This document shows positions 1 through 64,000 of a DNA stretch of 64,000 bases, in pieces. The position numbers were made by a program, and so were the translations under genes. The stretch is from Macrostomum lignano. Taxonomy: Eukaryota. Every line of letters begins with the position of its first letter. The stretch's first letter is position 1. The notes beneath the pieces were generated by a model, which saw only the letters and a list, made by a program, of their open reading frames with translations, had not been told where the DNA came from and made no database searches. Location of the stretch: assembly GCA_002269645.1 (NCBI GenBank), contig NIVC01000070.1, forward strand, positions 620,001 through 684,000, given 5' to 3'.

Positions 1-2900
1 TTGAGCTACCTTTGTATCTACCGATTGAGCTACCTTCGTATCTACCGATTGAGCTACCTTCGTATCTACCGATTGAGCTACCTTCGTATCTACCGATTGA
101 GCTACCTTTGTATCTACCGATTGAGCTACCTTCGTATCTACCGATTGAGCTACCTTCGTATCTACCGATTGAGCTACCTTCGTATCTACCGATTGAGCTA
201 CCTTTGTATCTACCGATTGAGCTACCTTCGTATCTACCGATTGAGCTACCTTCGTATCTACCGATTGAGCTACCTTCGTATCTACCGATTGAGCTACCTT
301 TGTATCTACCGATTGAGCTACCTTTGTATCTACCGATTGAGCTACCTTCGTATCTACCGATTGAGCTACCTTTGTATCTACCGATTGAGCTACCTTTGTA
401 TCTACCGATTGAGCTACCTTTGTATCTACCGATTGAGCTACCTTTGTATCTACCGATTGAGCTACCTTCGTATCTACCGATTGAGCTACCTTCGTATCTA
501 CCGATTGAGCTACCTTCGTATCTACCGATTGAGCTACCTTTGTATCTACCGATTGAGCTACCTTCGTATCTACCGATTGAGCTACCTTCGTATCTACCGA
601 TTGAGCTACCTTCGTATCTACCGATTGAGCTACCTTTGTATCTACCGATTGAGCTACCTTCGTATCTACCGATTGAGCTACCTTCGTATCTACCGATTGA
701 GCTACCTTCGTATCTACCGATTGAGCTACCTTTGTATCTACCGATTGAGCTACCTTCGTATCTACCGATTGAGCTACCTTTGTATCTACCGATTGAGCTA
801 CCTTCGTATCTACCGATTGAGCTACCTTCGTATCTACCGATTGAGCTACCTTCGTATCTACCGATTGAGCTACCTTTGTATCTACCGATTGAGCTACCTT
901 CGTATCTACCGATTGAGCTACCTTCGTATCTACCGATTGAGCTACCTTCGTATCTACCGATTGAGCTACCTTTGTATCTACCGATTGAGCTACCTTCGTA
1001 TCTACCGATTGAGCTACCTTTGTATCTACCGATTGAGCTACCTTCGTATCTACCGATTGAGCTACCTTCGTATCTACCGATTGAGCTACCTTCGTATCTA
1101 CCGATTGAGCTACCTTTGTATCTACCGATTGAGCTACCTTCGTATCTACCGATTGAGCTACCTTCGTATCTACCGATTGAGCTACCTTCGTATCTACCGA
1201 TTGAGCTACCTTTGTATCTACCGATTGAGCTACCTTTGTATCTACCGATTGAGCTACCTTCGTATCTACCGATTGAGCTACCTTTGTATCTACCGATTGA
1301 GCTACCTTCGTATCTACCGATTGAGCTACCTTTGTATCTACCGATTGAGCTACCTTTGTATCTACCGATTGAGCTACCTTCGTATCTACCGATTGAGCTA
1401 CCTTCGTATCTACCGATTGAGCTACCTTCGTATCTACCGATTGAGCTACCTTCGTATCTACCGATTGAGCTACCTTTGTATCTACCGATTGAGCTACCTT
1501 CGTATCTACCGATTGAGCTACCTTTGTATCTACCGATTGAGCTACCTTCGTATCTACCGATTGAGCTACCTTCGTATCTACCGATTGAGCTACCTTCGTA
1601 TCTACCGATTGAGCTACCTTTGTATCTACCGATTGAGCTACCTTCGTATCTACCGATTGAGCTACCTTCGTATCTACCGATTGAGCTACCTTCGTATCTA
1701 CCGATTGAGCTACCTTTGTATCTACCGATTGAGCTACCTTCGTATCTACCGATTGAGCTACCTTTGTATCTACCGATTGAGCTACCTTTGTATCTACCGA
1801 TTGAGCTACCTTCGTATCTACCGATTGAGCTACCTTCGTATCTACCGATTGAGCTACCTTTGTATCTACCGATTGAGCTACCTTCGTATCTACCGATTGA
1901 GCTACCTTCGTATCTACCGATTGAGCTACCTTCGTATCTACCGATTGAGCTACCTTTGTATCTACCGATTGAGCTACCTTTGTATCTACCGATTGAGCTA
2001 CCTTCGTATCTACCGATTGAGCTACCTTTGTATCTACCGATTGAGCTACCTTTGTATCTACCGATTGAGCTACCTTCGTATCTACCGATTGAGCTACCTT
2101 TGTATCTACCGATTGAGCTACCTTTGTATCTACCGATTGAGCTACCTTTGTATCTACCGATTGAGCTACCTTTGTATCTACCGATTGAGCTACCTTTGTA
2201 TCTACCGATTGAGCTACCTTCGTATCTACCGATTGAGCTACCTTCGTATCTACCGATTGAGCTACCTTTGTATCTACCGATTGAGCTACCTTCGTATCTA
2301 CCGATTGAGCTACCTTTGTATCTACCGATTGAGCTACCTTTGTATCTACCGATTGAGCTACCTTTGTATCTACCGATTGAGCTACCTTTGTATCTACCGA
2401 TTGAGCTACCTTCGTATCTACCGATTGAGCTACCTTCGTATCTACCGATTGAGCTACCTTTGTATCTACCGATTGAGCTACCTTCGTATCTACCGATTGA
2501 GCTACCTTTGTATCTACCGATTGAGCTACCTTTGTATCTACCGATTGAGCTACCTTTGTATCTACCGATTCAGCTACCTTTGTATCTACCGATTGAGCTA
2601 CCTTCGTATCTACCGATTGAGCTACCTTCGTATCTACCGATTGAGCTACCTTTGTATCTACCGATTGAGCTACCTTCGTATCTACCGATTGAGCTACCTT
2701 CGTATCTACCGATTGAGCTACCTTCGTATCTACCGATTGAGCTACCTTCGTATCTACCGATTGAGCTACCTTTGTATCTACCGATTGAGCTACCTTCGTA
2801 TCTACCGATTGAGCTACCTTCGTATCTACCGATTGAGCTACCTTTGTATCTACCGATTGAGCTACCTTCGTATCTACCGATTGAGCTACCTTCGTATCTA
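1..2900. repeat. 24-bp minisatellite TTGAGCTACCTT(C/T)GTATCTACCGA, ~120 copies, runs off the window; lies in the DHX33-like intron
   Basis: Exact 24-bp period with essentially one C/T polymorphic position (one TTG>TTC variant unit near 2570). The 983/992-aa ORFs are just this unit translated. Confidence 0.98.
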
Positions 2901-3049
2901 CCAATTGTGCTACCAAGATATCTACCATTTGAGCTACCATGGTATCTACTAATTTATCGACCATGCAATCTACCAATTGCAAACAATTGAGCTACCGATA
3001 ACAACTAAAATAGCTAACAACTAATTAAGCTATCAGAGTGTCGAAAGTC

Positions 3050-4017
3050 AAGCCACTACAATATCTACTCACAAAGCTACTACAATATCTACTCACACGG
3101 CCACTACAATATCTACTCACACAGCTACTACAATATCTACTCACAAATCTACTGCAATATCTACTCACAAGGCTACCACAATATCTACTCACAAAGCTAC
3201 TACAATATCTACTCACAAAGCCACTATAATATCTACTCACACGGCCACTACAATATCTACTCACACGGCCACTACAAAATCTACTCACACAGCTACCACA
3301 ATATCTACTCACAAAGCTACTACAATATCTACTCACAAAGCTACTACAATATCTACTCACACAGCTACTACAATATCTACTCACAAATCTACTACAATAT
3401 CTACTCACAAAGCCACTACAATATCTAGTCACAAAGCTACTGCAATATCTACTCACAAGGCTACCACAATATCTACTCACAAGGCTACCACAATATCTAC
3501 TCACAAAGCTACTACAATATCTACTCACAAAGCCACTACAATATCTACTCACACAGCTACTACAATATCTACTCACAAAGCCACTACAATATCTAGTCAC
3601 AAAGCTACTGCAATATCTACTCACAAGGCTACCACAATATCTACTCACAAGGCTACCACAATATCTACTCACACAGCTACTACAATATCTACTCACAAAG
3701 CCACTACAATATCTACTCACAAAGCTACTACAATATCTACTCACACGGCCACTAAAATATCTACTCACAAAGCTACTACAATATCTACTCACAAAGCCAC
3801 CACAATATCTACTCACAAAGCTACTACAATATCTACTCACAAAGCCACCACAATATCTACTCACAAAGCTACTACAATATCTACTCACAAGGCTACTACA
3901 ATATCTACTCACGAGGCTACTACAATATCTACTCACAAAGCCACTACAATATCTACTCGCGAGGCTACTACAATATCTACTCACACAGCTACTACAATAT
4001 CTACTCACAAAGCTACC
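3050..4017. repeat. 24-bp minisatellite, consensus CAAAGCTACTACAATATCTACTCA, ~40 copies with several variants
   Basis: 24-bp period visible directly; ends about 40 bp from the splice donor at 4057. Confidence 0.96.
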
Positions 4018-4057
4018 AGAATACCTCAATACCCACAACAGACAGGCAGACACTCAC

Positions 4058-5591
4058 CAGTAAGATACACCAGCTTGCTACCGGGAAAGAACCTACAGAA
4101 TGGCTCAGGATCCAAGGTGGCTGACATTACCACCACCCGAAGCTCCGGCCGCTTATGCATAGCCAATTTCACAACGCCAAACAGTAAATCCGTGGCCAGA
4201 CTCCTCTCGTGAGCTTCATCCAGTACAATGTGAGTGTAGCGAGTCAGCTGCGGATCCAGCAGGGACTCTCGCAGCAGCATGCCATCGGTCAGGAAAGTCA
4301 AAGCAGTGCCGGGCTTAACGCATTCTTCGAATCGGACCTGAATTTATGGGGTAGAGTGGATGGCAGCAGGGGTAGAGTGGATGGCAGCAGGGGTAGAGTG
4401 GAGGGGAACAGGGGTAGAGTGGATGAGAGCAGGGATAGAGTGAATGGGAACAGGGGTAGAGTGGATGAGAGCAGGGATAGAGTGAATGGGAACAGGGGTA
4501 GAGTGGATGGGAAGCAGGGTAGAGTGGATGGGAAGCAGGGTAGAGTGGAGGGGAACAGGGGTAGAGTGGATGGGAGCAGGGGTAGAGTGGATGGGAAGCA
4601 GGGGTAGAGTGGATGGGAAGCAGGGGTAGAGTGGATGGGAGCAGGGGTAGAGTGGAAGGGAACAGGGGTAGAGTGGATGGGAAGCAGGGGTAGAGTGGAT
4701 GGGAAGCAGGGGTAGAGTGGATGGGAAGCAGGGGTAGAGTGGATGGGAAGCAGGGGTAGAGTGGATGGGAAGCAGGGGTAGAGTGGATGGGAAGCAGGGG
4801 TAGAGTGGATGGGAAGCAGGGGTAGAGCGGAAGGGAACAGGGGTAGAGTGGATGGGAAGCAGGGGTAGAGTGGAAGGGAAAAGGGGTAGAGTGGATGAGT
4901 AGCAGGGGTAGAGTGGATGGGAAGCAGGGGTAGAGTGGATGGGAACAGGGGTAGAGTGGATGGGAAGCAGGGGTAGAGTGGATGGGTAGAGTGGAGAGCA
5001 GTAAACATCACCTTAGAAAACCAACAACAACCAGTGCATCAAACAAACCTTGTAGCCAACAAAGGAACCAAGCGGCCCATTGTTGGCCTCCAGTGCCACT
5101 CGCTGAGCCAAACTGATCGCGGCAATGCGCCTCGGCTGAGTGATAGCTACCCGGGTCTGCTTGCTGCCCGAGGCTGCTTCTAAAAGAAACTGCGGCACCT
5201 GCGTACTCTTGCCAGATCCGGTGGACGATATCAAAACTAAACACCTGTGCTGCCGGATGCAGGCCAGCAGGTCGCGCCTGTGCTGCCAAATTGGCAAACT
5301 GCGCCTCTCTTCTAGAAGAGGGTTGTTATCGGCAATACTACTAGCTCTAGTAGTAGTTAATGGATTCGTATCCGCGGTCATGTCAGCAGCAGCAGGACGA
5401 GTTTGATGATGTTGTTTCTGCAATTTCATCTTCTTTAATAACATCTTTTGCTGTTTGCGATGCTTTGCTTTGCTTTGATTTTGTACAGAATGCTGTTGCT
5501 GCTGCTGCCGCAGATCTTGCTTCTTCTGTTGCTTGTGACCGTGACCGTGACGGTGCTTGTGCTTTGGCTTGTGCTTGCCGCCTTTGCTCAT
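4058..5591 (-). CDS. DHX33: DEAH-box RNA helicase, DHX33-like, 5' part only (exons 5591-5049 and 4337-4058; continues beyond window start)
   Basis: Spliced product has STGSGKST (motif I), [27 protein letters not shown] and MSAT. LFGVVK matches my recollection of DHX33. Junctions: AAG|GTTTG, ttcag|GTC, TG|GTGAGT. K/H-rich N-terminus. Acceptor-like ttttag 19 nt upstream of the ATG. Confidence 0.85.
4348..4992. repeat. 21-22-bp G-rich minisatellite GGGGTAGAGTGGATGGGAAGCA, ~29 copies, filling DHX33-like intron 1 (4338-5048)
   Basis: Direct inspection; pyrimidine-rich on the transcribed strand. Confidence 0.96.
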
Positions 5592-5643
5592 TGCTGGGTT
5601 AGCTTTCTGCCTAAAACAGAAATTATGGACATGAAATACCATG

Positions 5644-6540
5644 AGAGGGCGATTCTCAACTAGACTTTAATACTTTGAACCTAAAGAAAGAGGGCGATTC
5701 TCAATGAGATTCCGAGACTAGGTGCTGAGATTGAGGGCTATTCTCAATGAGATTCGAGACTAACTGCTGAGATTGAGGGCTATTCTCAATGAGATTCGAG
5801 ACTAGCTGATGAGATTCGAGGGCGATTCTCAATGAGATTCGAGACTAACTGATGAGATTCGAGGGCGATTCTCAATGAGATTCGAGACTAACTGATAAGA
5901 TTAAGGGCGATTCTCAATGAGATTCGAGACTAGCTGATAAGATTGAGGGCGATTCTCAATGAGATTCGAGACTAACTGATAAGATTGAGGGCGATTCTTA
6001 ATGAGATTCGAGACTAACTGATAAGATTGAGGGCGATTCTCAATGAGATTCGAGACTAACTGATGAGATTGAGGGCGATTCTCAATGAGATTCGAGACTA
6101 ACTGATGAGATTGAGGGCGATTCTTAATGAGATTCGAGACTAACTGATAAGATTGAGGGCGATTCTCAATGAGATTCGAGACTAACTGATAAGATTGAGG
6201 GCGATTCTCAATGAGATTCGAGACTAACTGCTGAGATTGAGTGCGATTCTCAATGAGATTCGAGACTAACTGATGAGATTGGGGGCGATTCTCAATGAGA
6301 TTCGAGACTAAATGATGAGATTGGGGGCGATTCTCAATGAGATTCGAGACTAACTGCTGAGATTGAGGGCGATTCTCAATGAGATTCGAGACTAACTGCT
6401 GAGATTGAGGGCGATTCTCAATGAGATTCGAGGGCTATTCTCAATGAGATTCGAGACTAAATGATGAGATTGGGGGCGATTCTCAATGAGATTCGAGACT
6501 AACTGCTGAGATTGAGGGCGATTCTCAATGAGATTCGAGG
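5644..6540. repeat. 42-bp minisatellite ATGAGATTCGAGACTAACTGATRAGATTGAGGGCGATTCTCA, ~21 copies, between the phosphorylase 3' end and the DHX33-like start
   Basis: 42-bp period visible directly. Confidence 0.96.
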
Positions 6541-6937
6541 CTGGCCCTCATTGTTGTGAATCGCAGGACAACCTCCTACGAGCCAACCTATAAATTACTT
6601 AAAGTAGCAAACAATCAAACGAAAAAGACAAGCAATAAAAAGTTAATTTGAAACAAAATATAATCAGCTAGCAGAAAAAAAATTATATTTCGACTTGTTT
6701 GTTTATATCATGGCAAACTAAAATGCAAGACAGCTTGAGAGCTCACTGGTCCAAAGAAATATAGGAAGAATATAAAAATGTGTAAATATGAATTGAAAAC
6801 AAAAATATGTAGGTTGGCTACTATACAAATGCACTATATAGAATAAAATATGATTCTAGATGCGATTTTCTGGAGAATTTTGCGCTACAAAAATTAAAGC
6901 AGTAAATTTTGTCTCGAGCAGCTTCAGTCACTTTGAG

Positions 6938-9900
6938 TCAGTTGGTCTCTTCGGCAGAGGCGCCGAACTGGCTTAGAGGCGACTCGTGGGGGGCTGGCAG
7001 CTTAATACCGTGCGGGTCCACGTTCCAGATGTCCTTGGCGTACTCGCTGATTGTCCGGTCAGAGGAGAATTTCCCAGCCGCGGCAATGTTCAGCAGGCAC
7101 ATGCGGGACCACTTTGCCTGGTCCTGGGGGGGGGGGGGGGGTTGATGCCAGCAGGTTGAATAATGTCACAATATCCTGGCCTGAAAATTGCCCCCTAATA
7201 TCCTCACCTGATAATTATCCCAAAATCCCATAATTCACAAATTATCCAAAATTCCCATAATCTACAAATCATCATAAAATCCCATAATCTAGAAACTATT
7301 CCAAAATACCTTAATTTACAATTATTTAAATATCCCTTAATCTACAATTGTAGATTGTCGTAGATTATAGATTATATATAATTGTAGATGTCATAATCGT
7401 ACAAATTATCCTAATGTCCCACAGTATACAAATTATCCCAATATCCCACAATCTAGAAATTATCCCAATATCCAAAAATCTAAATATTAGCCCAATATCC
7501 CATAATATACAAATTATCCCAATATCCCATAAACTACAAATTATCCCAATATCCCATAATCTACAAATTATACCAATATCCCATAAACTACAAATTATCC
7601 CAATATACCACAATCTACAAATTATCCCAATATCCAATAATCTACATATTAGCCCAATATCCCATAATATACAAATTATCCCAATATCCCATAATATACA
7701 AATTATCCCAATACCCCATAATCTATAAATCATCCTAAAATCCCATAATCTACAAATCATCCTAAAATCCCATAATCTACAAATCATCCAAAAAATCCCA
7801 TAATCTACAAATTATCCCAATATACCACAATCTAAAAATTATCCCAATATCCAATCATCTACATATTAGCCCAATATCCCATAATATACAAATTATCCCA
7901 ATATCCAATAATCTACAAATTATCCCAATATCCCATAATCTACAAAGTATCCCAATATCCCATTATCTACAAACTATCCCAATACCCCATAATCTATAAA
8001 TCATCCTAAAATCCCATAATCTACAAATCATCCTAAAATCCCATAATCTACAAATCATCCTAAAATCCCATAATCTACAAATTATCCCAATATCCCATAA
8101 ACTACAAATTATCCCAATATCCCATAATCTACAAATTAACCCAATATCCCATACTCTACAAATTATCCCAATATCCAATAATCTACATATTAGCCCAATA
8201 TCCCATAACATACAAATTATCCCAATATCCTATAATCTACTAATTATCTCATTATCCCATAAACTACAAATTATCCCAATATCCCATAATCTACAAATTA
8301 TCCCAATATCCCATAATCTACAAATTATACCAAAATCCCATAAACTACAAATTATCCCAATATCCCCAGTCTACAAATTATCCCAATATCCAATAATCTA
8401 CATATTAGCCCAATATCCCATAATATACAAATTATCCCAATATCCTATAATCTACTAATTATCTCATTATCCCATAAACTACAAATTATCCCAATATCCC
8501 ATAAACTACAAATCATCCTAAAATCCCATAATCTACAAATCATCCTAAAATCCCATAATCTACAAATTATCCCATCTCTACCTATAAAAATCAAAATTAT
8601 TCCATAAACTAAAAATTATCCCAATATTCCATAATCTACAAATTATCCTAATATCTCATAATCTACTAATTATCCCAATATTCCCAATCTACAAATCATT
8701 CTGAATACTAATAAAAATCCAGAGATCAGATCAAGTAGTTCAAGCCTTACCAAGTAGGTTTCAGCAGCGAGGTCCTGAGCTCGAATATAATCCTTATAGT
8801 CGGCCAGAAGCATGAACCGGTCGTGATACACTAAACTGTCGAAGACGTCGCGAAACAGGCCGGCATTGTCGGGCGGCGAGAACACCCCGTCGCGAATCAT
8901 GTCGAGACAGCGGCGCAGCTCGGGGCTCGAAGCGTAATGGTCCGCAGGCCGGTAGCCGCTGCGAGACAAAGCTTCGACTTCTTCAACCGACATGCCGAAC
9001 ACGAACATATTCTCGCGGCCCATCTCTTCGCACATTTCCACATTGGCGCCGTCCATTGTGCCGATAGTGAGGGCGCCATTGAGCATGAACTTCATGTTGC
9101 CGGTGCCGGACGCCTCCGTACCGGCTGTGCTGATCTGCTCGGACAGGTCCGCCGCTGGGAAGATTTTCTCGGCCAGGCTGACTCGATAGTTTTCTAAGAA
9201 TAGCACCCGCAGGCGATTGCCAACAATGGGATCATTGTTAATAACTTTAGCCACCGAGTTGATTAGTTTGATAATTAATTTGGCCATGTGGTAGCCCGGG
9301 GCAGCTTTGCCGCCGATCATCACCGTTCTGGGCACGAATTTGCACTTGGGGTTGTCACGGATGCGGTTGTACAGGGTGATCACGTGCAGACAGTTCAGCA
9401 GCTGCCGCTTGTACTCGTGAATGCGCTTTACCTGGGGGAGTTATAATTAATAATGAATAGGTGTGAAGTCACTCTGTAATTAATAATGAAAAGGTGTGAA
9501 TTCACTCTGTAATTAATAATGAAAAGGTGTGAATTCACTCTGTAATTAATAATGAAAAGGTGTGAAGTCACTCTGTAATTAATAATGACCAGGTGTGAAG
9601 TCACTCTGTAATTAAAAATGAAAAGGTGTGAAGTCACTCTGTAATTAAACAATGACCATGTGTGAAGTCACTCTGTAATTAAACAATGACCAGGTGTGAA
9701 GTCACTCTGTAGTCAACTAGACAATGACCAGGTGTGAAGTCACTCTGTAATTAATAATGAAAAGGTGTGAAGTCACTCTGTAATTAATAATGACAAGGTG
9801 TGAAGTCACTCTGTAATTAATAATGAAAAGGTGTGAAGTCACTCTGTAATTAATAATGACAAGGTGTGAAGTCACTCTGTAATTATTAATGACAAGGTGT

Positions 9901-12900
9901 GAAGTCACTCTGTAATTAAACAATGACCAGGTGTGAAGTCACTCTGTAGTCAACTAGACAATGACCAGGTGTGAAGTCACTCTGTAATTAATAATGACCA
10001 GGTGTGAAGTCACTCTGTAAATGGAAATGATTTCATCCTTGAGAAAAATATGCGCTAATTCAAGAGCTCGGAGGTGGGCGGTCTCACCTGAATGTCGAAC
10101 ATACTGGAAGGATCAATCTTCACTTTGAATTCTCGCATTACAAAATCGGCAAATTTTCGTTTAGCCTGGGACTTCACTTTGACCAGCTCGCGCAGGACGT
10201 GCTCGTTGTCTTGAAAGTCGGTCAGCTGGCGGAGCTGGTCCAGATCGGTGATCCAAGCCGGCCCGATCTTGTCGCTGAGCAGGTCGCTGAGTCCGGGATT
10301 GCACAGCAGCAGCCAGCGGCGAGGCGTGATGCCGTTGGTTTTATTCTGGAATCGCTCGGGCCACAGCTCGTAGAAGTCCTTGAAAACGTGCTTCTTGATG
10401 AGGTCGGAGTGGATTCTGGAAAGTCAAGGACGGTAAAAAACTGAGGATCTGGGAGGCTGGCCCAGCAACTACAGGATCTGGGAGGCTGGCCCAGCAACTA
10501 AGGATCTGAGAGGCTGGCCCAGCAACTGAGGATCTGGGAGGCTGGCCCAGCAACTGAGGGTCTGGGAGGCTGGCCCAGCAACTGACACTCTGGGAGGCTG
10601 GCCCAGCAACTGAGGATCTGGGAGGCTGGCCCAGCAACTGAGGATCTGGAAGGCTGGCCCAGCAACTGAGGATCTGGGAGGCTGGCCCAGCAACTGAGGG
10701 TCTGGGAGGCTGGCCCAGCAACTGAGGGTCTGGGAGGCTGGCCCAGCAACTGAGGGTCTGGGAGGCTGGCCAAGCAACTGACACTCTGGAAGGCTGGCCC
10801 AGCAACTGAGGATCTGGGAGGCTGGCCCAGCAACTGAGAATCTGGGAGGCTGGCCCAGCAACTGAGGATCTGGGAGGCTGGCCAAGCAACTGAGGATCCG
10901 TAAAAAATCTCACCTGGCGACTCCATTAACAGCGTGGCTGCCAACCACGCACAGGTAGGCCATGTTGATGCGCTTGCAGCCGTCCTCTTCAACCAGGCTC
11001 ATCCGCCTGATGCGATCCATGTCGCCCGGATACCGCTCGGATACGTAGGCCAGGAAGCGCTGATTGATGTCGTAAATTATCTCCAGGTGTCTGGAAGAAA
11101 TATGTTAATTGTTGTATTGAAGCGTATGATGAGAATCGTTTAAAGAAAAATAAATAGATCATTTAATTATGTCAAAAATATTCGGACCATTATGATCTAG
11201 ATCATCTAAAGTCGAGTCACTCAGTTCTTCAGTTCTAAAGTCATTAAAGGATCAGCAGTTTTGGGCCATCATAAATTTGGGTCATGCAGTTCTGGGTCAT
11301 CAATGAATTTGGTCATGCAGTTCTGGGTCATCAATGAATTTTTGGTGATGCAGTTCTGGGTCATCAATGAATTTTGGGTCATGCAGTTCTAAGTCATTAA
11401 TCAAGTTTGGGTCATACAACTCTGGGTCATCAATGAATTTTGGGTCATGCAGTTCTGAGTCATCAATGAATTTTGAGTCATGCAGTTCTGGATCAAAATG
11501 AATGATGGGTCCTGCAGTTCTGGGTCATCAATGAATTTTGGGTCATGCAGTTCTGAGTCATCAATGAATTTTGAGTCATGCAGTTCTGGGTCATACAGTT
11601 CTGAGTCCTCAATGAATTATGGGTCACGCAGTTCTGGGTCATCAATGAAGTTGAGGTCACGCAGTTCATCAAGATTTTAAAATCCAACTAAATCAATAAA
11701 AAATTCACCTTGGCAAGCACTTGGCCAGAGTCTGCACAGGCCAGCGCTCCAGAGCCTCAGGCAGTATGGTGTGATTCGTATAGGCAAACGTGGCAACGCA
11801 GATGCTCCAAGCCGCATCCCAGGCCAGCTTCTCCTGATCGATGAAGATTCGCATCAGCTCGGGTATGGCTAAGCTGGGATGCGTGTCATTCAACTGAATG
11901 GCTACTTTGTCGGCGAAATTATCGAAACAATGATTGTAGGATTTCGAATTGCGAAATCTTCGAATAATATCCTGCAGAGTAGCCGCTACCAGGAAGTACT
12001 CCTGCTTGAGTCGCAGCTCTTTGCCCTCAAAGAAGTTATCGTTAGGATAGAGCACTCTGCTGATATTCTCAGCCTGATTGCGGTCGCACACGGCCGAGAT
12101 GTACTCGCCGGAGTTGAACGAGTGCAAATTGAAGCTCTGGGGAGCTTTGGCGGTCCACAGACGCAGCGTGTTGCAGTTGTTGTTGCCAAAGCTGCATAAG
12201 GGGTGGCAGTTTATTGAGTTCAAGACCGAAGGTCAATAAAGTTCAGATTAATATAAGGCAGAGGGAGCTGCATTACATTTCAATTTAATCGATACATATC
12301 GGCTACTATGACCAGCGTTACATTTTATATTTTCGATACACATCGGCTACTATGACCTGCATTTAAATTTCTATAGATTCGATACATATCGGTGGCTAAG
12401 GCCTGCATCTACTGACAAGGCGAGAGCTCACCCAGGCACTGGCGTGTCATACGGCATGGCCAGCACAGTCTGTGCGTCAACCCAGCGCTTCGAGCCGTCC
12501 GGTCCGACATCAACGCGACCATAGAAACTAATCGGCAGCAGGTACTCCGGCCGGGCCTTCTCCCACGGATTTCCGAATCTCAGCCAATCGTCTGGCTCCT
12601 CGACCTGTAAACCAAATTCATGCATCTTGCTGTTAAAAGTCTACTTGAAGTAATACGTTCAGCAAAGAGAATCTCTAGGTCCCTAGGGGCCTAAGGGGGT
12701 CGCTTCACAAGCTCTAAATTTCCCAACCTTGAAAACCTATGAAGCTTATGAAGTCGCCTGCTAAAATGGTTTAGTCACTAGCGTCGCGCCCAGATTCGTT
12801 GCAGGTAACACAAAAAATAGAACTGAAAGAAGTGACTCTAGAGGACTCTAAAACGACGAGATTTCGTGGAACAGGGCGCCAAAAAGTCGCCGTCGTTTGA

Positions 12901-15900
12901 GTCGGCAAAGTCGCTAGAGACACCGATGGAAGTGTCTCAAAACCTCCATATCCATAACTTTTCGTTGTCATATTGACTCATATCTGTAGGTATGGCGGAA
13001 AACCAACCTGCCATCCATCCGCAATCTTCTGCTGGAAGATGCCATAGTCGTAGCGAATGCCGTAGCCATAGGCGGCCAGGCCCAGCGTGGCCATGGAGTC
13101 CAGAAAGCAGGCGGCCAACCGGCCCAGGCCTCCATTCCCCAAGCCGGCATCGTCTTCGATCTCTTCAATATCCTCCAAGTCCAGGCCGAGTTGGTAGAGC
13201 GCCTCCTCTACAGCTTGGGTGAGGCCCAGGTTAGCCATTGTGTTGGTCAGGGTTCGGCCCATGTAGAACTCTAGCGATAGATAGTACACTCTCTGCCAAT
13301 TCGGAGAGCAAAAAATAATTTTCACTAAGCATTCGGCTACTCTCAGTAGTCACCTCCGCAATAAATTCAATTTTAGATTAACTTCTTAGAGGTAAACATG
13401 ATTTGTTTAAATACTACTGAAGGTTTGTTTATTTTTGATAAAATGTCTTTTCTTTAGAGATTATTTTCTTTAAATTTATAGAATAATAGAAAAAAAACTA
13501 AACAGGGATACGTAGGTCATGGTCAATAGGCATTTAAAGCATTAATTGCTGATTTTTGTGAAGATCAGTTAAGCCACAGTCTATCAACATCTGGTTTCTG
13601 AGTAGTCAATGAACAATGAAGAAATTGAATATTCTCCAGAAATTCAACACTTATTTTACCAAACTAAAGCTACACCTGTCAATCGGAATTTGAACTTCTT
13701 TTTGGACAATAAGGGCCTCCTTCGCTGCAGGGGTCGCCTGTCCACCACATTTTAATTCGAGACTAACAATCTAATTCTATTGCCGCATCCTGACTCAATT
13801 CAAACAGCTGGCTCACGAAGCTAGCAATGAAGCTAGTTGCCATTGTGGCATTGGAGACACTCTTCATTAGATCAGAGAAAGGTACTGGGTATTGAAGGGC
13901 TGTCAACGCGTAAAGCAGGAACTGAAGCTCTGCGTAGTCTGCAAGAAAGTTTTCTGTGGCTCCACCTCAACCTGGCTTTTGGTTGTCGGACATCTGTGCT
14001 TTCTAGACAGCTGTTGGCCTCAATCTAGCAGGACTGTATTATAATACTCATACTGCTCAAGAAGGATCGAAGGCATACATCCTATTGTCCACCTGCTTCT
14101 CAACTCAAGCCATACATTTAGAAGAGACTCTCTGACATGACAAAATTGCAGTTTATCAATGCTCTCCACTGCTTTGTTGCCAGGAAAGGTTTCCCTTCAA
14201 TAATTAGTGACAATGCTTTAACCTTCACTGGCACAGTAAGGCGGGACTCGAAATCTATGCCAACAATAAGATACAAAACTTCTTTAATTCCAGAGGCATA
14301 TCATGGTCCTTCATCCCTGCCAAAGCTCCTCGGTAAGGATGGCTTTTGGAAGCGCTTAGTTAAATTTTTGAGGCCTGTGTTTCGAAAGACACTGAATCAC
14401 TCACTGTTCGTGCTAGACCAGCTGTCTACTGTGGTAATCGAAGTCGAAGTGATCATCAACAGCTGTCCTTATCATTACTCTATCACATTTTCTCACTATT
14501 CGGAGACTCATGAAAGAGCCTGATTTACAAAATGAAGTTGTGCTGCTGTTGCCTAAGCATTTAACCTTGCATTGGTGCTCTGAGTCACTTCGGGAAAGTC
14601 TATAGAGATGCCTATGAAATGGCATTAAGAGAGCAATCTACTATCATTTGCAAGGGTTCTCACAAGCCGAAGGCCAGCAGTGGTGCTGGTCGAAGGTGCA
14701 GATGTCACTAGTCTCGGCTAGCTAGGTGTTATTAAGTCGCTGCTTTGTGATCACAATGCTCTGCATTGGTTTTCCTGGCCTAGACTGCCAATTTCAAGGA
14801 GGTGGAGCACACTAGATGCGCAGTTCAGGCCTTGCTTCCCTTGGAGTTCTCTGAGCAATCCTACCTGGGCTGTTATTTCTTTGTCTTTTCCAGTTCCAAA
14901 TTGCTATTTTGTTAATGCTATTTGCATTTAACATTTCATATATAAAATTTATCTCAAAATTATTTTGTTTGGAATCATTATCATTTAGTTTGATCATTTT
15001 TGTTAATTTGGTGACGGTCTACTAATAACCTGTTTTTCTGCTTTTTCTTTTGTTAAATTGTTCTATTTAACTAATACATTAGTTAGAAGTAATACCTATG
15101 ATTATATCTGAAAAAAAATAATTAAATGATAATGTGTTGTCATTTTCACATGTCTAGGGGTGGGATAATATCACATTTTTGAGGCATCAAATTTTTTTTA
15201 TGTTTATAAAAACTAAATTAAATAATAAATAAAATCACACAAAAATGAGTCTCATTATAACTTTTAAATCACTTGCAACACCTGCCAATCTCCCTATTAT
15301 GGCCAAGGTCTAAATTGCACTAAATGTCCCTCTTTCTAACACTAGATTATACTAGCATACTAGATTGTGCCCACACTGCTAGGAGCCGATCTGTTCCAAA
15401 TGCTGCCTAAAATATAGCCACTGGCTATAATAGGCATAAGGCAATATTTCATTATAAAAATAAGCTTTATAGTCATATATTCAACCCTATGGACCTATAT
15501 TTAGTTCATAGACACTTTGTCATCTGCTATTTTGTTATCTATTAGAGATTTAGAGATGCAACATTGTAACATAATAATGTAACAACTATTATAGCTGGCA
15601 AACATTGTGACATAAACACAAATTGAACATGATTTTATATAACAATATCACCCAACTTGCAGATCTATCATACTCAACTATAAAAAGACTTATTGAATCA
15701 GAGATTTTATCACCTCTATAGGAATTTGCTCACAACCCCATAACTATCATAGTATAAAAGCTTCACTTTGAACATATAATGCTTCAATATGAGTAACAAA
15801 AAACCAAATTTAAATTTATGCATTTTTGTTTGGAACCTATAAATTTATCAATCACTTTATAAAGTAACTTTGCCATGGCCTGGTTTAGCTAATAGCTCTC

Positions 15901-18854
15901 TAAACTAGCAATCTAGTGACTCCCTTTGGGCGTGCGCAATAAGCAAGAAGCAAGGAATATTAATAGAAAACAATTAAAAAAGAATATTTTCTTTTTTAGA
16001 ACCAATTCTTTCTTCAGTTTTATAAATCACCTTATTCAAGTAAAATTGTCACAGACAAAGGTGTTTGCTATGAATCTTTTTTCAAAAATTAATAATAACA
16101 AAATATAGTTTTCACAAAGATAATAGACATTCTCCCTAAATAGAAAACATCTCCAAGATAGCAAGCACCCCCCAGATAGCAAGCACCCCCTTCCAAGAGT
16201 AAGCAACCACAGATAGCAAGCATCTCCCCAGATAGCAAGTATCCATCAAGATAGCAAATATCTCCCAGATCAAATAGTAAGCATCCCTTAGACAGCAAGT
16301 ATCTACCTAGATAGCAAGCATCCTGCAGACAGCAAGAATCCCAAAATACACTAGTAATCATCCTTGGATAGAAACAATCCCATATATGTAAATACATGTA
16401 ACTAGTACCCCTTTTTCCCAAATAGCAAATAACCTCTCCCCCTTAAGAGCAAGCATTCCCCTAATAATAAGCACCCCCAAAATACAATAATAAATATCTA
16501 CCCCCCAGATACAATAGCAAGCATCTCCCAGATAGCAAGAATCCACTAGACAGAAAGTGGCTAATGCAAATATTTTTCCACTAATGCAATAATTGCTTTT
16601 TTAGGTTATGCAATTATCTGTCTCAGCTAATGCATTAATCTTTTTTTGATTCCAGTGCAATAATCCACTTTTGAGCTAATGCAATAATCATATTCTAATC
16701 TAATGCAATAATCCTTTACTCATCAAGTGCAAAATTGATGTCTTAGCTGGTGAATTTATCCATTTTTAAGCTAATACAAAAATCCTTGGTTTATCAAGCA
16801 CAGTAATCCTTGGCCTATTAAGTGCAATAATCCTTGGTTCAATAAGTGCAATAATCTTTTGTTTATCAAGTGCAGTAATCCTTGGCTTATCAAGTGCAAT
16901 AATCATTGGTTAATCAAGCACAGTAATCCTTGGTTTATCCAGTACAATGATCCTTGATTTATCAAGTGCAGTAATCTTTTATTTATCAAGCGCAATGATC
17001 CTTGGTTTATCAAGCATAGTAATCATTGGTTTATCAAGTGCAATATATTTGGTTTATCAAGCATAGTAAGCCTTAGCTTATCAAGTGCAATAATCCCTGG
17101 TTTATCAAGTGCAATAACCTTGGCTTATCAAGTGCAGTAATCCTTTGTTTATCAAGTGCAGTATAATCCTTGTTTTATCAAGTGCAGTAATCTAGATCTT
17201 TTAAATTTGTCCTTTATTAAAAGTTTTCAATAAAAAATTATACTACAAAAGTTGTAAGTGAATTTGTAGCACTTATAATTCAATACTCACATTAAGTCAG
17301 TTAGAATAAGTTACATAAATCAGTTATGACAATCAATTTCTTAGGCAAGTCAATATTAGTCTACTAAAGTTAACCATATGGTTACGCAATATATATAAAT
17401 CAAGTATTGTGCTATGCTTCCACACCATGTTTTCAACACTGTGACAATTCAATTCAGTATCCAATTCAGCCTAATATGATGCCATCTATTTTGGAATCAT
17501 AATTCAGTCAGTTTTTATCTAGCATTCTTACAATGCATAAGTTGAAAGAGCTGCTTAACCTTTGCAAAAAAGCATGTTTTTCAAATATTAAATCCCTTTA
17601 GCATTTAGCAATTTATTAGCCATAATATGTGCCATAATAGAAAAAATTGTAATTGAATAGTGCAAGTTCAAACAGAATTGGTTGAACCATTTTTTCTTAT
17701 ATTGATCATATAGATACCTATCTCCTAACCACTCTGGATCGTAGTATAGGCCCAAAAATTCAGGCATGCATTGGCCTACATACTAAAAGTAGGCATACAC
17801 AGTTGGTATACATCACTTTAAAGAAAATAGTGTATGTGCACATACCTAGTGCGCACTTTACAAAATCACATGGAAGAGTTATTGTGAAGAAAAAAAGTTC
17901 ATTTTTATTTTAGACATTATTAGACATTTTAGACATTCAATTTCTTAATTTCTTTTAGACATTTTAGACATTATTTTAGACATTTTTATTTAGGTTTTTT
18001 AAGCTTGTTATAAACCATTCAAACAAATCTTTGCATGTATCAATTTTCAATAATAAATATTATTGCCAAAAAAGCAGAAAAATAAACCCAATTATCTATA
18101 TAAAAAATTTTAAATTAAAATAAAAAGTCTTTTATTGTTACAACCTAAAAAAGGTCATTTATTGTTGCAACACTAGTATAGTTTTGAGAATGGGCATGCA
18201 CTCCATTTTTTGGCATGCATTTATGATTATTCGATTTTTGTTTAGGTAGGCCTATGCACCTAGCATGATCTGGACTATGGCCTACCAACAAACCATTTTT
18301 AATATATAGAAAATTAACAAGATCATTCAGTGCCTTTATTGTTAAATGCCAAAGTGACTAATACTAGGCCTAGGTAGGCCTAATAGATGACAAATTGGTC
18401 AGATGACAAAGTGGCAAATGACAAAATGTCTAGGACCTGGCTAGGCCTATGCTATGCCTAGGTAAGCCTAATATATAGATGATAGAATAAATTAAATAGA
18501 CTCTAACCATTATTGTTGATTGTAATGCAATCAAAAATATGCCTAGAATGCTCAAAAGTTCTGATATATTGTAAAACAAATAAAGCCTAGGCCTACCTTT
18601 GGATCTTGCTGGTAGTAGAATTGGTGGGTTCTAATCCATCTGCTGCACAAATGGTCCCAAACAGTATGAGCCAATGAAAGATAATAGTCACGAGGAGTGG
18701 CAACATTTCTATCCTTAACTAAAGTGAAATGGAGATGTCTGTTAAATGTCTTTTTAATATTAACAACGTTGGCCACTTCAGCAACACCACGAACACTAAG
18801 ACCCCGTCGTTTCTCAATGTCAGAATCAGAAGCTGATTCTGAATCGTTAAACAT
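6938..18854 (-). CDS. PYG: Glycogen phosphorylase (GT35, PLP-dependent), 8 exons, 856 aa
   Basis: Exons 18854-18597, 13292-13008, 12604-12432, 12191-11709, 11090-10914, 10415-10088, 9431-8751 and 7123-6938 join in frame (2571 nt) with GT-AG ends. Motifs: RRGLSVRG (Ser14-type phosphosite), [45 protein letters not shown] (PLP lysine), FSSDRTI. Isoform type not assignable. Confidence 0.97.
7215..8700. repeat. 27-bp minisatellite ATCCCATAATCTACAAATTATCCCAAT, ~50 copies, phosphorylase intron 7 (7124-8750)
   Basis: Direct inspection; several interspersed variants. Confidence 0.95.
9444..10020. repeat. 33-bp minisatellite GGTGTGAAGTCACTCTGTAATTAATAATGAMMA, ~17 copies, phosphorylase intron 6 (9432-10087)
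   Basis: Direct inspection. Confidence 0.96.
10441..10899. repeat. 28-bp minisatellite CTGAGGATCTGGGAGGCTGGCCCAGCAA, ~16 copies, phosphorylase intron 5 (10416-10913); locus 1 of 3
   Basis: Direct inspection; flanked by GTAAAAAA at 10433-10440 and 10900-10907. Confidence 0.97.
11250..11670. repeat. ~33-bp degenerate minisatellite CAGTTCTGGGTCATCAATGAATTTTGGGTCATG, phosphorylase intron 4 (11091-11708)
   Basis: Direct inspection; built from 15- and 18-bp subunits. Confidence 0.92.
13640..14800 (+). mobile_element. Decayed BEL/Pao-type LTR retrotransposon remnant (integrase region), antisense in phosphorylase intron 1
   Basis: Interrupted fragments [47 protein letters not shown] and [11 protein letters not shown] resemble BEL/Pao integrase motifs (GxLRxxGRL, F..RRG.P..I.SDN, GG.WERLV, EVE.ILNSRP). 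Many stops and frameshifts; no LTRs recognised. Confidence 0.75.
16140..17190. repeat. Two degenerate arrays in phosphorylase intron 1: CCCAGATAGCAAGCA-like (~16140-16545) and ~24-bp TTTATCAAGTGCAATAATCCTTGG (~16770-17190)
   Basis: Direct inspection; more diverged than the other arrays. Confidence 0.85.
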
Positions 18855-19479
18855 GGCTCTTTTCACAAACAAGGAAATATTTAGAGTCGCAGCCAAATAA
18901 TGTACGTTACAGACAAGTGAGCGACCTACCGAGGACCAACCTCTACAAAACTAGGCCTAATTGAAAAAAAATTGCATCAAACCTCGTGACAGGTTGAATT
19001 TAAATATTTCTTAGAACAGTTAATCACTTTAATAAATGTTACATGTTATTTTACCTAAAATTAAGAAAAGCTACAGACACAGGAAAAAAATTTACAAGGA
19101 ACGTATCTTTTTAATGAGAGATTACTGCTTCCATCAGTACAGAACAATAAAACACAAGCAACTGGCTGTTTTAACTTAATTTTTCGTTGTATTTTATTTT
19201 AGTCGCTCGTGCACTCACAACTGTAAAGTCTTGTCAATTGTCATCGTCGACTTGAGGCCTAGTAGAATTTTTTAGTTACCTTTTATAGCTAACTTCTAAA
19301 TATATCTAGAATTACTATAAATATCCTATTCGTTTTTAATGTATTAGACAATTGTCACCATTTGCCATGAAAACTGCTTAATTGCTTTGAACCTTGAAAT
19401 GCTTGAATCTGATTAGCTAAACAAATACTTCCGATCCGAATACCAGTCCATACTTTTTCATAGATAGGCCTAGTCTACG
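18855..19479. promoter_or_regulatory. Probable bidirectional promoter region between head-to-head phosphorylase and CEP120
   Basis: Divergent start codons 625 bp apart (18854 minus, 19480 plus). No individual promoter motif identified. Confidence 0.5.
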
Positions 19480-22400
19480 ATGTTAGTCGTTGTGTCGCTC
19501 CTTTCAGGTCAGTATCTTCTTAAAACAATCATATAATTTTCACTAATTCATTTATTTCATGTGTAATCAAATCTGCTCTAGTCGATATGGCCTACTGCAC
19601 TGGATCAGGATCAGGCATATAATGTAGTAATAGGTCTATATCTTATGGCTTGTTTGTATTAGACTCTTGGTCCTGATGGTTTTAGCTATACTTACAATTT
19701 TATTATAGTGGATTGTTAGGCTATATTCAGGTTTTTCTCCATAGTGTAGTGGGGCAATTCCATATAATTATGGTCGTAACATGACAGGCTATTTTTACTT
19801 ATAAAATGAAATCTAATAATAGAATACACTAAACCAATATTTTAAATGAAAGATTTTTTTGTCAAGAATATTTTTATAGAGTTTCATGTAGATATCATCA
19901 TTAATATAGATGCTATTAAACCTTGAATGGCACTTCTGGTCGTAACGACAGGATTTTTGACAGATAGAAACTAAAAGGTAAAAGTCTTATAACATTTTTC
20001 ATTTTTGATATTTTGCAATAAATTTTTTAAAATTCGACTAAGAACATCTTCAGAAATCATACTCTTTTTGTAGAATATATAAACTCAAAAAGGCAACAAA
20101 GATACAAAAGAAAAGGCAGCCTTATGGTCGTAACATTCTGGTCGTAACATATTTTGTTCTGTCAATTCAGTAACTTAGAGGTACCAATATATTAAAAATA
20201 TAATTGATTATTTGTTCATCAATACTTTTATCTGATGATGCAAGTACTATACTTTTATCTATAGTTTGTTTCAACCTTCCAAAGCTTTCTATTTGTTTTT
20301 AAAAGGTTCACAAACTTAATGATGTCTTTTGCTTAAAAACTGTCCAATTTTTTACAAAAATTACTTTTTGCCACTTGATAGCATACTAATCTAACATTTT
20401 ATCATTCATTTATTCTTAGATTGTAGATGTTACACATAAAAAACATTTGGTAAAAAAATTGGCTAATCAGGCAGTGGCAAGCAAAAATATTGACTTTTTT
20501 CTATTTTCCAAATATGTCCATCTTATATGGAATGAGCCAGTGCATAAAATAGATATAAAAATATAAATTTCTCTTGATTGTATAGTAGAAAAATGAATAT
20601 TTTATAATAATAAAATAATAAATGTAATGTTAGTATTATTAAATAATAATGTATATTATAGTAATAAGATAAAAAACTTGTTTTTAATTAGTGATATTAA
20701 TATATGCTTTTTTGAAAATAGTTAAATTTCTTTTAGTATTGTAAATTTTAATATTATATAATAAGTTTTTATCATATTACTTTTAAACAAAATTTTATAT
20801 ACAAAAATGATCTCATTATATAGAAAGTAGTATTACATATATAGTTACACTACTTCTTATTTTCAAAAAGTCATTATCTTGAATCATGCCAGCAGACAAA
20901 ATGACCACATATTATAAAACATAAGGGGGGCTATACAAAGATGTAAAGGTTTCTAAAGCTTTCAAATTATATAGAAAATAGTTATTAGCTTTACATTGTA
21001 TTTGACATATTATTAGGGCTAAGAGCCTGGATGGAATTCTTGCAGAAAAATCACAACGCGTTATGCGATTGCGAGAAAAAAATGCGATTTTGCGTAAAAA
21101 AAATCCGGAAAAAATGCGTCGCAGAATTTCAGACAAAATTGTTAATTCTTAATATATGCAAAAGTGCGCTTGAGATATTGGATTTTGCAAAAGATAATCC
21201 TACTAGCTAAGATCACGAAGAAAAAAAGAATAAAAAGTAAAAACTAAATAAGGCACAAAAGTAAAAATTTGAAAAAATTCTATAAAAAGTAGAAACTCGT
21301 AACATTCTCTAACATACGTATTTGGACGTAAATTCAAATCACTACATTTTCTTAGAATGCATTTTTCGTTATTGTCTCATTATTTCGTTATTTCGTTATT
21401 TTGCGACGTGCTAAGTACCAAAATAAAAAATGCGACCAATAAAAAATATTTTGCGTGCCATAAAAAAATCGCATAATTCCGTTTGACTTAAGAAATACAA
21501 GAATTCCATCCTGGGCTAAGAGTCAATAGTTCTAACTCAAAAAATGGAAAAAAATATCTCCTCTATCAATAAATACATTTGATTCAAGTACCAAATAACA
21601 TATAGACCTTAAAATAAGTAAGAGTTGCTTTTTTATAATTACTTTATCAGTTGTTTTATCAGTTTAGATTAGCATCCTTTCCTAGCATCATCTCATCTAA
21701 AAGATACTATCTAGAAGGTTTTTATTTGTCCATGTACACAAACCAATAGATAAATTTAGGTTGTAGCTTAAGGATTACATTGCTGATCTTACAATTGAAA
21801 AGTTGGGGATTCAATTTTTGACCCACTTGGAATAGTTTGTGTCCTTGAATAAGGTAGTTATTTCTGCATTGTTTCAGTTCACCCAACTTTAAAATGGGTA
21901 CCTGCATTAGCTGGGGTAATTGAAGGATGTGTGTTGACCCCCAGTCCTTGGACTGAACAGCCATATGTAGCCTTTAGATCTCCCATTTAAAAGCTACTAT
22001 GCATCTATTTATAGCATGTGTAATCAATTATTATTATCATTATTATTATTATTACTAACACTTTTATCAGACTAGAATTTTACTGTACAAATAACCTGTT
22101 CTTGTTTTTTCTCACTCGTGCAGGCAAGCGATTCCCATATAGGGACACGCACAGCTTGCAAGCGGAAGCAAAGTTTGATGGCGAGTTGCTAGCAACAGAC
22201 CCTATTGAGCACATTGAGAATCCCGAATTCGGGCAAGAGCTGGCCTGGGAGCTGGACAAGAAGGCCCTCGCCCAGCACCGGTTGCAGCGGGCCAGCATCA
22301 AGTTGCTGCTGTATGCGATTGATAAACAGACAACGGCTAAGGAACAGGTTGGCTACGTGGTGCTGGATGTTCGGTCAGCTGCTCAGTCACCAGCAGCCGC

Positions 22401-25400
22401 GGTGGCGAAGCCATATCAGCTTTTGCACAGCCGGTGAGTATTGCAGACCAGAGATTGGGGTCATCGAACTGCCAGATCCCCATCAGGTTGGTGGGATCAC
22501 CAACCTAGCGAATTCTATCTAGGTTTCAAAACGTTTCCAGTCATTCGCTGATTACTTATAATTATAATAATGTTAATCCTTACCCTTTAAACAAAAATAA
22601 CACTTTTAGTTACTCCCAGACGCGTCCTGAACTGACCCTAGCTGTGTACACTGACGAGAGTTACCAGCAGCAGCAGCAGCAACAGCAGTCTGATCAGAAG
22701 CAGAAATCAACGAGGCCAATGGCAAATGGCAACGAGTTTGCTGGTAATTTTTTATTTACGTAGTTCCTTTGCTGCGTGTAATGCTTAGATGGAGTGGGTT
22801 CTGGAAGTGAAGTGTTCGATTATGGTGATGTGGATGTGAAGAGTGAGGTGGGTGCAGGGAGTGAGGTGGGCGCAGGGAGTGAGGTGGGCGCAGGGAGTGA
22901 GGTGGGCGCAGGGAGTGAGGTGGGCGCAGGGAGTGAGGTGGGTGCTAGGCAGCAGTTCTCAATAGAAAGCTAGTTATAAAGTGCAAGTTTCCTCATCAAG
23001 TGCAAAGCGCAGTATCTTATCTCCTTCCAGACTCCTACGATTACGATGAAGAGGAGTTCGAAGAGGAGCCTGTCGTGGCCGCAGCTAAGGGGTTTAATCA
23101 CCAACTAAACGGAGAAGCCGAAGATCGACAGCCGGACGCTAAAGATGGCGGAGATGACGGGAAGAGGCCGACTCAACCTGAGCAGCCGCATCCGCCTGCG
23201 GGAGTGTCGGAGGCAGACATGTACCATGCAGCGATGGAGCTGGAGTTGTGGAAGGAGGCAGCCAAAGAGGCATTCGAGGCCGGTCTGAAGCGGCGCGAGC
23301 AGACCCTGGTGATGGCCTTCGCCAGGGAGTTTCGCAGACGCGACGCAGAGCGAGAAGCGGCTCATAAAAAGCGATCAGCGGAGTATGAGCAGCTTACAGA
23401 GAAGTTGCAGGTGCGTTCAAATTTTAGGTTGTTGTCTCAAATCCTTATACCCCAAAAGTTAGTCCTCAAATTAAGGTCATTAGCTTCCCAGATTCTCAAA
23501 TCAGGGTCATTAGCTTCCTAGCTCCTCAAATCAGTGTCATTAGCTTCCCAGCTCCTCAAATCGGGTCATTAGCTTCCCAGCTCCTCAAATCAGTGTCATT
23601 AGCTTCCCAGCTCCTCAAATCAGTGTCATTAGCTTCCCAGCTCCTCAAATCGGGTCATTAGCTTCCCAGCTCCTCAAATCGGGTCATTAGCTTCCCAGCT
23701 CCTCAAATCAGTGTCATTAGCTTCCCAGCTCCTCAAATCGGGTCATTAGCTTCCCAGCTCCTCAAATCGGGTCATTAGCTTCCCAGCTCCTCAAATCAGT
23801 GTCATTAGCTTCCCAGATTCTCAAATCAGGGTCATTAGCTTCCTAGCTCCTCAAATCAGTGTCATTAGCTTCCCAGCTCCTCAAATCGGGTCATTAGCTT
23901 CCCAGCTCCTCAAATCAGTGTCATTAGCTTCCCAGATTCTCAAATCAGGGTCATTAGCTTCCTAGCTCCTCAAATCAGTGTCATTAGCTTCCCAGCTCCT
24001 CAAATCGGGTCATTAGCTTCCCAGCTCCTCAAATCGGGTCATTAGCTTCCCAGCTCCTCAAATCGGGTCATTAGCTTCCCAGCTCCTCAAATCAGTGTCA
24101 TTAGCTTCCCAGATTCTCAAATCAGGGTCATTAGCTTCCTAGCTCCTCAAATCAGTGTCATTAGCTTCCCAGCTCCTCAAATCGGGTCATTAGCTTCCCA
24201 GCTCCTCAAATCAGTGTCATTAGCTTCCCAGATTCTCAAATCAGGGTCATTAGCTTCCTAGCTCCTCAAATCAGTGTCATTAGCTTCCCAGCTCCTCAAA
24301 TCAGTGTCATTAGCTTCCTAGCTCCTCAAATCAGTGTCATTAGCTTCCTAGCTCCTCAAATCAGTGTCATTAGCTTCCTAGCTCCTCAAATCAGTGTCAT
24401 TAGCTTCCTAGCTCCTCAAATCAGTGTCATTAGCTTGCCAAATGGTCAAATTAATCGTAAGAAATTGCAAAAATCATACTAAAGTTGTTGATTACTTTCC
24501 AGCTACATATTTCGTTTTGTATAAAAAAAAACAGGATTTTCGCTCCGTCGACCATATTTTGCTCTGTTTGCCCTATTGCGTCTTAAAACTGTTTTAGCAG
24601 TGCAGTTGAACTCATTGAACTTTATTGAACTTTATTTCAATAAATAATGATAAACAATATATATGTGAAATGAATAAAAAAAATGAATTAATAAATACAT
24701 GAATAGCTTGGCTCTGCTCGTGCAATTGACACCCTTGAGGCCCAACCCCCCAAGGCACAGTAAAGTGTACATGCCATAACGATAAATAAAATTAGGGTCG
24801 CTGTACACTCCCACTCCGTATCCGCGCGCTTGTGTGCCTGCTCAGAGGGGTCGGCGGAATGGGCAGAAATGGCTCTCGCCGGTTGTGTGACAATGTCGCT
24901 TAAAGTGCACCACGGTGCACAGCCCCTGTCTCGAATAAAATAATCAACCCACCTCACTCCCTGCACCCATCTCACTCCCTGCACCCGCCTCACTCCCTGC
25001 AACCCACCCCACTCCCTCCACCCACCCACTTCCTGCACCCACCCCACTCCCTGCACCCGCCTCACTCCCTGCACCCACCCCACTCCCTGAACCCGCCTCA
25101 CTCCCTGCACCCACCCCACTCCCTGCACCCACCCCACTCCCTGCACCCACCCCACTCCCTGCACCCGCCTCACTCCCTGCACCCACCTCACGCTCCACAC
25201 CTTGCAGGCCGCAATCGCAGACGTGGAAGAGAAGGAGCGCCGTCTCGCCAACGGTCAGCGCGACCTGCTCCAACGCCGAGACGACCTACAGCGCCGGCAC
25301 GACTCCCGACTCAAGGAGCTGCAGGACGCGTCCAACCGGATGCAGGCCGACTGTCAGCAGCGCATCGAGCTGGAGCGGGCCCGCTGCCGCCAGCTGGAAG

Positions 25401-26544
25401 AGCAGGTCGCCGCCGCGAAGTCGGCCAGCCACGACTGGGAGCGTCGCTGGAAGGAGACCGAAGCTGCTTTGAAGCGAATGCGAGACGCGGAGTGCGACCG
25501 GCCCGAGGTGAAGCTGCTGCACACGGTCACTAATCTGCAGGTGAGGCCAACTTCTGCGGGCTTCTCCGCTCTTTTGTGTCTGTCTTCATTTCCGCCCCTC
25601 TGCATCAGTTTCCGCCCTGGATTTCCGCTCCTCTCTGCATCATTCTCCGCCCTGGATTTCCGCTCCTCTCTGCATCAGTCTCCGCCCTGGATTTCCGCTC
25701 CTCTCTGCATCAGTTTCCGCCCTGGATTTCCGCTCCTCTCTGCATCAGTCTCCGCCCTGGATTTCCGCTCCTCTCTGCATCAGTCTCCGCCCTGGATTTC
25801 CGCTCCTCTCTGCATCAGTCTCCGCCCTGGATTTTCTCAGCTTTTTCTGGTCTCCATCGCTGCCCTAGTTTCCGCTCACTCTTTCGTGTAAATTCCGATA
25901 TCCGCTGCCCCCCCCCCGTGTCCAAACCGCAACCAATTCTCGTCCGCAACCCGCTCGCCCAATCCAGCTGGAGAAAAGCGAGCTGGAGCGCCGTCTGGAG
26001 CAGGCACAGCGGGCCAAGCAGCAGTACAAGCAGCAGCTGGGCCGCTGCCTTAAAGAGCTGGCCGCATCCAGGCAGCGGGAGCAGGCCGCGCAGTCTGCGG
26101 CTCTGCAGCGACAGCAGACGGAGCTGGAGCACATGCGGCTGCGCTATCTGGCAGCTGAGGAACAGGTGAGTGCGGAGAGGTTCATAAATATTGAGGGTTA
26201 AGTTGGATGGACTGGCGGATCGACAGATTGGTGATTAGGCTTATAAAATACATGACACAGTTGACACAGGCAGGCAGGCAGACAGACATTCAACCCCCCC
26301 CAAACCGCAGGACCTGGTCCGCAAAGAGCGCGGCGAGCTGAAGCGGGCTAAGGAAGGCTTGGACACGCTGGCCTACGGCGCCCCGCTGGGCTCCGAGCAG
26401 CCCACGGGCAGCAAGTCGGGCAGCGAGCACGCGGCCCGGCTCATAGAGGAGCGCGACACCCTGCTGCGCACCGGGGTGTACACCCACGAAGACGACATTG
26501 TCAGGGAGCTTGAACGCCGAATTCAAGCGGCCATGGAAGCTTGA
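19480..26544 (+). CDS. CEP120: Centrosomal protein CEP120 homologue, 7 exons, ~538 aa (one C2 domain plus coiled coil)
   Basis: Exons 19480-19507, 22124-22433, 22610-22743, 23031-23410, 25208-25540, 25968-26165 and 26311-26544 join in frame (1617 nt). Contains [50 protein letters not shown] and [15 protein letters not shown], which match recalled human CEP120 segments. The 28-nt exon 1 ([10 protein letters not shown]) is less certain. Confidence 0.9.
19752..20538. mobile_element. Possible non-autonomous DNA transposon in CEP120 intron 1
   Basis: Imperfect TIRs GGGCAATTCCATATAA / TTATATGGAATGAGCC, AGTG on both flanks, internal repeated TGGTCGTAAC motif. Confidence 0.45.
21026..21514. mobile_element. 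489-bp MITE with 17-bp TIRs and 8-bp TSD (hAT/P-like), CEP120 intron 1
   Basis: TIR CCTGGATGGAATTCTTG / CAAGAATTCCATCCTGG (1 mismatch); TSD GCTAAGAG at 21018-21025 and 21515-21522. Confidence 0.88.
22841..22945 (+). repeat. 18-bp minisatellite GAGTGAGGTGGGYGCAGG, ~6 copies, CEP120 intron 3
   Basis: Direct inspection; reverse complement of the array at 24948-25191. Confidence 0.95.
23480..24437. repeat. 29-30-bp minisatellite TCAGTGTCATTAGCTTCCCAGCTCCTCAAA, ~32 copies, CEP120 intron 4
   Basis: Direct inspection; recurring 3-unit higher-order pattern of variants. Confidence 0.96.
24948..25191 (-). repeat. 18-bp minisatellite CCCACCYCACTCCCTGCA, ~13 copies, directly upstream of the CEP120 exon 5 acceptor
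   Basis: Direct inspection; inverted copy of the 22841-22945 family. Confidence 0.95.
25590..25835. repeat. 35-bp minisatellite TCCGCCCTGGATTTCCGCTCCTCTCTGCATCAGTY, ~7 copies, CEP120 intron 5
   Basis: Direct inspection. Confidence 0.95.
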
Positions 26545-27197
26545 CTCAGATAAAACTTTTGTTAGTTTCTATGAAGCAGCACAATGGTTGTCCCCCACAA
26601 TCTCTTACGATAATGATGGCTGTTGCTTATTTAGAATTTCAACTTTCTAGTACTGTACGTGCAGTCGTATTGAATTTAGTTTCTATCTATACTTCTCATT
26701 CGCTGCGAAACCATTCGATATGGTTTTTTCACTTGAAATCATACTACTTGTAGCTGGTTTATGATTATTAGTAATATTGTAATATCTGCCAATGCTGGCT
26801 TGGCAGCTCTTCTAGGCCATGAAATCGAGTACTTATTTATTTAGTAATTTTGCTATTAAAATTTTAGCTCTTACTTACCTTTTCTGCTGTCAGTCTTAAG
26901 AAAAATTACATTCGACTTTGTAGAAATTTGTAAATGCTTTGCTTTACTGACTACTTATATAATCTTCCTATTGCTATCGATAAGTAGTATTGTAAAATAA
27001 AACGTGTTCTTTTTTAGTTAACGCCTCACTAACAAATGACTTTGCTTTTGCTGGCTTGACTAAAAATATTGGAATACGGTCGAGAGGGTCGTTAGACTTG
27101 CGTATTGCAGTACCTCAAATTACTTGGCTATAATTATTGACAATAAAAATACCTGGCTCACTTCATCATGCATATTTTATTGTACTGCATTATATTC

Positions 27198-30100
27198 TCA
27201 AGCAATCTGTTTCTGCTGCTTCTGGCCGTTTCTGCTGCCAGCAGCTGCGGCACCAGCGCTTGACTGCTGCTGCTGCTGCTGCCGACTCTGCCGCAGCTTC
27301 TCCCAGCGCACCGTGTCGCTGGTGAGCAGGGCCAGCTCGGTGAGTCGGCTGCCGTAGCCGGTGGGCGCCGCGGCCAGCCCGCTACCGAACAGGGCGTCTG
27401 GAAACTTGTATCGACTCTCCGTCTGCTGCCCTGTATGCTGAACCTCTGCTGTGCTTGGCGCTGCTGTTGAGGTGTTCAACGGTTTGCCGATGCAGCGCGA
27501 TCGAGGCTTTGGCGGCGGCTGCTGCTGCGACGTCGGCGAGGGTGGTGGCAGCTGCTGGAGACTGGCGCTGTTGCTCGGTGCAGCCGCTGAAGGAGCTGCC
27601 ACCGTCGCGTCTGTTGCGATTGACCGGAGTTGAGTTGAATCGGTTAAGCTGCATGCATATGATCTCCGACCCTGGATCTATATGCACAGGATATCCGACC
27701 CTGAATGTACGTGCACGGGATCTCCGACCCTGGATCTACATGTATATGCACGGGAGCTCCGACCCTGGATTTATATGCACAGGATCTCCGACCCTGGATC
27801 TATATGCACAGGATATCCGACCCTGGATCTATTGCACAGGATACCCGACCCTGGATCTATTGCACAGGATACCCGACCCTGGATCTATATGCACAGGATC
27901 TTCGACCTTAGATGTACGTGCACGGAATCTCCGACCCTGGATCTACATGTATATGCACGGGATCTCCGACCCTGGATTTATATGCACAGGATCTCCGACC
28001 CGGATCTATATGCACAGGATATCCGACCCTGGATCTATATGCACAGGATATCCGACCCTGGATCTATATGCACAGGATATCCGACCCTGGATCTATATGC
28101 ACAGGATCTCCGACCCTGGATCTATATGCACTGGATCTCCGACCCTGGATCAACACTCACCTGATTTACCTCCGGCATTCGCTGCTCTCCCAGCCGCAGG
28201 TGACACAGACACCGCGGCGGAAACAGCAAACAGCTGTTCTCTCGGCAAAATCTGCGATTGAGCGGTCTTCACCTCCAAATATTGTTGCTGCTGCTGTTGC
28301 TGCTGTTGGGAACGGATTTGCTGCTGCAGGGAAGCAAGTGATTGACTTGGCATTGGTCTGCGTCTGTGCCTGGCTGTCTGCTGCTGCTGCTGTTGCTGCT
28401 GACTTCCGGATTGAAACAGTCGTCTTTCTCGTCTGCGTTCTCTGATTACGGAAGTAGTTGCTGCTTGAGGGCTATGAGACAGCAATGGAGACTCTTCTTT
28501 AGGTGAGTCAGTTGGAACTTCCGGTGTTGTCAAACTGATTGAACCGGGCGAGGTTCTGTAAGGGAATGGGGAAGATCAGTTTCAGGATGACTTCACGGTC
28601 GGACACACAGTTGAGAGCAGACCAGTCAGACACACAGACATGAGAGTAGATCAGTCAGACACACAGACAGGTGAGAGTAGATCAGTCAGACACACAGACA
28701 GACAGGTGAGAGCAGATCTGAAAGACGCACAGACAGGTGAGAGCAGATCTGAAAGACGCACAGACAGGTGAGAGCAGATCTGAAAGACGCACAGACAGGT
28801 GAGAGCAGATCTGAAAGACGCACAGACAGGAGAGTAGATCAGTCAGACACACAGACAGACAGGTGAGAGCAGATCTGAAAGACACACAGACAGGTGAGAG
28901 TAGATCAGTCAGACACGCAGGTGAGAGCAGATCAGTCAGACACACAGACAGGTGAGAGTAGATCAGTCAGATATAGGTGAGTCATATGAGAGCAGATCAG
29001 TCAGACACACAGACAGGTGAGAGCAGATCAGTCAGACACACAGACAGATGAGACCAGATCAGTCAGACACGCAGGTGAGAGCAGATCAGTCAGACACACA
29101 GACAGGTGAGACCAGATCAGTCAGACACACAGACAGGTGAGAGCAGATCAGTCAGACACAGACAGGTGAGAGTAGATCAGTCAGACACAGACAGGTGAGA
29201 GCAGATCAGTCAGACACACAGACAGGTGAGAGCAGATCAGTCAGACACACAGACAGGTGAGAGTAGATCAGTCAGACACAGACAGGTGAGAGCAGATCAG
29301 TCAGACACGCAGGTGAGAGCAGATCAGTCAGACACGCAGGTGAGAGCAGATCAGTCAGACACGCAGGTGAGAGCAGATCAGTCAGACACGCAGGTGAGAG
29401 CAGATCAGTCAGACACGCAGGTGAGAGCAGATCAGTCAGACACACAGACAGACAGATTAGAGCAGATCAGTCAGACACACAGACAGGTGAGAGCAGATCA
29501 GTCAGACACACAGACAGGTGAGAGCAGATCAGTCAGACACGCAGGTGAGAGTAGATCAGTCAGATACAGGTGAGTCAGATGAGAGCAGATCAGTCAGACA
29601 CAGGTGAGTCATATGAGAGCAGATCAGTCAGACACACAGACAGGTGAGAGCAGATCAGTCAGACACGCAGGTGAGAGTAGATCAGTCAGATACAGGTGAG
29701 TCAGATGAGAGCAGATCAGTCAGACACAGGTGAGTCATATGAGAGCAGATCAGTCAGATACAGGTGAGTCAGATGAGAGCAGATCAGTCAGACACAGGTG
29801 AGTCATATGAGAGCAGATCAGTCAGACACACAGACAGGTGAGTGCAGATCAGTCAGACACAGGTGAGTCATATGAGAGCAGATCAGTCAGACACACAGAC
29901 AGGTGAGTGCAGATCAGTCAGACACAGGTGAGAGCAGATCAGTCAGACACACACAGGTGAGTGCAGATCAGTCAGACACACAGACAGGTGAGAGCAGATC
30001 AGTCAGACACGCAGGTGAGAGTAGATCAGTCAGATACAGGTGAGTCAGATGAGAGCAGATCAGTCAGACACAGGTGAGTCATATGAGAGCAGATCAGTCA

Positions 30101-31882
30101 GACACAGGTGAGTCAGATGAGAGCAGATCAGTCAGACACACAGACAGGTGAGTGCAGATCAGTCAGACACACAGACAGGTGAGTGCAGATCAGTCAGACA
30201 CTGAGACAGGTGAGAGCAGATCAGTCAATCAGGACAACTTTTCATAAATATAAACAGTCTCATATTCTACAGAGCAGCCTCACTGATGCAGTGCGAGTCG
30301 GTATCCCACAATCGGCTGGTCCTCTGCCGAAGAAATTCGCCCAGCCGCTTGAGCATCTCTGCAAAATTGATGATGGTTATTGAACCCGATGGCGAGTCTG
30401 CACCAAGCTGCTTCTAGAGGCATGGTCACTGCAGAATTTCTGGTGTTTGAGTTAGCTAGCTGAATGCAATGTTTATACACTGTATGATGTAGAAGGCATA
30501 AATTCATGTAAGAGGAAGTTAAGCATTGCGCTGGGAAGGGTTCTAAACTATATTTGCAGTGCACAACAATAGCCTAATATGAGTTTCTTCCTGAAGAGTG
30601 TATCGTCATTGTCAATTATATTCTATAATATGATTATATTTGCTATAGCATCAACGCTGCTCAAGCATCTATTCTATTCACAGGTATTGGCGGCACTTTT
30701 GCACACGCGTTTGCAGTTTGAAGAAGTTGGACTTGGGAGCCCATTGTTAGTAGCGATTTGCCTGGCCTGATGATGCTAATGAAGCTAACAGTAACCTGTA
30801 TTTTATAGCATTTATTGTATTGCAAACTGAAGCCAATTTGGTTAGTGATTTTGACACTCCATTCTGTATATTCACGCGCTCCAGGTAACCGTGACTTAAT
30901 TATGTCTGTCGTTAGTACTGGATCTAATTTAATCTCTTATACTGAATCCTAAATCCCAATTTCATCTCACACAGAGTCCTGAATCCTACTATGATCCCTC
31001 ACCGAGTCCCGAATCCCACTGTGATCCCTCACCGAGTCCCAAAAACCCACTGTGATCCCTCACCGAGTCCCGAATCCCACTGTGACCCCTCACCGAGTCC
31101 CAAAAACCACTGTGATCCGAATCGAGTCCCGAATCCCACTATGATCCCTCATCGAGTCCCGAATCCCACTGTGATCCCTCACCGAGTCCCAAAAACCCAC
31201 TGTGATCCCTCACCGAGTCCCGAATCCCACTGCGACCCTCACCGAGTCCCAAAAACCTACTGTGATCCCTCAACGAGTCCCGAATCCCACTGTGATCCCT
31301 CAACGAGTCCCGAATCCCACTGTGATCCCTCACCGAGTCCCGAATCCCACTGTGACCCCTCACCGAATCCCAAAAACCCACTGTGATCCCTCACCGAGCC
31401 CCGAATCCCAGTGTGATCCCTCAACGAGTCCCGAATCCCACTGTGATCCCTCACCGAGTCCCGAATCCCACTGTGATCCCTCACCGAGTCCCGAATCCCA
31501 CTGTGATCCCTCACCGTTGCTCAATAACCTTCTCTCTGTTGACTTCGCCAGCCTCCACCTTGGCAGCTAGTTCAGCCGCAACTTGAACTGCATCAGTCGG
31601 CTCCAGTCTCAGACCTCCACCCCGTTGAATATCTGGCAGCTGGTGCTGCTCCCAGCCGCTGAGATCACTCGTCAGTTTTGAGAGCCGCATCCTCCGATGC
31701 TGCTGCTTCCCACTGGTGCGAAAGAAGCGCTTCAACTCCTTGCGGATGCTTTGTAGACTGTACGCTGGAGCCGCCGGCGTTGCTGGCGGTGTCGGCGGGC
31801 TGGCCGCAGTCGCCGCGGTTCCGGACTGTCTCTGCCGCGGCTTTGTGACCCGCCTCACAGTCAGGCCGCAAACAGATTCCAT
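27198..31882 (-). CDS. Uncharacterised Q/A/S/P-rich protein, ~416 aa (449 aa with an optional exon)
   Basis: Phase-compatible exons 31882-31515, (30894-30796 optional), 30358-30284, 28555-28161 and 27610-27198 with GT-AG ends and GC-rich composition like neighbouring exons. No family recognised. A further upstream exon ending near 32767 may be 5' UTR. Confidence 0.55.
27660..28150. repeat. ~28-29-bp minisatellite TCCGACCCTGGATCTATATGCACAGGATM, intron 27611-28160
   Basis: Direct inspection. Confidence 0.95.
28610..30226. repeat. 27-35-bp compound minisatellite CAGGTGAGAGCAGATCAGTCAGACAC(ACAGA), ~50 copies, intron 28556-30283
   Basis: Direct inspection. Confidence 0.95.
30990..31515. repeat. 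30-bp minisatellite GATCCCTCACCGAGTCCCGAATCCCACTGT, ~17 copies, starting at a splice donor
   Basis: Direct inspection; on the minus strand most units read CG|GTGAGGGATCACAG. Confidence 0.95.
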
Positions 31883-32374
31883 TGTTCAGCTTGGCTCGCT
31901 CGTAAGACGATTTTTGAGCAAGCTAATTTTGGCCACTTATCTAGCCGGGGGGGCCTTCGCACTCATCCATTATTTAAAGAGCCATTCGGGCTTCCTTATC
32001 TCAGATTTTATTGCAGCATGTAAAAATAATTCTTTGGCAATTAAATTAACGATTAATTTGGACAATTCAACGGACAATTAAGTCAAGCTTATCGGCAGAC
32101 TGACCGAAGCCTCCTAATTGATGTCTGCAGTTGAGCAAGTCGTCTGACCGACTGGGGGTTTTGACGATGATAAGATTTGACCTGACTTTCTATTCAACTT
32201 GAGTAGCTACATGTAGATGGCCCGCAGGATTTTTTGGTGCGCGCTTGCCAAATCAGAGGAATTTGAGCTCTCTAATTCCGACAATTGAATTGAATTGTCT
32301 AATTCCGCCGCTCTGTCTACTGCTCATCCTAATTGGGTATACTTATCTATCTACTCCTGGCAGTTGTCAGTCTA

Positions 32375-32640
32375 CTTCTAGATCTACTTATCTACCTCTA
32401 GATCTATCTGTCCACTTCTAGATCTGATCTACCTGTCCACTTCTAGATCTGATCTACCTGTCCACTTCTAGATCTGATCTACCTGTCCACTTCTAGATCT
32501 GATCTACCTGTCCACTTCTAGATCTGATCTACCTGTCCACTTCTATAATAGATCTATCCGTCTACTTCTAGATTTATCTGTGTACTTCTAGATCTTTCTG
32601 TCTACTCCTAGATCTATCTGTCTACTTCTAGATCCATTTG
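32375..32640. repeat. 25-bp minisatellite TCCACTTCTAGATCTGATCTACCTG with degenerate flanking units
   Basis: Direct inspection. Confidence 0.9.
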
Positions 32641-33277
32641 TCTAATTCAATCTATCTGACCTATTCAAACACACGAACAGCTGAAGCAGACAATCTAATT
32701 CCTTCAAAGCTGAAGCAGCCACATAACAATAGCAAAAAAGCTGCATGTACTACTATACTCACTTACTGACAATGAATTGATAGACACGAAGAAACGGACG
32801 CAGCCGCAGTCGCCGCCATTTCGCTCTCTTCCAGCTCAGTCGGGACAGAATCAGGCAGTTCTACTTCACCAAGAGGTCTTCTGCGCCACTGCAGCCGGGC
32901 TCTCATTCTACCAGCTTCCACTTCAGACCACGACAGAAATTTCTTGTCCGAAAATGAATGGCGGTTCATTTCAACAGATTTAAAATGTACTTTACTAGCT
33001 GGTGAAGTGAAGCTTTTGTGCAAAAAAAGTTTCTGTCAAAGTGATCTCCATTTTAACAGACTGGAGTTTGTAGGTGTGTAGGCTTTTTATCTTGGGTTTG
33101 CACCTTGAATAGCCATACACCTGGCTAGGGACACTGCGTAAGTGTACGAACTCGCAGACCATTTCATAGACTTTGAGCACAGACTGGCTCAAACATGGCT
33201 GACAGACATGTTTTATCGGAATAGGAAAAACATACATGTCATAGAAGTGATATCTCACCCAGTTCTACTCGACACAA

Positions 33278-33790
33278 TGTGACCAACTCAGAAACAGTTT
33301 AACCAACTCAGACACCATGTGACCAACTCAGACACACTATGACCAACTCAGACACCGTGTGACCAACTCAGACACCGTGTGACCAACTCAGACACACTAT
33401 GACCAACTCAGACACACTATGACCAACTCAGACACCGTGTGATCAACTCAGACACCGTGTGACCAACTCAGACACCGTGTGACCAACTCAGACACACTAT
33501 GACCAACTCAGACACCGTGTGATCAACTCAGACACCGTGTGACCAACTCAGACACCGTGTGATCAACTCAGACACCGTGTGATCAACTCAGACACCGTGT
33601 GACCAACTCAGACACCGTGTGATCAACTCAGACACCGTGTGATCAACTCAGACACCGTGTGATCAACTCAGACACCGTGTGATCAACTCAGACACCGTGT
33701 GACCAACTCAGACACCGTGTGATCAACTCAGACACCGTGTGACCAACTCAGACACCGTGTGATCAACTCAGACACACTATGACCAACTCA
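33278..33790. repeat. 20-bp minisatellite GA(C/T)CAACTCAGACAC(CGTGT/ACTAT), ~25 copies
   Basis: Exact 20-bp period with three interspersed variants. Confidence 0.97.
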
Positions 33791-34827
33791 AAGACTTTCT
33801 AACAAACTCATACACAGCAAGTATTTAAAATCTTTGGAACACTTACAAAATCATTGAGCTCATAAAGTTAGAAATTGACAGAGTTAATTATATTGCACCT
33901 TTGCCATAAAACTCCTTTTAAAAACAGCAAATCAAGATTGTTATTTTGCACGGACACAATGGTGTGAAATAGAAAAGGAGTCAAATTTAAATGTCCTGGG
34001 GGGCAAATTGAAAATTGCTTCTTAACAAATTGTTGGATTGAGCTGTACCAACCATTCAGTCAGTGGAGATGTGTGAGCGCACACTAATGAAAACGGATGT
34101 GCGCTGAAAGTCGCACAATGGATAGATGTCTCAGCGAGAGTACTTACTCAGTGTACTTATAAATGAAAGCTAAAAAGACTGTTCTAAAGAAGCTTAAAAT
34201 ACGTTTAATCTACTAACAACGTCTGGTCAGTAGTAGAATTGACACATTTTTTGTAATTCACAAGGAAAAGTTCTGTTATGCCAAAAAATACACATAACAG
34301 GTGACCCGAATAGCTTGCATGCGCCCATTTAATTACTTTTTTAAATAGGAGGACGAATTTCTTAGAGAGCAGGTAAGAAACGCATGTTTGTCGTGTCGCA
34401 AAAGCTACTAAAAATAGTTATTAACAATAGTCACGATAAAACAATAATACACTCGCAATAATATTAATAATAATGAAAAGGTACAGAGGAGCAATAAGTA
34501 CAGGCGAGAACAGACTGTTGAAATTAAAATCAGGTAGTTATGGTAGTAAATTGCATTACCAATATAGTAAATTTTGTTCAATAATTAATTTAATAATTAA
34601 TAATTTATTTTTATTAAATTAATTGCTTGAATGAATTAATGAATCATTATAACTAACTTTGCAGATTAATCAAGGATATTCAAACCAGAAAATTAAGCAA
34701 ACGAATTCCGAACTCAGACAGTGCTTTGTCCCCCAACCCCTAGCATGACCCCTAGCAAGGCCTATGCAGGCCAACCTTGTGACCCGTTGTGGAAAATCAA
34801 TAATTGATTCAGAGTGAATAAATATAG

Positions 34828-35285
34828 CGCCTGCGGCGCCAAAATGAGTGCCTGCGGCGCCAAAATGAGTGCCTGTAGCGCCAAAATGAGTGCCTGCGGC
34901 GCCAAAATGAGTGCCTGTAGCGCCAAAATGAGTGCCTGCGGCGCCAAAATGAGTGCCTGTAGCGCCAAAATGAGTGCCTGCGGCGCCAAAATGAGTGCCT
35001 GTAGCGCCAAAATGAGTGCCTGCGGCGCCAAAATGAGTGCCTGTAGCGCCAAAATGAGTGCCTTTAGCGCCAAAATGAGTGCCTGTAGCGCCAAAATGAG
35101 TGCCTTTAGCGCCAAAATGAGTGCCTGTAGCGCCAAAATGAGTGCCTGTAGCGCCAAAATGAGTGCCTGTAGCGCCAAAGTGAGTGCCTTTAGCGCCAAA
35201 ATGAGTGCCTGTAGCGCCAAAATGAGTGCCTGTAGCGCCAAAATGAGTGCCTGTAGCGCCAAAATGAGTGCCTGCGGCGCTGAAA
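34828..35285. repeat. 21-bp minisatellite GCGCCAAAATGAGTGCCTG(CG/TA), ~21 copies
   Basis: Direct inspection; accounts for the 244-aa and 172-aa repetitive ORFs. Confidence 0.97.
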
Positions 35286-35775
35286 TGAGCGCTGACAAAA
35301 CCGATTTTGAAGATAATGTACGTACATGTTGAATTCTTGGCTTTGCCCCCCCCACTATAGAATCCATGGCGACGCCCCTAAGAATAGGAATAAGTGCAAA
35401 AAAGAAGACATAAATTATTCGATAGAAATTAGATATTTTATTTAGTAATGTGAGCATTCTATCCCACTTGATTCCTTTGCGCTTGGCAACACCCAAACCC
35501 CACCACCCTCGTCTTGCTCATCAAATGTATCTCGAAATCATAATCCTTGCTAGTTTCACAATAATAATTAAATCTATTCAATAAAATCGAAAACCACCGA
35601 AAACTTTAAATTGTTGCGAGTCCGTTAATGTTCAGGCGGACTGGAATGATACATTTCACCTAACTAATTAAAGTTGATATGCTTTTTAATACCAAGATTA
35701 AAAATATATTTTAAACAGTTCTTTCATGGCTCATTAACGTTATTTATATACACATGTGAAAAGTTATTTTGAGCC

Positions 35776-38139
35776 CAGGGACAACTAAAACCCTCGGGAC
35801 GCGAAACGAGCCAATTCATGGCAAAAAATCTGAGGGGCTCGCTTAAAAGTATTGTTCTATGGCTTTTTCAAGTCTTCTCTGCTATCAGGCATTAACGGTT
35901 AGATTAAATAGTAAAGCGAGGCAATGTCGAGTATTTAATTTAAGGAATAGGAACCAGTGATATAATTACAATGTATTTACAATAAAGTAACCGCCATATC
36001 AACAAAAAACCCAACGGCAAGAAGATAAAGGATGAAAGCGAAGATGAAACTCCAACGGCAAGAAGATAAAGGATGAAAGCGAAGATGAAACTCCAACGGC
36101 AAGAAGATAGAAGCAAATACGGAACTCCAAGGACAAGACGACACAAACAGTCAGTAGCTCGTACATAAAGGAAACGCTGGAACTTCACCTACTGAGCATC
36201 TAACTTCCGAAGCTTTCTATCATGGGATGTCGTCGGTATTGGTGGGAGTTTTGACGAGCGTCTTACTAGTCCTTTGAAAAAAAACGTTGGCTAGCCGACG
36301 GGACACACTGTCCATGCTGAACTGTGTCTTAGTTGGAAAGTAAAAGTCCTTAATAACATAAAACAGCTTCTGCACGCGAGTTGCGCACGTAGGAGAGTGC
36401 AGAATAAAACTGCTGTAGCAGAGACAGGATAAGTCTAACAGCCATTGTGGAGGATGACAAAGCTTTCCGCGAGATAACTCTTCAGTGAATTCGCTGGCTG
36501 GAATGCTCGTCTCTGATATCAAATCTGTTCCTTTGATGCCTTCTTTAGTCGCTGTATAACCTGTCAATTTCCAATTAAGCACGGTTTGAATTGTTTTTAT
36601 GAGATTGTGTAAAACCTCGTTGTGAATTAAATTTTAATTAATATCCAGCTTACCTGCGATATAGTAGAGCGAAGCCATCTCCGAAATGGAAAGCTCCTCT
36701 GATTTAGCAGCACAATTATCAATGGTCGCCAGTTCAATTTCATTCAGCTGTTCATTGCAACATTTGCTCCGATCGTGCTTGTAGTCTGCTAATTCAAGGG
36801 ATGCGAATAATTTCATTTGTCGGAGTCGAGCACTGAGCAGCACTTGCTCCACAGATACATAGTAGTTGCCGCCGCTCATTTGGCGATATACGCCAGCCAG
36901 CCAGCCAGAACGTAGCTGATTCGTGGGTCGGACAAAAGAAACTCACACATCTCACAGGCTCCGCGCAGTGAGTTTACTAGCGCTGACTTGGTCTCGGGCG
37001 TCAATGAATGATGGCGAGCTCGGCCTTTTCCACAATGTGTCGAAACAAACGAATCCGCGAGCGCGCTAAGAAATTGTATGCTTTCATCTTGAACGGAATA
37101 GACTGGTCGCCTGTCCGGATCCCGTAGTCGTGCGTGTAGATCAGGATTTTTACACTTGACAATTTTCCAGAATCTCACTATGGTTTTGAAATCGGTGTAT
37201 GCAGTTTGAATGCACGAATCAGAAAGTTGGGTGAGACAAAAATTCGAACAGACAGGTCTCCATCTTTATCTAACGTAAACAAGTAAACGTCTTCGTTCAG
37301 AATAGCTGTGTTCAGTGCATATCGAGATACGACATCCGAATTTTTCACCTCAGCTCGAAAACCTTCCCATGCCGGCAAAAAATCAAGCAGCTGAAAAGCG
37401 TCCATCTCATCGATGTCGCTGCACCTCGCGTCAGAAAGAACACCGCGCTTTTCGGCCTGTCGGTCTTGGTCTAAAATAAGAGTAAAAATAAAAGTAAGAT
37501 AATTGTGAGCGGCAAAATCGATATGGACGCTAAGTGTTGAGCAATCTTTAAGTTACGTACCTTGGTTCTGAACAAAACACAAGCTAGGAACTCCATTAAA
37601 AACAGAAGGAGGATTAATTGGCCTTTCGGTAGAGTTTTTCTTGACCATTGGAGCATCGCTTGGCCAATGCTTTACGCACACGCCCATATTGTCAGTCACT
37701 CTTAAAATAATAAATTTTGGGTTTCAAGTTGTTTGGACGAGACTGGCATGCAGAATTGAAGCGGAATTATGCAGCAGAAATGACAGCAAATGATCTGGTT
37801 TCTTACCTGGAGAATATTTGGCAGCGCCTTTCTCCATCGCTCTCGCTCCTGTGGATCTCTGGGAAACGCAAATGTCCGTGTTCGAACGGCTTCAGAGTTG
37901 TAATTTGACGAGCACGGAAATACGCTGCACTTTCTTGGCATTTCATCAAGTGAATAAAAAATGCTTCTCTTGATATAGTTCAGCTTAGCTTCACTGCTGG
38001 CCGCAGCTAAAGCAATTTTAATTTGCCTGATAGCAGAGAAGACTTGAAAAAGCCATAGAACAATACTTTTAAGCGAGCCCCTCAGATTTTTTGTCATGAA
38101 TTGGCTCGTTTCGCGTCCCGAGGGTTTTAGTTGTCCCTG
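35776..38139 (-). mobile_element. P-superfamily (THAP) DNA transposon, internally deleted, 2364 bp
   Basis: 116-bp TIRs (35776-35891 and 38024-38139, 1 mismatch) beginning CAGGGAC; TSD TTTGAGCC at 35768-35775 and 38140-38147. THAP domain from ATG 37941 (MPRKCSVFPC...RW...VCVKHW...PPSVF). C-terminal P-like segment YRQMSGGNYYVS is present; much of the catalytic region appears absent. Confidence 0.92.
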
Positions 38140-39026
38140 TTTGAGCCATTTCAAAGGTGCTCGAACGAACCTAAAATAAATATCTAACGAACTTCCAAAG
38201 CTTCAAATAAGCAATGTACGATGTTGATACACAAAAATTCATGGAGATGAATTTTAAAAAGATATCGAGCAGCATCCTGTATAGCAAACCGACGTCCAGA
38301 AAGTGAGATGCTGCGATTTTTTAATGCAAGGGGCCGAAACTTCTTATCCATTTAATTCAATTTAGCATTTCTTCTTACAGATACTTGCAGCCAGCTGGCC
38401 ATGTGTGGTCACTCGGTGTCGGTGCAGGCAGTTCCATGGAATTTCCGTGGCAATTCCACAAACTATCGTTAAACAGCGCATTTTGTTTAGCCTAAATGTG
38501 CATGTGATTTCACCTGTGAAACTAATAAAAGTTTCCAGAACGAATTAATGCTCTTGAGCTCAATTTCAAACGGTATCTTTCTGTTTTTTTGTTATTTCAA
38601 TGCAGCACAAAATTAAAGAAAGTTCCACTTACATTTTCAAATAGTTTAATTATAGACGCAATGAGTAGAGAAAAAGACGCAAACAAATTTGTACGTAAAA
38701 ATGTTGAACGAGGTAATCATTGCAAATCGGGAATACAAAATCAATCATATTTAACAATTGTACCATTGTTAGTCTATCAAAAATCGTTGCTGAATGCATG
38801 AAAGCGCGTAACAATTAAGAGCACATTCAAATTACATTATAAATCATAATATACATAGGAGGTAATTACGATTCCCGGTAACGATACTCAGGTAGCACTG
38901 GTAGTAACTTATAAGGCGTTACATGTAATACGTAAAAGAATTCCAAGGTGATTTCAGATGCCAGTGACTGTAAAGTACATTTGATGCAGTAAACGCCTCT
39001 TTACTACACTCGTGCAGCAAGCAGAG

Positions 39027-39620
39027 CTACTTTGGTTTTAAGATTCGAGCTGCCAACCACATCGACTGTCGCAGCTCGCTCAGCAGGCAGTGCAGCCGAA
39101 CCGCCTGCTGCTGCAGACTCCGGGCACCCACTAGCGTCCCGGACCGCGTGTCCAACAGCCGATCGTTTGCCTTCTCAATCGAGAACTGCACCCAGCGGCC
39201 GGAGTCCCCGCAGAACAGCAGGCCAACCTTGTAGCTGAGCGAGTCCGACTCGAACACGAACCATAAAAAGCAGCGAGTGGAGTCAGCCGTCACGCGGGTC
39301 AGCGTGGATTGTTCCTCGCTCTCGTCGCTGTCAGAGTCCAGACAGCGCGTGCAATTGTCGTCGTCATTGTCGAGATCAACGCGTTGAGCGTCCAGCAGTT
39401 CGATCTCTTGCACACACCGGACTCCGAGTGCGTCGGTCTGAGCTGAGCAGAAGCGCATTGCGGTCAGCGAAGCATCGGCATCCCGTCTGGCCAGCAGCTC
39501 CGTCATCCAGTGCTGCACGGCCTCGCCAGCCACCGCATCCGACGGGTCGCTGAGGTAGAACAGGTAAGCCACCTGGCACAGCAGCTGACGGCCAGACTGG
39601 AGAGCGCTATACCGGTCCAT
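39027..39620 (-). CDS. Hypothetical protein, 197 aa, apparently single exon
   Basis: Non-repetitive, GC-rich ORF in AT-rich surroundings; start context ATCATGGA is identical to that of the MORC gene. No domain recognised. Confidence 0.55.
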   Translation of the reverse strand: MDRYSALQSGRQLLCQVAYLFYLSDPSDAVAGEAVQHWMTELLARRDADASLTAMRFCSAQTDALGVRCVQEIELLDAQRVDLDNDDDNCTRCLDSDSDESEEQSTLTRVTADSTRCFLWFVFESDSLSYKVGLLFCGDSGRWVQFSIEKANDRLLDTRSGTLVGARSLQQQAVRLHCLLSELRQSMWLAARILKPK

Positions 39621-40492
39621 GATTCGGTTTCCTTCAACTATCCAGCTAGACTACAGCTGCTGCTTATATAGCAACGCCGTGATTTAGCAAGTGCACGTAC
39701 ACTCTACAGGATTGCAGCTATAGTAGCCATCTACCCACACAGAGCTGTTTAGTATACGTCTATTTTAGTACAGCAGAGGCTGGCTGCAGCTAAAATTGGG
39801 TTGCAGGGCCGGCTGTGCAACTATTTTTAGACTAAGCAGCACAGATAAACGCAGCGGGCTACGACACGCGGGAAAGCGAGGCCAACCCCCCACCCCCTCA
39901 GCTCCGCGGGTGTGTCGCAACTGACTATTAAAAATATATTGACATCCAATGTCCGAATGTTGTGACATTGCCGACAGCCAATCTATGGATGCACTCTAAA
40001 TCTAAAGTAACTAAGGCATTAAAAGGCCAATATAGATCTACAGAATATTTATAACTGATTAGCAGTAATAAAATAACGCTAAAAATAATAGCCAACTATC
40101 AAGGATTTGGCCATGGAAAAGCTTTCTAGCTAAATTTGTCCTAAAATTGAGCCACATTAAAATCGCTTAAAACAGTGCGAGCAGGGCACAGAAACTGAAC
40201 TTGCTAAATTTAACTTGGCAAATGATAAGACATTCTCTTTGCCAGAGATTGCTGCCAGCCTAGCAAGCAGGTTGTGCCAGAAATAGCCGATTGATTGAAG
40301 CATTCTGTTTCAAAACTCCAGAGAACGCGCTCAACTCTAATATCTAACTTTTGTCTTTTGGATAAAGGGGAAGGACCCCGAAGGAGGAGATTGGAGATAT
40401 GGCCGGTGAGGCAGGGAGAGGAAAGGGAATGGGAGAGAGAGGAACCTTAACAATGGTTAGAATTGTATATGTGGTTTCAGAGATTGACAATG

Positions 40493-40810
40493 AATTATGT
40501 CACGAGTGGCTGAATTATGTCACGAGTGGCTGAATTATGTCACGAGTGGCTGAATTATGTCACGAGTGGCTGAATTATGTCACGAGTGGCTGAGTTATGT
40601 CACGAGTGGCTGAGTTATGTCACGAGTGGCTGAGTTATGTCACGAGTGGCTGAATTATGTCACGAGTGGCTGAATTATGTCACGAGTGGCTGAGTTATGT
40701 CACGAGTGGCTGAATTATGTCACGAGTGGCTGAATTATGTCACGAGTGGCTGAATTATGTCACGAGTGGCTGAATTATGTCACGAGTGGCTGAATTATGT
40801 CAGGAGTGGC
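40493..40810. repeat. 20-bp minisatellite GA(A/G)TTATGTCACGAGTGGCT, ~16 copies
   Basis: Exact 20-bp period. Confidence 0.97.
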
Positions 40811-40899
40811 CACTAGTGACAATAATTTATTGTCTATGACTATGATAAAACCACATCTGCATTGTTATATGGATACATATATGTGCTCAAAGTTAAACA

Positions 40900-41585
40900 A
40901 TGATAGATGAAAATTAAGTGAAATGAAGTGGAAATTGAGCCATAGACAAACAGTGATAGATGAAAATTAAGTGCAATGAAGTGGAAATTGAGCCATAGAC
41001 AAACAGTGATAGATTGAAATTAAGTGAAATGAAGTGGAAATTGAGCCATAGACAAACAGTGATAGATGAAAATTAAGTGAAATGAAGTGGAAATTGAGCC
41101 ATAGACAAACAGTGATAGATGAAAATTAAGTGCAATGAAGTGGAAATTGAGCCATAGACAAACAGTGATAGATGAAAATTAGGTGCAATGAAGTGGAAAT
41201 TGAGCCATAGACAAACAATGATAGATTGAAATTAAGTGAAATGAAGTGGAAATTGAGCCATAGACAAACAGTGATAGATGAAAATTAGGTGCAATGAAGT
41301 GGAAATTGAGCCATAGACAAACAATGATAGATTGAAATTAAGTGAAATGAAGTGGAAATTGAGCCATAGACAAACAGTGATAGATGGAAATTAAGTGAAA
41401 TGAAGTGGAAATTGAGCCATAGACAAACAGTGATAGATGGAAATTAAGTGAAATGAAGTGGAAATTGAGCCATAGACAAACAGTGATAGATGGAAATTAA
41501 GTGAAATGAAGTGGAAATTGAGCCATAGACAAACAGTGATAGATGGAAATTAGGTGCAATGAAGTGGAAATTAAACCATAGACAA
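40900..41585. repeat. 53-54-bp minisatellite AATGAAGTGGAAATTGAGCCATAGACAAACAGTGATAGATGAAAATTAAGTGA, ~13 copies
   Basis: Direct inspection. Confidence 0.96.
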
Positions 41586-42404
41586 AGAAGCCAAGATGAC
41601 AAAGGGCCTAAGAAGCCAATAGGGCAAATGGCCTCAGTTAGAGTGCGCTTCAGTTTTCTGGTTTCATGCATAACTAAAGCTAGGGAGGCGTCGCTGTTAG
41701 GGAGGCGTCGGCGTCTATCGGCCAGGCACTGGTCAGGCAAGTCAGCGGCCAGAGTTCATGCTCAACGCGTTCAACAACATTTGGTCACGCATCACCACGC
41801 TACAGAGTTGCAATCAAGCAGCGATGGTGAATCAATCCAGATTCCAGCCTGCGTCGTGAACCTTGTCAACAACAGGCACATTAAATAAAAATTATACATA
41901 CACCGGCGTTGAACAACGTTGCTTGTTGTCCACTAGTTAATAATGAAAATATCAATATAACAATGAAAGAATTGAGTAGTCAGTTAATTCGTACACCTGG
42001 CAAACAGCCTGGTTGCATGACATAAAAAGTAATGGTCAGTTATTTTATATTTACATGCAATTCTGTGAACTGTCTGATTTGCGACAGAACCGTATTTTAA
42101 CATTTTTATCTCAGCAGTGAATTCATAGAAATATATATTTGCACAATAAAAAATATGACGACAACGTAGGACAGTATAATAGGCCTATAAAATTATATAC
42201 ACTTTCTAACCTATACGATTTGATTAACGCATGCTTGAAAAAATAAAACCGAAAACATGCGCAACCAAATGCTAGTAAACTTATAAAGCTTTAAAGAAGC
42301 GTGCGATGATTTTATAGATCCTCTTAAGCTCTGAACTAGAAACCAAACAACTATTTAAGCAAGAAAAGGCCGACAAAGCGCGATGAACCAAAATGAAATC
42401 GAAA

Positions 42405-42545
42405 AAATCGATAAGAAATCGGTAAATCGATAAGAAATCGATAAATCGATAAATCGATAAGAAATCGATAAATCGATAAGAAACCGATAAATCGATAAGA
42501 AATCAAAAAATCGATGAGACACCGATAAATTGATAAATAGATAAG
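42405..42545. repeat. Short ATCGATAA(GAA)-based repeat downstream of the MORC stop
   Basis: Direct inspection. Confidence 0.85.
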
Positions 42546-42678
42546 CAAGACTGAGAATTATTATAAGAAAACACTAACAAAGTTTATACAATGACAGGCT
42601 AGCCATTTCTATTTAATGCCAAGCTGCCCTTTTAAAAGCATAACAAAACGAAGATTCAGAATGCAATTAGCCCTGATT

Positions 42679-45600
42679 TCAGTCGTCATCGATAACAATA
42701 GGCTTAATGTCGATCTCGCCGTCGGACAAATTGGCCTCTTGTGCGTCGCTTACAGCCGCGACATTAGATGAAGATGCGCCAGGCTGTTTTTGCCCGTCAT
42801 CTCTTGGCTGTTGTTGAGCCTGTTTCTTCTGTCTGTCAAGATCTTGCACAACTCTGGCCAGCAGCTGGTCCACCGACTGGTCAGGGAACTCTGGCACTTT
42901 GACAGGGCCGCCGCGGCCGCCGTCAGAATCTGTTGACCAGTCGCTGCTGATGTGGCCGAGCAGTCGGATGACGCTGCATCGGAGGCTGCGCAGTTGGTCC
43001 TGAGTTGTTTTGGCGAACACGTTAGTTATATACAGTTTAACATCGCGTCTGCTAGAAAATGGACTGAGGATCTGGGAGGCTGGCCCAGCAACTGAGGATC
43101 TGGGAGGCTGGCCCAGCAACTGAGGATCTGGGAGGCTGGCCCAGCAACTGAGGATCTGGGAGGCTGGCCCAGCAACTGAGGATCTGGGAGGCTGGCCCAG
43201 CAACTGAGGATCTGGGAGGCTGGCCCAGCAACTAAGGAAAAGTAAACCAACCAAAACAATTGCAGCTCACCTTCACTCGATCGAACCTGGCAGCGGACAC
43301 GGCGCCCTCCCGTTTCACAGCCGCAGGATCAACGGACACAGCAGCAGTTGAAGACTCTGCGGTGGCGGACACAACAGACTGCTCCACTTGAGTAGAGCTC
43401 ATCGCCACGTTGCCACCGCCACTGCCACCGCTGCAGCTGTTAATGTTGCTACTTCTCTCCCGAACCTCCTGCCGACTAGGCTGATGCCGGCCTCCCAACT
43501 GGTGGCTGGCAGTCGAGGAGCTGACTGCGGCAGAAGTGGCCGAAGGCGGATCGAAGCGAGCCCGCTTGCTGCTGGACTCTGCGCTGTGCGAAGCTGCCGA
43601 CTGTCCAGCCGGCCGAGAGTTGGACAGCAGCGAGCGGATGGCGGCCGCCTCATTGCGCCGCCTGGCGGTGGTCCTGGCGTCTCTGACATTTGCAATTATT
43701 GCGAATCAATAAATTCGGTTTAGCGTACTGTTAGTAGCGAGTAACGAATATTAAGGAATCCTATATTTAAATTTACGATGAAACTTTTATAAATGGTTGC
43801 GGCCCAAGGATTAAAAAATGAGATCGTGGGGGTCAGGGTGAGGATTCAGGGATTCACGGTTAAATTTTTTTGGATTCACGGTTCTAATTTTGGGACGCAC
43901 GGTCTGTAATTTTGGGATTCAGAGTTGTAATTTTAGGTTTCACGGTCGTAATTCTACGTTTCACGGTCGTAATTTTGGGATTCACGGTTTAATTTTTTTG
44001 GGATTCACGATTGTCGATTATTAATTTTGAGATTCACGTCTTTGATTTTAAGATTTAAAATTGGGATTTTCGATTCACGGATGGGATTCAGAGATTCACG
44101 GATATGGTTTTGAGATTCACGGATATGGTTTTGAGATTCACGGATGGGATTCTGAAATTTACGGTTGGGATTCTAAGTTTCACGGATGGGATCCTGAGAT
44201 TCACGGTTGGGATTCTAAGTTTCACGGATAGGATCCTGAGATTCACGGTTGGGATTCTGAGATTCACGGTTGGGATCCTGAGATTTAGGACTAGAATACG
44301 CAAGGGGAGCGAGGGAAGCACATGCTGCACTCAACTCACCTGTAGTCCTGCACCATGGACTCCTCGTCCTCGACCTCCTCGGCAATGTCGCAGCGGTTAT
44401 AATAAGCGTCCGGGTTCATCGAGCAGTACCAGGCGCGCTTTTCTATCGAACGAAACTCTTCGTCCGACACGTCCAGAAGCCGGCGCCATTTCTGACAGCT
44501 GTCGCACTGCACCCAGCGCCAGTAACTGGGCGGCGGCGGAGCGGCCGCTGCTGATGAGGCGGCGGCCGAATCAGAGCATCTGTGCAATTCCAGGTACTCT
44601 TTCAGCTTCTGGGTCAGATTTAAAAAGCAGTTGCTGAAAGAGGCGAAAGACATTGGTTGGGATAAATTTAGCTTGCACTGCAGTGCCTGCATAATGACAT
44701 GCAATCCCATCTGTTCTCTTTTACGGCGAGAACATTTAGGAATAGGAATTTGGATTTCGAGGTCAGTATCTTGGGAGTTGGAATGAAATTTTGGGACTCG
44801 GGAATGGAATCTTCGAATTCAAAGTTGGGATGTTAGGATTCAAGGTAGGGATTTTGTAATTTGAGGTTGGGATTTCGGGATTCGAATTTGGGATTTTATG
44901 ATTCGAAGTTTGATATTTTTAGTGTCAAGGTTGGATTTTGGGATTCAAGGTTGGGATTTTGGGATTCGAGTTTGGGATTTTGAGATTTGAGGTTGGGATT
45001 TTGAGATTTTAGGTTGGGATTTTGAGATTTTAGGTTGGGATTTTGGGATTCGAGGTTGGGACTTTGGAATTCGAGGTTTAGACTTTGGGATTTAAAGTTG
45101 GGATGCTAGGATCTAAGGTTATGATTTCGAGTTTCGAGGTTGGGATTTTGAGATTCGAGGTTGGGATTTTGAGATTCGAGGTTGGGATTTTGAGATTCGA
45201 AGTTGGGATTCTGAATTTGAGGTTAGGATTATGGGATTCGAGGTTCGAATTTTGGGGTTGGACACGAGTTTTAAGACTCGAGTTTGGGATATTCGGATTA
45301 GGAGTTAAGAATCGATAATTTAGTTATTGAGAAGATTTTGAACTTCCACATGTTAGATTGGGGCACTGTGGTATTTTTTTAAAGCTCAGGAATGAGAAGT
45401 ATGGGATAAAGGACTAGGATCACGAAAAGATGCAATAAAGCATGCATCAATTAAAGTCTCCTTACCGAAAATTGGCATCCCTAATGAACTCCTGCTTGAT
45501 GTGATTTGGCTCCAGGTGATCAACTTCAGCTATGAGGGCAACGCCACTAGCCAGCTCTGGCTCCTTGACCAGCTTCTCGTACGGCAGGATGAGGCGGTTA

Positions 45601-47505
45601 TTATGATACAGCATTGCCCCATAGTCGGAGTGGTTGGCCGGCAGGACGCCGATTACAACTCGAACTCGATAATTCGAATTCGATCGAAGTTTCAAACGGG
45701 TCTCGTCGCTAGGCGACAGCTTGGGCGAGTAATAGTCTATGGCCCGCTTGGCGAGACACCGCTGCATCAGCTGGGTGCGCACCTTGTGGTTGTTGATGCG
45801 AATTATCAGTCTCGGCTTCATGAACAGAATGCTCAGGTAGGCCTTCAGCGATCGGCTGTGAGTGAGGAGTTCAAATGGGATTTAAAGTTTATTTTATGCC
45901 CAAAGCAGTAAAGCAGTCGAACGCAAAGGCACTCACCGAATAAGCGGGGACACAGAAGTCTGCAACAGCTGCATCCTCTGCACTGCCGGCAGGGCGGCAT
46001 CGGACTGCAGCGTCTCCGAGTTGACAATGTCGCTCCTGTCGCTAACCAGGTCGAGTTCCAACGCCGAACTCGGATCGTCTGGCGAGGTGCGTTTCAGATT
46101 ATAAATCAGTATCCTGGTGCCGTGCTTGCCAATGCGATCGAACTGCGCCAGAACCTCGGATTCGAAACCGCCGAATAGGTCGCAGTGATGAGTGATGAGG
46201 CTGAGAGACTGGGCGCCATCTGGATATGTCTCAGCCAGCTGGTCGTTCACCCAGGAACAGATCGGGAGCACGATGGTGTCAGCGCCGATGCGGGCTAGGA
46301 AGGTCTGCGATAGAAGACCGACAGACTTCACAACGGCATTGTTGGCCAGGCGAGTCTTGGTGAACACGATGGCGTCCTTGCCGATGCGCATTGAGCCTGA
46401 TTTGAAACCGTTGCCATAGTGACCGATTGGCTTGTGGCCCTGCGAGAGGCGGCAGAGAAATTTGGTGCTTTTAAAAATTAATAATGAACAGTGCTTTTCT
46501 GCTCAAATTCATACCGTCATTTGATTGAAAGGTAGATCGTTTTTCATAAAAATTTACATCGTTTCCTGCCTACAAAGGCACAATTGTTACTTTCCAAAAA
46601 ATGTAGATAGTTTTTCTTAGAAATGTAGATTATTTATTTTCTAGAAATGTAAATCGTTTCTTTCCTAGAAATGTAGAATACTTATTTCCTAGAAATGTAG
46701 ATCGTTGCTTTCCTAGAAATGTAGAATACTTATTTCCTAGAAATGTAGATCGCTTCTTTCCTAGAAATGTAGATCGTTTCTTTCCTAGAAATGTAGATCG
46801 TTTCTTTCCTAGTAGAAATGTAGAATATTTATTTCCTAGAAATGTAGATCGCTTCTTTCCTAGAAATGTAGAATACTTATTTCCTAGAAATGTAGATCGC
46901 TTCTTTCCTAGAAATGTAGATCGTTTCTTTCCCAGAAATGTAGATCGTTTCTTTCCTAGTAGAAATGTAGAATATTTATTTCCTAGAAATGTAGACCGTT
47001 TCTCTCCTAAAAATGTAGATTATTTATTTTCTAGAAATGTAGATCGTTTTTTTCCTAGAAATGTAGAATATTTATTTCCTAGAAATGTAGATAATTTCTT
47101 TCCTAGAAATGTGCACCGTTTTTTCAAGAAATACGAGACGATATACGATCGTGCATTTTTATATTGCTGAATCGGTTTTCACCCTGAACAACTAGATTTA
47201 CCAACCTTAACAGGCACTTTGTCGCAATAGCCGAAGCTGAGCATATTATGCAGTCTGTTCAGCTCCATGCCTCTGCCATCGTCCGTAAAGCTCAAAACGT
47301 CGATACCCCGCATCACCTCGTGACGAATGTCAAGGTGAGCGGCTGCGCAGTCGGGATCGTAGGCGTTGTCAACTAGTTCGGCTATGGCCGAAAACACCCA
47401 CAGGTGAGAGGTGGCGTTGGACACCAGGTAGGCTGGATTCGTTCGGGCTGACCGAAGACCGCTGACCTGCAGATCCTGCTGCTGCTGCTGCTGTTCCAAC
47501 TCCAT
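42679..47505 (-). CDS. MORC3: MORC family CW-type zinc finger protein, MORC3/4-like, 6 exons, ~739 aa
   Basis: Exons 47505-47206, 46439-45937, 45855-45466, 44633-44340, 43682-43271 and 42999-42679 join in frame (2220 nt). GHKL motifs AELVDNAYD, FTDDGRGM and GHYGNGFKSGSMRIG; zf-CW WVQCDSCQKWR...WYCSMNPD...C; C-terminal LRSLR..V..LL. The MORC3 versus MORC4 distinction is not resolvable. Confidence 0.93.
43063..43233. repeat. 28-bp minisatellite CTGAGGATCTGGGAGGCTGGCCCAGCAA, 6 identical copies, MORC intron 5; locus 2 of 3
   Basis: Same unit as 10441-10899. Confidence 0.97.
43840..44285. repeat. 21-bp minisatellite CACGGTTGGGATTCTGAGATT, MORC intron 4
   Basis: Direct inspection; degenerate toward the left. 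Confidence 0.9.
44745..45320. repeat. Degenerate 21-bp minisatellite GAGGTTGGGATTTTGAGATTC, MORC intron 3
   Basis: Direct inspection. Confidence 0.88.
46610..47112. repeat. ~24-bp minisatellite TTTCCTAGAAATGTAGA(TCGTTTC/ATACTTA), MORC intron 1
   Basis: Direct inspection; two alternating variants. Confidence 0.94.
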
Positions 47506-47606
47506 GATTGCAGTCAGATGCCAGCCAGCAGCAAATATTTCAAACACATTGTTAACCTGGCTGTAAGCTGTCGATCCAATAAATATTCAAGAACCATTGA
47601 TCTGAC

Positions 47607-48153
47607 GCTGGCCCAGCAACTGAGGATCTGGGAGGCTGGCTCAGCAACTGAGGGTCTGGGAGGCTGGTGGCCTAGCAACTGAGGATCTGGGAGGCTGGCC
47701 CAGCAACTGAGGATCTGGGAGGCTGGTGGCCCAGCAACTGAGGATCTGGGAGGCTGGACCAGCAACTGAGGATCTGGGATGCTGACCCAGCAACCGGGGA
47801 TCTGGGAGGCTGGCCCAGCAACTGAGGACCTGCGAGGCTGGCTCAGCAACTGAGGATCTGGGAGGCTGGCCCAGCAACTGAGGATCTGGGAGGCTGGTGG
47901 CCCAGCAACTGAGGATCTGGGAGGCTGGCCCAGCAACTGAGGATCTGGGAGGCTGGACCAGCAACTGAGGATCTGGGAGGCTGGCCCAGCAGCTGAGGAT
48001 CTGGGAGGCTGGCCCAGCAGCTGAGGGTCTGCGAATCTGGCTCAGCAACTGAGGATCTGGGATGCTGACCCAGCAACCGGGGATCTGGGAGGCTGGCCCA
48101 GCAACTGAGGGTCTGCGAATCTGGCTCAGCAACTGAGGATCTGGGAGGCTGGT
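47607..48153. repeat. 28-bp (some 31-bp) minisatellite of the CTGAGGATCTGGGAGGCTGGCCCAGCAA family, ~19 copies, upstream of the MORC ATG; locus 3 of 3
   Basis: Same unit as 10441 and 43063, with more variants. Confidence 0.96.
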
Positions 48154-48884
48154 GGTAGGGCCCAGTGATAATAAAGACACTCAATTAATTTATCTAGCTG
48201 TCATATTTTCAAGACTGCCTCAGACAAGAACAAGGTGGTAAGTGACATCATCATCACATGCCATTCAAGAGTAGCAATTATGGTCATCATAGGCATTAAA
48301 GTGCATGTAGGTCTTTGTGAATAACTATGTATTGACCTATATTGATCTATATACAGGAAAGAAACGTACAAAAAATAAAGACAATTTGACATCAAACTCA
48401 GATAAAAGAGACAGGCCCTTAACCTTCGTATTGCGGTGCCCAGTAACATATATTTATTATTTTTTTAAAATGACAGCAACAAGTGTTACACTTCAAGTAT
48501 TAGCAGCAATTTTTATAGTCACACTGAATATGCGTATAATTGTTTTATTAATATAACCTTGAATTACAGATTCTATTAGTTGATAAATAGTTTTGAATGA
48601 TGAAATTAAACAATTGTTAACACAGGGGCGTTGACAGTAGCAAACGAGACTAAATGCAAACAGCAAACAGTTACGTAGTAGGGAGGGAGAAATCGTTACT
48701 TTTTTATCCTATCTGCAACTTTTTAACTCCTCAGACAATGAAGTCAACATTCATACTACTGTTACTGCTGAGTAAGTAGCAGGCATGGAGTCACAAATAT
48801 AAAAAGATAAATTTTAAACAAAATCATGAAAACATAGATTCTTTAACTCACTTTTTATTTATAACAATTTCAGGAGTTGAGATA

Positions 48885-49515
48885 CTGATCCTAGAGATTT
48901 TTGGGATACTGATCCCAGTGGGAGATTTGTGGGATACTGATCCCACTGGGGTTTAGGATACTGACCCCAGTGGGAGATTTTTGGGATACTGATCTTAGTG
49001 GGAGATTTTTGGGATACTGATCTTAGTGGGAGATTTTTGGGATACTGATCCCACTGGGAGATTTGTGGGATACTGATCCCAGTGGGAGACTTGTGGGATT
49101 GAGGAGATTGTGGGATACTGATCCCAGTGGGAGATTTGTGGGATACTGATCCCAGTGGGAGATTTGTGGGATACTGATCCCAGTCGGAGATTTGTGGGAT
49201 ACTGATCCCAGTGGGAGACTTGTGGGATTGAGGAGATTGTGGGATACTGATCCCAGTGGGATTTGTGGGATACTGATACCAGTAGGGTTTAGGATACTGA
49301 TCCCAGTAGGAGATTTTTGGGATACTGATCCTAATGGGAGATTTGTGGGATACAGATCCCAGTAGAAGATTTGTGGGATACAGATTCCAGTGGGAGATTT
49401 GTAGGATACTGATCCCACCGGGAGATTTGTGGGATACTGATCCCAGTGGGATTTTGGATACAGATTCCAGTGGGAGATTTGTGGGATACTGATCCCAGTG
49501 GGAGATTTTTGCGAT
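48885..49515. repeat. ~28-bp minisatellite GGGATACTGATCCCAGTGGGAGATTTGT, downstream of TBP
   Basis: Direct inspection. Confidence 0.94.
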
Positions 49516-49708
49516 ATTAATCCCCGCGGGAAATTTAGGGAAAGTAAAACTAAATATAGAGATAGATATATCAGGATTGATGATGAAAATCCTTAATTAG
49601 AAATTTCGACATACTGTTACAGAAATTAAAAAATGACGTGCGTTTAAAACGCAAACTCGCAGAGTCAGCCAGCGCATTCATGGCGCATGGGCCATCCCGC
49701 CTGACGCA

Positions 49709-50365
49709 TTAGGTGGTCTTCTTGAAGTTGCGCAGGATCGGATAAATATTATTAAAAGCCTCGTAGATTTCCTCGCGAACTTTGGCTCCCGTAAGCACAA
49801 CTTTGCCAGACACAAACACTAGCAGGACAATTTTCGGCTTAACCATTCGATAGATGAGGCCGGGAAACAGTTCCGGCTCGTAGCTGGAGAACTGAGAATA
49901 GGACAGCACAAGGCCTTCCAGCCGAATAGGGAACCGGACATCGCAAGAGCCAACCATGTTTTGGATTTTAAAATCGGTGAATTTGGCCGGAAAGTCCAGC
50001 TTCTGAATGATTCTGGCGTACTTCCTGGCGGCCAGCTTGGCCTGCTCCTCGCTCTTGGCTCCGGTGCAGACCATCTTGCCAGACGAGAAGATCAACGCGG
50101 TGGTCCGAGGATCCCTAATTCGCATGATGACCGCGGCGAATCGTTTCGGATTATACTCGGCATTTCTGGCGTGCAAGGCGATCTTCTTCAGGTCGAGTTT
50201 GCAGCCCAGATTCACGGTGCAGACAATATTCTGCAGCTGGGGCAGCGGCACTGTGTTCTCTGAGCTCACTGAGCCCGGCATGGTCAGCAGGTGGGCCGGA
50301 GTGGCAGCCACCGATGGCGGTCCCCCAGAGCTGCCAGGGCCACCCCAACTGCCTGAAGCAGCCAT
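49709..50365 (-). CDS. TBP: TATA-box binding protein; core domain in one uninterrupted exon (218 aa from ATG 50365)
   Basis: [59 protein letters not shown]...[33 protein letters not shown] is the canonical TBP core. The true N-terminus is uncertain because an acceptor-like gcttcag follows the ATG. Confidence 0.97.
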
Positions 50366-51229
50366 CAATCAATCAATCAGTTAAAAATTGAATCCCAAGA
50401 TCAAATTGATTTGCTTAATGCTGACAGGCATGCATGAATCAGATTAAAGATTATGGACTCATATTCCACATGTGAATTTTTTCATATTTTCCTAAAATTT
50501 TGCTAAAAGTTTTACTGTTACAGAAATAAAAAATGAAGTGCATTTAAAATGCAAACGTGCAGAGTCAACCAGCGCATTCATGGCTGGCTTAAAATTAAGA
50601 GTTTAAAGCTCTGTGAGCGAATGAGGCACCAATTGGGCACAGAGCTTCCAGACTCAGTAGTCAAGCTGAATGCTCATTATCGGGTTGGCACACAAAATTA
50701 TTTTTTTGCTATTGATAAAACTTGTCAATTTGAATGTGTGTGCTGCAAATTTAATACTTTGGCAGCAGGCATATAGGAGGTTGTGTAGGTAAAGTTTCAG
50801 ACCTATGCCTAAGCAAGAAGGGTGTTAAGCTTAGCTAGTGACTTAAAACAATGTAATATTATGAAATAGTGAGTTCTGTCACTTACCTAGAGTACAATTT
50901 TAGCCAAATGCAGTGGGCCTAGCTAGGATTTTGAATTGGGAAGGGGATAACTACAAAGATCAAAGCCACAATCAAATTACATGGTTTTTGTAATTTGTTA
51001 AAATCAGAAAATCCATTAGATATCTGCCATGGTTAGGAAGATATGCCATGTGTGCTGCAACAAATCCCTAGTCAAATGTTTAATTGTGTGCTATGTACCA
51101 AGAAAAAGAAACATGCATCTTGTATTATCACACATCACACTTTAGGTATAAGTAGTAGCTCAACTAGAATTTTTTTTGAGGGGGAAGGACCTTGGGGGGG
51201 GGGGGGCAAAAGGGTGGCTTTGTTTTTTG

Positions 51230-51970
51230 TAGTGATGGATCAAAATTCGATTTTGATTTCGATATTCCGAATTTTGAAACTAATTTTGCATCAAAATAAT
51301 TTCAATTTCGATTTCAAATTTTGACACCATTCATCAAAAATCATTTCGAAATTTTGGTTATATTTTAACAATTTAGACATTGATGATCATGCTACACGAG
51401 TAAGAAAATCTATAGTGAAGTGAAAGGAAGTGCGGTTCAAAGACTCAGTGGGGAGGTGAGAATCGCCTTTTCTACAAGAAAGATTGTGCGGGGCACACAA
51501 CTGTTCCAGGCCTTGTGCTGCACCCACCTCAACCTCCACAAGCCCACTGGCTAAACTCATTGGCATGGATTTTAATTGGCTAAAGACTTAAAGCCTTAAT
51601 GAAATGGATATAGGCTACTACTCGTATCTAGATCTTTAGCTTAAACAGCGGTGAAGTATAATACAACTTCTACTATATTTCTATGTACGAGTTTATAATA
51701 CATAATACACCAGCATTTTCTATTTTGTATTTTTAAAGTAAGTTGAATCTTAAGTATTCTGGTTTAAACATATCAAAGATACTTTTTATAAAACATGTAA
51801 GCTTATACATGCAGAGGCAAGGTGTTAACCTTTTTGCATGATTAGCAAAAAAGTAAAAATTTGTTAAACTCAAAAAAATTTTATTTTGATTTTGATTTTG
51901 ATTTTGATTCTAAGGAACCGAAAATTTTGATTTTGATTTTGATTTGAAAAATAATTTTGATCCATCACTA
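51230..51970. mobile_element. 741-bp hAT-like MITE
   Basis: Perfect 18-bp TIR TAGTGATGGATCAAAATT; flanks GTTTTTTG / GTTTTTTT (7 of 8 match); subterminal ATTTTG repeats. Confidence 0.82.
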
Positions 51971-52272
51971 GTTTTTTTGGCAGAAATTTGCTTGGTCCCC
52001 TTGGATTTTTTTGGTCTCCACCTAAGAGGGGGGCAACCACCTCCTCTGCCCCCTTTGGTTGTGCCACTGTGTGTATGCTAAGAAAATTTTACTGTATAGA
52101 CTAGCCTATGCATCAAGTGCAGCATGCAGCATGCTATATTAGGGATGGCCTGAAATTTTGGCTAGAATTTTGGGTACCCAAAACTTTTAATTGCAATTTT
52201 TTTGATACAGTTTCAATTTTGGATATTACACTTTTATTACAATGTACATTTATACCCAAAAATTCAGTCTCA

Positions 52273-52830
52273 TCTCTACCTATAAAAATCAAAACTCTGT
52301 CTGTCTGTCTGTCTGTGGACAAATTACTTCGCTATGGACTCCCAAACCGCTCAACCAAATTACACCAAACTTTACACCCACCCTAAACTTACTACAGAGA
52401 ATGTCTTAGGCTACCTTTTAATTTCCTAGACTCAAGTCTTCCTACCTAAAAGTACAAAAAACTGCTCAAAATGCGCGATTTTTTCACTAAATCCTCCATA
52501 GCGCCGCTCCATTTCTACCGATTCTCTTCAAATTTGACACAGATAATCTTAAACTATTTTGACACAATCGTGTAAAATTTCAAATCTCAAAGTTAATCCT
52601 GAAAGCCGCTGTGCACTTTTAAAGTTAGGCTGCTTTTTTCAGCGTAGCAACCACCCCAACCTCCGCCCGCCTGCCTCTCTTTCCCGATCTGGGCAAAGGG
52701 TGTGAATAGGTTTTAAAATGCCTAACTTTCGGCTGCCATAGTTTTGCTCCACGTGAAGCGATTGACTTCAAATTTGACACAATTCTTCATTGACTCATTC
52801 TCTGCCTACATGTAGTCTCAACTCTGTATC
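52273..52830 (+). mobile_element. Helitron/HINE-like non-autonomous element, 5' part (right boundary uncertain)
   Basis: A|TC start followed by CTATAAAAA, a (CTGT)n microsatellite, then AAACCGCTCAACCAAATT...AAACTTTACAC; this order resembles Helitron-derived interspersed repeats. No 3' hairpin plus CTRR identified. Confidence 0.55.
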
Positions 52831-53489
52831 TCAATCAGGACGGAAACTGTAAGCATGTGAAGTTTGTCTGCTTTTTCTGTTGTTTGTGCCACTCACTCAC
52901 TCATTCCCCCAGCCCAGACGAAGGGTCAGGCGATAGGGCTGAATGTACATGGCAACGTACACTGTTTTGGAATAACTTTTAATAGCCTTCTCTGCACGCC
53001 CGCGAGTGGAGTGGCGTGGAGAGGAGAGACAGTTTCAGCAAGAGATTCAATCCACTGTCCTCTGTATAGACAAGTCTGCAGCAGTTTAACAGTGGATGGC
53101 AAACAGGCAAATCAAGGCGATGCGGGATGGTTTGTAAAAATAGCGAAAAATTAATGAATAACTTATTACAATGCAATCCTACTAAATTAGTTACACCATG
53201 AAGCTTTTAACATTAAGTTTCGCATAGGGTAACTTTAAAATTTAAATGACTCCTAAGAAATGCACATTTCCTTGGTTGTTAGACTGCTGCAGAGTGCAGA
53301 CTGTGGTGGTGGAGCTGGAGATATACAAATTCCTCCCAGGGCTGCTAATTGGCCAAAAAGGTGACGTGATTAAAGTGTGAGAAATGATAACCATGATAGT
53401 ACTATGTCCCACAAACTGGCTTTCGAAGCAGGGATCGGTAGATTTTTAACTCAAAGGCCAGATAAAGAATCCAACTCATGGCTGCGGGC

Positions 53490-54895
53490 CAGATGAGAGT
53501 GAAAAAGAAAAGGAATAGACTATTAGAAAGAGAGGAAGGCCGAGAGGGGGGTAAGAGAAAAGATATAAGATAACAGGAAAGACAAGTGGGGTGAGGACGA
53601 GGAGAGAGCAGAGAATATGGGAGGAGGAAGCGAGAGGAGGGGAGACAGGAGGGAGAGGAAAGAGTAGAGGTGAGAAGAGGAAGAGAGAAGAGGGGAGAGA
53701 TGAGACAGAGGATCGATGAGAGAGGAGAGTAGAGAAGAGTGAGAAGAGAATAGAGAATAGAGAACAGAGAGGAGATAGGAGGGGAAAGAGAGGGAGAGAG
53801 GAGTGAGAAGAGAGGAGATAAGAGATGAGAGAGAGAGTTGAGAAAGAAGTGAGGAGAAAGGAGAGATGATAGAGTAAAGGGAAGAAGAGGAGAGAGGAAA
53901 GAAATGAGATTGTGGAGACGAGAGAGTAGAGATGAGAGATGAAGGAAGAGAGAGCAGAGTGCAAAGAGACAAGAGAAGAGTATAGAAGAGGGAAGAGAAG
54001 AGGAGTAAGAAGAGAGGATTCAGTAGAGGGGAAAGAGAAGAGTACACAGGAGAGTGGAGAGTAAAGATGACAGAAGAAAGAGGGGGTAGAGAGCAAAGAT
54101 GAGAGTGAACGCGATATATGAGAGGAGAGAGGAGAGTGAAGAGAGAAGAGAGAAGACAAGAGAGGGAGAGAATAGAAGAGGGAAGAGAAGAGAAGGGAAA
54201 AAGGAGAAAGGAAAGAGAGGAGTCAAAAGAGGGGAAAGAGAAGAGTACAGATGAGAGAGGTGAGAAAACATATGAGTATAAGAGAGTAAAGATGGCAGAT
54301 GAGAGAGGGGAGATGAGAGACCAGAGACGAGAGTGAACAGACGAGAGATGGGAGAGTGGAGAGAAAAAAGGATAGAAATAAGAGATGAGAGGGGAGACAA
54401 GGGAGAGAGAAGTGAGTGAGGAGAGAGGAGGGGAGGGGAGAGAACCGAGAGGACGGGGGAAAGAGGAGAAAGGACGAGAGAGGAGAGGAAACAGGGGAGA
54501 GATTAGAGGAGAAAGAGAGATGGGACAGGAGAGAGCAGAGAGATGAGAGGAGAGAGAGGGAGAGAGAGAGGAGAGAGAGAGGGAAAGAGAGAGGAGAGAA
54601 CATGCAGAAAGAATGAGAAGAGAGAAGAGAGAAAAGATAAAAGAAGAGAAAGAAGAGATAGATAAGAGAGCAAAGACGAGAGAGAAGAGAGGTGAGGGAA
54701 GAGACGATAGAAGAGAGGAGAGAGGAGAGAGGAAAGAAGAGAAGAGATGAGAGGAGAGAGAGGAGAGAGTAGAGAGGAGGGAGGAGAGGAGGGATAAAAT
54801 AATAGAAGGGAGAGAGAATAGACGAGAGAATAGGGGATAGAGGAGAGAGAGAGAAGAGACAGAGACGAGAGAGAGGAAACAGAAGAGAAGGTCGA
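53490..54895. repeat. ~1.4-kb imperfect polypurine (GA-rich) low-complexity tract
   Basis: Overwhelmingly A/G on the plus strand; explains the S/L/F/P-rich minus-strand ORFs. Confidence 0.95.
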
Positions 54896-55624
54896 AGTTT
54901 CTAAGGATCCAAGGGACATAAGGAGAGGCAGAGGCCAGAGTTTGCCTGTTCGCAGCACCCCAGCCAACAATATAAATGTTTGCCTCAAATCCTAATTTTT
55001 CACGAATGTACTCTATTTTATGTTTAATTCTAACCTAACTATTAACGAGTTGACCTTAGATTTTAGAATACGAGTACATGCAAAAATAGTTCCAGGGATT
55101 GAAATTCCCCGGGTTCAAAATCCGCGGGTTTCAACAGCTTGTTGTACTATATAAGATTTGTTAATAACCATTTGCTATGCATTACTGCACTTTCTATAAA
55201 AGGTTTGGGTATGTACTAATTTCATTATTGGGTCAGATGATCGAATGCTTGAATTGAATACAAGTATTTAAATCTATGACTACAGTGATTCAGTCAAAAC
55301 AGGATAAGAAAGAAACAACTTGGATTTCTTCTAAGTGAGCATAGAAGCACTATGTGGTGTGTATTTCTATGGCCAAGGGTATATGAACAAATGCATGCTG
55401 CTTACAGTAGGAAGCACTTATAAAAATTGGACTTTTGTGGCATGAAAGCTAAAATAAGCTGCTACCTTTTAGGGCATATGATTTTTATCACATATTAATA
55501 CTTGTGAAAGCAAGCAAAAGTGACACTACTTCTGGGATACCCCTCATAACTCCTCCCCCTTCTCTCTATGTTTGTCACTTCAGCCAACCTCTCCCCCTCT
55601 CTCCCTTAGTCCCTGAATGTTTGT

Positions 55625-55648
55625 CACTTTAAACTCTCTCTCTCTCTT

Positions 55649-55708
<60 letters not shown>
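55625..55708. repeat. (CT)n microsatellite
   Basis: Direct inspection. Confidence 0.95.
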
Positions 55709-58363
55709 CTTGCAATAGTTTTATGGGTTTGCCTCGCCATCTAAACTTGTGGGCTCCATTGATCACCTTCCCCTTTCATTGACTCCAACCCTCCCCCAAG
55801 TTGGCAACCCTTAAACACCAAAACCAAAAGCCTAGTCTTGTGCACAGCTTTATATTGATTGAAAACAAATGAAATTGAAATGCTTGCCATATGTGCCTGT
55901 ATCCAGTGCAGATTCTGAATGTCTATTTAGTGCTAAGAGGCTCATACTAAGGAGATACTATTTTTTGCATCTTTTAAGCCTACCAGACAAGGCATACATA
56001 CATACCATAGCAAGTCACAATTAGTGAATCTACTAACAATCTAATGCCCTCTTTTGGGGTGCTCAATAAGGAAGAAATAAAACTTATTTATGAGAATCCT
56101 TTAAAATGAAAGTATAGTATCTTAAAAGCATGCGTTTTTAATTTTATTAATCTTTTACACTTTACATAGGTGTATGTGAATTCAGTAACCAAAATTTAGT
56201 CACCAAGAATTAAGTAATGCTAGAATTTGTAGTAATAGTTAAATTTAGTAATGCTTAAATTTAGTAATGCTGGAATTTAGTAATGCTTGGATTCAGTAAT
56301 GCTTGAATTTAGTAACACAATGGTACAGTTGAGGGTTATCCTATATATATATTATTATTATATGTTATATAGTGCCAAAATAAGTGTTTGTGATGTAAAA
56401 ATGAGTACTTGCGGTGCTAAAATATGTGGTACCAGTGGCGCTAGGATGAATGCTTACTATGCCAAAATAAGCTATCTATATAAATAGATAATAAGCTTAG
56501 AAATTTAATATAGAAAACAAAAGGCAAATCTAAATCTGCCCCAATTTAACTCTTCCCCCTTCTCTATATTTGCCCTTTAGCCAACCCTTCTTCCTCTCTC
56601 CCGAGTCTTTCAATGTTTGCCAATTTAACCCCCCCCCCTCTCTCTTTCTTCTTGCAAATGATATTTTATGGGTTTGCCTTGCTACCTAAACTCTACCGAT
56701 CACCTTTCCTTTTTATTATTTGATTCTAAACCCCCAAGTTTGCAACCACCAAATACCAAAAGACATGTCTTATACATAGCTTTATATTGATTAAAAAGTG
56801 CAGATTCTAAACATGTTTAATGCTAAGAGACTCATTGTGACTAAGAAGAGGAATTGCTCTTAGCTGAAACTGCATAACAGCTATTGTTCATTGAAGTTAA
56901 TTTGAACTTAAAGCTCTAAATATACTTAATGAATAATGACATTCTCAAATATTTCAAATGAATATGAATGAAAAATAAACTATATCTCAATTACATACTT
57001 GTTTGCATTATTGACTTTTAAAATTTGGGTCACTTTTGGGTGGTGGGAAAAATCTTTCTTGGGCCATCTTTATGCTATATGTTATGTGCACCAGAAAATT
57101 CCTTTGTATAAGCCTATATGTGCTGCTGTTTTTGTATGAAATCTACAAGTGTTATCTACCGATCCTAAAAGTAGTGATATTGTTACTTTTCACTATATCT
57201 CTTATTCTACTAATCCAAATAACATCATTTTACACATATTGATAATGGCAACTTTCTTCTTTATAATATATATTAACTTTAACATCATTAAAATAGATAA
57301 TGGTAACAAAAGTTATAGGCCTAAACTAAAATTTAGAGAGTTTTACTATGAAAAAATTTGGTATACATTTATTTTTGGTATATAATCAACTATCTTAAAA
57401 AATCACTATAGCACATACTTGCCATGTGCCACCTTCTTGACTAGGCCCCTAGCCTATAGGCCATAGTTTGGATCATGTATTAGTGTATACTAGGCCTAGG
57501 GTAATGCCCAAAAAATAACAAAATGTTAATTGTATGCCAGGTTTATGTGCCAATATAAAAATTTTTATTTGACATAATGTATTTGTATTATGTATGCCAG
57601 GATATAGGCCTATCCTAATCCTAATTCCTAATATATACTAAAAATGGTAAGACCCTTATTGTATGCTAGGAAATCCTGGTATACATGTTGCCTTACAAAC
57701 TATGGCTTATGCCCTATGGGGCACTGGCATCTTTGGACATTGTCTTTGGTAGGCCTAGGGCCTATCATTTAAGATAGGGCCTAACAATTAAAAATATCAA
57801 TTCAGGATAATGCTATTTAATAGTAGTCAAAGAGCCTAAATATTGATAAAATGGCCTACACCTATAACTTATTTCCACTCTAATTTGGTCTAATTTAGGC
57901 CTAGGCCTACATTGCTTGGAGTTAGCTGGTTAATTTAATGTTTGAATTAACCTCTCTTAGCCTCCAGCTCTAGCTCTAATTCTTATTGTAGGCACATAAA
58001 TCAATGAGTAGAATTGAACGTTGCAAGTCTGCAGATGTCATTGTATACTTAAAAAAACAAAGCCAACAAAAAACATTCTGTTAAATTCGAATATTTAACA
58101 GATGGCCAATAAAACTATTTGGCGCGCGATGTGCGACATAGGCCTATATTTCACTTAACACAGCATCGTCAGGTAGAGTAAAATTTTTGTTTGAACCAAC
58201 AGGGCAAGAGGGATGCAAAATATAAATTAGAGCATGGTGTACAGATTCTCAATAAACATAATGTTTGCGCAATTGTAGCTTAGACCCTATCCAGTGAAGT
58301 GAACTCACTACCTCAGTAAGCTCACACACAGTGCTCACTCAGCTCGATCGATAGATGGGTCGT

Positions 58364-61300
58364 GGGTGTGTATAAAAGCTGGCACTGGCACATTGGACAC
58401 ATTGGACACCCCTTTTTATAACAAAATTAGATATGAAAATGCAGAATAAACTTGCGGAGATACTTTTAAATAATTTAAAAAATTGATAATAATAAAAATG
58501 ACATCCTTGCTTTCGTGATAGATGATTTGTTAAATATTCTTTGTATTATCGTTTTTTGTACATGTTTAATTTGGCATTCGATTTTTTAAAATAATCGCAC
58601 ATGCAAAAACTGCAGCTTGCAATGCTATTACACTGTGATTTTACTACCCCGAAGGTTCTGTACTACAGGCGTACCGATTTAATGCTAAATATGCCTGATA
58701 TATGAAATGATCAAACTAATAGTCAGAACTCAATTTTCCATAAAATGATGAAGCATTCTGCTCTTATCAAAAAACCACAACTTATTTTGTTAGGATTACT
58801 TCATGAAGAACGAACTTTGGATATTCCAAATTGCAAGTATTTCTATATTAAAAAAGTTAATACATTGGCAGATTATTTGATGAAAAAATTGCACCCAAAA
58901 AGTTTTTTTTACTTTGTAAGATGATGATTAAATTAATAATTTCCAAGCTTCTTCTTTTATTAGTTCAATTGCTTTTTGTATGATTTAAACCAACAAAAAA
59001 GGAATAGCTACTCAGTGAAAGTTCAAATTACAGTCTCTTCTTTATATACAATCCTTTTAAGAAAACATTATTATGAATAATTTGCCAAGTCATGATATTT
59101 AAGAAACTGTGCTAATCATTTAAATTATGAGTTAAAAAATGCAAGCATATAAGTAAAAAATCTACCTCACAGACCAAGAAGTCTTTTTACTGAAAGTTTA
59201 TATGTGACGCTTTGAAAAAACAACATATAAACCATCTTCACATAACATTTATTGTCATTTATTTCAGACCTAAATCCTTTAGCACATAAATATTCTGCAC
59301 GTATGTTGCAGGGTATACTTCCTTCTTCTAAAATCCTACAAATGCCACAAAGTTTTAATAGGCAAATTTATTAGTATTGTTTATATTAATATTTCTATAT
59401 TTATGAGAAGTTTTCCAATAAGAACAAGTTCCCAATCAGTAAAACACTATATTTTAATTCTAATGTCCAAAATTATGGCATTCTAAGGGACCAAGTGATA
59501 GGTTTTAAGCTACTATTAGCACCTGCATGATTTATTTATTTAATACCTACACATTCCTTAATGTCTATAGTTCGCCTAATTGCCTAATTGCTAACCCTAA
59601 TTCTAGCCTTCTTGGCTTACAAGTTTGAGTCTTCACAGCATATTATTCAATTCAAGCCCTACTAATTTTATTAGCCTCTCTTAATTTTATAAAATAATAA
59701 TTTTCTTTAGTGTAACTGCTCCAAAAATTTCAACTTTAATTTAAGTGGTTTTGCTGAAACACCACTTGCACCATTACAGCCGTCTATAATTTTTTTGTGC
59801 TAATTGGTTGACCACTTTCAATAATTTTCTTGGGTCAAGAGTGTGATATATGCATATTGCAGCATGAATTTTTTAAAGAATCCCTAATTTTATACAAGGA
59901 ATCATATGCAATAGGCCTTCTTCTTTTAGTAGTTTACATTTCTTAGAAAAGGTATAAATTCAAAAAAAGCTATTATTTTGTTTTACTACACGAATATTTT
60001 GTATACTTTGTATATTCTTTATATTACTTTTTGTTTGAAATGACAGGAAAAATTATACTATAAATAGAGGCCATTTGAGAGCCTAGCAAACCAACTTGCT
60101 CTTGTCTGTTCCTTGTTGAACAATAAGCAATTCTCAGTTGAAATCAGCCTTGAGCTCGTATTTGCTTGTATTACTCATTTTAGTAGTAGATAGTAGTTAG
60201 GAGTTGCCCCAGAAAATTGGGAGTCTAGTCCGTTCTCAGAGAACGAGAAATCCTAGACTTAGGAGTCTAGTAACCCGCCTTTAGGAGGCAGAAATCCTAC
60301 CACAGGGTAGAGAAATCCAGGCTTAGAGTCTGAGAAACCCGCCTCAGGGCAGAATACCCAGCGAAGTGCGCTGTGACCCTCTGATCCCGGGAACGCCCAG
60401 GACTGAATCTTTAGAGTATAGGAATAGAATAGACAGTGCCTAAGAGACCGCTCAGGCCCGAAAGTACAGTAAAAGTACATACGCTACCAATAGAAGTACA
60501 GACGCTACCAATAAAAGTACATACACTACCAATAGAAGTACATGCACTACAAGTAGAGGTCAAGTAATAACCAGCAATATTAACAAAAAGGAATAACCCC
60601 TGCAACAACTTAGTGACAGCGGTGAAATCATTTGTAGGGACAGAAGTTAACCACCAGCACAACTTTAGTGACAGCGGTGGGATTGTATAGAAAGACGGAG
60701 CCCTACGTCAACTTTGGCGGCAATAGTGGGAGAATATTAGTAGAAGCAGAAGTAAGCCCTATGACACATATATATTTATAGAAAGTTAGCTCTTAGAGTA
60801 GAGATAAAGTACATAAGACTATTAATAGCAACTTTTCATACAATTGCTTATGGTAATGATTTCTATTGTTATAAAGTTACAAATAAATAAAAAGTTACAT
60901 TGCATTTAAACTGTACTTTATGAGTTGTAAGCCTTTCAACTCAGAGTGCACTTCAATTGCTTTAATATACATTGCTAGATGTTATTTAGCATTTCTTTGT
61001 TATTTATCATTTAACTCATTGCATTGTTTAATTGCTAATTTCATTTGCTCAGCTGCAATATTTATTACTTTTTTATTAATGCCAATGTTTGTAATACTTT
61101 TTCTCCCCATTTTTAGTGTTTGTTGTATTCTTTTGTCAAATTTTAATTTTCCGCTGTATCTATCTTTACAAAAAATTGTACCTGTAAACTTATGGTTTTT
61201 TGCTTACAATGGTACTGTACTAAATTATATTTATTTCCTTGTTAGATTCTCTAAATTGAAAAAGTAATGCACTGCTTTATTATCATGCATATTGAATATT

Positions 61301-61988
61301 AAGGATAGTTAGTATTCCTTCCTTGAAAAAGATTCTAGAGTTGGATTCTATTTGATAAGAGAATAAATAATTTATTGAGTTTAAATGTTTTTAAAACATT
61401 AATTAATTGCATTTTGATGGAAATCACAACTTAAAAAATTATTCGTTTTTTTATTTAAGACACGGGGGATTTTAAAAATCCATATTAACAGCAAATTAAA
61501 CATTAACATTATGGGAGAGAGAGAGAGAGAAGGATTAGATTCACTTTCACCATTGCTGTTGATTTATGGAAAGGCAGTAAACAAGCCAGAGCAGCTGCAA
61601 ATAGTCAAATATGCCATGTCCGGCAATAAAATTCTGCAACTAGTCTGCTGCTCACTTTTTCCAACGTTTATTGAGGACAAGAAACGGCATTTAATGTTTC
61701 TATGTTTTCTGTAAGTGCACCAACTAGGTAAATGAAAATGACGTACCGAAAGTAGTTCGACAATAAAGCAAGATAAGAAATGAATTTAAATGTAGAATAA
61801 AACTTGTTGATACTACCAATCTCATGGTTGTTAGAAGTATATGAAAAAGTGCAATTATAAATAAATATTTACATTTTTATTCGAAAGCCAAAGTATATTT
61901 ATTCAAGCAAAACAACGATCAAAACTCGATTTTTGTTAACATAAGGGGTGTCCAATGTGCCAATGGTGCCCTGCTTTTATACAGACCC
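58364..61988. mobile_element. Mutator-like DNA transposon, decayed, 3625 bp
   Basis: Diverged ~55-bp TIRs GGGT(G/C)TGTATAAAAGC...TGGCACATTGGACACCCCTT; exact 10-bp TSD GATGGGTCGT at 58354-58363 and 61989-61998. A frameshifted SWIM-like remnant CGICRILEEGSIPC/QHTCRIF lies on the minus strand near 59290-59350. Confidence 0.8.
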
Positions 61989-64000
61989 GATGGGTCGTTC
62001 TTAAAGTTTAGTCGTAAGCAGTGAAACAAATATTTTTGAAAATCAGCCTGAAATATTAAATCTTTTCTTATTGTAGCTCTAAAAGGACTTAAAATATAAA
62101 TGCCTCTCATGGGTCTTAATCTTTTTTAACATTGAACTTTTGATGTTAATCTCAACAGAGTGCGCTATTTCATTTTTCGATATATATTTTTATTATCGCA
62201 CGAGCTATAATACCCACTTTAGAGAAGCTACATTCTGTTCACGTGGTCTTATTAAAGAAGAAAATTGATAAATGTTATTTATATCTTTGGTTAGCACAAC
62301 CTAGAACCCATTTAACTCTTTCGATTGCAAAGCAGATGTTGTTATTTCGATTTTCGCTAGAAACGTAACATTATTAATGATTAAAAAATCCACTTTTAAT
62401 TAATTTGTTCTGTTGATGGAATCAGCTAATAGCTGCGTTTTCTGATGTTTTTTTAAGAAAGATAGTCATATCTAACACTAAAGTATCAATTAAGGCAGTT
62501 TCATTCAATATTAAAAAAGAAAAGTTAATTAAATTCAATTTTAAGTCTTTTTCAATAGCACAAAATTAACCTAACAAAGAGAGATTTAGCTGACTACAAC
62601 AAAGCAAGTAGCACCAAAGTTATTTTAATTCAAAGTCCTCATCTGTGGGATGAGAAAAAGTACCACTTTTTTGTCTCTAGTTATGAAAAAAATTTTCTCA
62701 GCACATTGTTAGGTTTTTTGGATGTTTTTTTTATGTATTTAGATGAATTTTTGCTATTGATCACCCAATACGAGCGTATGTTAGTCAGAACAAACAGAAT
62801 TTGATTTATGTAGATAAAATCGACTATTTTTCTCTTAAAAACAGTCGTTTTTTGTTGTTTTCACTCAAAAAATTTTTTAACTGATTTAAAATTTGTATTG
62901 TAAGTTACAAGTAAACATAATGAGTCAAAACAAGAGGTAGTAGAAACTGAAAAGAAAATAAGAGTAACGAATAATAAAAAAGTTGCATGATTTGATCAGT
63001 CAAGAAATAGTATTAAAACAATTTTGCATCTGATTTATTATCAATGAAATTATCTGTCTAAAGCACAAAAAATTAATTTCTTTGAAACATTAAATTCATT
63101 CTCATATGTGCTGCACTTCATTAAAGATATACATGTAGCAACTTAAACATTCAGTTGATACTTTCCACCTTTGGATGCATATAGCTACTAACAAAAAAAA
63201 GATAAAAGAAAAAACTTAATTGCCATTGATGCTGGCAATGTAATATTAAATATGGTACAGAAAGATGGAATCTCTACAGAGTGCTGCCACACGAATTTGT
63301 GAAGTGTTTAACAGATTAGTCATGGCAGTCCCATAACAGACATACTATATTTTATATTTACTCTTCGATTGACAATTACGCTTTAGATATGTTTTAGATG
63401 ATGATTTTCCATTGGGACTGACTCTATATATACCGAGGCCGGACACAGTTAAGTGCGGCTGACAGCACTGAAGCGGCGATAAACAGAGAATGCGATGAGC
63501 TGTGGCCTGTGGAGACAGCCATCTGATGTACGAGCATCAGTAGAAGGGAAAGAAATCCAATAGTGTCTTGCTATTGGTTTGTTACATGTACAGCGAACAT
63601 CTACTTTTATTCTAATGTGATCGATTTAATTCTACTGACCCAATTGGCTAAAGCACTGTAAACTGCACACATCTCGGACGGATATGTAATGCCATTTGCT
63701 GCACTTTTACCTGTTTCTCTGCCAGAACACCAGCATCATTGTATGTGCCACAATGCTAAGATGTGCAGCGGTCCTTTGGATGTGGTTAGTTCTGCAGGCA
63801 TCGACGTAATTTATCAAATGAGACGAATTGTATACCGAGCATGACAGCTAGTGCAGGGCCAGAATTGATTACAGAGGTTCGCCAGAGCAATTGCAGTGAT
63901 CCATGTGGCTGCCAAGTCAGACGTCTGTAATAGGCCAACTTACCAAGACCAAAGTATTTAATTTAAATTTATGGCTCTGTTCTTTTAGTAGTTATGCAGC

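What the first reader, a model, noticed from the sequence alone, without database searches (positions are those of the whole stretch)
10416..48153. One 28-bp minisatellite at three separate loci, once flanked by an 8-bp direct repeat: a mobile minisatellite?
Seen: CTGAGGATCTGGGAGGCTGGCCCAGCAA forms arrays at 10441-10899 (phosphorylase intron 5), 43063-43233 (MORC intron 5, six identical units) and 47607-48153 (upstream of the MORC ATG). All have the same orientation relative to minus-strand transcription and no shared flanking sequence. The GAGGGTCT variant occurs at both locus 1 and locus 3, 37 kb apart. Locus 1 is bracketed by GTAAAAAA (10433-10440, 10900-10907); removing the insert plus one copy leaves a 31-nt intron GTGAGATTTTTTACCGTCCTTGACTTTCCAG. 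Inference: naked arrays move between loci (eccDNA reintegration, RNA-templated repair, or mobilisation in trans by an 8-bp-TSD transposase). Caveat: loci 2 and 3 show no convincing TSD, and an A-rich 8-mer can recur by chance.
Basis: partly seen in the sequence, partly recalled or inferred. Interest (0 to 1): 0.72.

Follow-up and report, generated by a model that had tools for sequence, protein, structure and literature searches.

The report
Dispersed intronic minisatellite family in a flatworm
A 28-bp tandem repeat really sits at three unrelated places near two genes of the flatworm Macrostomum lignano, once with a genuine 8-bp flanking duplication, but the copies are old and fixed, so it looks like an ordinary dispersed satellite family, not an active mobile element.

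Summary
The window is Macrostomum lignano (Mlig_3_7, NIVC01000070.1:620001-684000). Minisatellites make up 31% of it, and almost every intron carries its own private array.

The 28-bp family is one of only two families found at more than one locus. Its three arrays share no flanks. They do share complex internal variants, including a three-base substitution that always follows the same neighbouring variant. They are therefore related by descent or by exchange between loci.

The 8-bp duplication GTAAAAAA at locus 1 is unlikely to be chance (p about 6e-4 per locus). It is not flanked by terminal inverted repeats.

Two other genome copies of the TBP-MORC region carry the arrays at loci 2 and 3 with identical junctions. 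Only copy number and internal make-up differ. No array was gained or lost among the three copies, whereas a hAT-type MITE and a Helitron-like element were. The orientation bias is not significant, and a second family occurs inverted.

Best reading: array DNA was copied anciently into nearby chromosome breaks, then expanded and contracted in place. This is a new member of a known kind (dispersed euchromatic satellite families). The decisive empty-site test for locus 1 could not be run.

The parts
10441..10899 (+). Locus 1: 28-bp minisatellite array, 16.4 units. It starts CTGAGGATC and ends CTGAGGATC plus C. It lies inside phosphorylase intron 5.
10433..10440 (.). Left copy of the 8-bp direct repeat GTAAAAAA (putative target duplication).
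   Evidence: chance p about 6e-4 per locus
10900..10907 (.). Right copy of the 8-bp direct repeat GTAAAAAA.
10416..10913 (-). Intron 5 of the glycogen phosphorylase gene (498 nt). It is 31 nt once the array, the extra C and one repeat copy are removed.
43063..43238 (+). Locus 2: 6.3 units, six of them identical, in the last intron of MORC (about 43002-43270, minus strand). It has the same start and end phase as locus 1.
47607..48164 (+). Locus 3: about 20 units including 31-bp variants, with degenerate terminal units. It lies about 100 bp upstream of the MORC ATG (47505).
22841..22942 (+). Array A of a second multi-locus family (18 bp, GAGTGAGGTGGGCGCAGG), in an intron of a +-strand CEP120-like gene.
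24947..25191 (-). Array B of the same 18-bp family, inverted, in another intron of the same gene. Its start and end phases nearly match those of array A.
35776..38139 (-). hAT/P-like DNA transposon. It has 116-bp terminal inverted repeats (99% complementary) starting CAGGGACAAC, a perfect 8-bp target duplication TTTGAGCC (35768-35775 and 38140-38147), and a weak THAP domain.
51230..51970 (.). hAT-type MITE (terminal inverted repeat TAGTGATGGATCAAAAT, target duplication GTTTTTTG/GTTTTTTT). It is absent from the paralogous copy NIVC01000713.1, which shows an empty site.

Best explanation
The 28-bp repeat is a dispersed minisatellite family of Macrostomum lignano, not a self-mobile element. Array DNA, either a short seed of about 1.3 units or a block of several units, was copied from an existing array into chromosome breaks at nearby loci by break repair. 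Candidate routes are templated insertion, ectopic synthesis-dependent strand annealing, and replication template switching.

At locus 1 the break was staggered by 8 bp, or the repair re-copied 8 bp of the target. That produced GTAAAAAA on both sides inside a pre-existing micro-intron.

Each copy then grew, shrank and homogenised in place by unequal exchange, with occasional exchange of variants between loci. These events predate the divergence of the genome copies now present in this species.

Shown: the arrays are related, the flanks are unrelated, the duplication is real, the arrays are old and fixed at loci 2 and 3, and copy number turns over.

Inferred: the repair route, the local (cis) bias, and the likely lack of function beyond lengthening introns.
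For: - One family occupies three loci with no shared flanks.
- Shared complex variants: the triple substitution CTGAGGATC>CTGACACTC, each time preceded by a GGGTC unit, occurs in window locus 1 and in locus 3 of copy NIVC01001301.1. GGCCAAG, the TGG insertion (31-bp unit), GAGAGG and CTAAGGA are also shared across loci.
- The 8-bp duplication has p about 6e-4 per locus, 0.002 for three loci and 0.02 for all 35 arrays. It is the only one among about 35 arrays.
- Loci 1 and 2 start and end at the same unit phase. The two arrays of the 18-bp family do so as well, although they are inverted. This is what independent expansion of one copied seed would give.
- Both multi-locus families are clustered: 2 kb apart for the 18-bp family, 4.4 to 37 kb for the 28-bp family.
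- In three genome copies, all arrays sit at identical junctions and differ only in copy number: 6.3/14.4/6.3 units at locus 2 and 19.9/22.9/25 at locus 3.
- Micro-introns are reported in flatworms including M. lignano (PMC6530080), and an 81-nt intron is seen in MORC.
- Break repair, eccDNA and interlocus gene conversion are the routes already proposed for euchromatic satellite spread (PMC11610590).
Against: - The repair route is not observed directly.
- A clean 8-bp duplication is more typical of transposase-made staggered cuts than of template switching.
- Shared multi-unit variant patterns fit transfer of long blocks better than a single short seed, so later conversion between loci has to be invoked as well.
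- The phase concordance is only suggestive: about 0.02-0.05 for the 28-bp family and about 0.08 for the 18-bp family, from rough counting.
- Genome-wide copy number and distribution are unknown, so the apparent local clustering could simply reflect a very abundant family. A fourth locus exists in an ARL3-like gene.
- The paralogous copy of locus 1 could not be fetched, so insertion there is inferred, not shown.
Confidence: 0.45

Rival explanations
1. eccDNA route. Tandem arrays loop out as circles by recombination between units. A circle is linearised and ligated into a break, at locus 1 a filled-in break staggered by 8 bp.
For: - The arrays are naked, with abrupt junctions and no carrier sequence.
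- Multi-unit variant blocks are shared between loci.
- The locus-1 insertion lies in an A/T tract, as reported for some Tribolium satellites that are also found in the eccDNA fraction (PMC11610590).
- M. lignano integrates injected DNA at random, independently of the Minos transposase (PMC5730564).
Against: - A randomly linearised circle should give random start phases and no terminal redundancy. Loci 1 and 2 both start at CTGAGGATC and end 7-9 bp into the same motif.
- Circles have no reason to land within 2-37 kb of the source.
- No new insertion is seen among three genome copies.
- No eccDNA data were available.
Confidence: 0.2
2. Transposon remnant. The arrays are the internal minisatellite of a non-autonomous element (Helitron-like or MITE) whose short arms have been lost or were never recognisable, as with the Helitron minisatellites of C. 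elegans or the Helentron arrays of oysters.
For: - The window holds a 2868-bp Helitron-like insertion (52274-55141). It is inserted at A^T, starts TC, has a GC hairpin near its 3' end, and carries an internal array. It is absent from both other genome copies.
- Precedents exist: C. elegans Helitron minisatellites (bioRxiv 10.64898/2026.08.08.743475) and molluscan satellites within Helitrons (PMC5139131).
- Fixed array termini at loci 1 and 2 are what a defined element would give.
Against: - No flank similarity exists at any of the six junctions, and no solo or degenerate units occur elsewhere in the window.
- At locus 1 the 8-bp repeat touches the array on both sides, leaving zero bases for transposon arms.
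- Helitrons make no target duplication. Under that model the 8-mer pair would have to be a coincidence (p about 6e-4).
Confidence: 0.13
3. Genuine mobilisation in trans. The array, or a 37-bp proto-unit CTGAGGATC-19 bp-CTGAGGATC, is a tiny non-autonomous element cut and pasted by a hAT/P-like transposase that makes 8-bp duplications. Alternatively, the array filled the gap left when such an element excised, which would leave both duplication copies behind.
For: - At least four elements in 64 kb have terminal inverted repeats plus 8-bp duplications (21026-21514, 35776-38139, 51230-51970, 58363-61989). One has 99% identical repeats and one is absent from a paralogue.
- GTAAAAAA fits the hAT target pattern NTNNNNAN (own knowledge).
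- The C at 10899 is complementary to the adjoining G, as a one-base hairpin footprint would be (weak).
- The termini are fixed at loci 1 and 2.
Against: - The array ends are direct repeats, not inverted ones.
- There is no similarity to the ends of the transposons in the window.
- Loci 2 and 3 have no duplication.
- No presence/absence difference of any array is seen among the genome copies.
Confidence: 0.1
4. RNA route. A transcript of the array was reverse-transcribed into a T-rich nick by a LINE endonuclease and reverse transcriptase. In that case the true duplication is A6 and the extra GT is coincidence.
For: The target TTTTTT/AC on the minus strand resembles an L1-type nick site (own knowledge). 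A retroelement fragment lies in phosphorylase intron 1, at about 13600-14500.
Against: There is no poly(A) beyond the target's own six A's and no polyadenylation signal. The duplication would have to be 6 bp plus a 1-in-16 coincidence. Loci 2 and 3 show neither a tail nor a duplication.
Confidence: 0.04

Closest known systems
Dispersed euchromatic satellite families (Tribolium castaneum Cast1-9; Drosophila 1.688/Rsp-like), thought to spread by eccDNA, interlocus gene conversion or transposons
   Same: The same repeat occurs as short arrays at many gene-rich loci with unrelated flanks and abrupt junctions. [quoted passage not shown] The candidate mechanisms are the same (PMC11610590).
   Different: Here the unit is 28 bp, not about 170-360 bp. 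The arrays sit inside very short introns. One copy has a clean 8-bp flanking duplication. The copies seen are old and fixed, not part of recent bursts. The Drosophila example is from my own knowledge, not from a paper read here.
Helitron-borne minisatellites in C. elegans introns (HelitronY1/Y1A 35-bp repeat) and Helitron-associated arrays in bivalves
   Same: A minisatellite of similar unit size is scattered through introns of many genes, is fixed at most loci, and varies in length (bioRxiv 10.64898/2026.08.08.743475; PMC5139131).
   Different: Those arrays are embedded in recognisable transposon arms. Here no arm is detectable, and at locus 1 there is no room for one.
Molluscan satellite junctions (phBglII400)
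   Same: The transitions from array to flank are abrupt, and in one family they fall non-randomly within a palindrome (PMC5139131). Here two or three array ends fall at or near GGATC/GGATCC.
   Different: Only three to four junction pairs are available here, so the non-randomness is not established.
Tandem-repeat-containing MITEs (bivalve DTC84/pearl) and other transposons that carry satellite-like arrays (Drosophila Tetris, a foldback element)
   Same: Short arrays are dispersed together with target duplications. hAT-type MITEs are active in this genome (papers listed).
   Different: A MITE has terminal inverted repeats outside the array. None is present here. Those papers were seen only as titles and abstracts.

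Membership tests
Dispersed (euchromatic) satellite/minisatellite family | The same monomer in tandem at two or more non-homologous loci | tested here: met
   Three loci in the window, plus an ARL3-like gene elsewhere in the genome seen through a read-through protein model.
Dispersed (euchromatic) satellite/minisatellite family | Unrelated flanking sequences and abrupt junctions | tested here: met
   No flank similarity. The junctions at loci 1 and 2 are sharp, while the terminal units at locus 3 are degenerate.
Dispersed (euchromatic) satellite/minisatellite family | Variants shared between arrays (common descent or interlocus exchange) | tested here: met
   The triple substitution with its neighbouring variant, and four further variants, are shared across loci.
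Actively mobile element (any mechanism) | Presence/absence differences at homologous sites (empty sites) | tested here: not met
   Loci 2 and 3 are filled with identical junctions in all three genome copies, and no array in that 20-kb region differs in presence. Locus 1 could not be tested.
hAT/P-type non-autonomous transposon (MITE) | Terminal inverted repeats | tested here: not met
   The array ends are CTGAGGATC... and ...CTGAGGATCC, which are direct repeats. A scan for inverted repeats plus 8-bp duplications finds other elements but not these arrays.
hAT/P-type non-autonomous transposon (MITE) | An 8-bp target duplication at each copy | tested here: inconclusive
   Present at locus 1 (p about 6e-4). 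Absent at loci 2 and 3.
Helitron/Helentron-borne tandem repeat | Conserved element arms, a 5' TC and a 3' hairpin plus CTRR, insertion at A^T, and no duplication | tested here: not met
   There are no shared arms. Locus 1 has a duplication and no room for arms. A real Helitron-like element in the window (52274-55141) shows what one looks like.
Introner (intron-creating transposon) | The insertion itself supplies or duplicates the splice sites and creates the intron | tested here: not met
   The duplication lies inside an intron that keeps its own GTGAGA donor, TTGAC branch-like motif and CAG acceptor outside the insert. Locus 3 lies upstream of the start codon.
LINE-mediated retrocopy | A 3' poly(A) tail and a variable A-rich duplication | tested here: not met
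   There is no A-run beyond the six A's that are also present at the other side.
eccDNA-derived insertion | The family is present in the circular DNA fraction, and its junctions are permuted | not testable with these tools
   No circular-DNA data are available. The matching start and end phases of loci 1 and 2 argue mildly against random permutation.

The most novel reading that the evidence does not exclude
Macrostomum lignano might have a mechanism that copies whole minisatellite arrays, or a defined proto-unit with 9-bp terminal direct repeats, end to end and without any carrier into nearby introns. An enzyme that cuts with an 8-bp stagger may be involved. Two independent families in this window (28 bp and 18 bp) each show two arrays with the same start and end phase. 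If real, this would be a new kind of array-forming micro-element and a general route by which micro-introns grow into the repeat-filled introns of this genome.
Probability: 0.08. Interest if true: 0.8.

Novelty: new member of a known kind. Interest (0 to 1): 0.4.

Why it matters
How short tandem arrays spread through gene-rich DNA without a transposon carrier is still unsettled. Transposon transport, eccDNA and interlocus conversion are all proposed (PMC11610590). A naked array sitting between two copies of an 8-bp target sequence, inside what would otherwise be a 31-nt intron, is an unusually clean footprint of such an event. M. lignano has about 15% tandem repeats (PMC5730564), several genome copies and working transgenesis, so it could serve as a system to test these routes. 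The practical yield is smaller. The finding explains part of why this genome's introns are long and hard to assemble, and it flags gene models that read into arrays.

Tried and rejected
- An exact scan of JGI metagenome contigs for a 24-mer of the unit gave 0 hits.
- A homology search with the last large phosphorylase exon found nothing closer than 71% identity. A search with the DHX N-terminal exon found nothing. Neither gene is therefore on record for this assembly, and the paralogous copies of locus 1 could not be fetched.
- I tried to walk there through the neighbouring CEP120-like gene. The representative search found only a UniProt model from another copy (P0124). That model has no contig on record and is alone in its 90% cluster.
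- The ARL3-like protein that contains array-encoded peptide also has no contig on record.
- Reconstructing the MORC gene model by enumerating splice chains failed. Strict donor rules gave 0 chains and relaxed rules gave about 4e16, because the arrays are open reading frames.
- A first null model for the 8-bp duplication was inflated by the window's own tandem repeats. It was replaced by a null drawn from unique sequence only.
- Pfam found no transposase domain in the 35776-38139 element beyond a sub-threshold THAP hit.
- Rfam and tRNA scans of the window found nothing.
- Single-strand folding of the unit is unremarkable, with z-scores of 0.7 and -1.0.
- Rejected: independent origin of the three arrays (the units are identical).
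- Rejected: assembly artefact (the arrays recur at the same sites in three contigs).
- Rejected: a strand-bias argument (n = 3, and the 18-bp family is a counter-example).
Full report
**Observation.**
- Tandem Repeats Finder reports arrays of one 28-bp unit at 10439-10898 (16.4 copies), 43063-43238 (6.3 copies, 99% matches) and 47607-48152 (19.2 copies).
- A search for CTGAGGATCTGGGAGGCTGGCCCAGCAA with up to three mismatches finds 34 units. All are on the + strand and all lie in these arrays. Shuffled sequence gives none.
- GTAAAAAA lies at 10433-10440 and 10900-10907, against the array.
- Read on the minus strand, the intron is GTGAGA-TTTTTTAC-G-[array]-TTTTTTAC-CGTCCTTGACTTTCCAG. Without the insert and one 8-mer it is 31 nt.
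- BLAST of 400-bp flanks shows no similarity among the six flanks.
- A relaxed search finds no solo or decayed units elsewhere in the window.

**Source and setting.**
- The intronless TBP protein encoded at 49709-50365 is present, letter for letter, in GenBank assembly GCA_002269645.1 (Macrostomum lignano Mlig_3_7) on three contigs. One of the fetched stretches is identical to the window, which is therefore NIVC01000070.1:620001-684000.
- Minisatellite arrays with periods of 14-56 bp cover 31% of the window.
- In the phosphorylase gene, mapped with a homologue from another animal, introns 3 to 7 each hold one private array. That array makes up roughly 55-90% of the intron.
- This agrees with the published figure of about 15% simple and tandem repeats in this genome (PMC5730564).
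- Very short introns are reported for flatworms including M. lignano (PMC6530080), and MORC has an 81-nt intron without an array. A 31-nt ancestral intron is therefore plausible but not demonstrated.

**How the arrays are related.**
- Of about 39 arrays, only two families occur at separate loci: the 28-bp family, and an 18-bp family at 22841-22942 and 24947-25191.
- I split all 28-bp arrays into units, including those of the two other genome copies. This shows a three-base substitution (CTGAGGATC to CTGACACTC), each time preceded by a GGGTC unit. It occurs in locus 1 of the window and in locus 3 of copy NIVC01001301.1.
- Four other variants (GGCCAAG, a TGG insertion giving 31-bp units, GAGAGG, CTAAGGA) are also shared between loci.
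- Such patterns are unlikely to arise twice. The arrays therefore descend from a common polymorphic array, or they have exchanged units.
- Loci 1 and 2 both begin at CTGAGGATC and end 7-9 bp into the same motif.
- The two 18-bp arrays, although inverted relative to each other, also begin and end at nearly the same phase. The terminal units of one carry the variant typical of the other.
- By rough counting these coincidences have probabilities of a few per cent each. They are suggestive, not proven.

**The 8-bp duplication.**
- For two unrelated sites in unique sequence of this window, an exact direct repeat of 8 bp or more within 2 bp of both boundaries occurs with p about 6e-4. That is 0.002 for three loci and 0.02 if all 35 arrays are counted.
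- Locus 1 is the only array with such a repeat. It is therefore probably a real by-product of the insertion.
- It is not accompanied by terminal inverted repeats.
- There is no A-run beyond the six A's that belong to the repeat itself.

**Other genome copies.** Two further copies of the TBP-MORC region were fetched: NIVC01000713.1 and NIVC01001301.1. They are 79-99% identical to the window depending on the segment.
- Both carry the arrays at loci 2 and 3 with exactly the same junctions. Copy numbers are 6.3/14.4/6.3 at locus 2 and 19.9/22.9/25 at locus 3 (window, NIVC01000713.1, NIVC01001301.1).
- The interior of locus 3 is almost completely remodelled in one copy.
- Every other array of the region is also conserved in position and differs only in length.
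- Transposons, in contrast, differ between the copies. A hAT-type MITE (51230-51970) has an empty site in one copy. A 2868-bp Helitron-like element (52274-55141) is missing from both.
- The arrays are therefore older than the divergence of these copies. Over that time none was gained or lost here.
- The six identical units at locus 2 thus reflect homogenisation, not a recent arrival.

**Transposases that make 8-bp duplications.** The window holds at least four elements with terminal inverted repeats and 8-bp target duplications.
- One is a 2364-bp element with 116-bp repeats that are 99% complementary, begin CAGGGACAAC, and are flanked by a perfect TTTGAGCC duplication.
- Breaks of this geometry, and empty donor sites that retain both duplication copies, therefore do occur in this genome.
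- None of these elements resembles the 28-bp unit.

**A fourth locus.** The minus strand of the array is an open reading frame. A search with its 28-residue periodic peptide found one protein, a UniProt model of an M. lignano ARL3-like gene whose C-terminus reads into a variant of the same repeat.
- The family therefore exists elsewhere in the genome.
- Only one orientation can be read through, so this hit says nothing about strand bias.

**Mechanism.** The data fit a DNA-level copy of array sequence into breaks at nearby sites, followed by independent expansion, contraction and occasional exchange.
- Copying by break repair or template switching explains the lack of a carrier, the closeness of the copies, the occurrence of an inverted copy in the 18-bp family, and the matching termini if a short seed was copied. 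A short flank duplication can arise when synthesis resumes a few bases behind the break.
- Capture of a circular array fragment, or filling of a transposon excision gap, would explain the clean 8-bp duplication better. Both explain the fixed termini and the clustering less well.
- A transposon carrier is disfavoured, because there are no arms and at locus 1 no room for them.
- An RNA route is disfavoured by the missing tail.
- I see no evidence of function. The most likely effect is simply the lengthening of very short introns.

**Comparison with what is known.** Short arrays of one satellite family dispersed through gene-rich DNA, with unrelated flanks and abrupt junctions, are well described in Tribolium and in molluscs.
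- Transposon transport, eccDNA and interlocus conversion are the proposed routes. [quoted passage not shown]
- Minisatellites scattered through introns by Helitrons are described in C. elegans.
- The present case belongs to the first group. It differs in unit size, in sitting inside micro-introns, and in one very clean flanking duplication. I rate it a new member of a known kind.

**Limits.** The paralogous and orthologous copies of locus 1, the genome-wide census, eccDNA data and population data were all out of reach. The details are in the field on failed attempts. The choice among the DNA-level routes therefore rests on indirect arguments.

Noticed in passing
window 1-64000: Minisatellite arrays (periods 14-56 bp, about 35 different families) make up 31% of the window. 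Phosphorylase introns 3-7 and most MORC introns each consist mostly of one private array around a very short non-repeat remainder.
   Followed up: partly
window 22841-22942 and 24947-25191: A second multi-locus family (18 bp) lies in two introns of the same +-strand CEP120-like gene, in opposite orientations. The start and end phases nearly match, and the terminal units of one array carry the variant typical of the other.
   Followed up: partly
window 35768-38147: A 2364-bp DNA transposon with 116-bp terminal inverted repeats (99% complementary, starting CAGGGACAAC) and a perfect 8-bp target duplication TTTGAGCC. It has fragmented ORFs with a sub-threshold THAP domain, and no transposase domain was recognised.
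   Followed up: partly
window 51230-51970: A 741-bp hAT-type MITE (terminal repeat TAGTGATGGATCAAAAT, target duplication GTTTTTTG/GTTTTTTT). The paralogous contig NIVC01000713.1 has a clean empty site, so it inserted after the copies diverged.
   Followed up: yes
window 52274-55141: A 2868-bp insertion absent from both other genome copies. It is inserted at A^T, begins TC, has a GC-rich hairpin about 14 nt before an end reading CTTG, and carries a 1.2-kb purine-rich array (53660-54890). It looks like a non-autonomous Helitron-like element with an internal tandem repeat.
   Followed up: partly
window 21026-21514 and 58363-61989: Two further candidate elements with imperfect terminal inverted repeats (1 and 2 mismatches in 14 bp) and perfect 8-bp duplications (GCTAAGAG, ATGGGTCG).
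   Followed up: no
window 42199-51200 compared with L002 and L004: The three genome copies are mosaics. Across the MORC body the window is 99% identical to NIVC01001301.1 and 90-95% identical to NIVC01000713.1. From about 47.0-47.6 kb onward it is closer to NIVC01000713.1. This suggests recombination or conversion between the copies, or a chimeric assembly.
   Followed up: no
window 48894-49536; L004 (reverse-complemented) 6699-8314: A different 28-bp minisatellite (GAGATTTGTGGGATACTGATCCCAGTGG) between TBP and MORC has 23 copies in the window and about 60 in NIVC01001301.1.
   Followed up: partly
window 49709-50365: A TBP gene without introns (218 aa), identical at the protein level in all three genome copies.
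   Followed up: partly
protein P0121 (UniProt A0A1I8J1R5): A public M. lignano ARL3-like gene model ends in about 70 residues that are a translation of this minisatellite. It is probably an intron read-through, that is, an annotation artefact.
   Followed up: partly
window 13600-14530: ORFs that look by eye like retroelement integrase fragments lie inside the 5.2-kb first intron of the phosphorylase gene. Pfam found no domain in them.
   Followed up: no
window 23463-24440: The 30-bp array in the CEP120-like gene shares a 13-bp motif (TCCCAGATTCTCA on the gene's sense strand, 12 of 13 bases matching) with the sense-strand reading of the 28-bp unit (TCCCAGATCCTCA). This could be chance or distant relatedness.
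   Followed up: no
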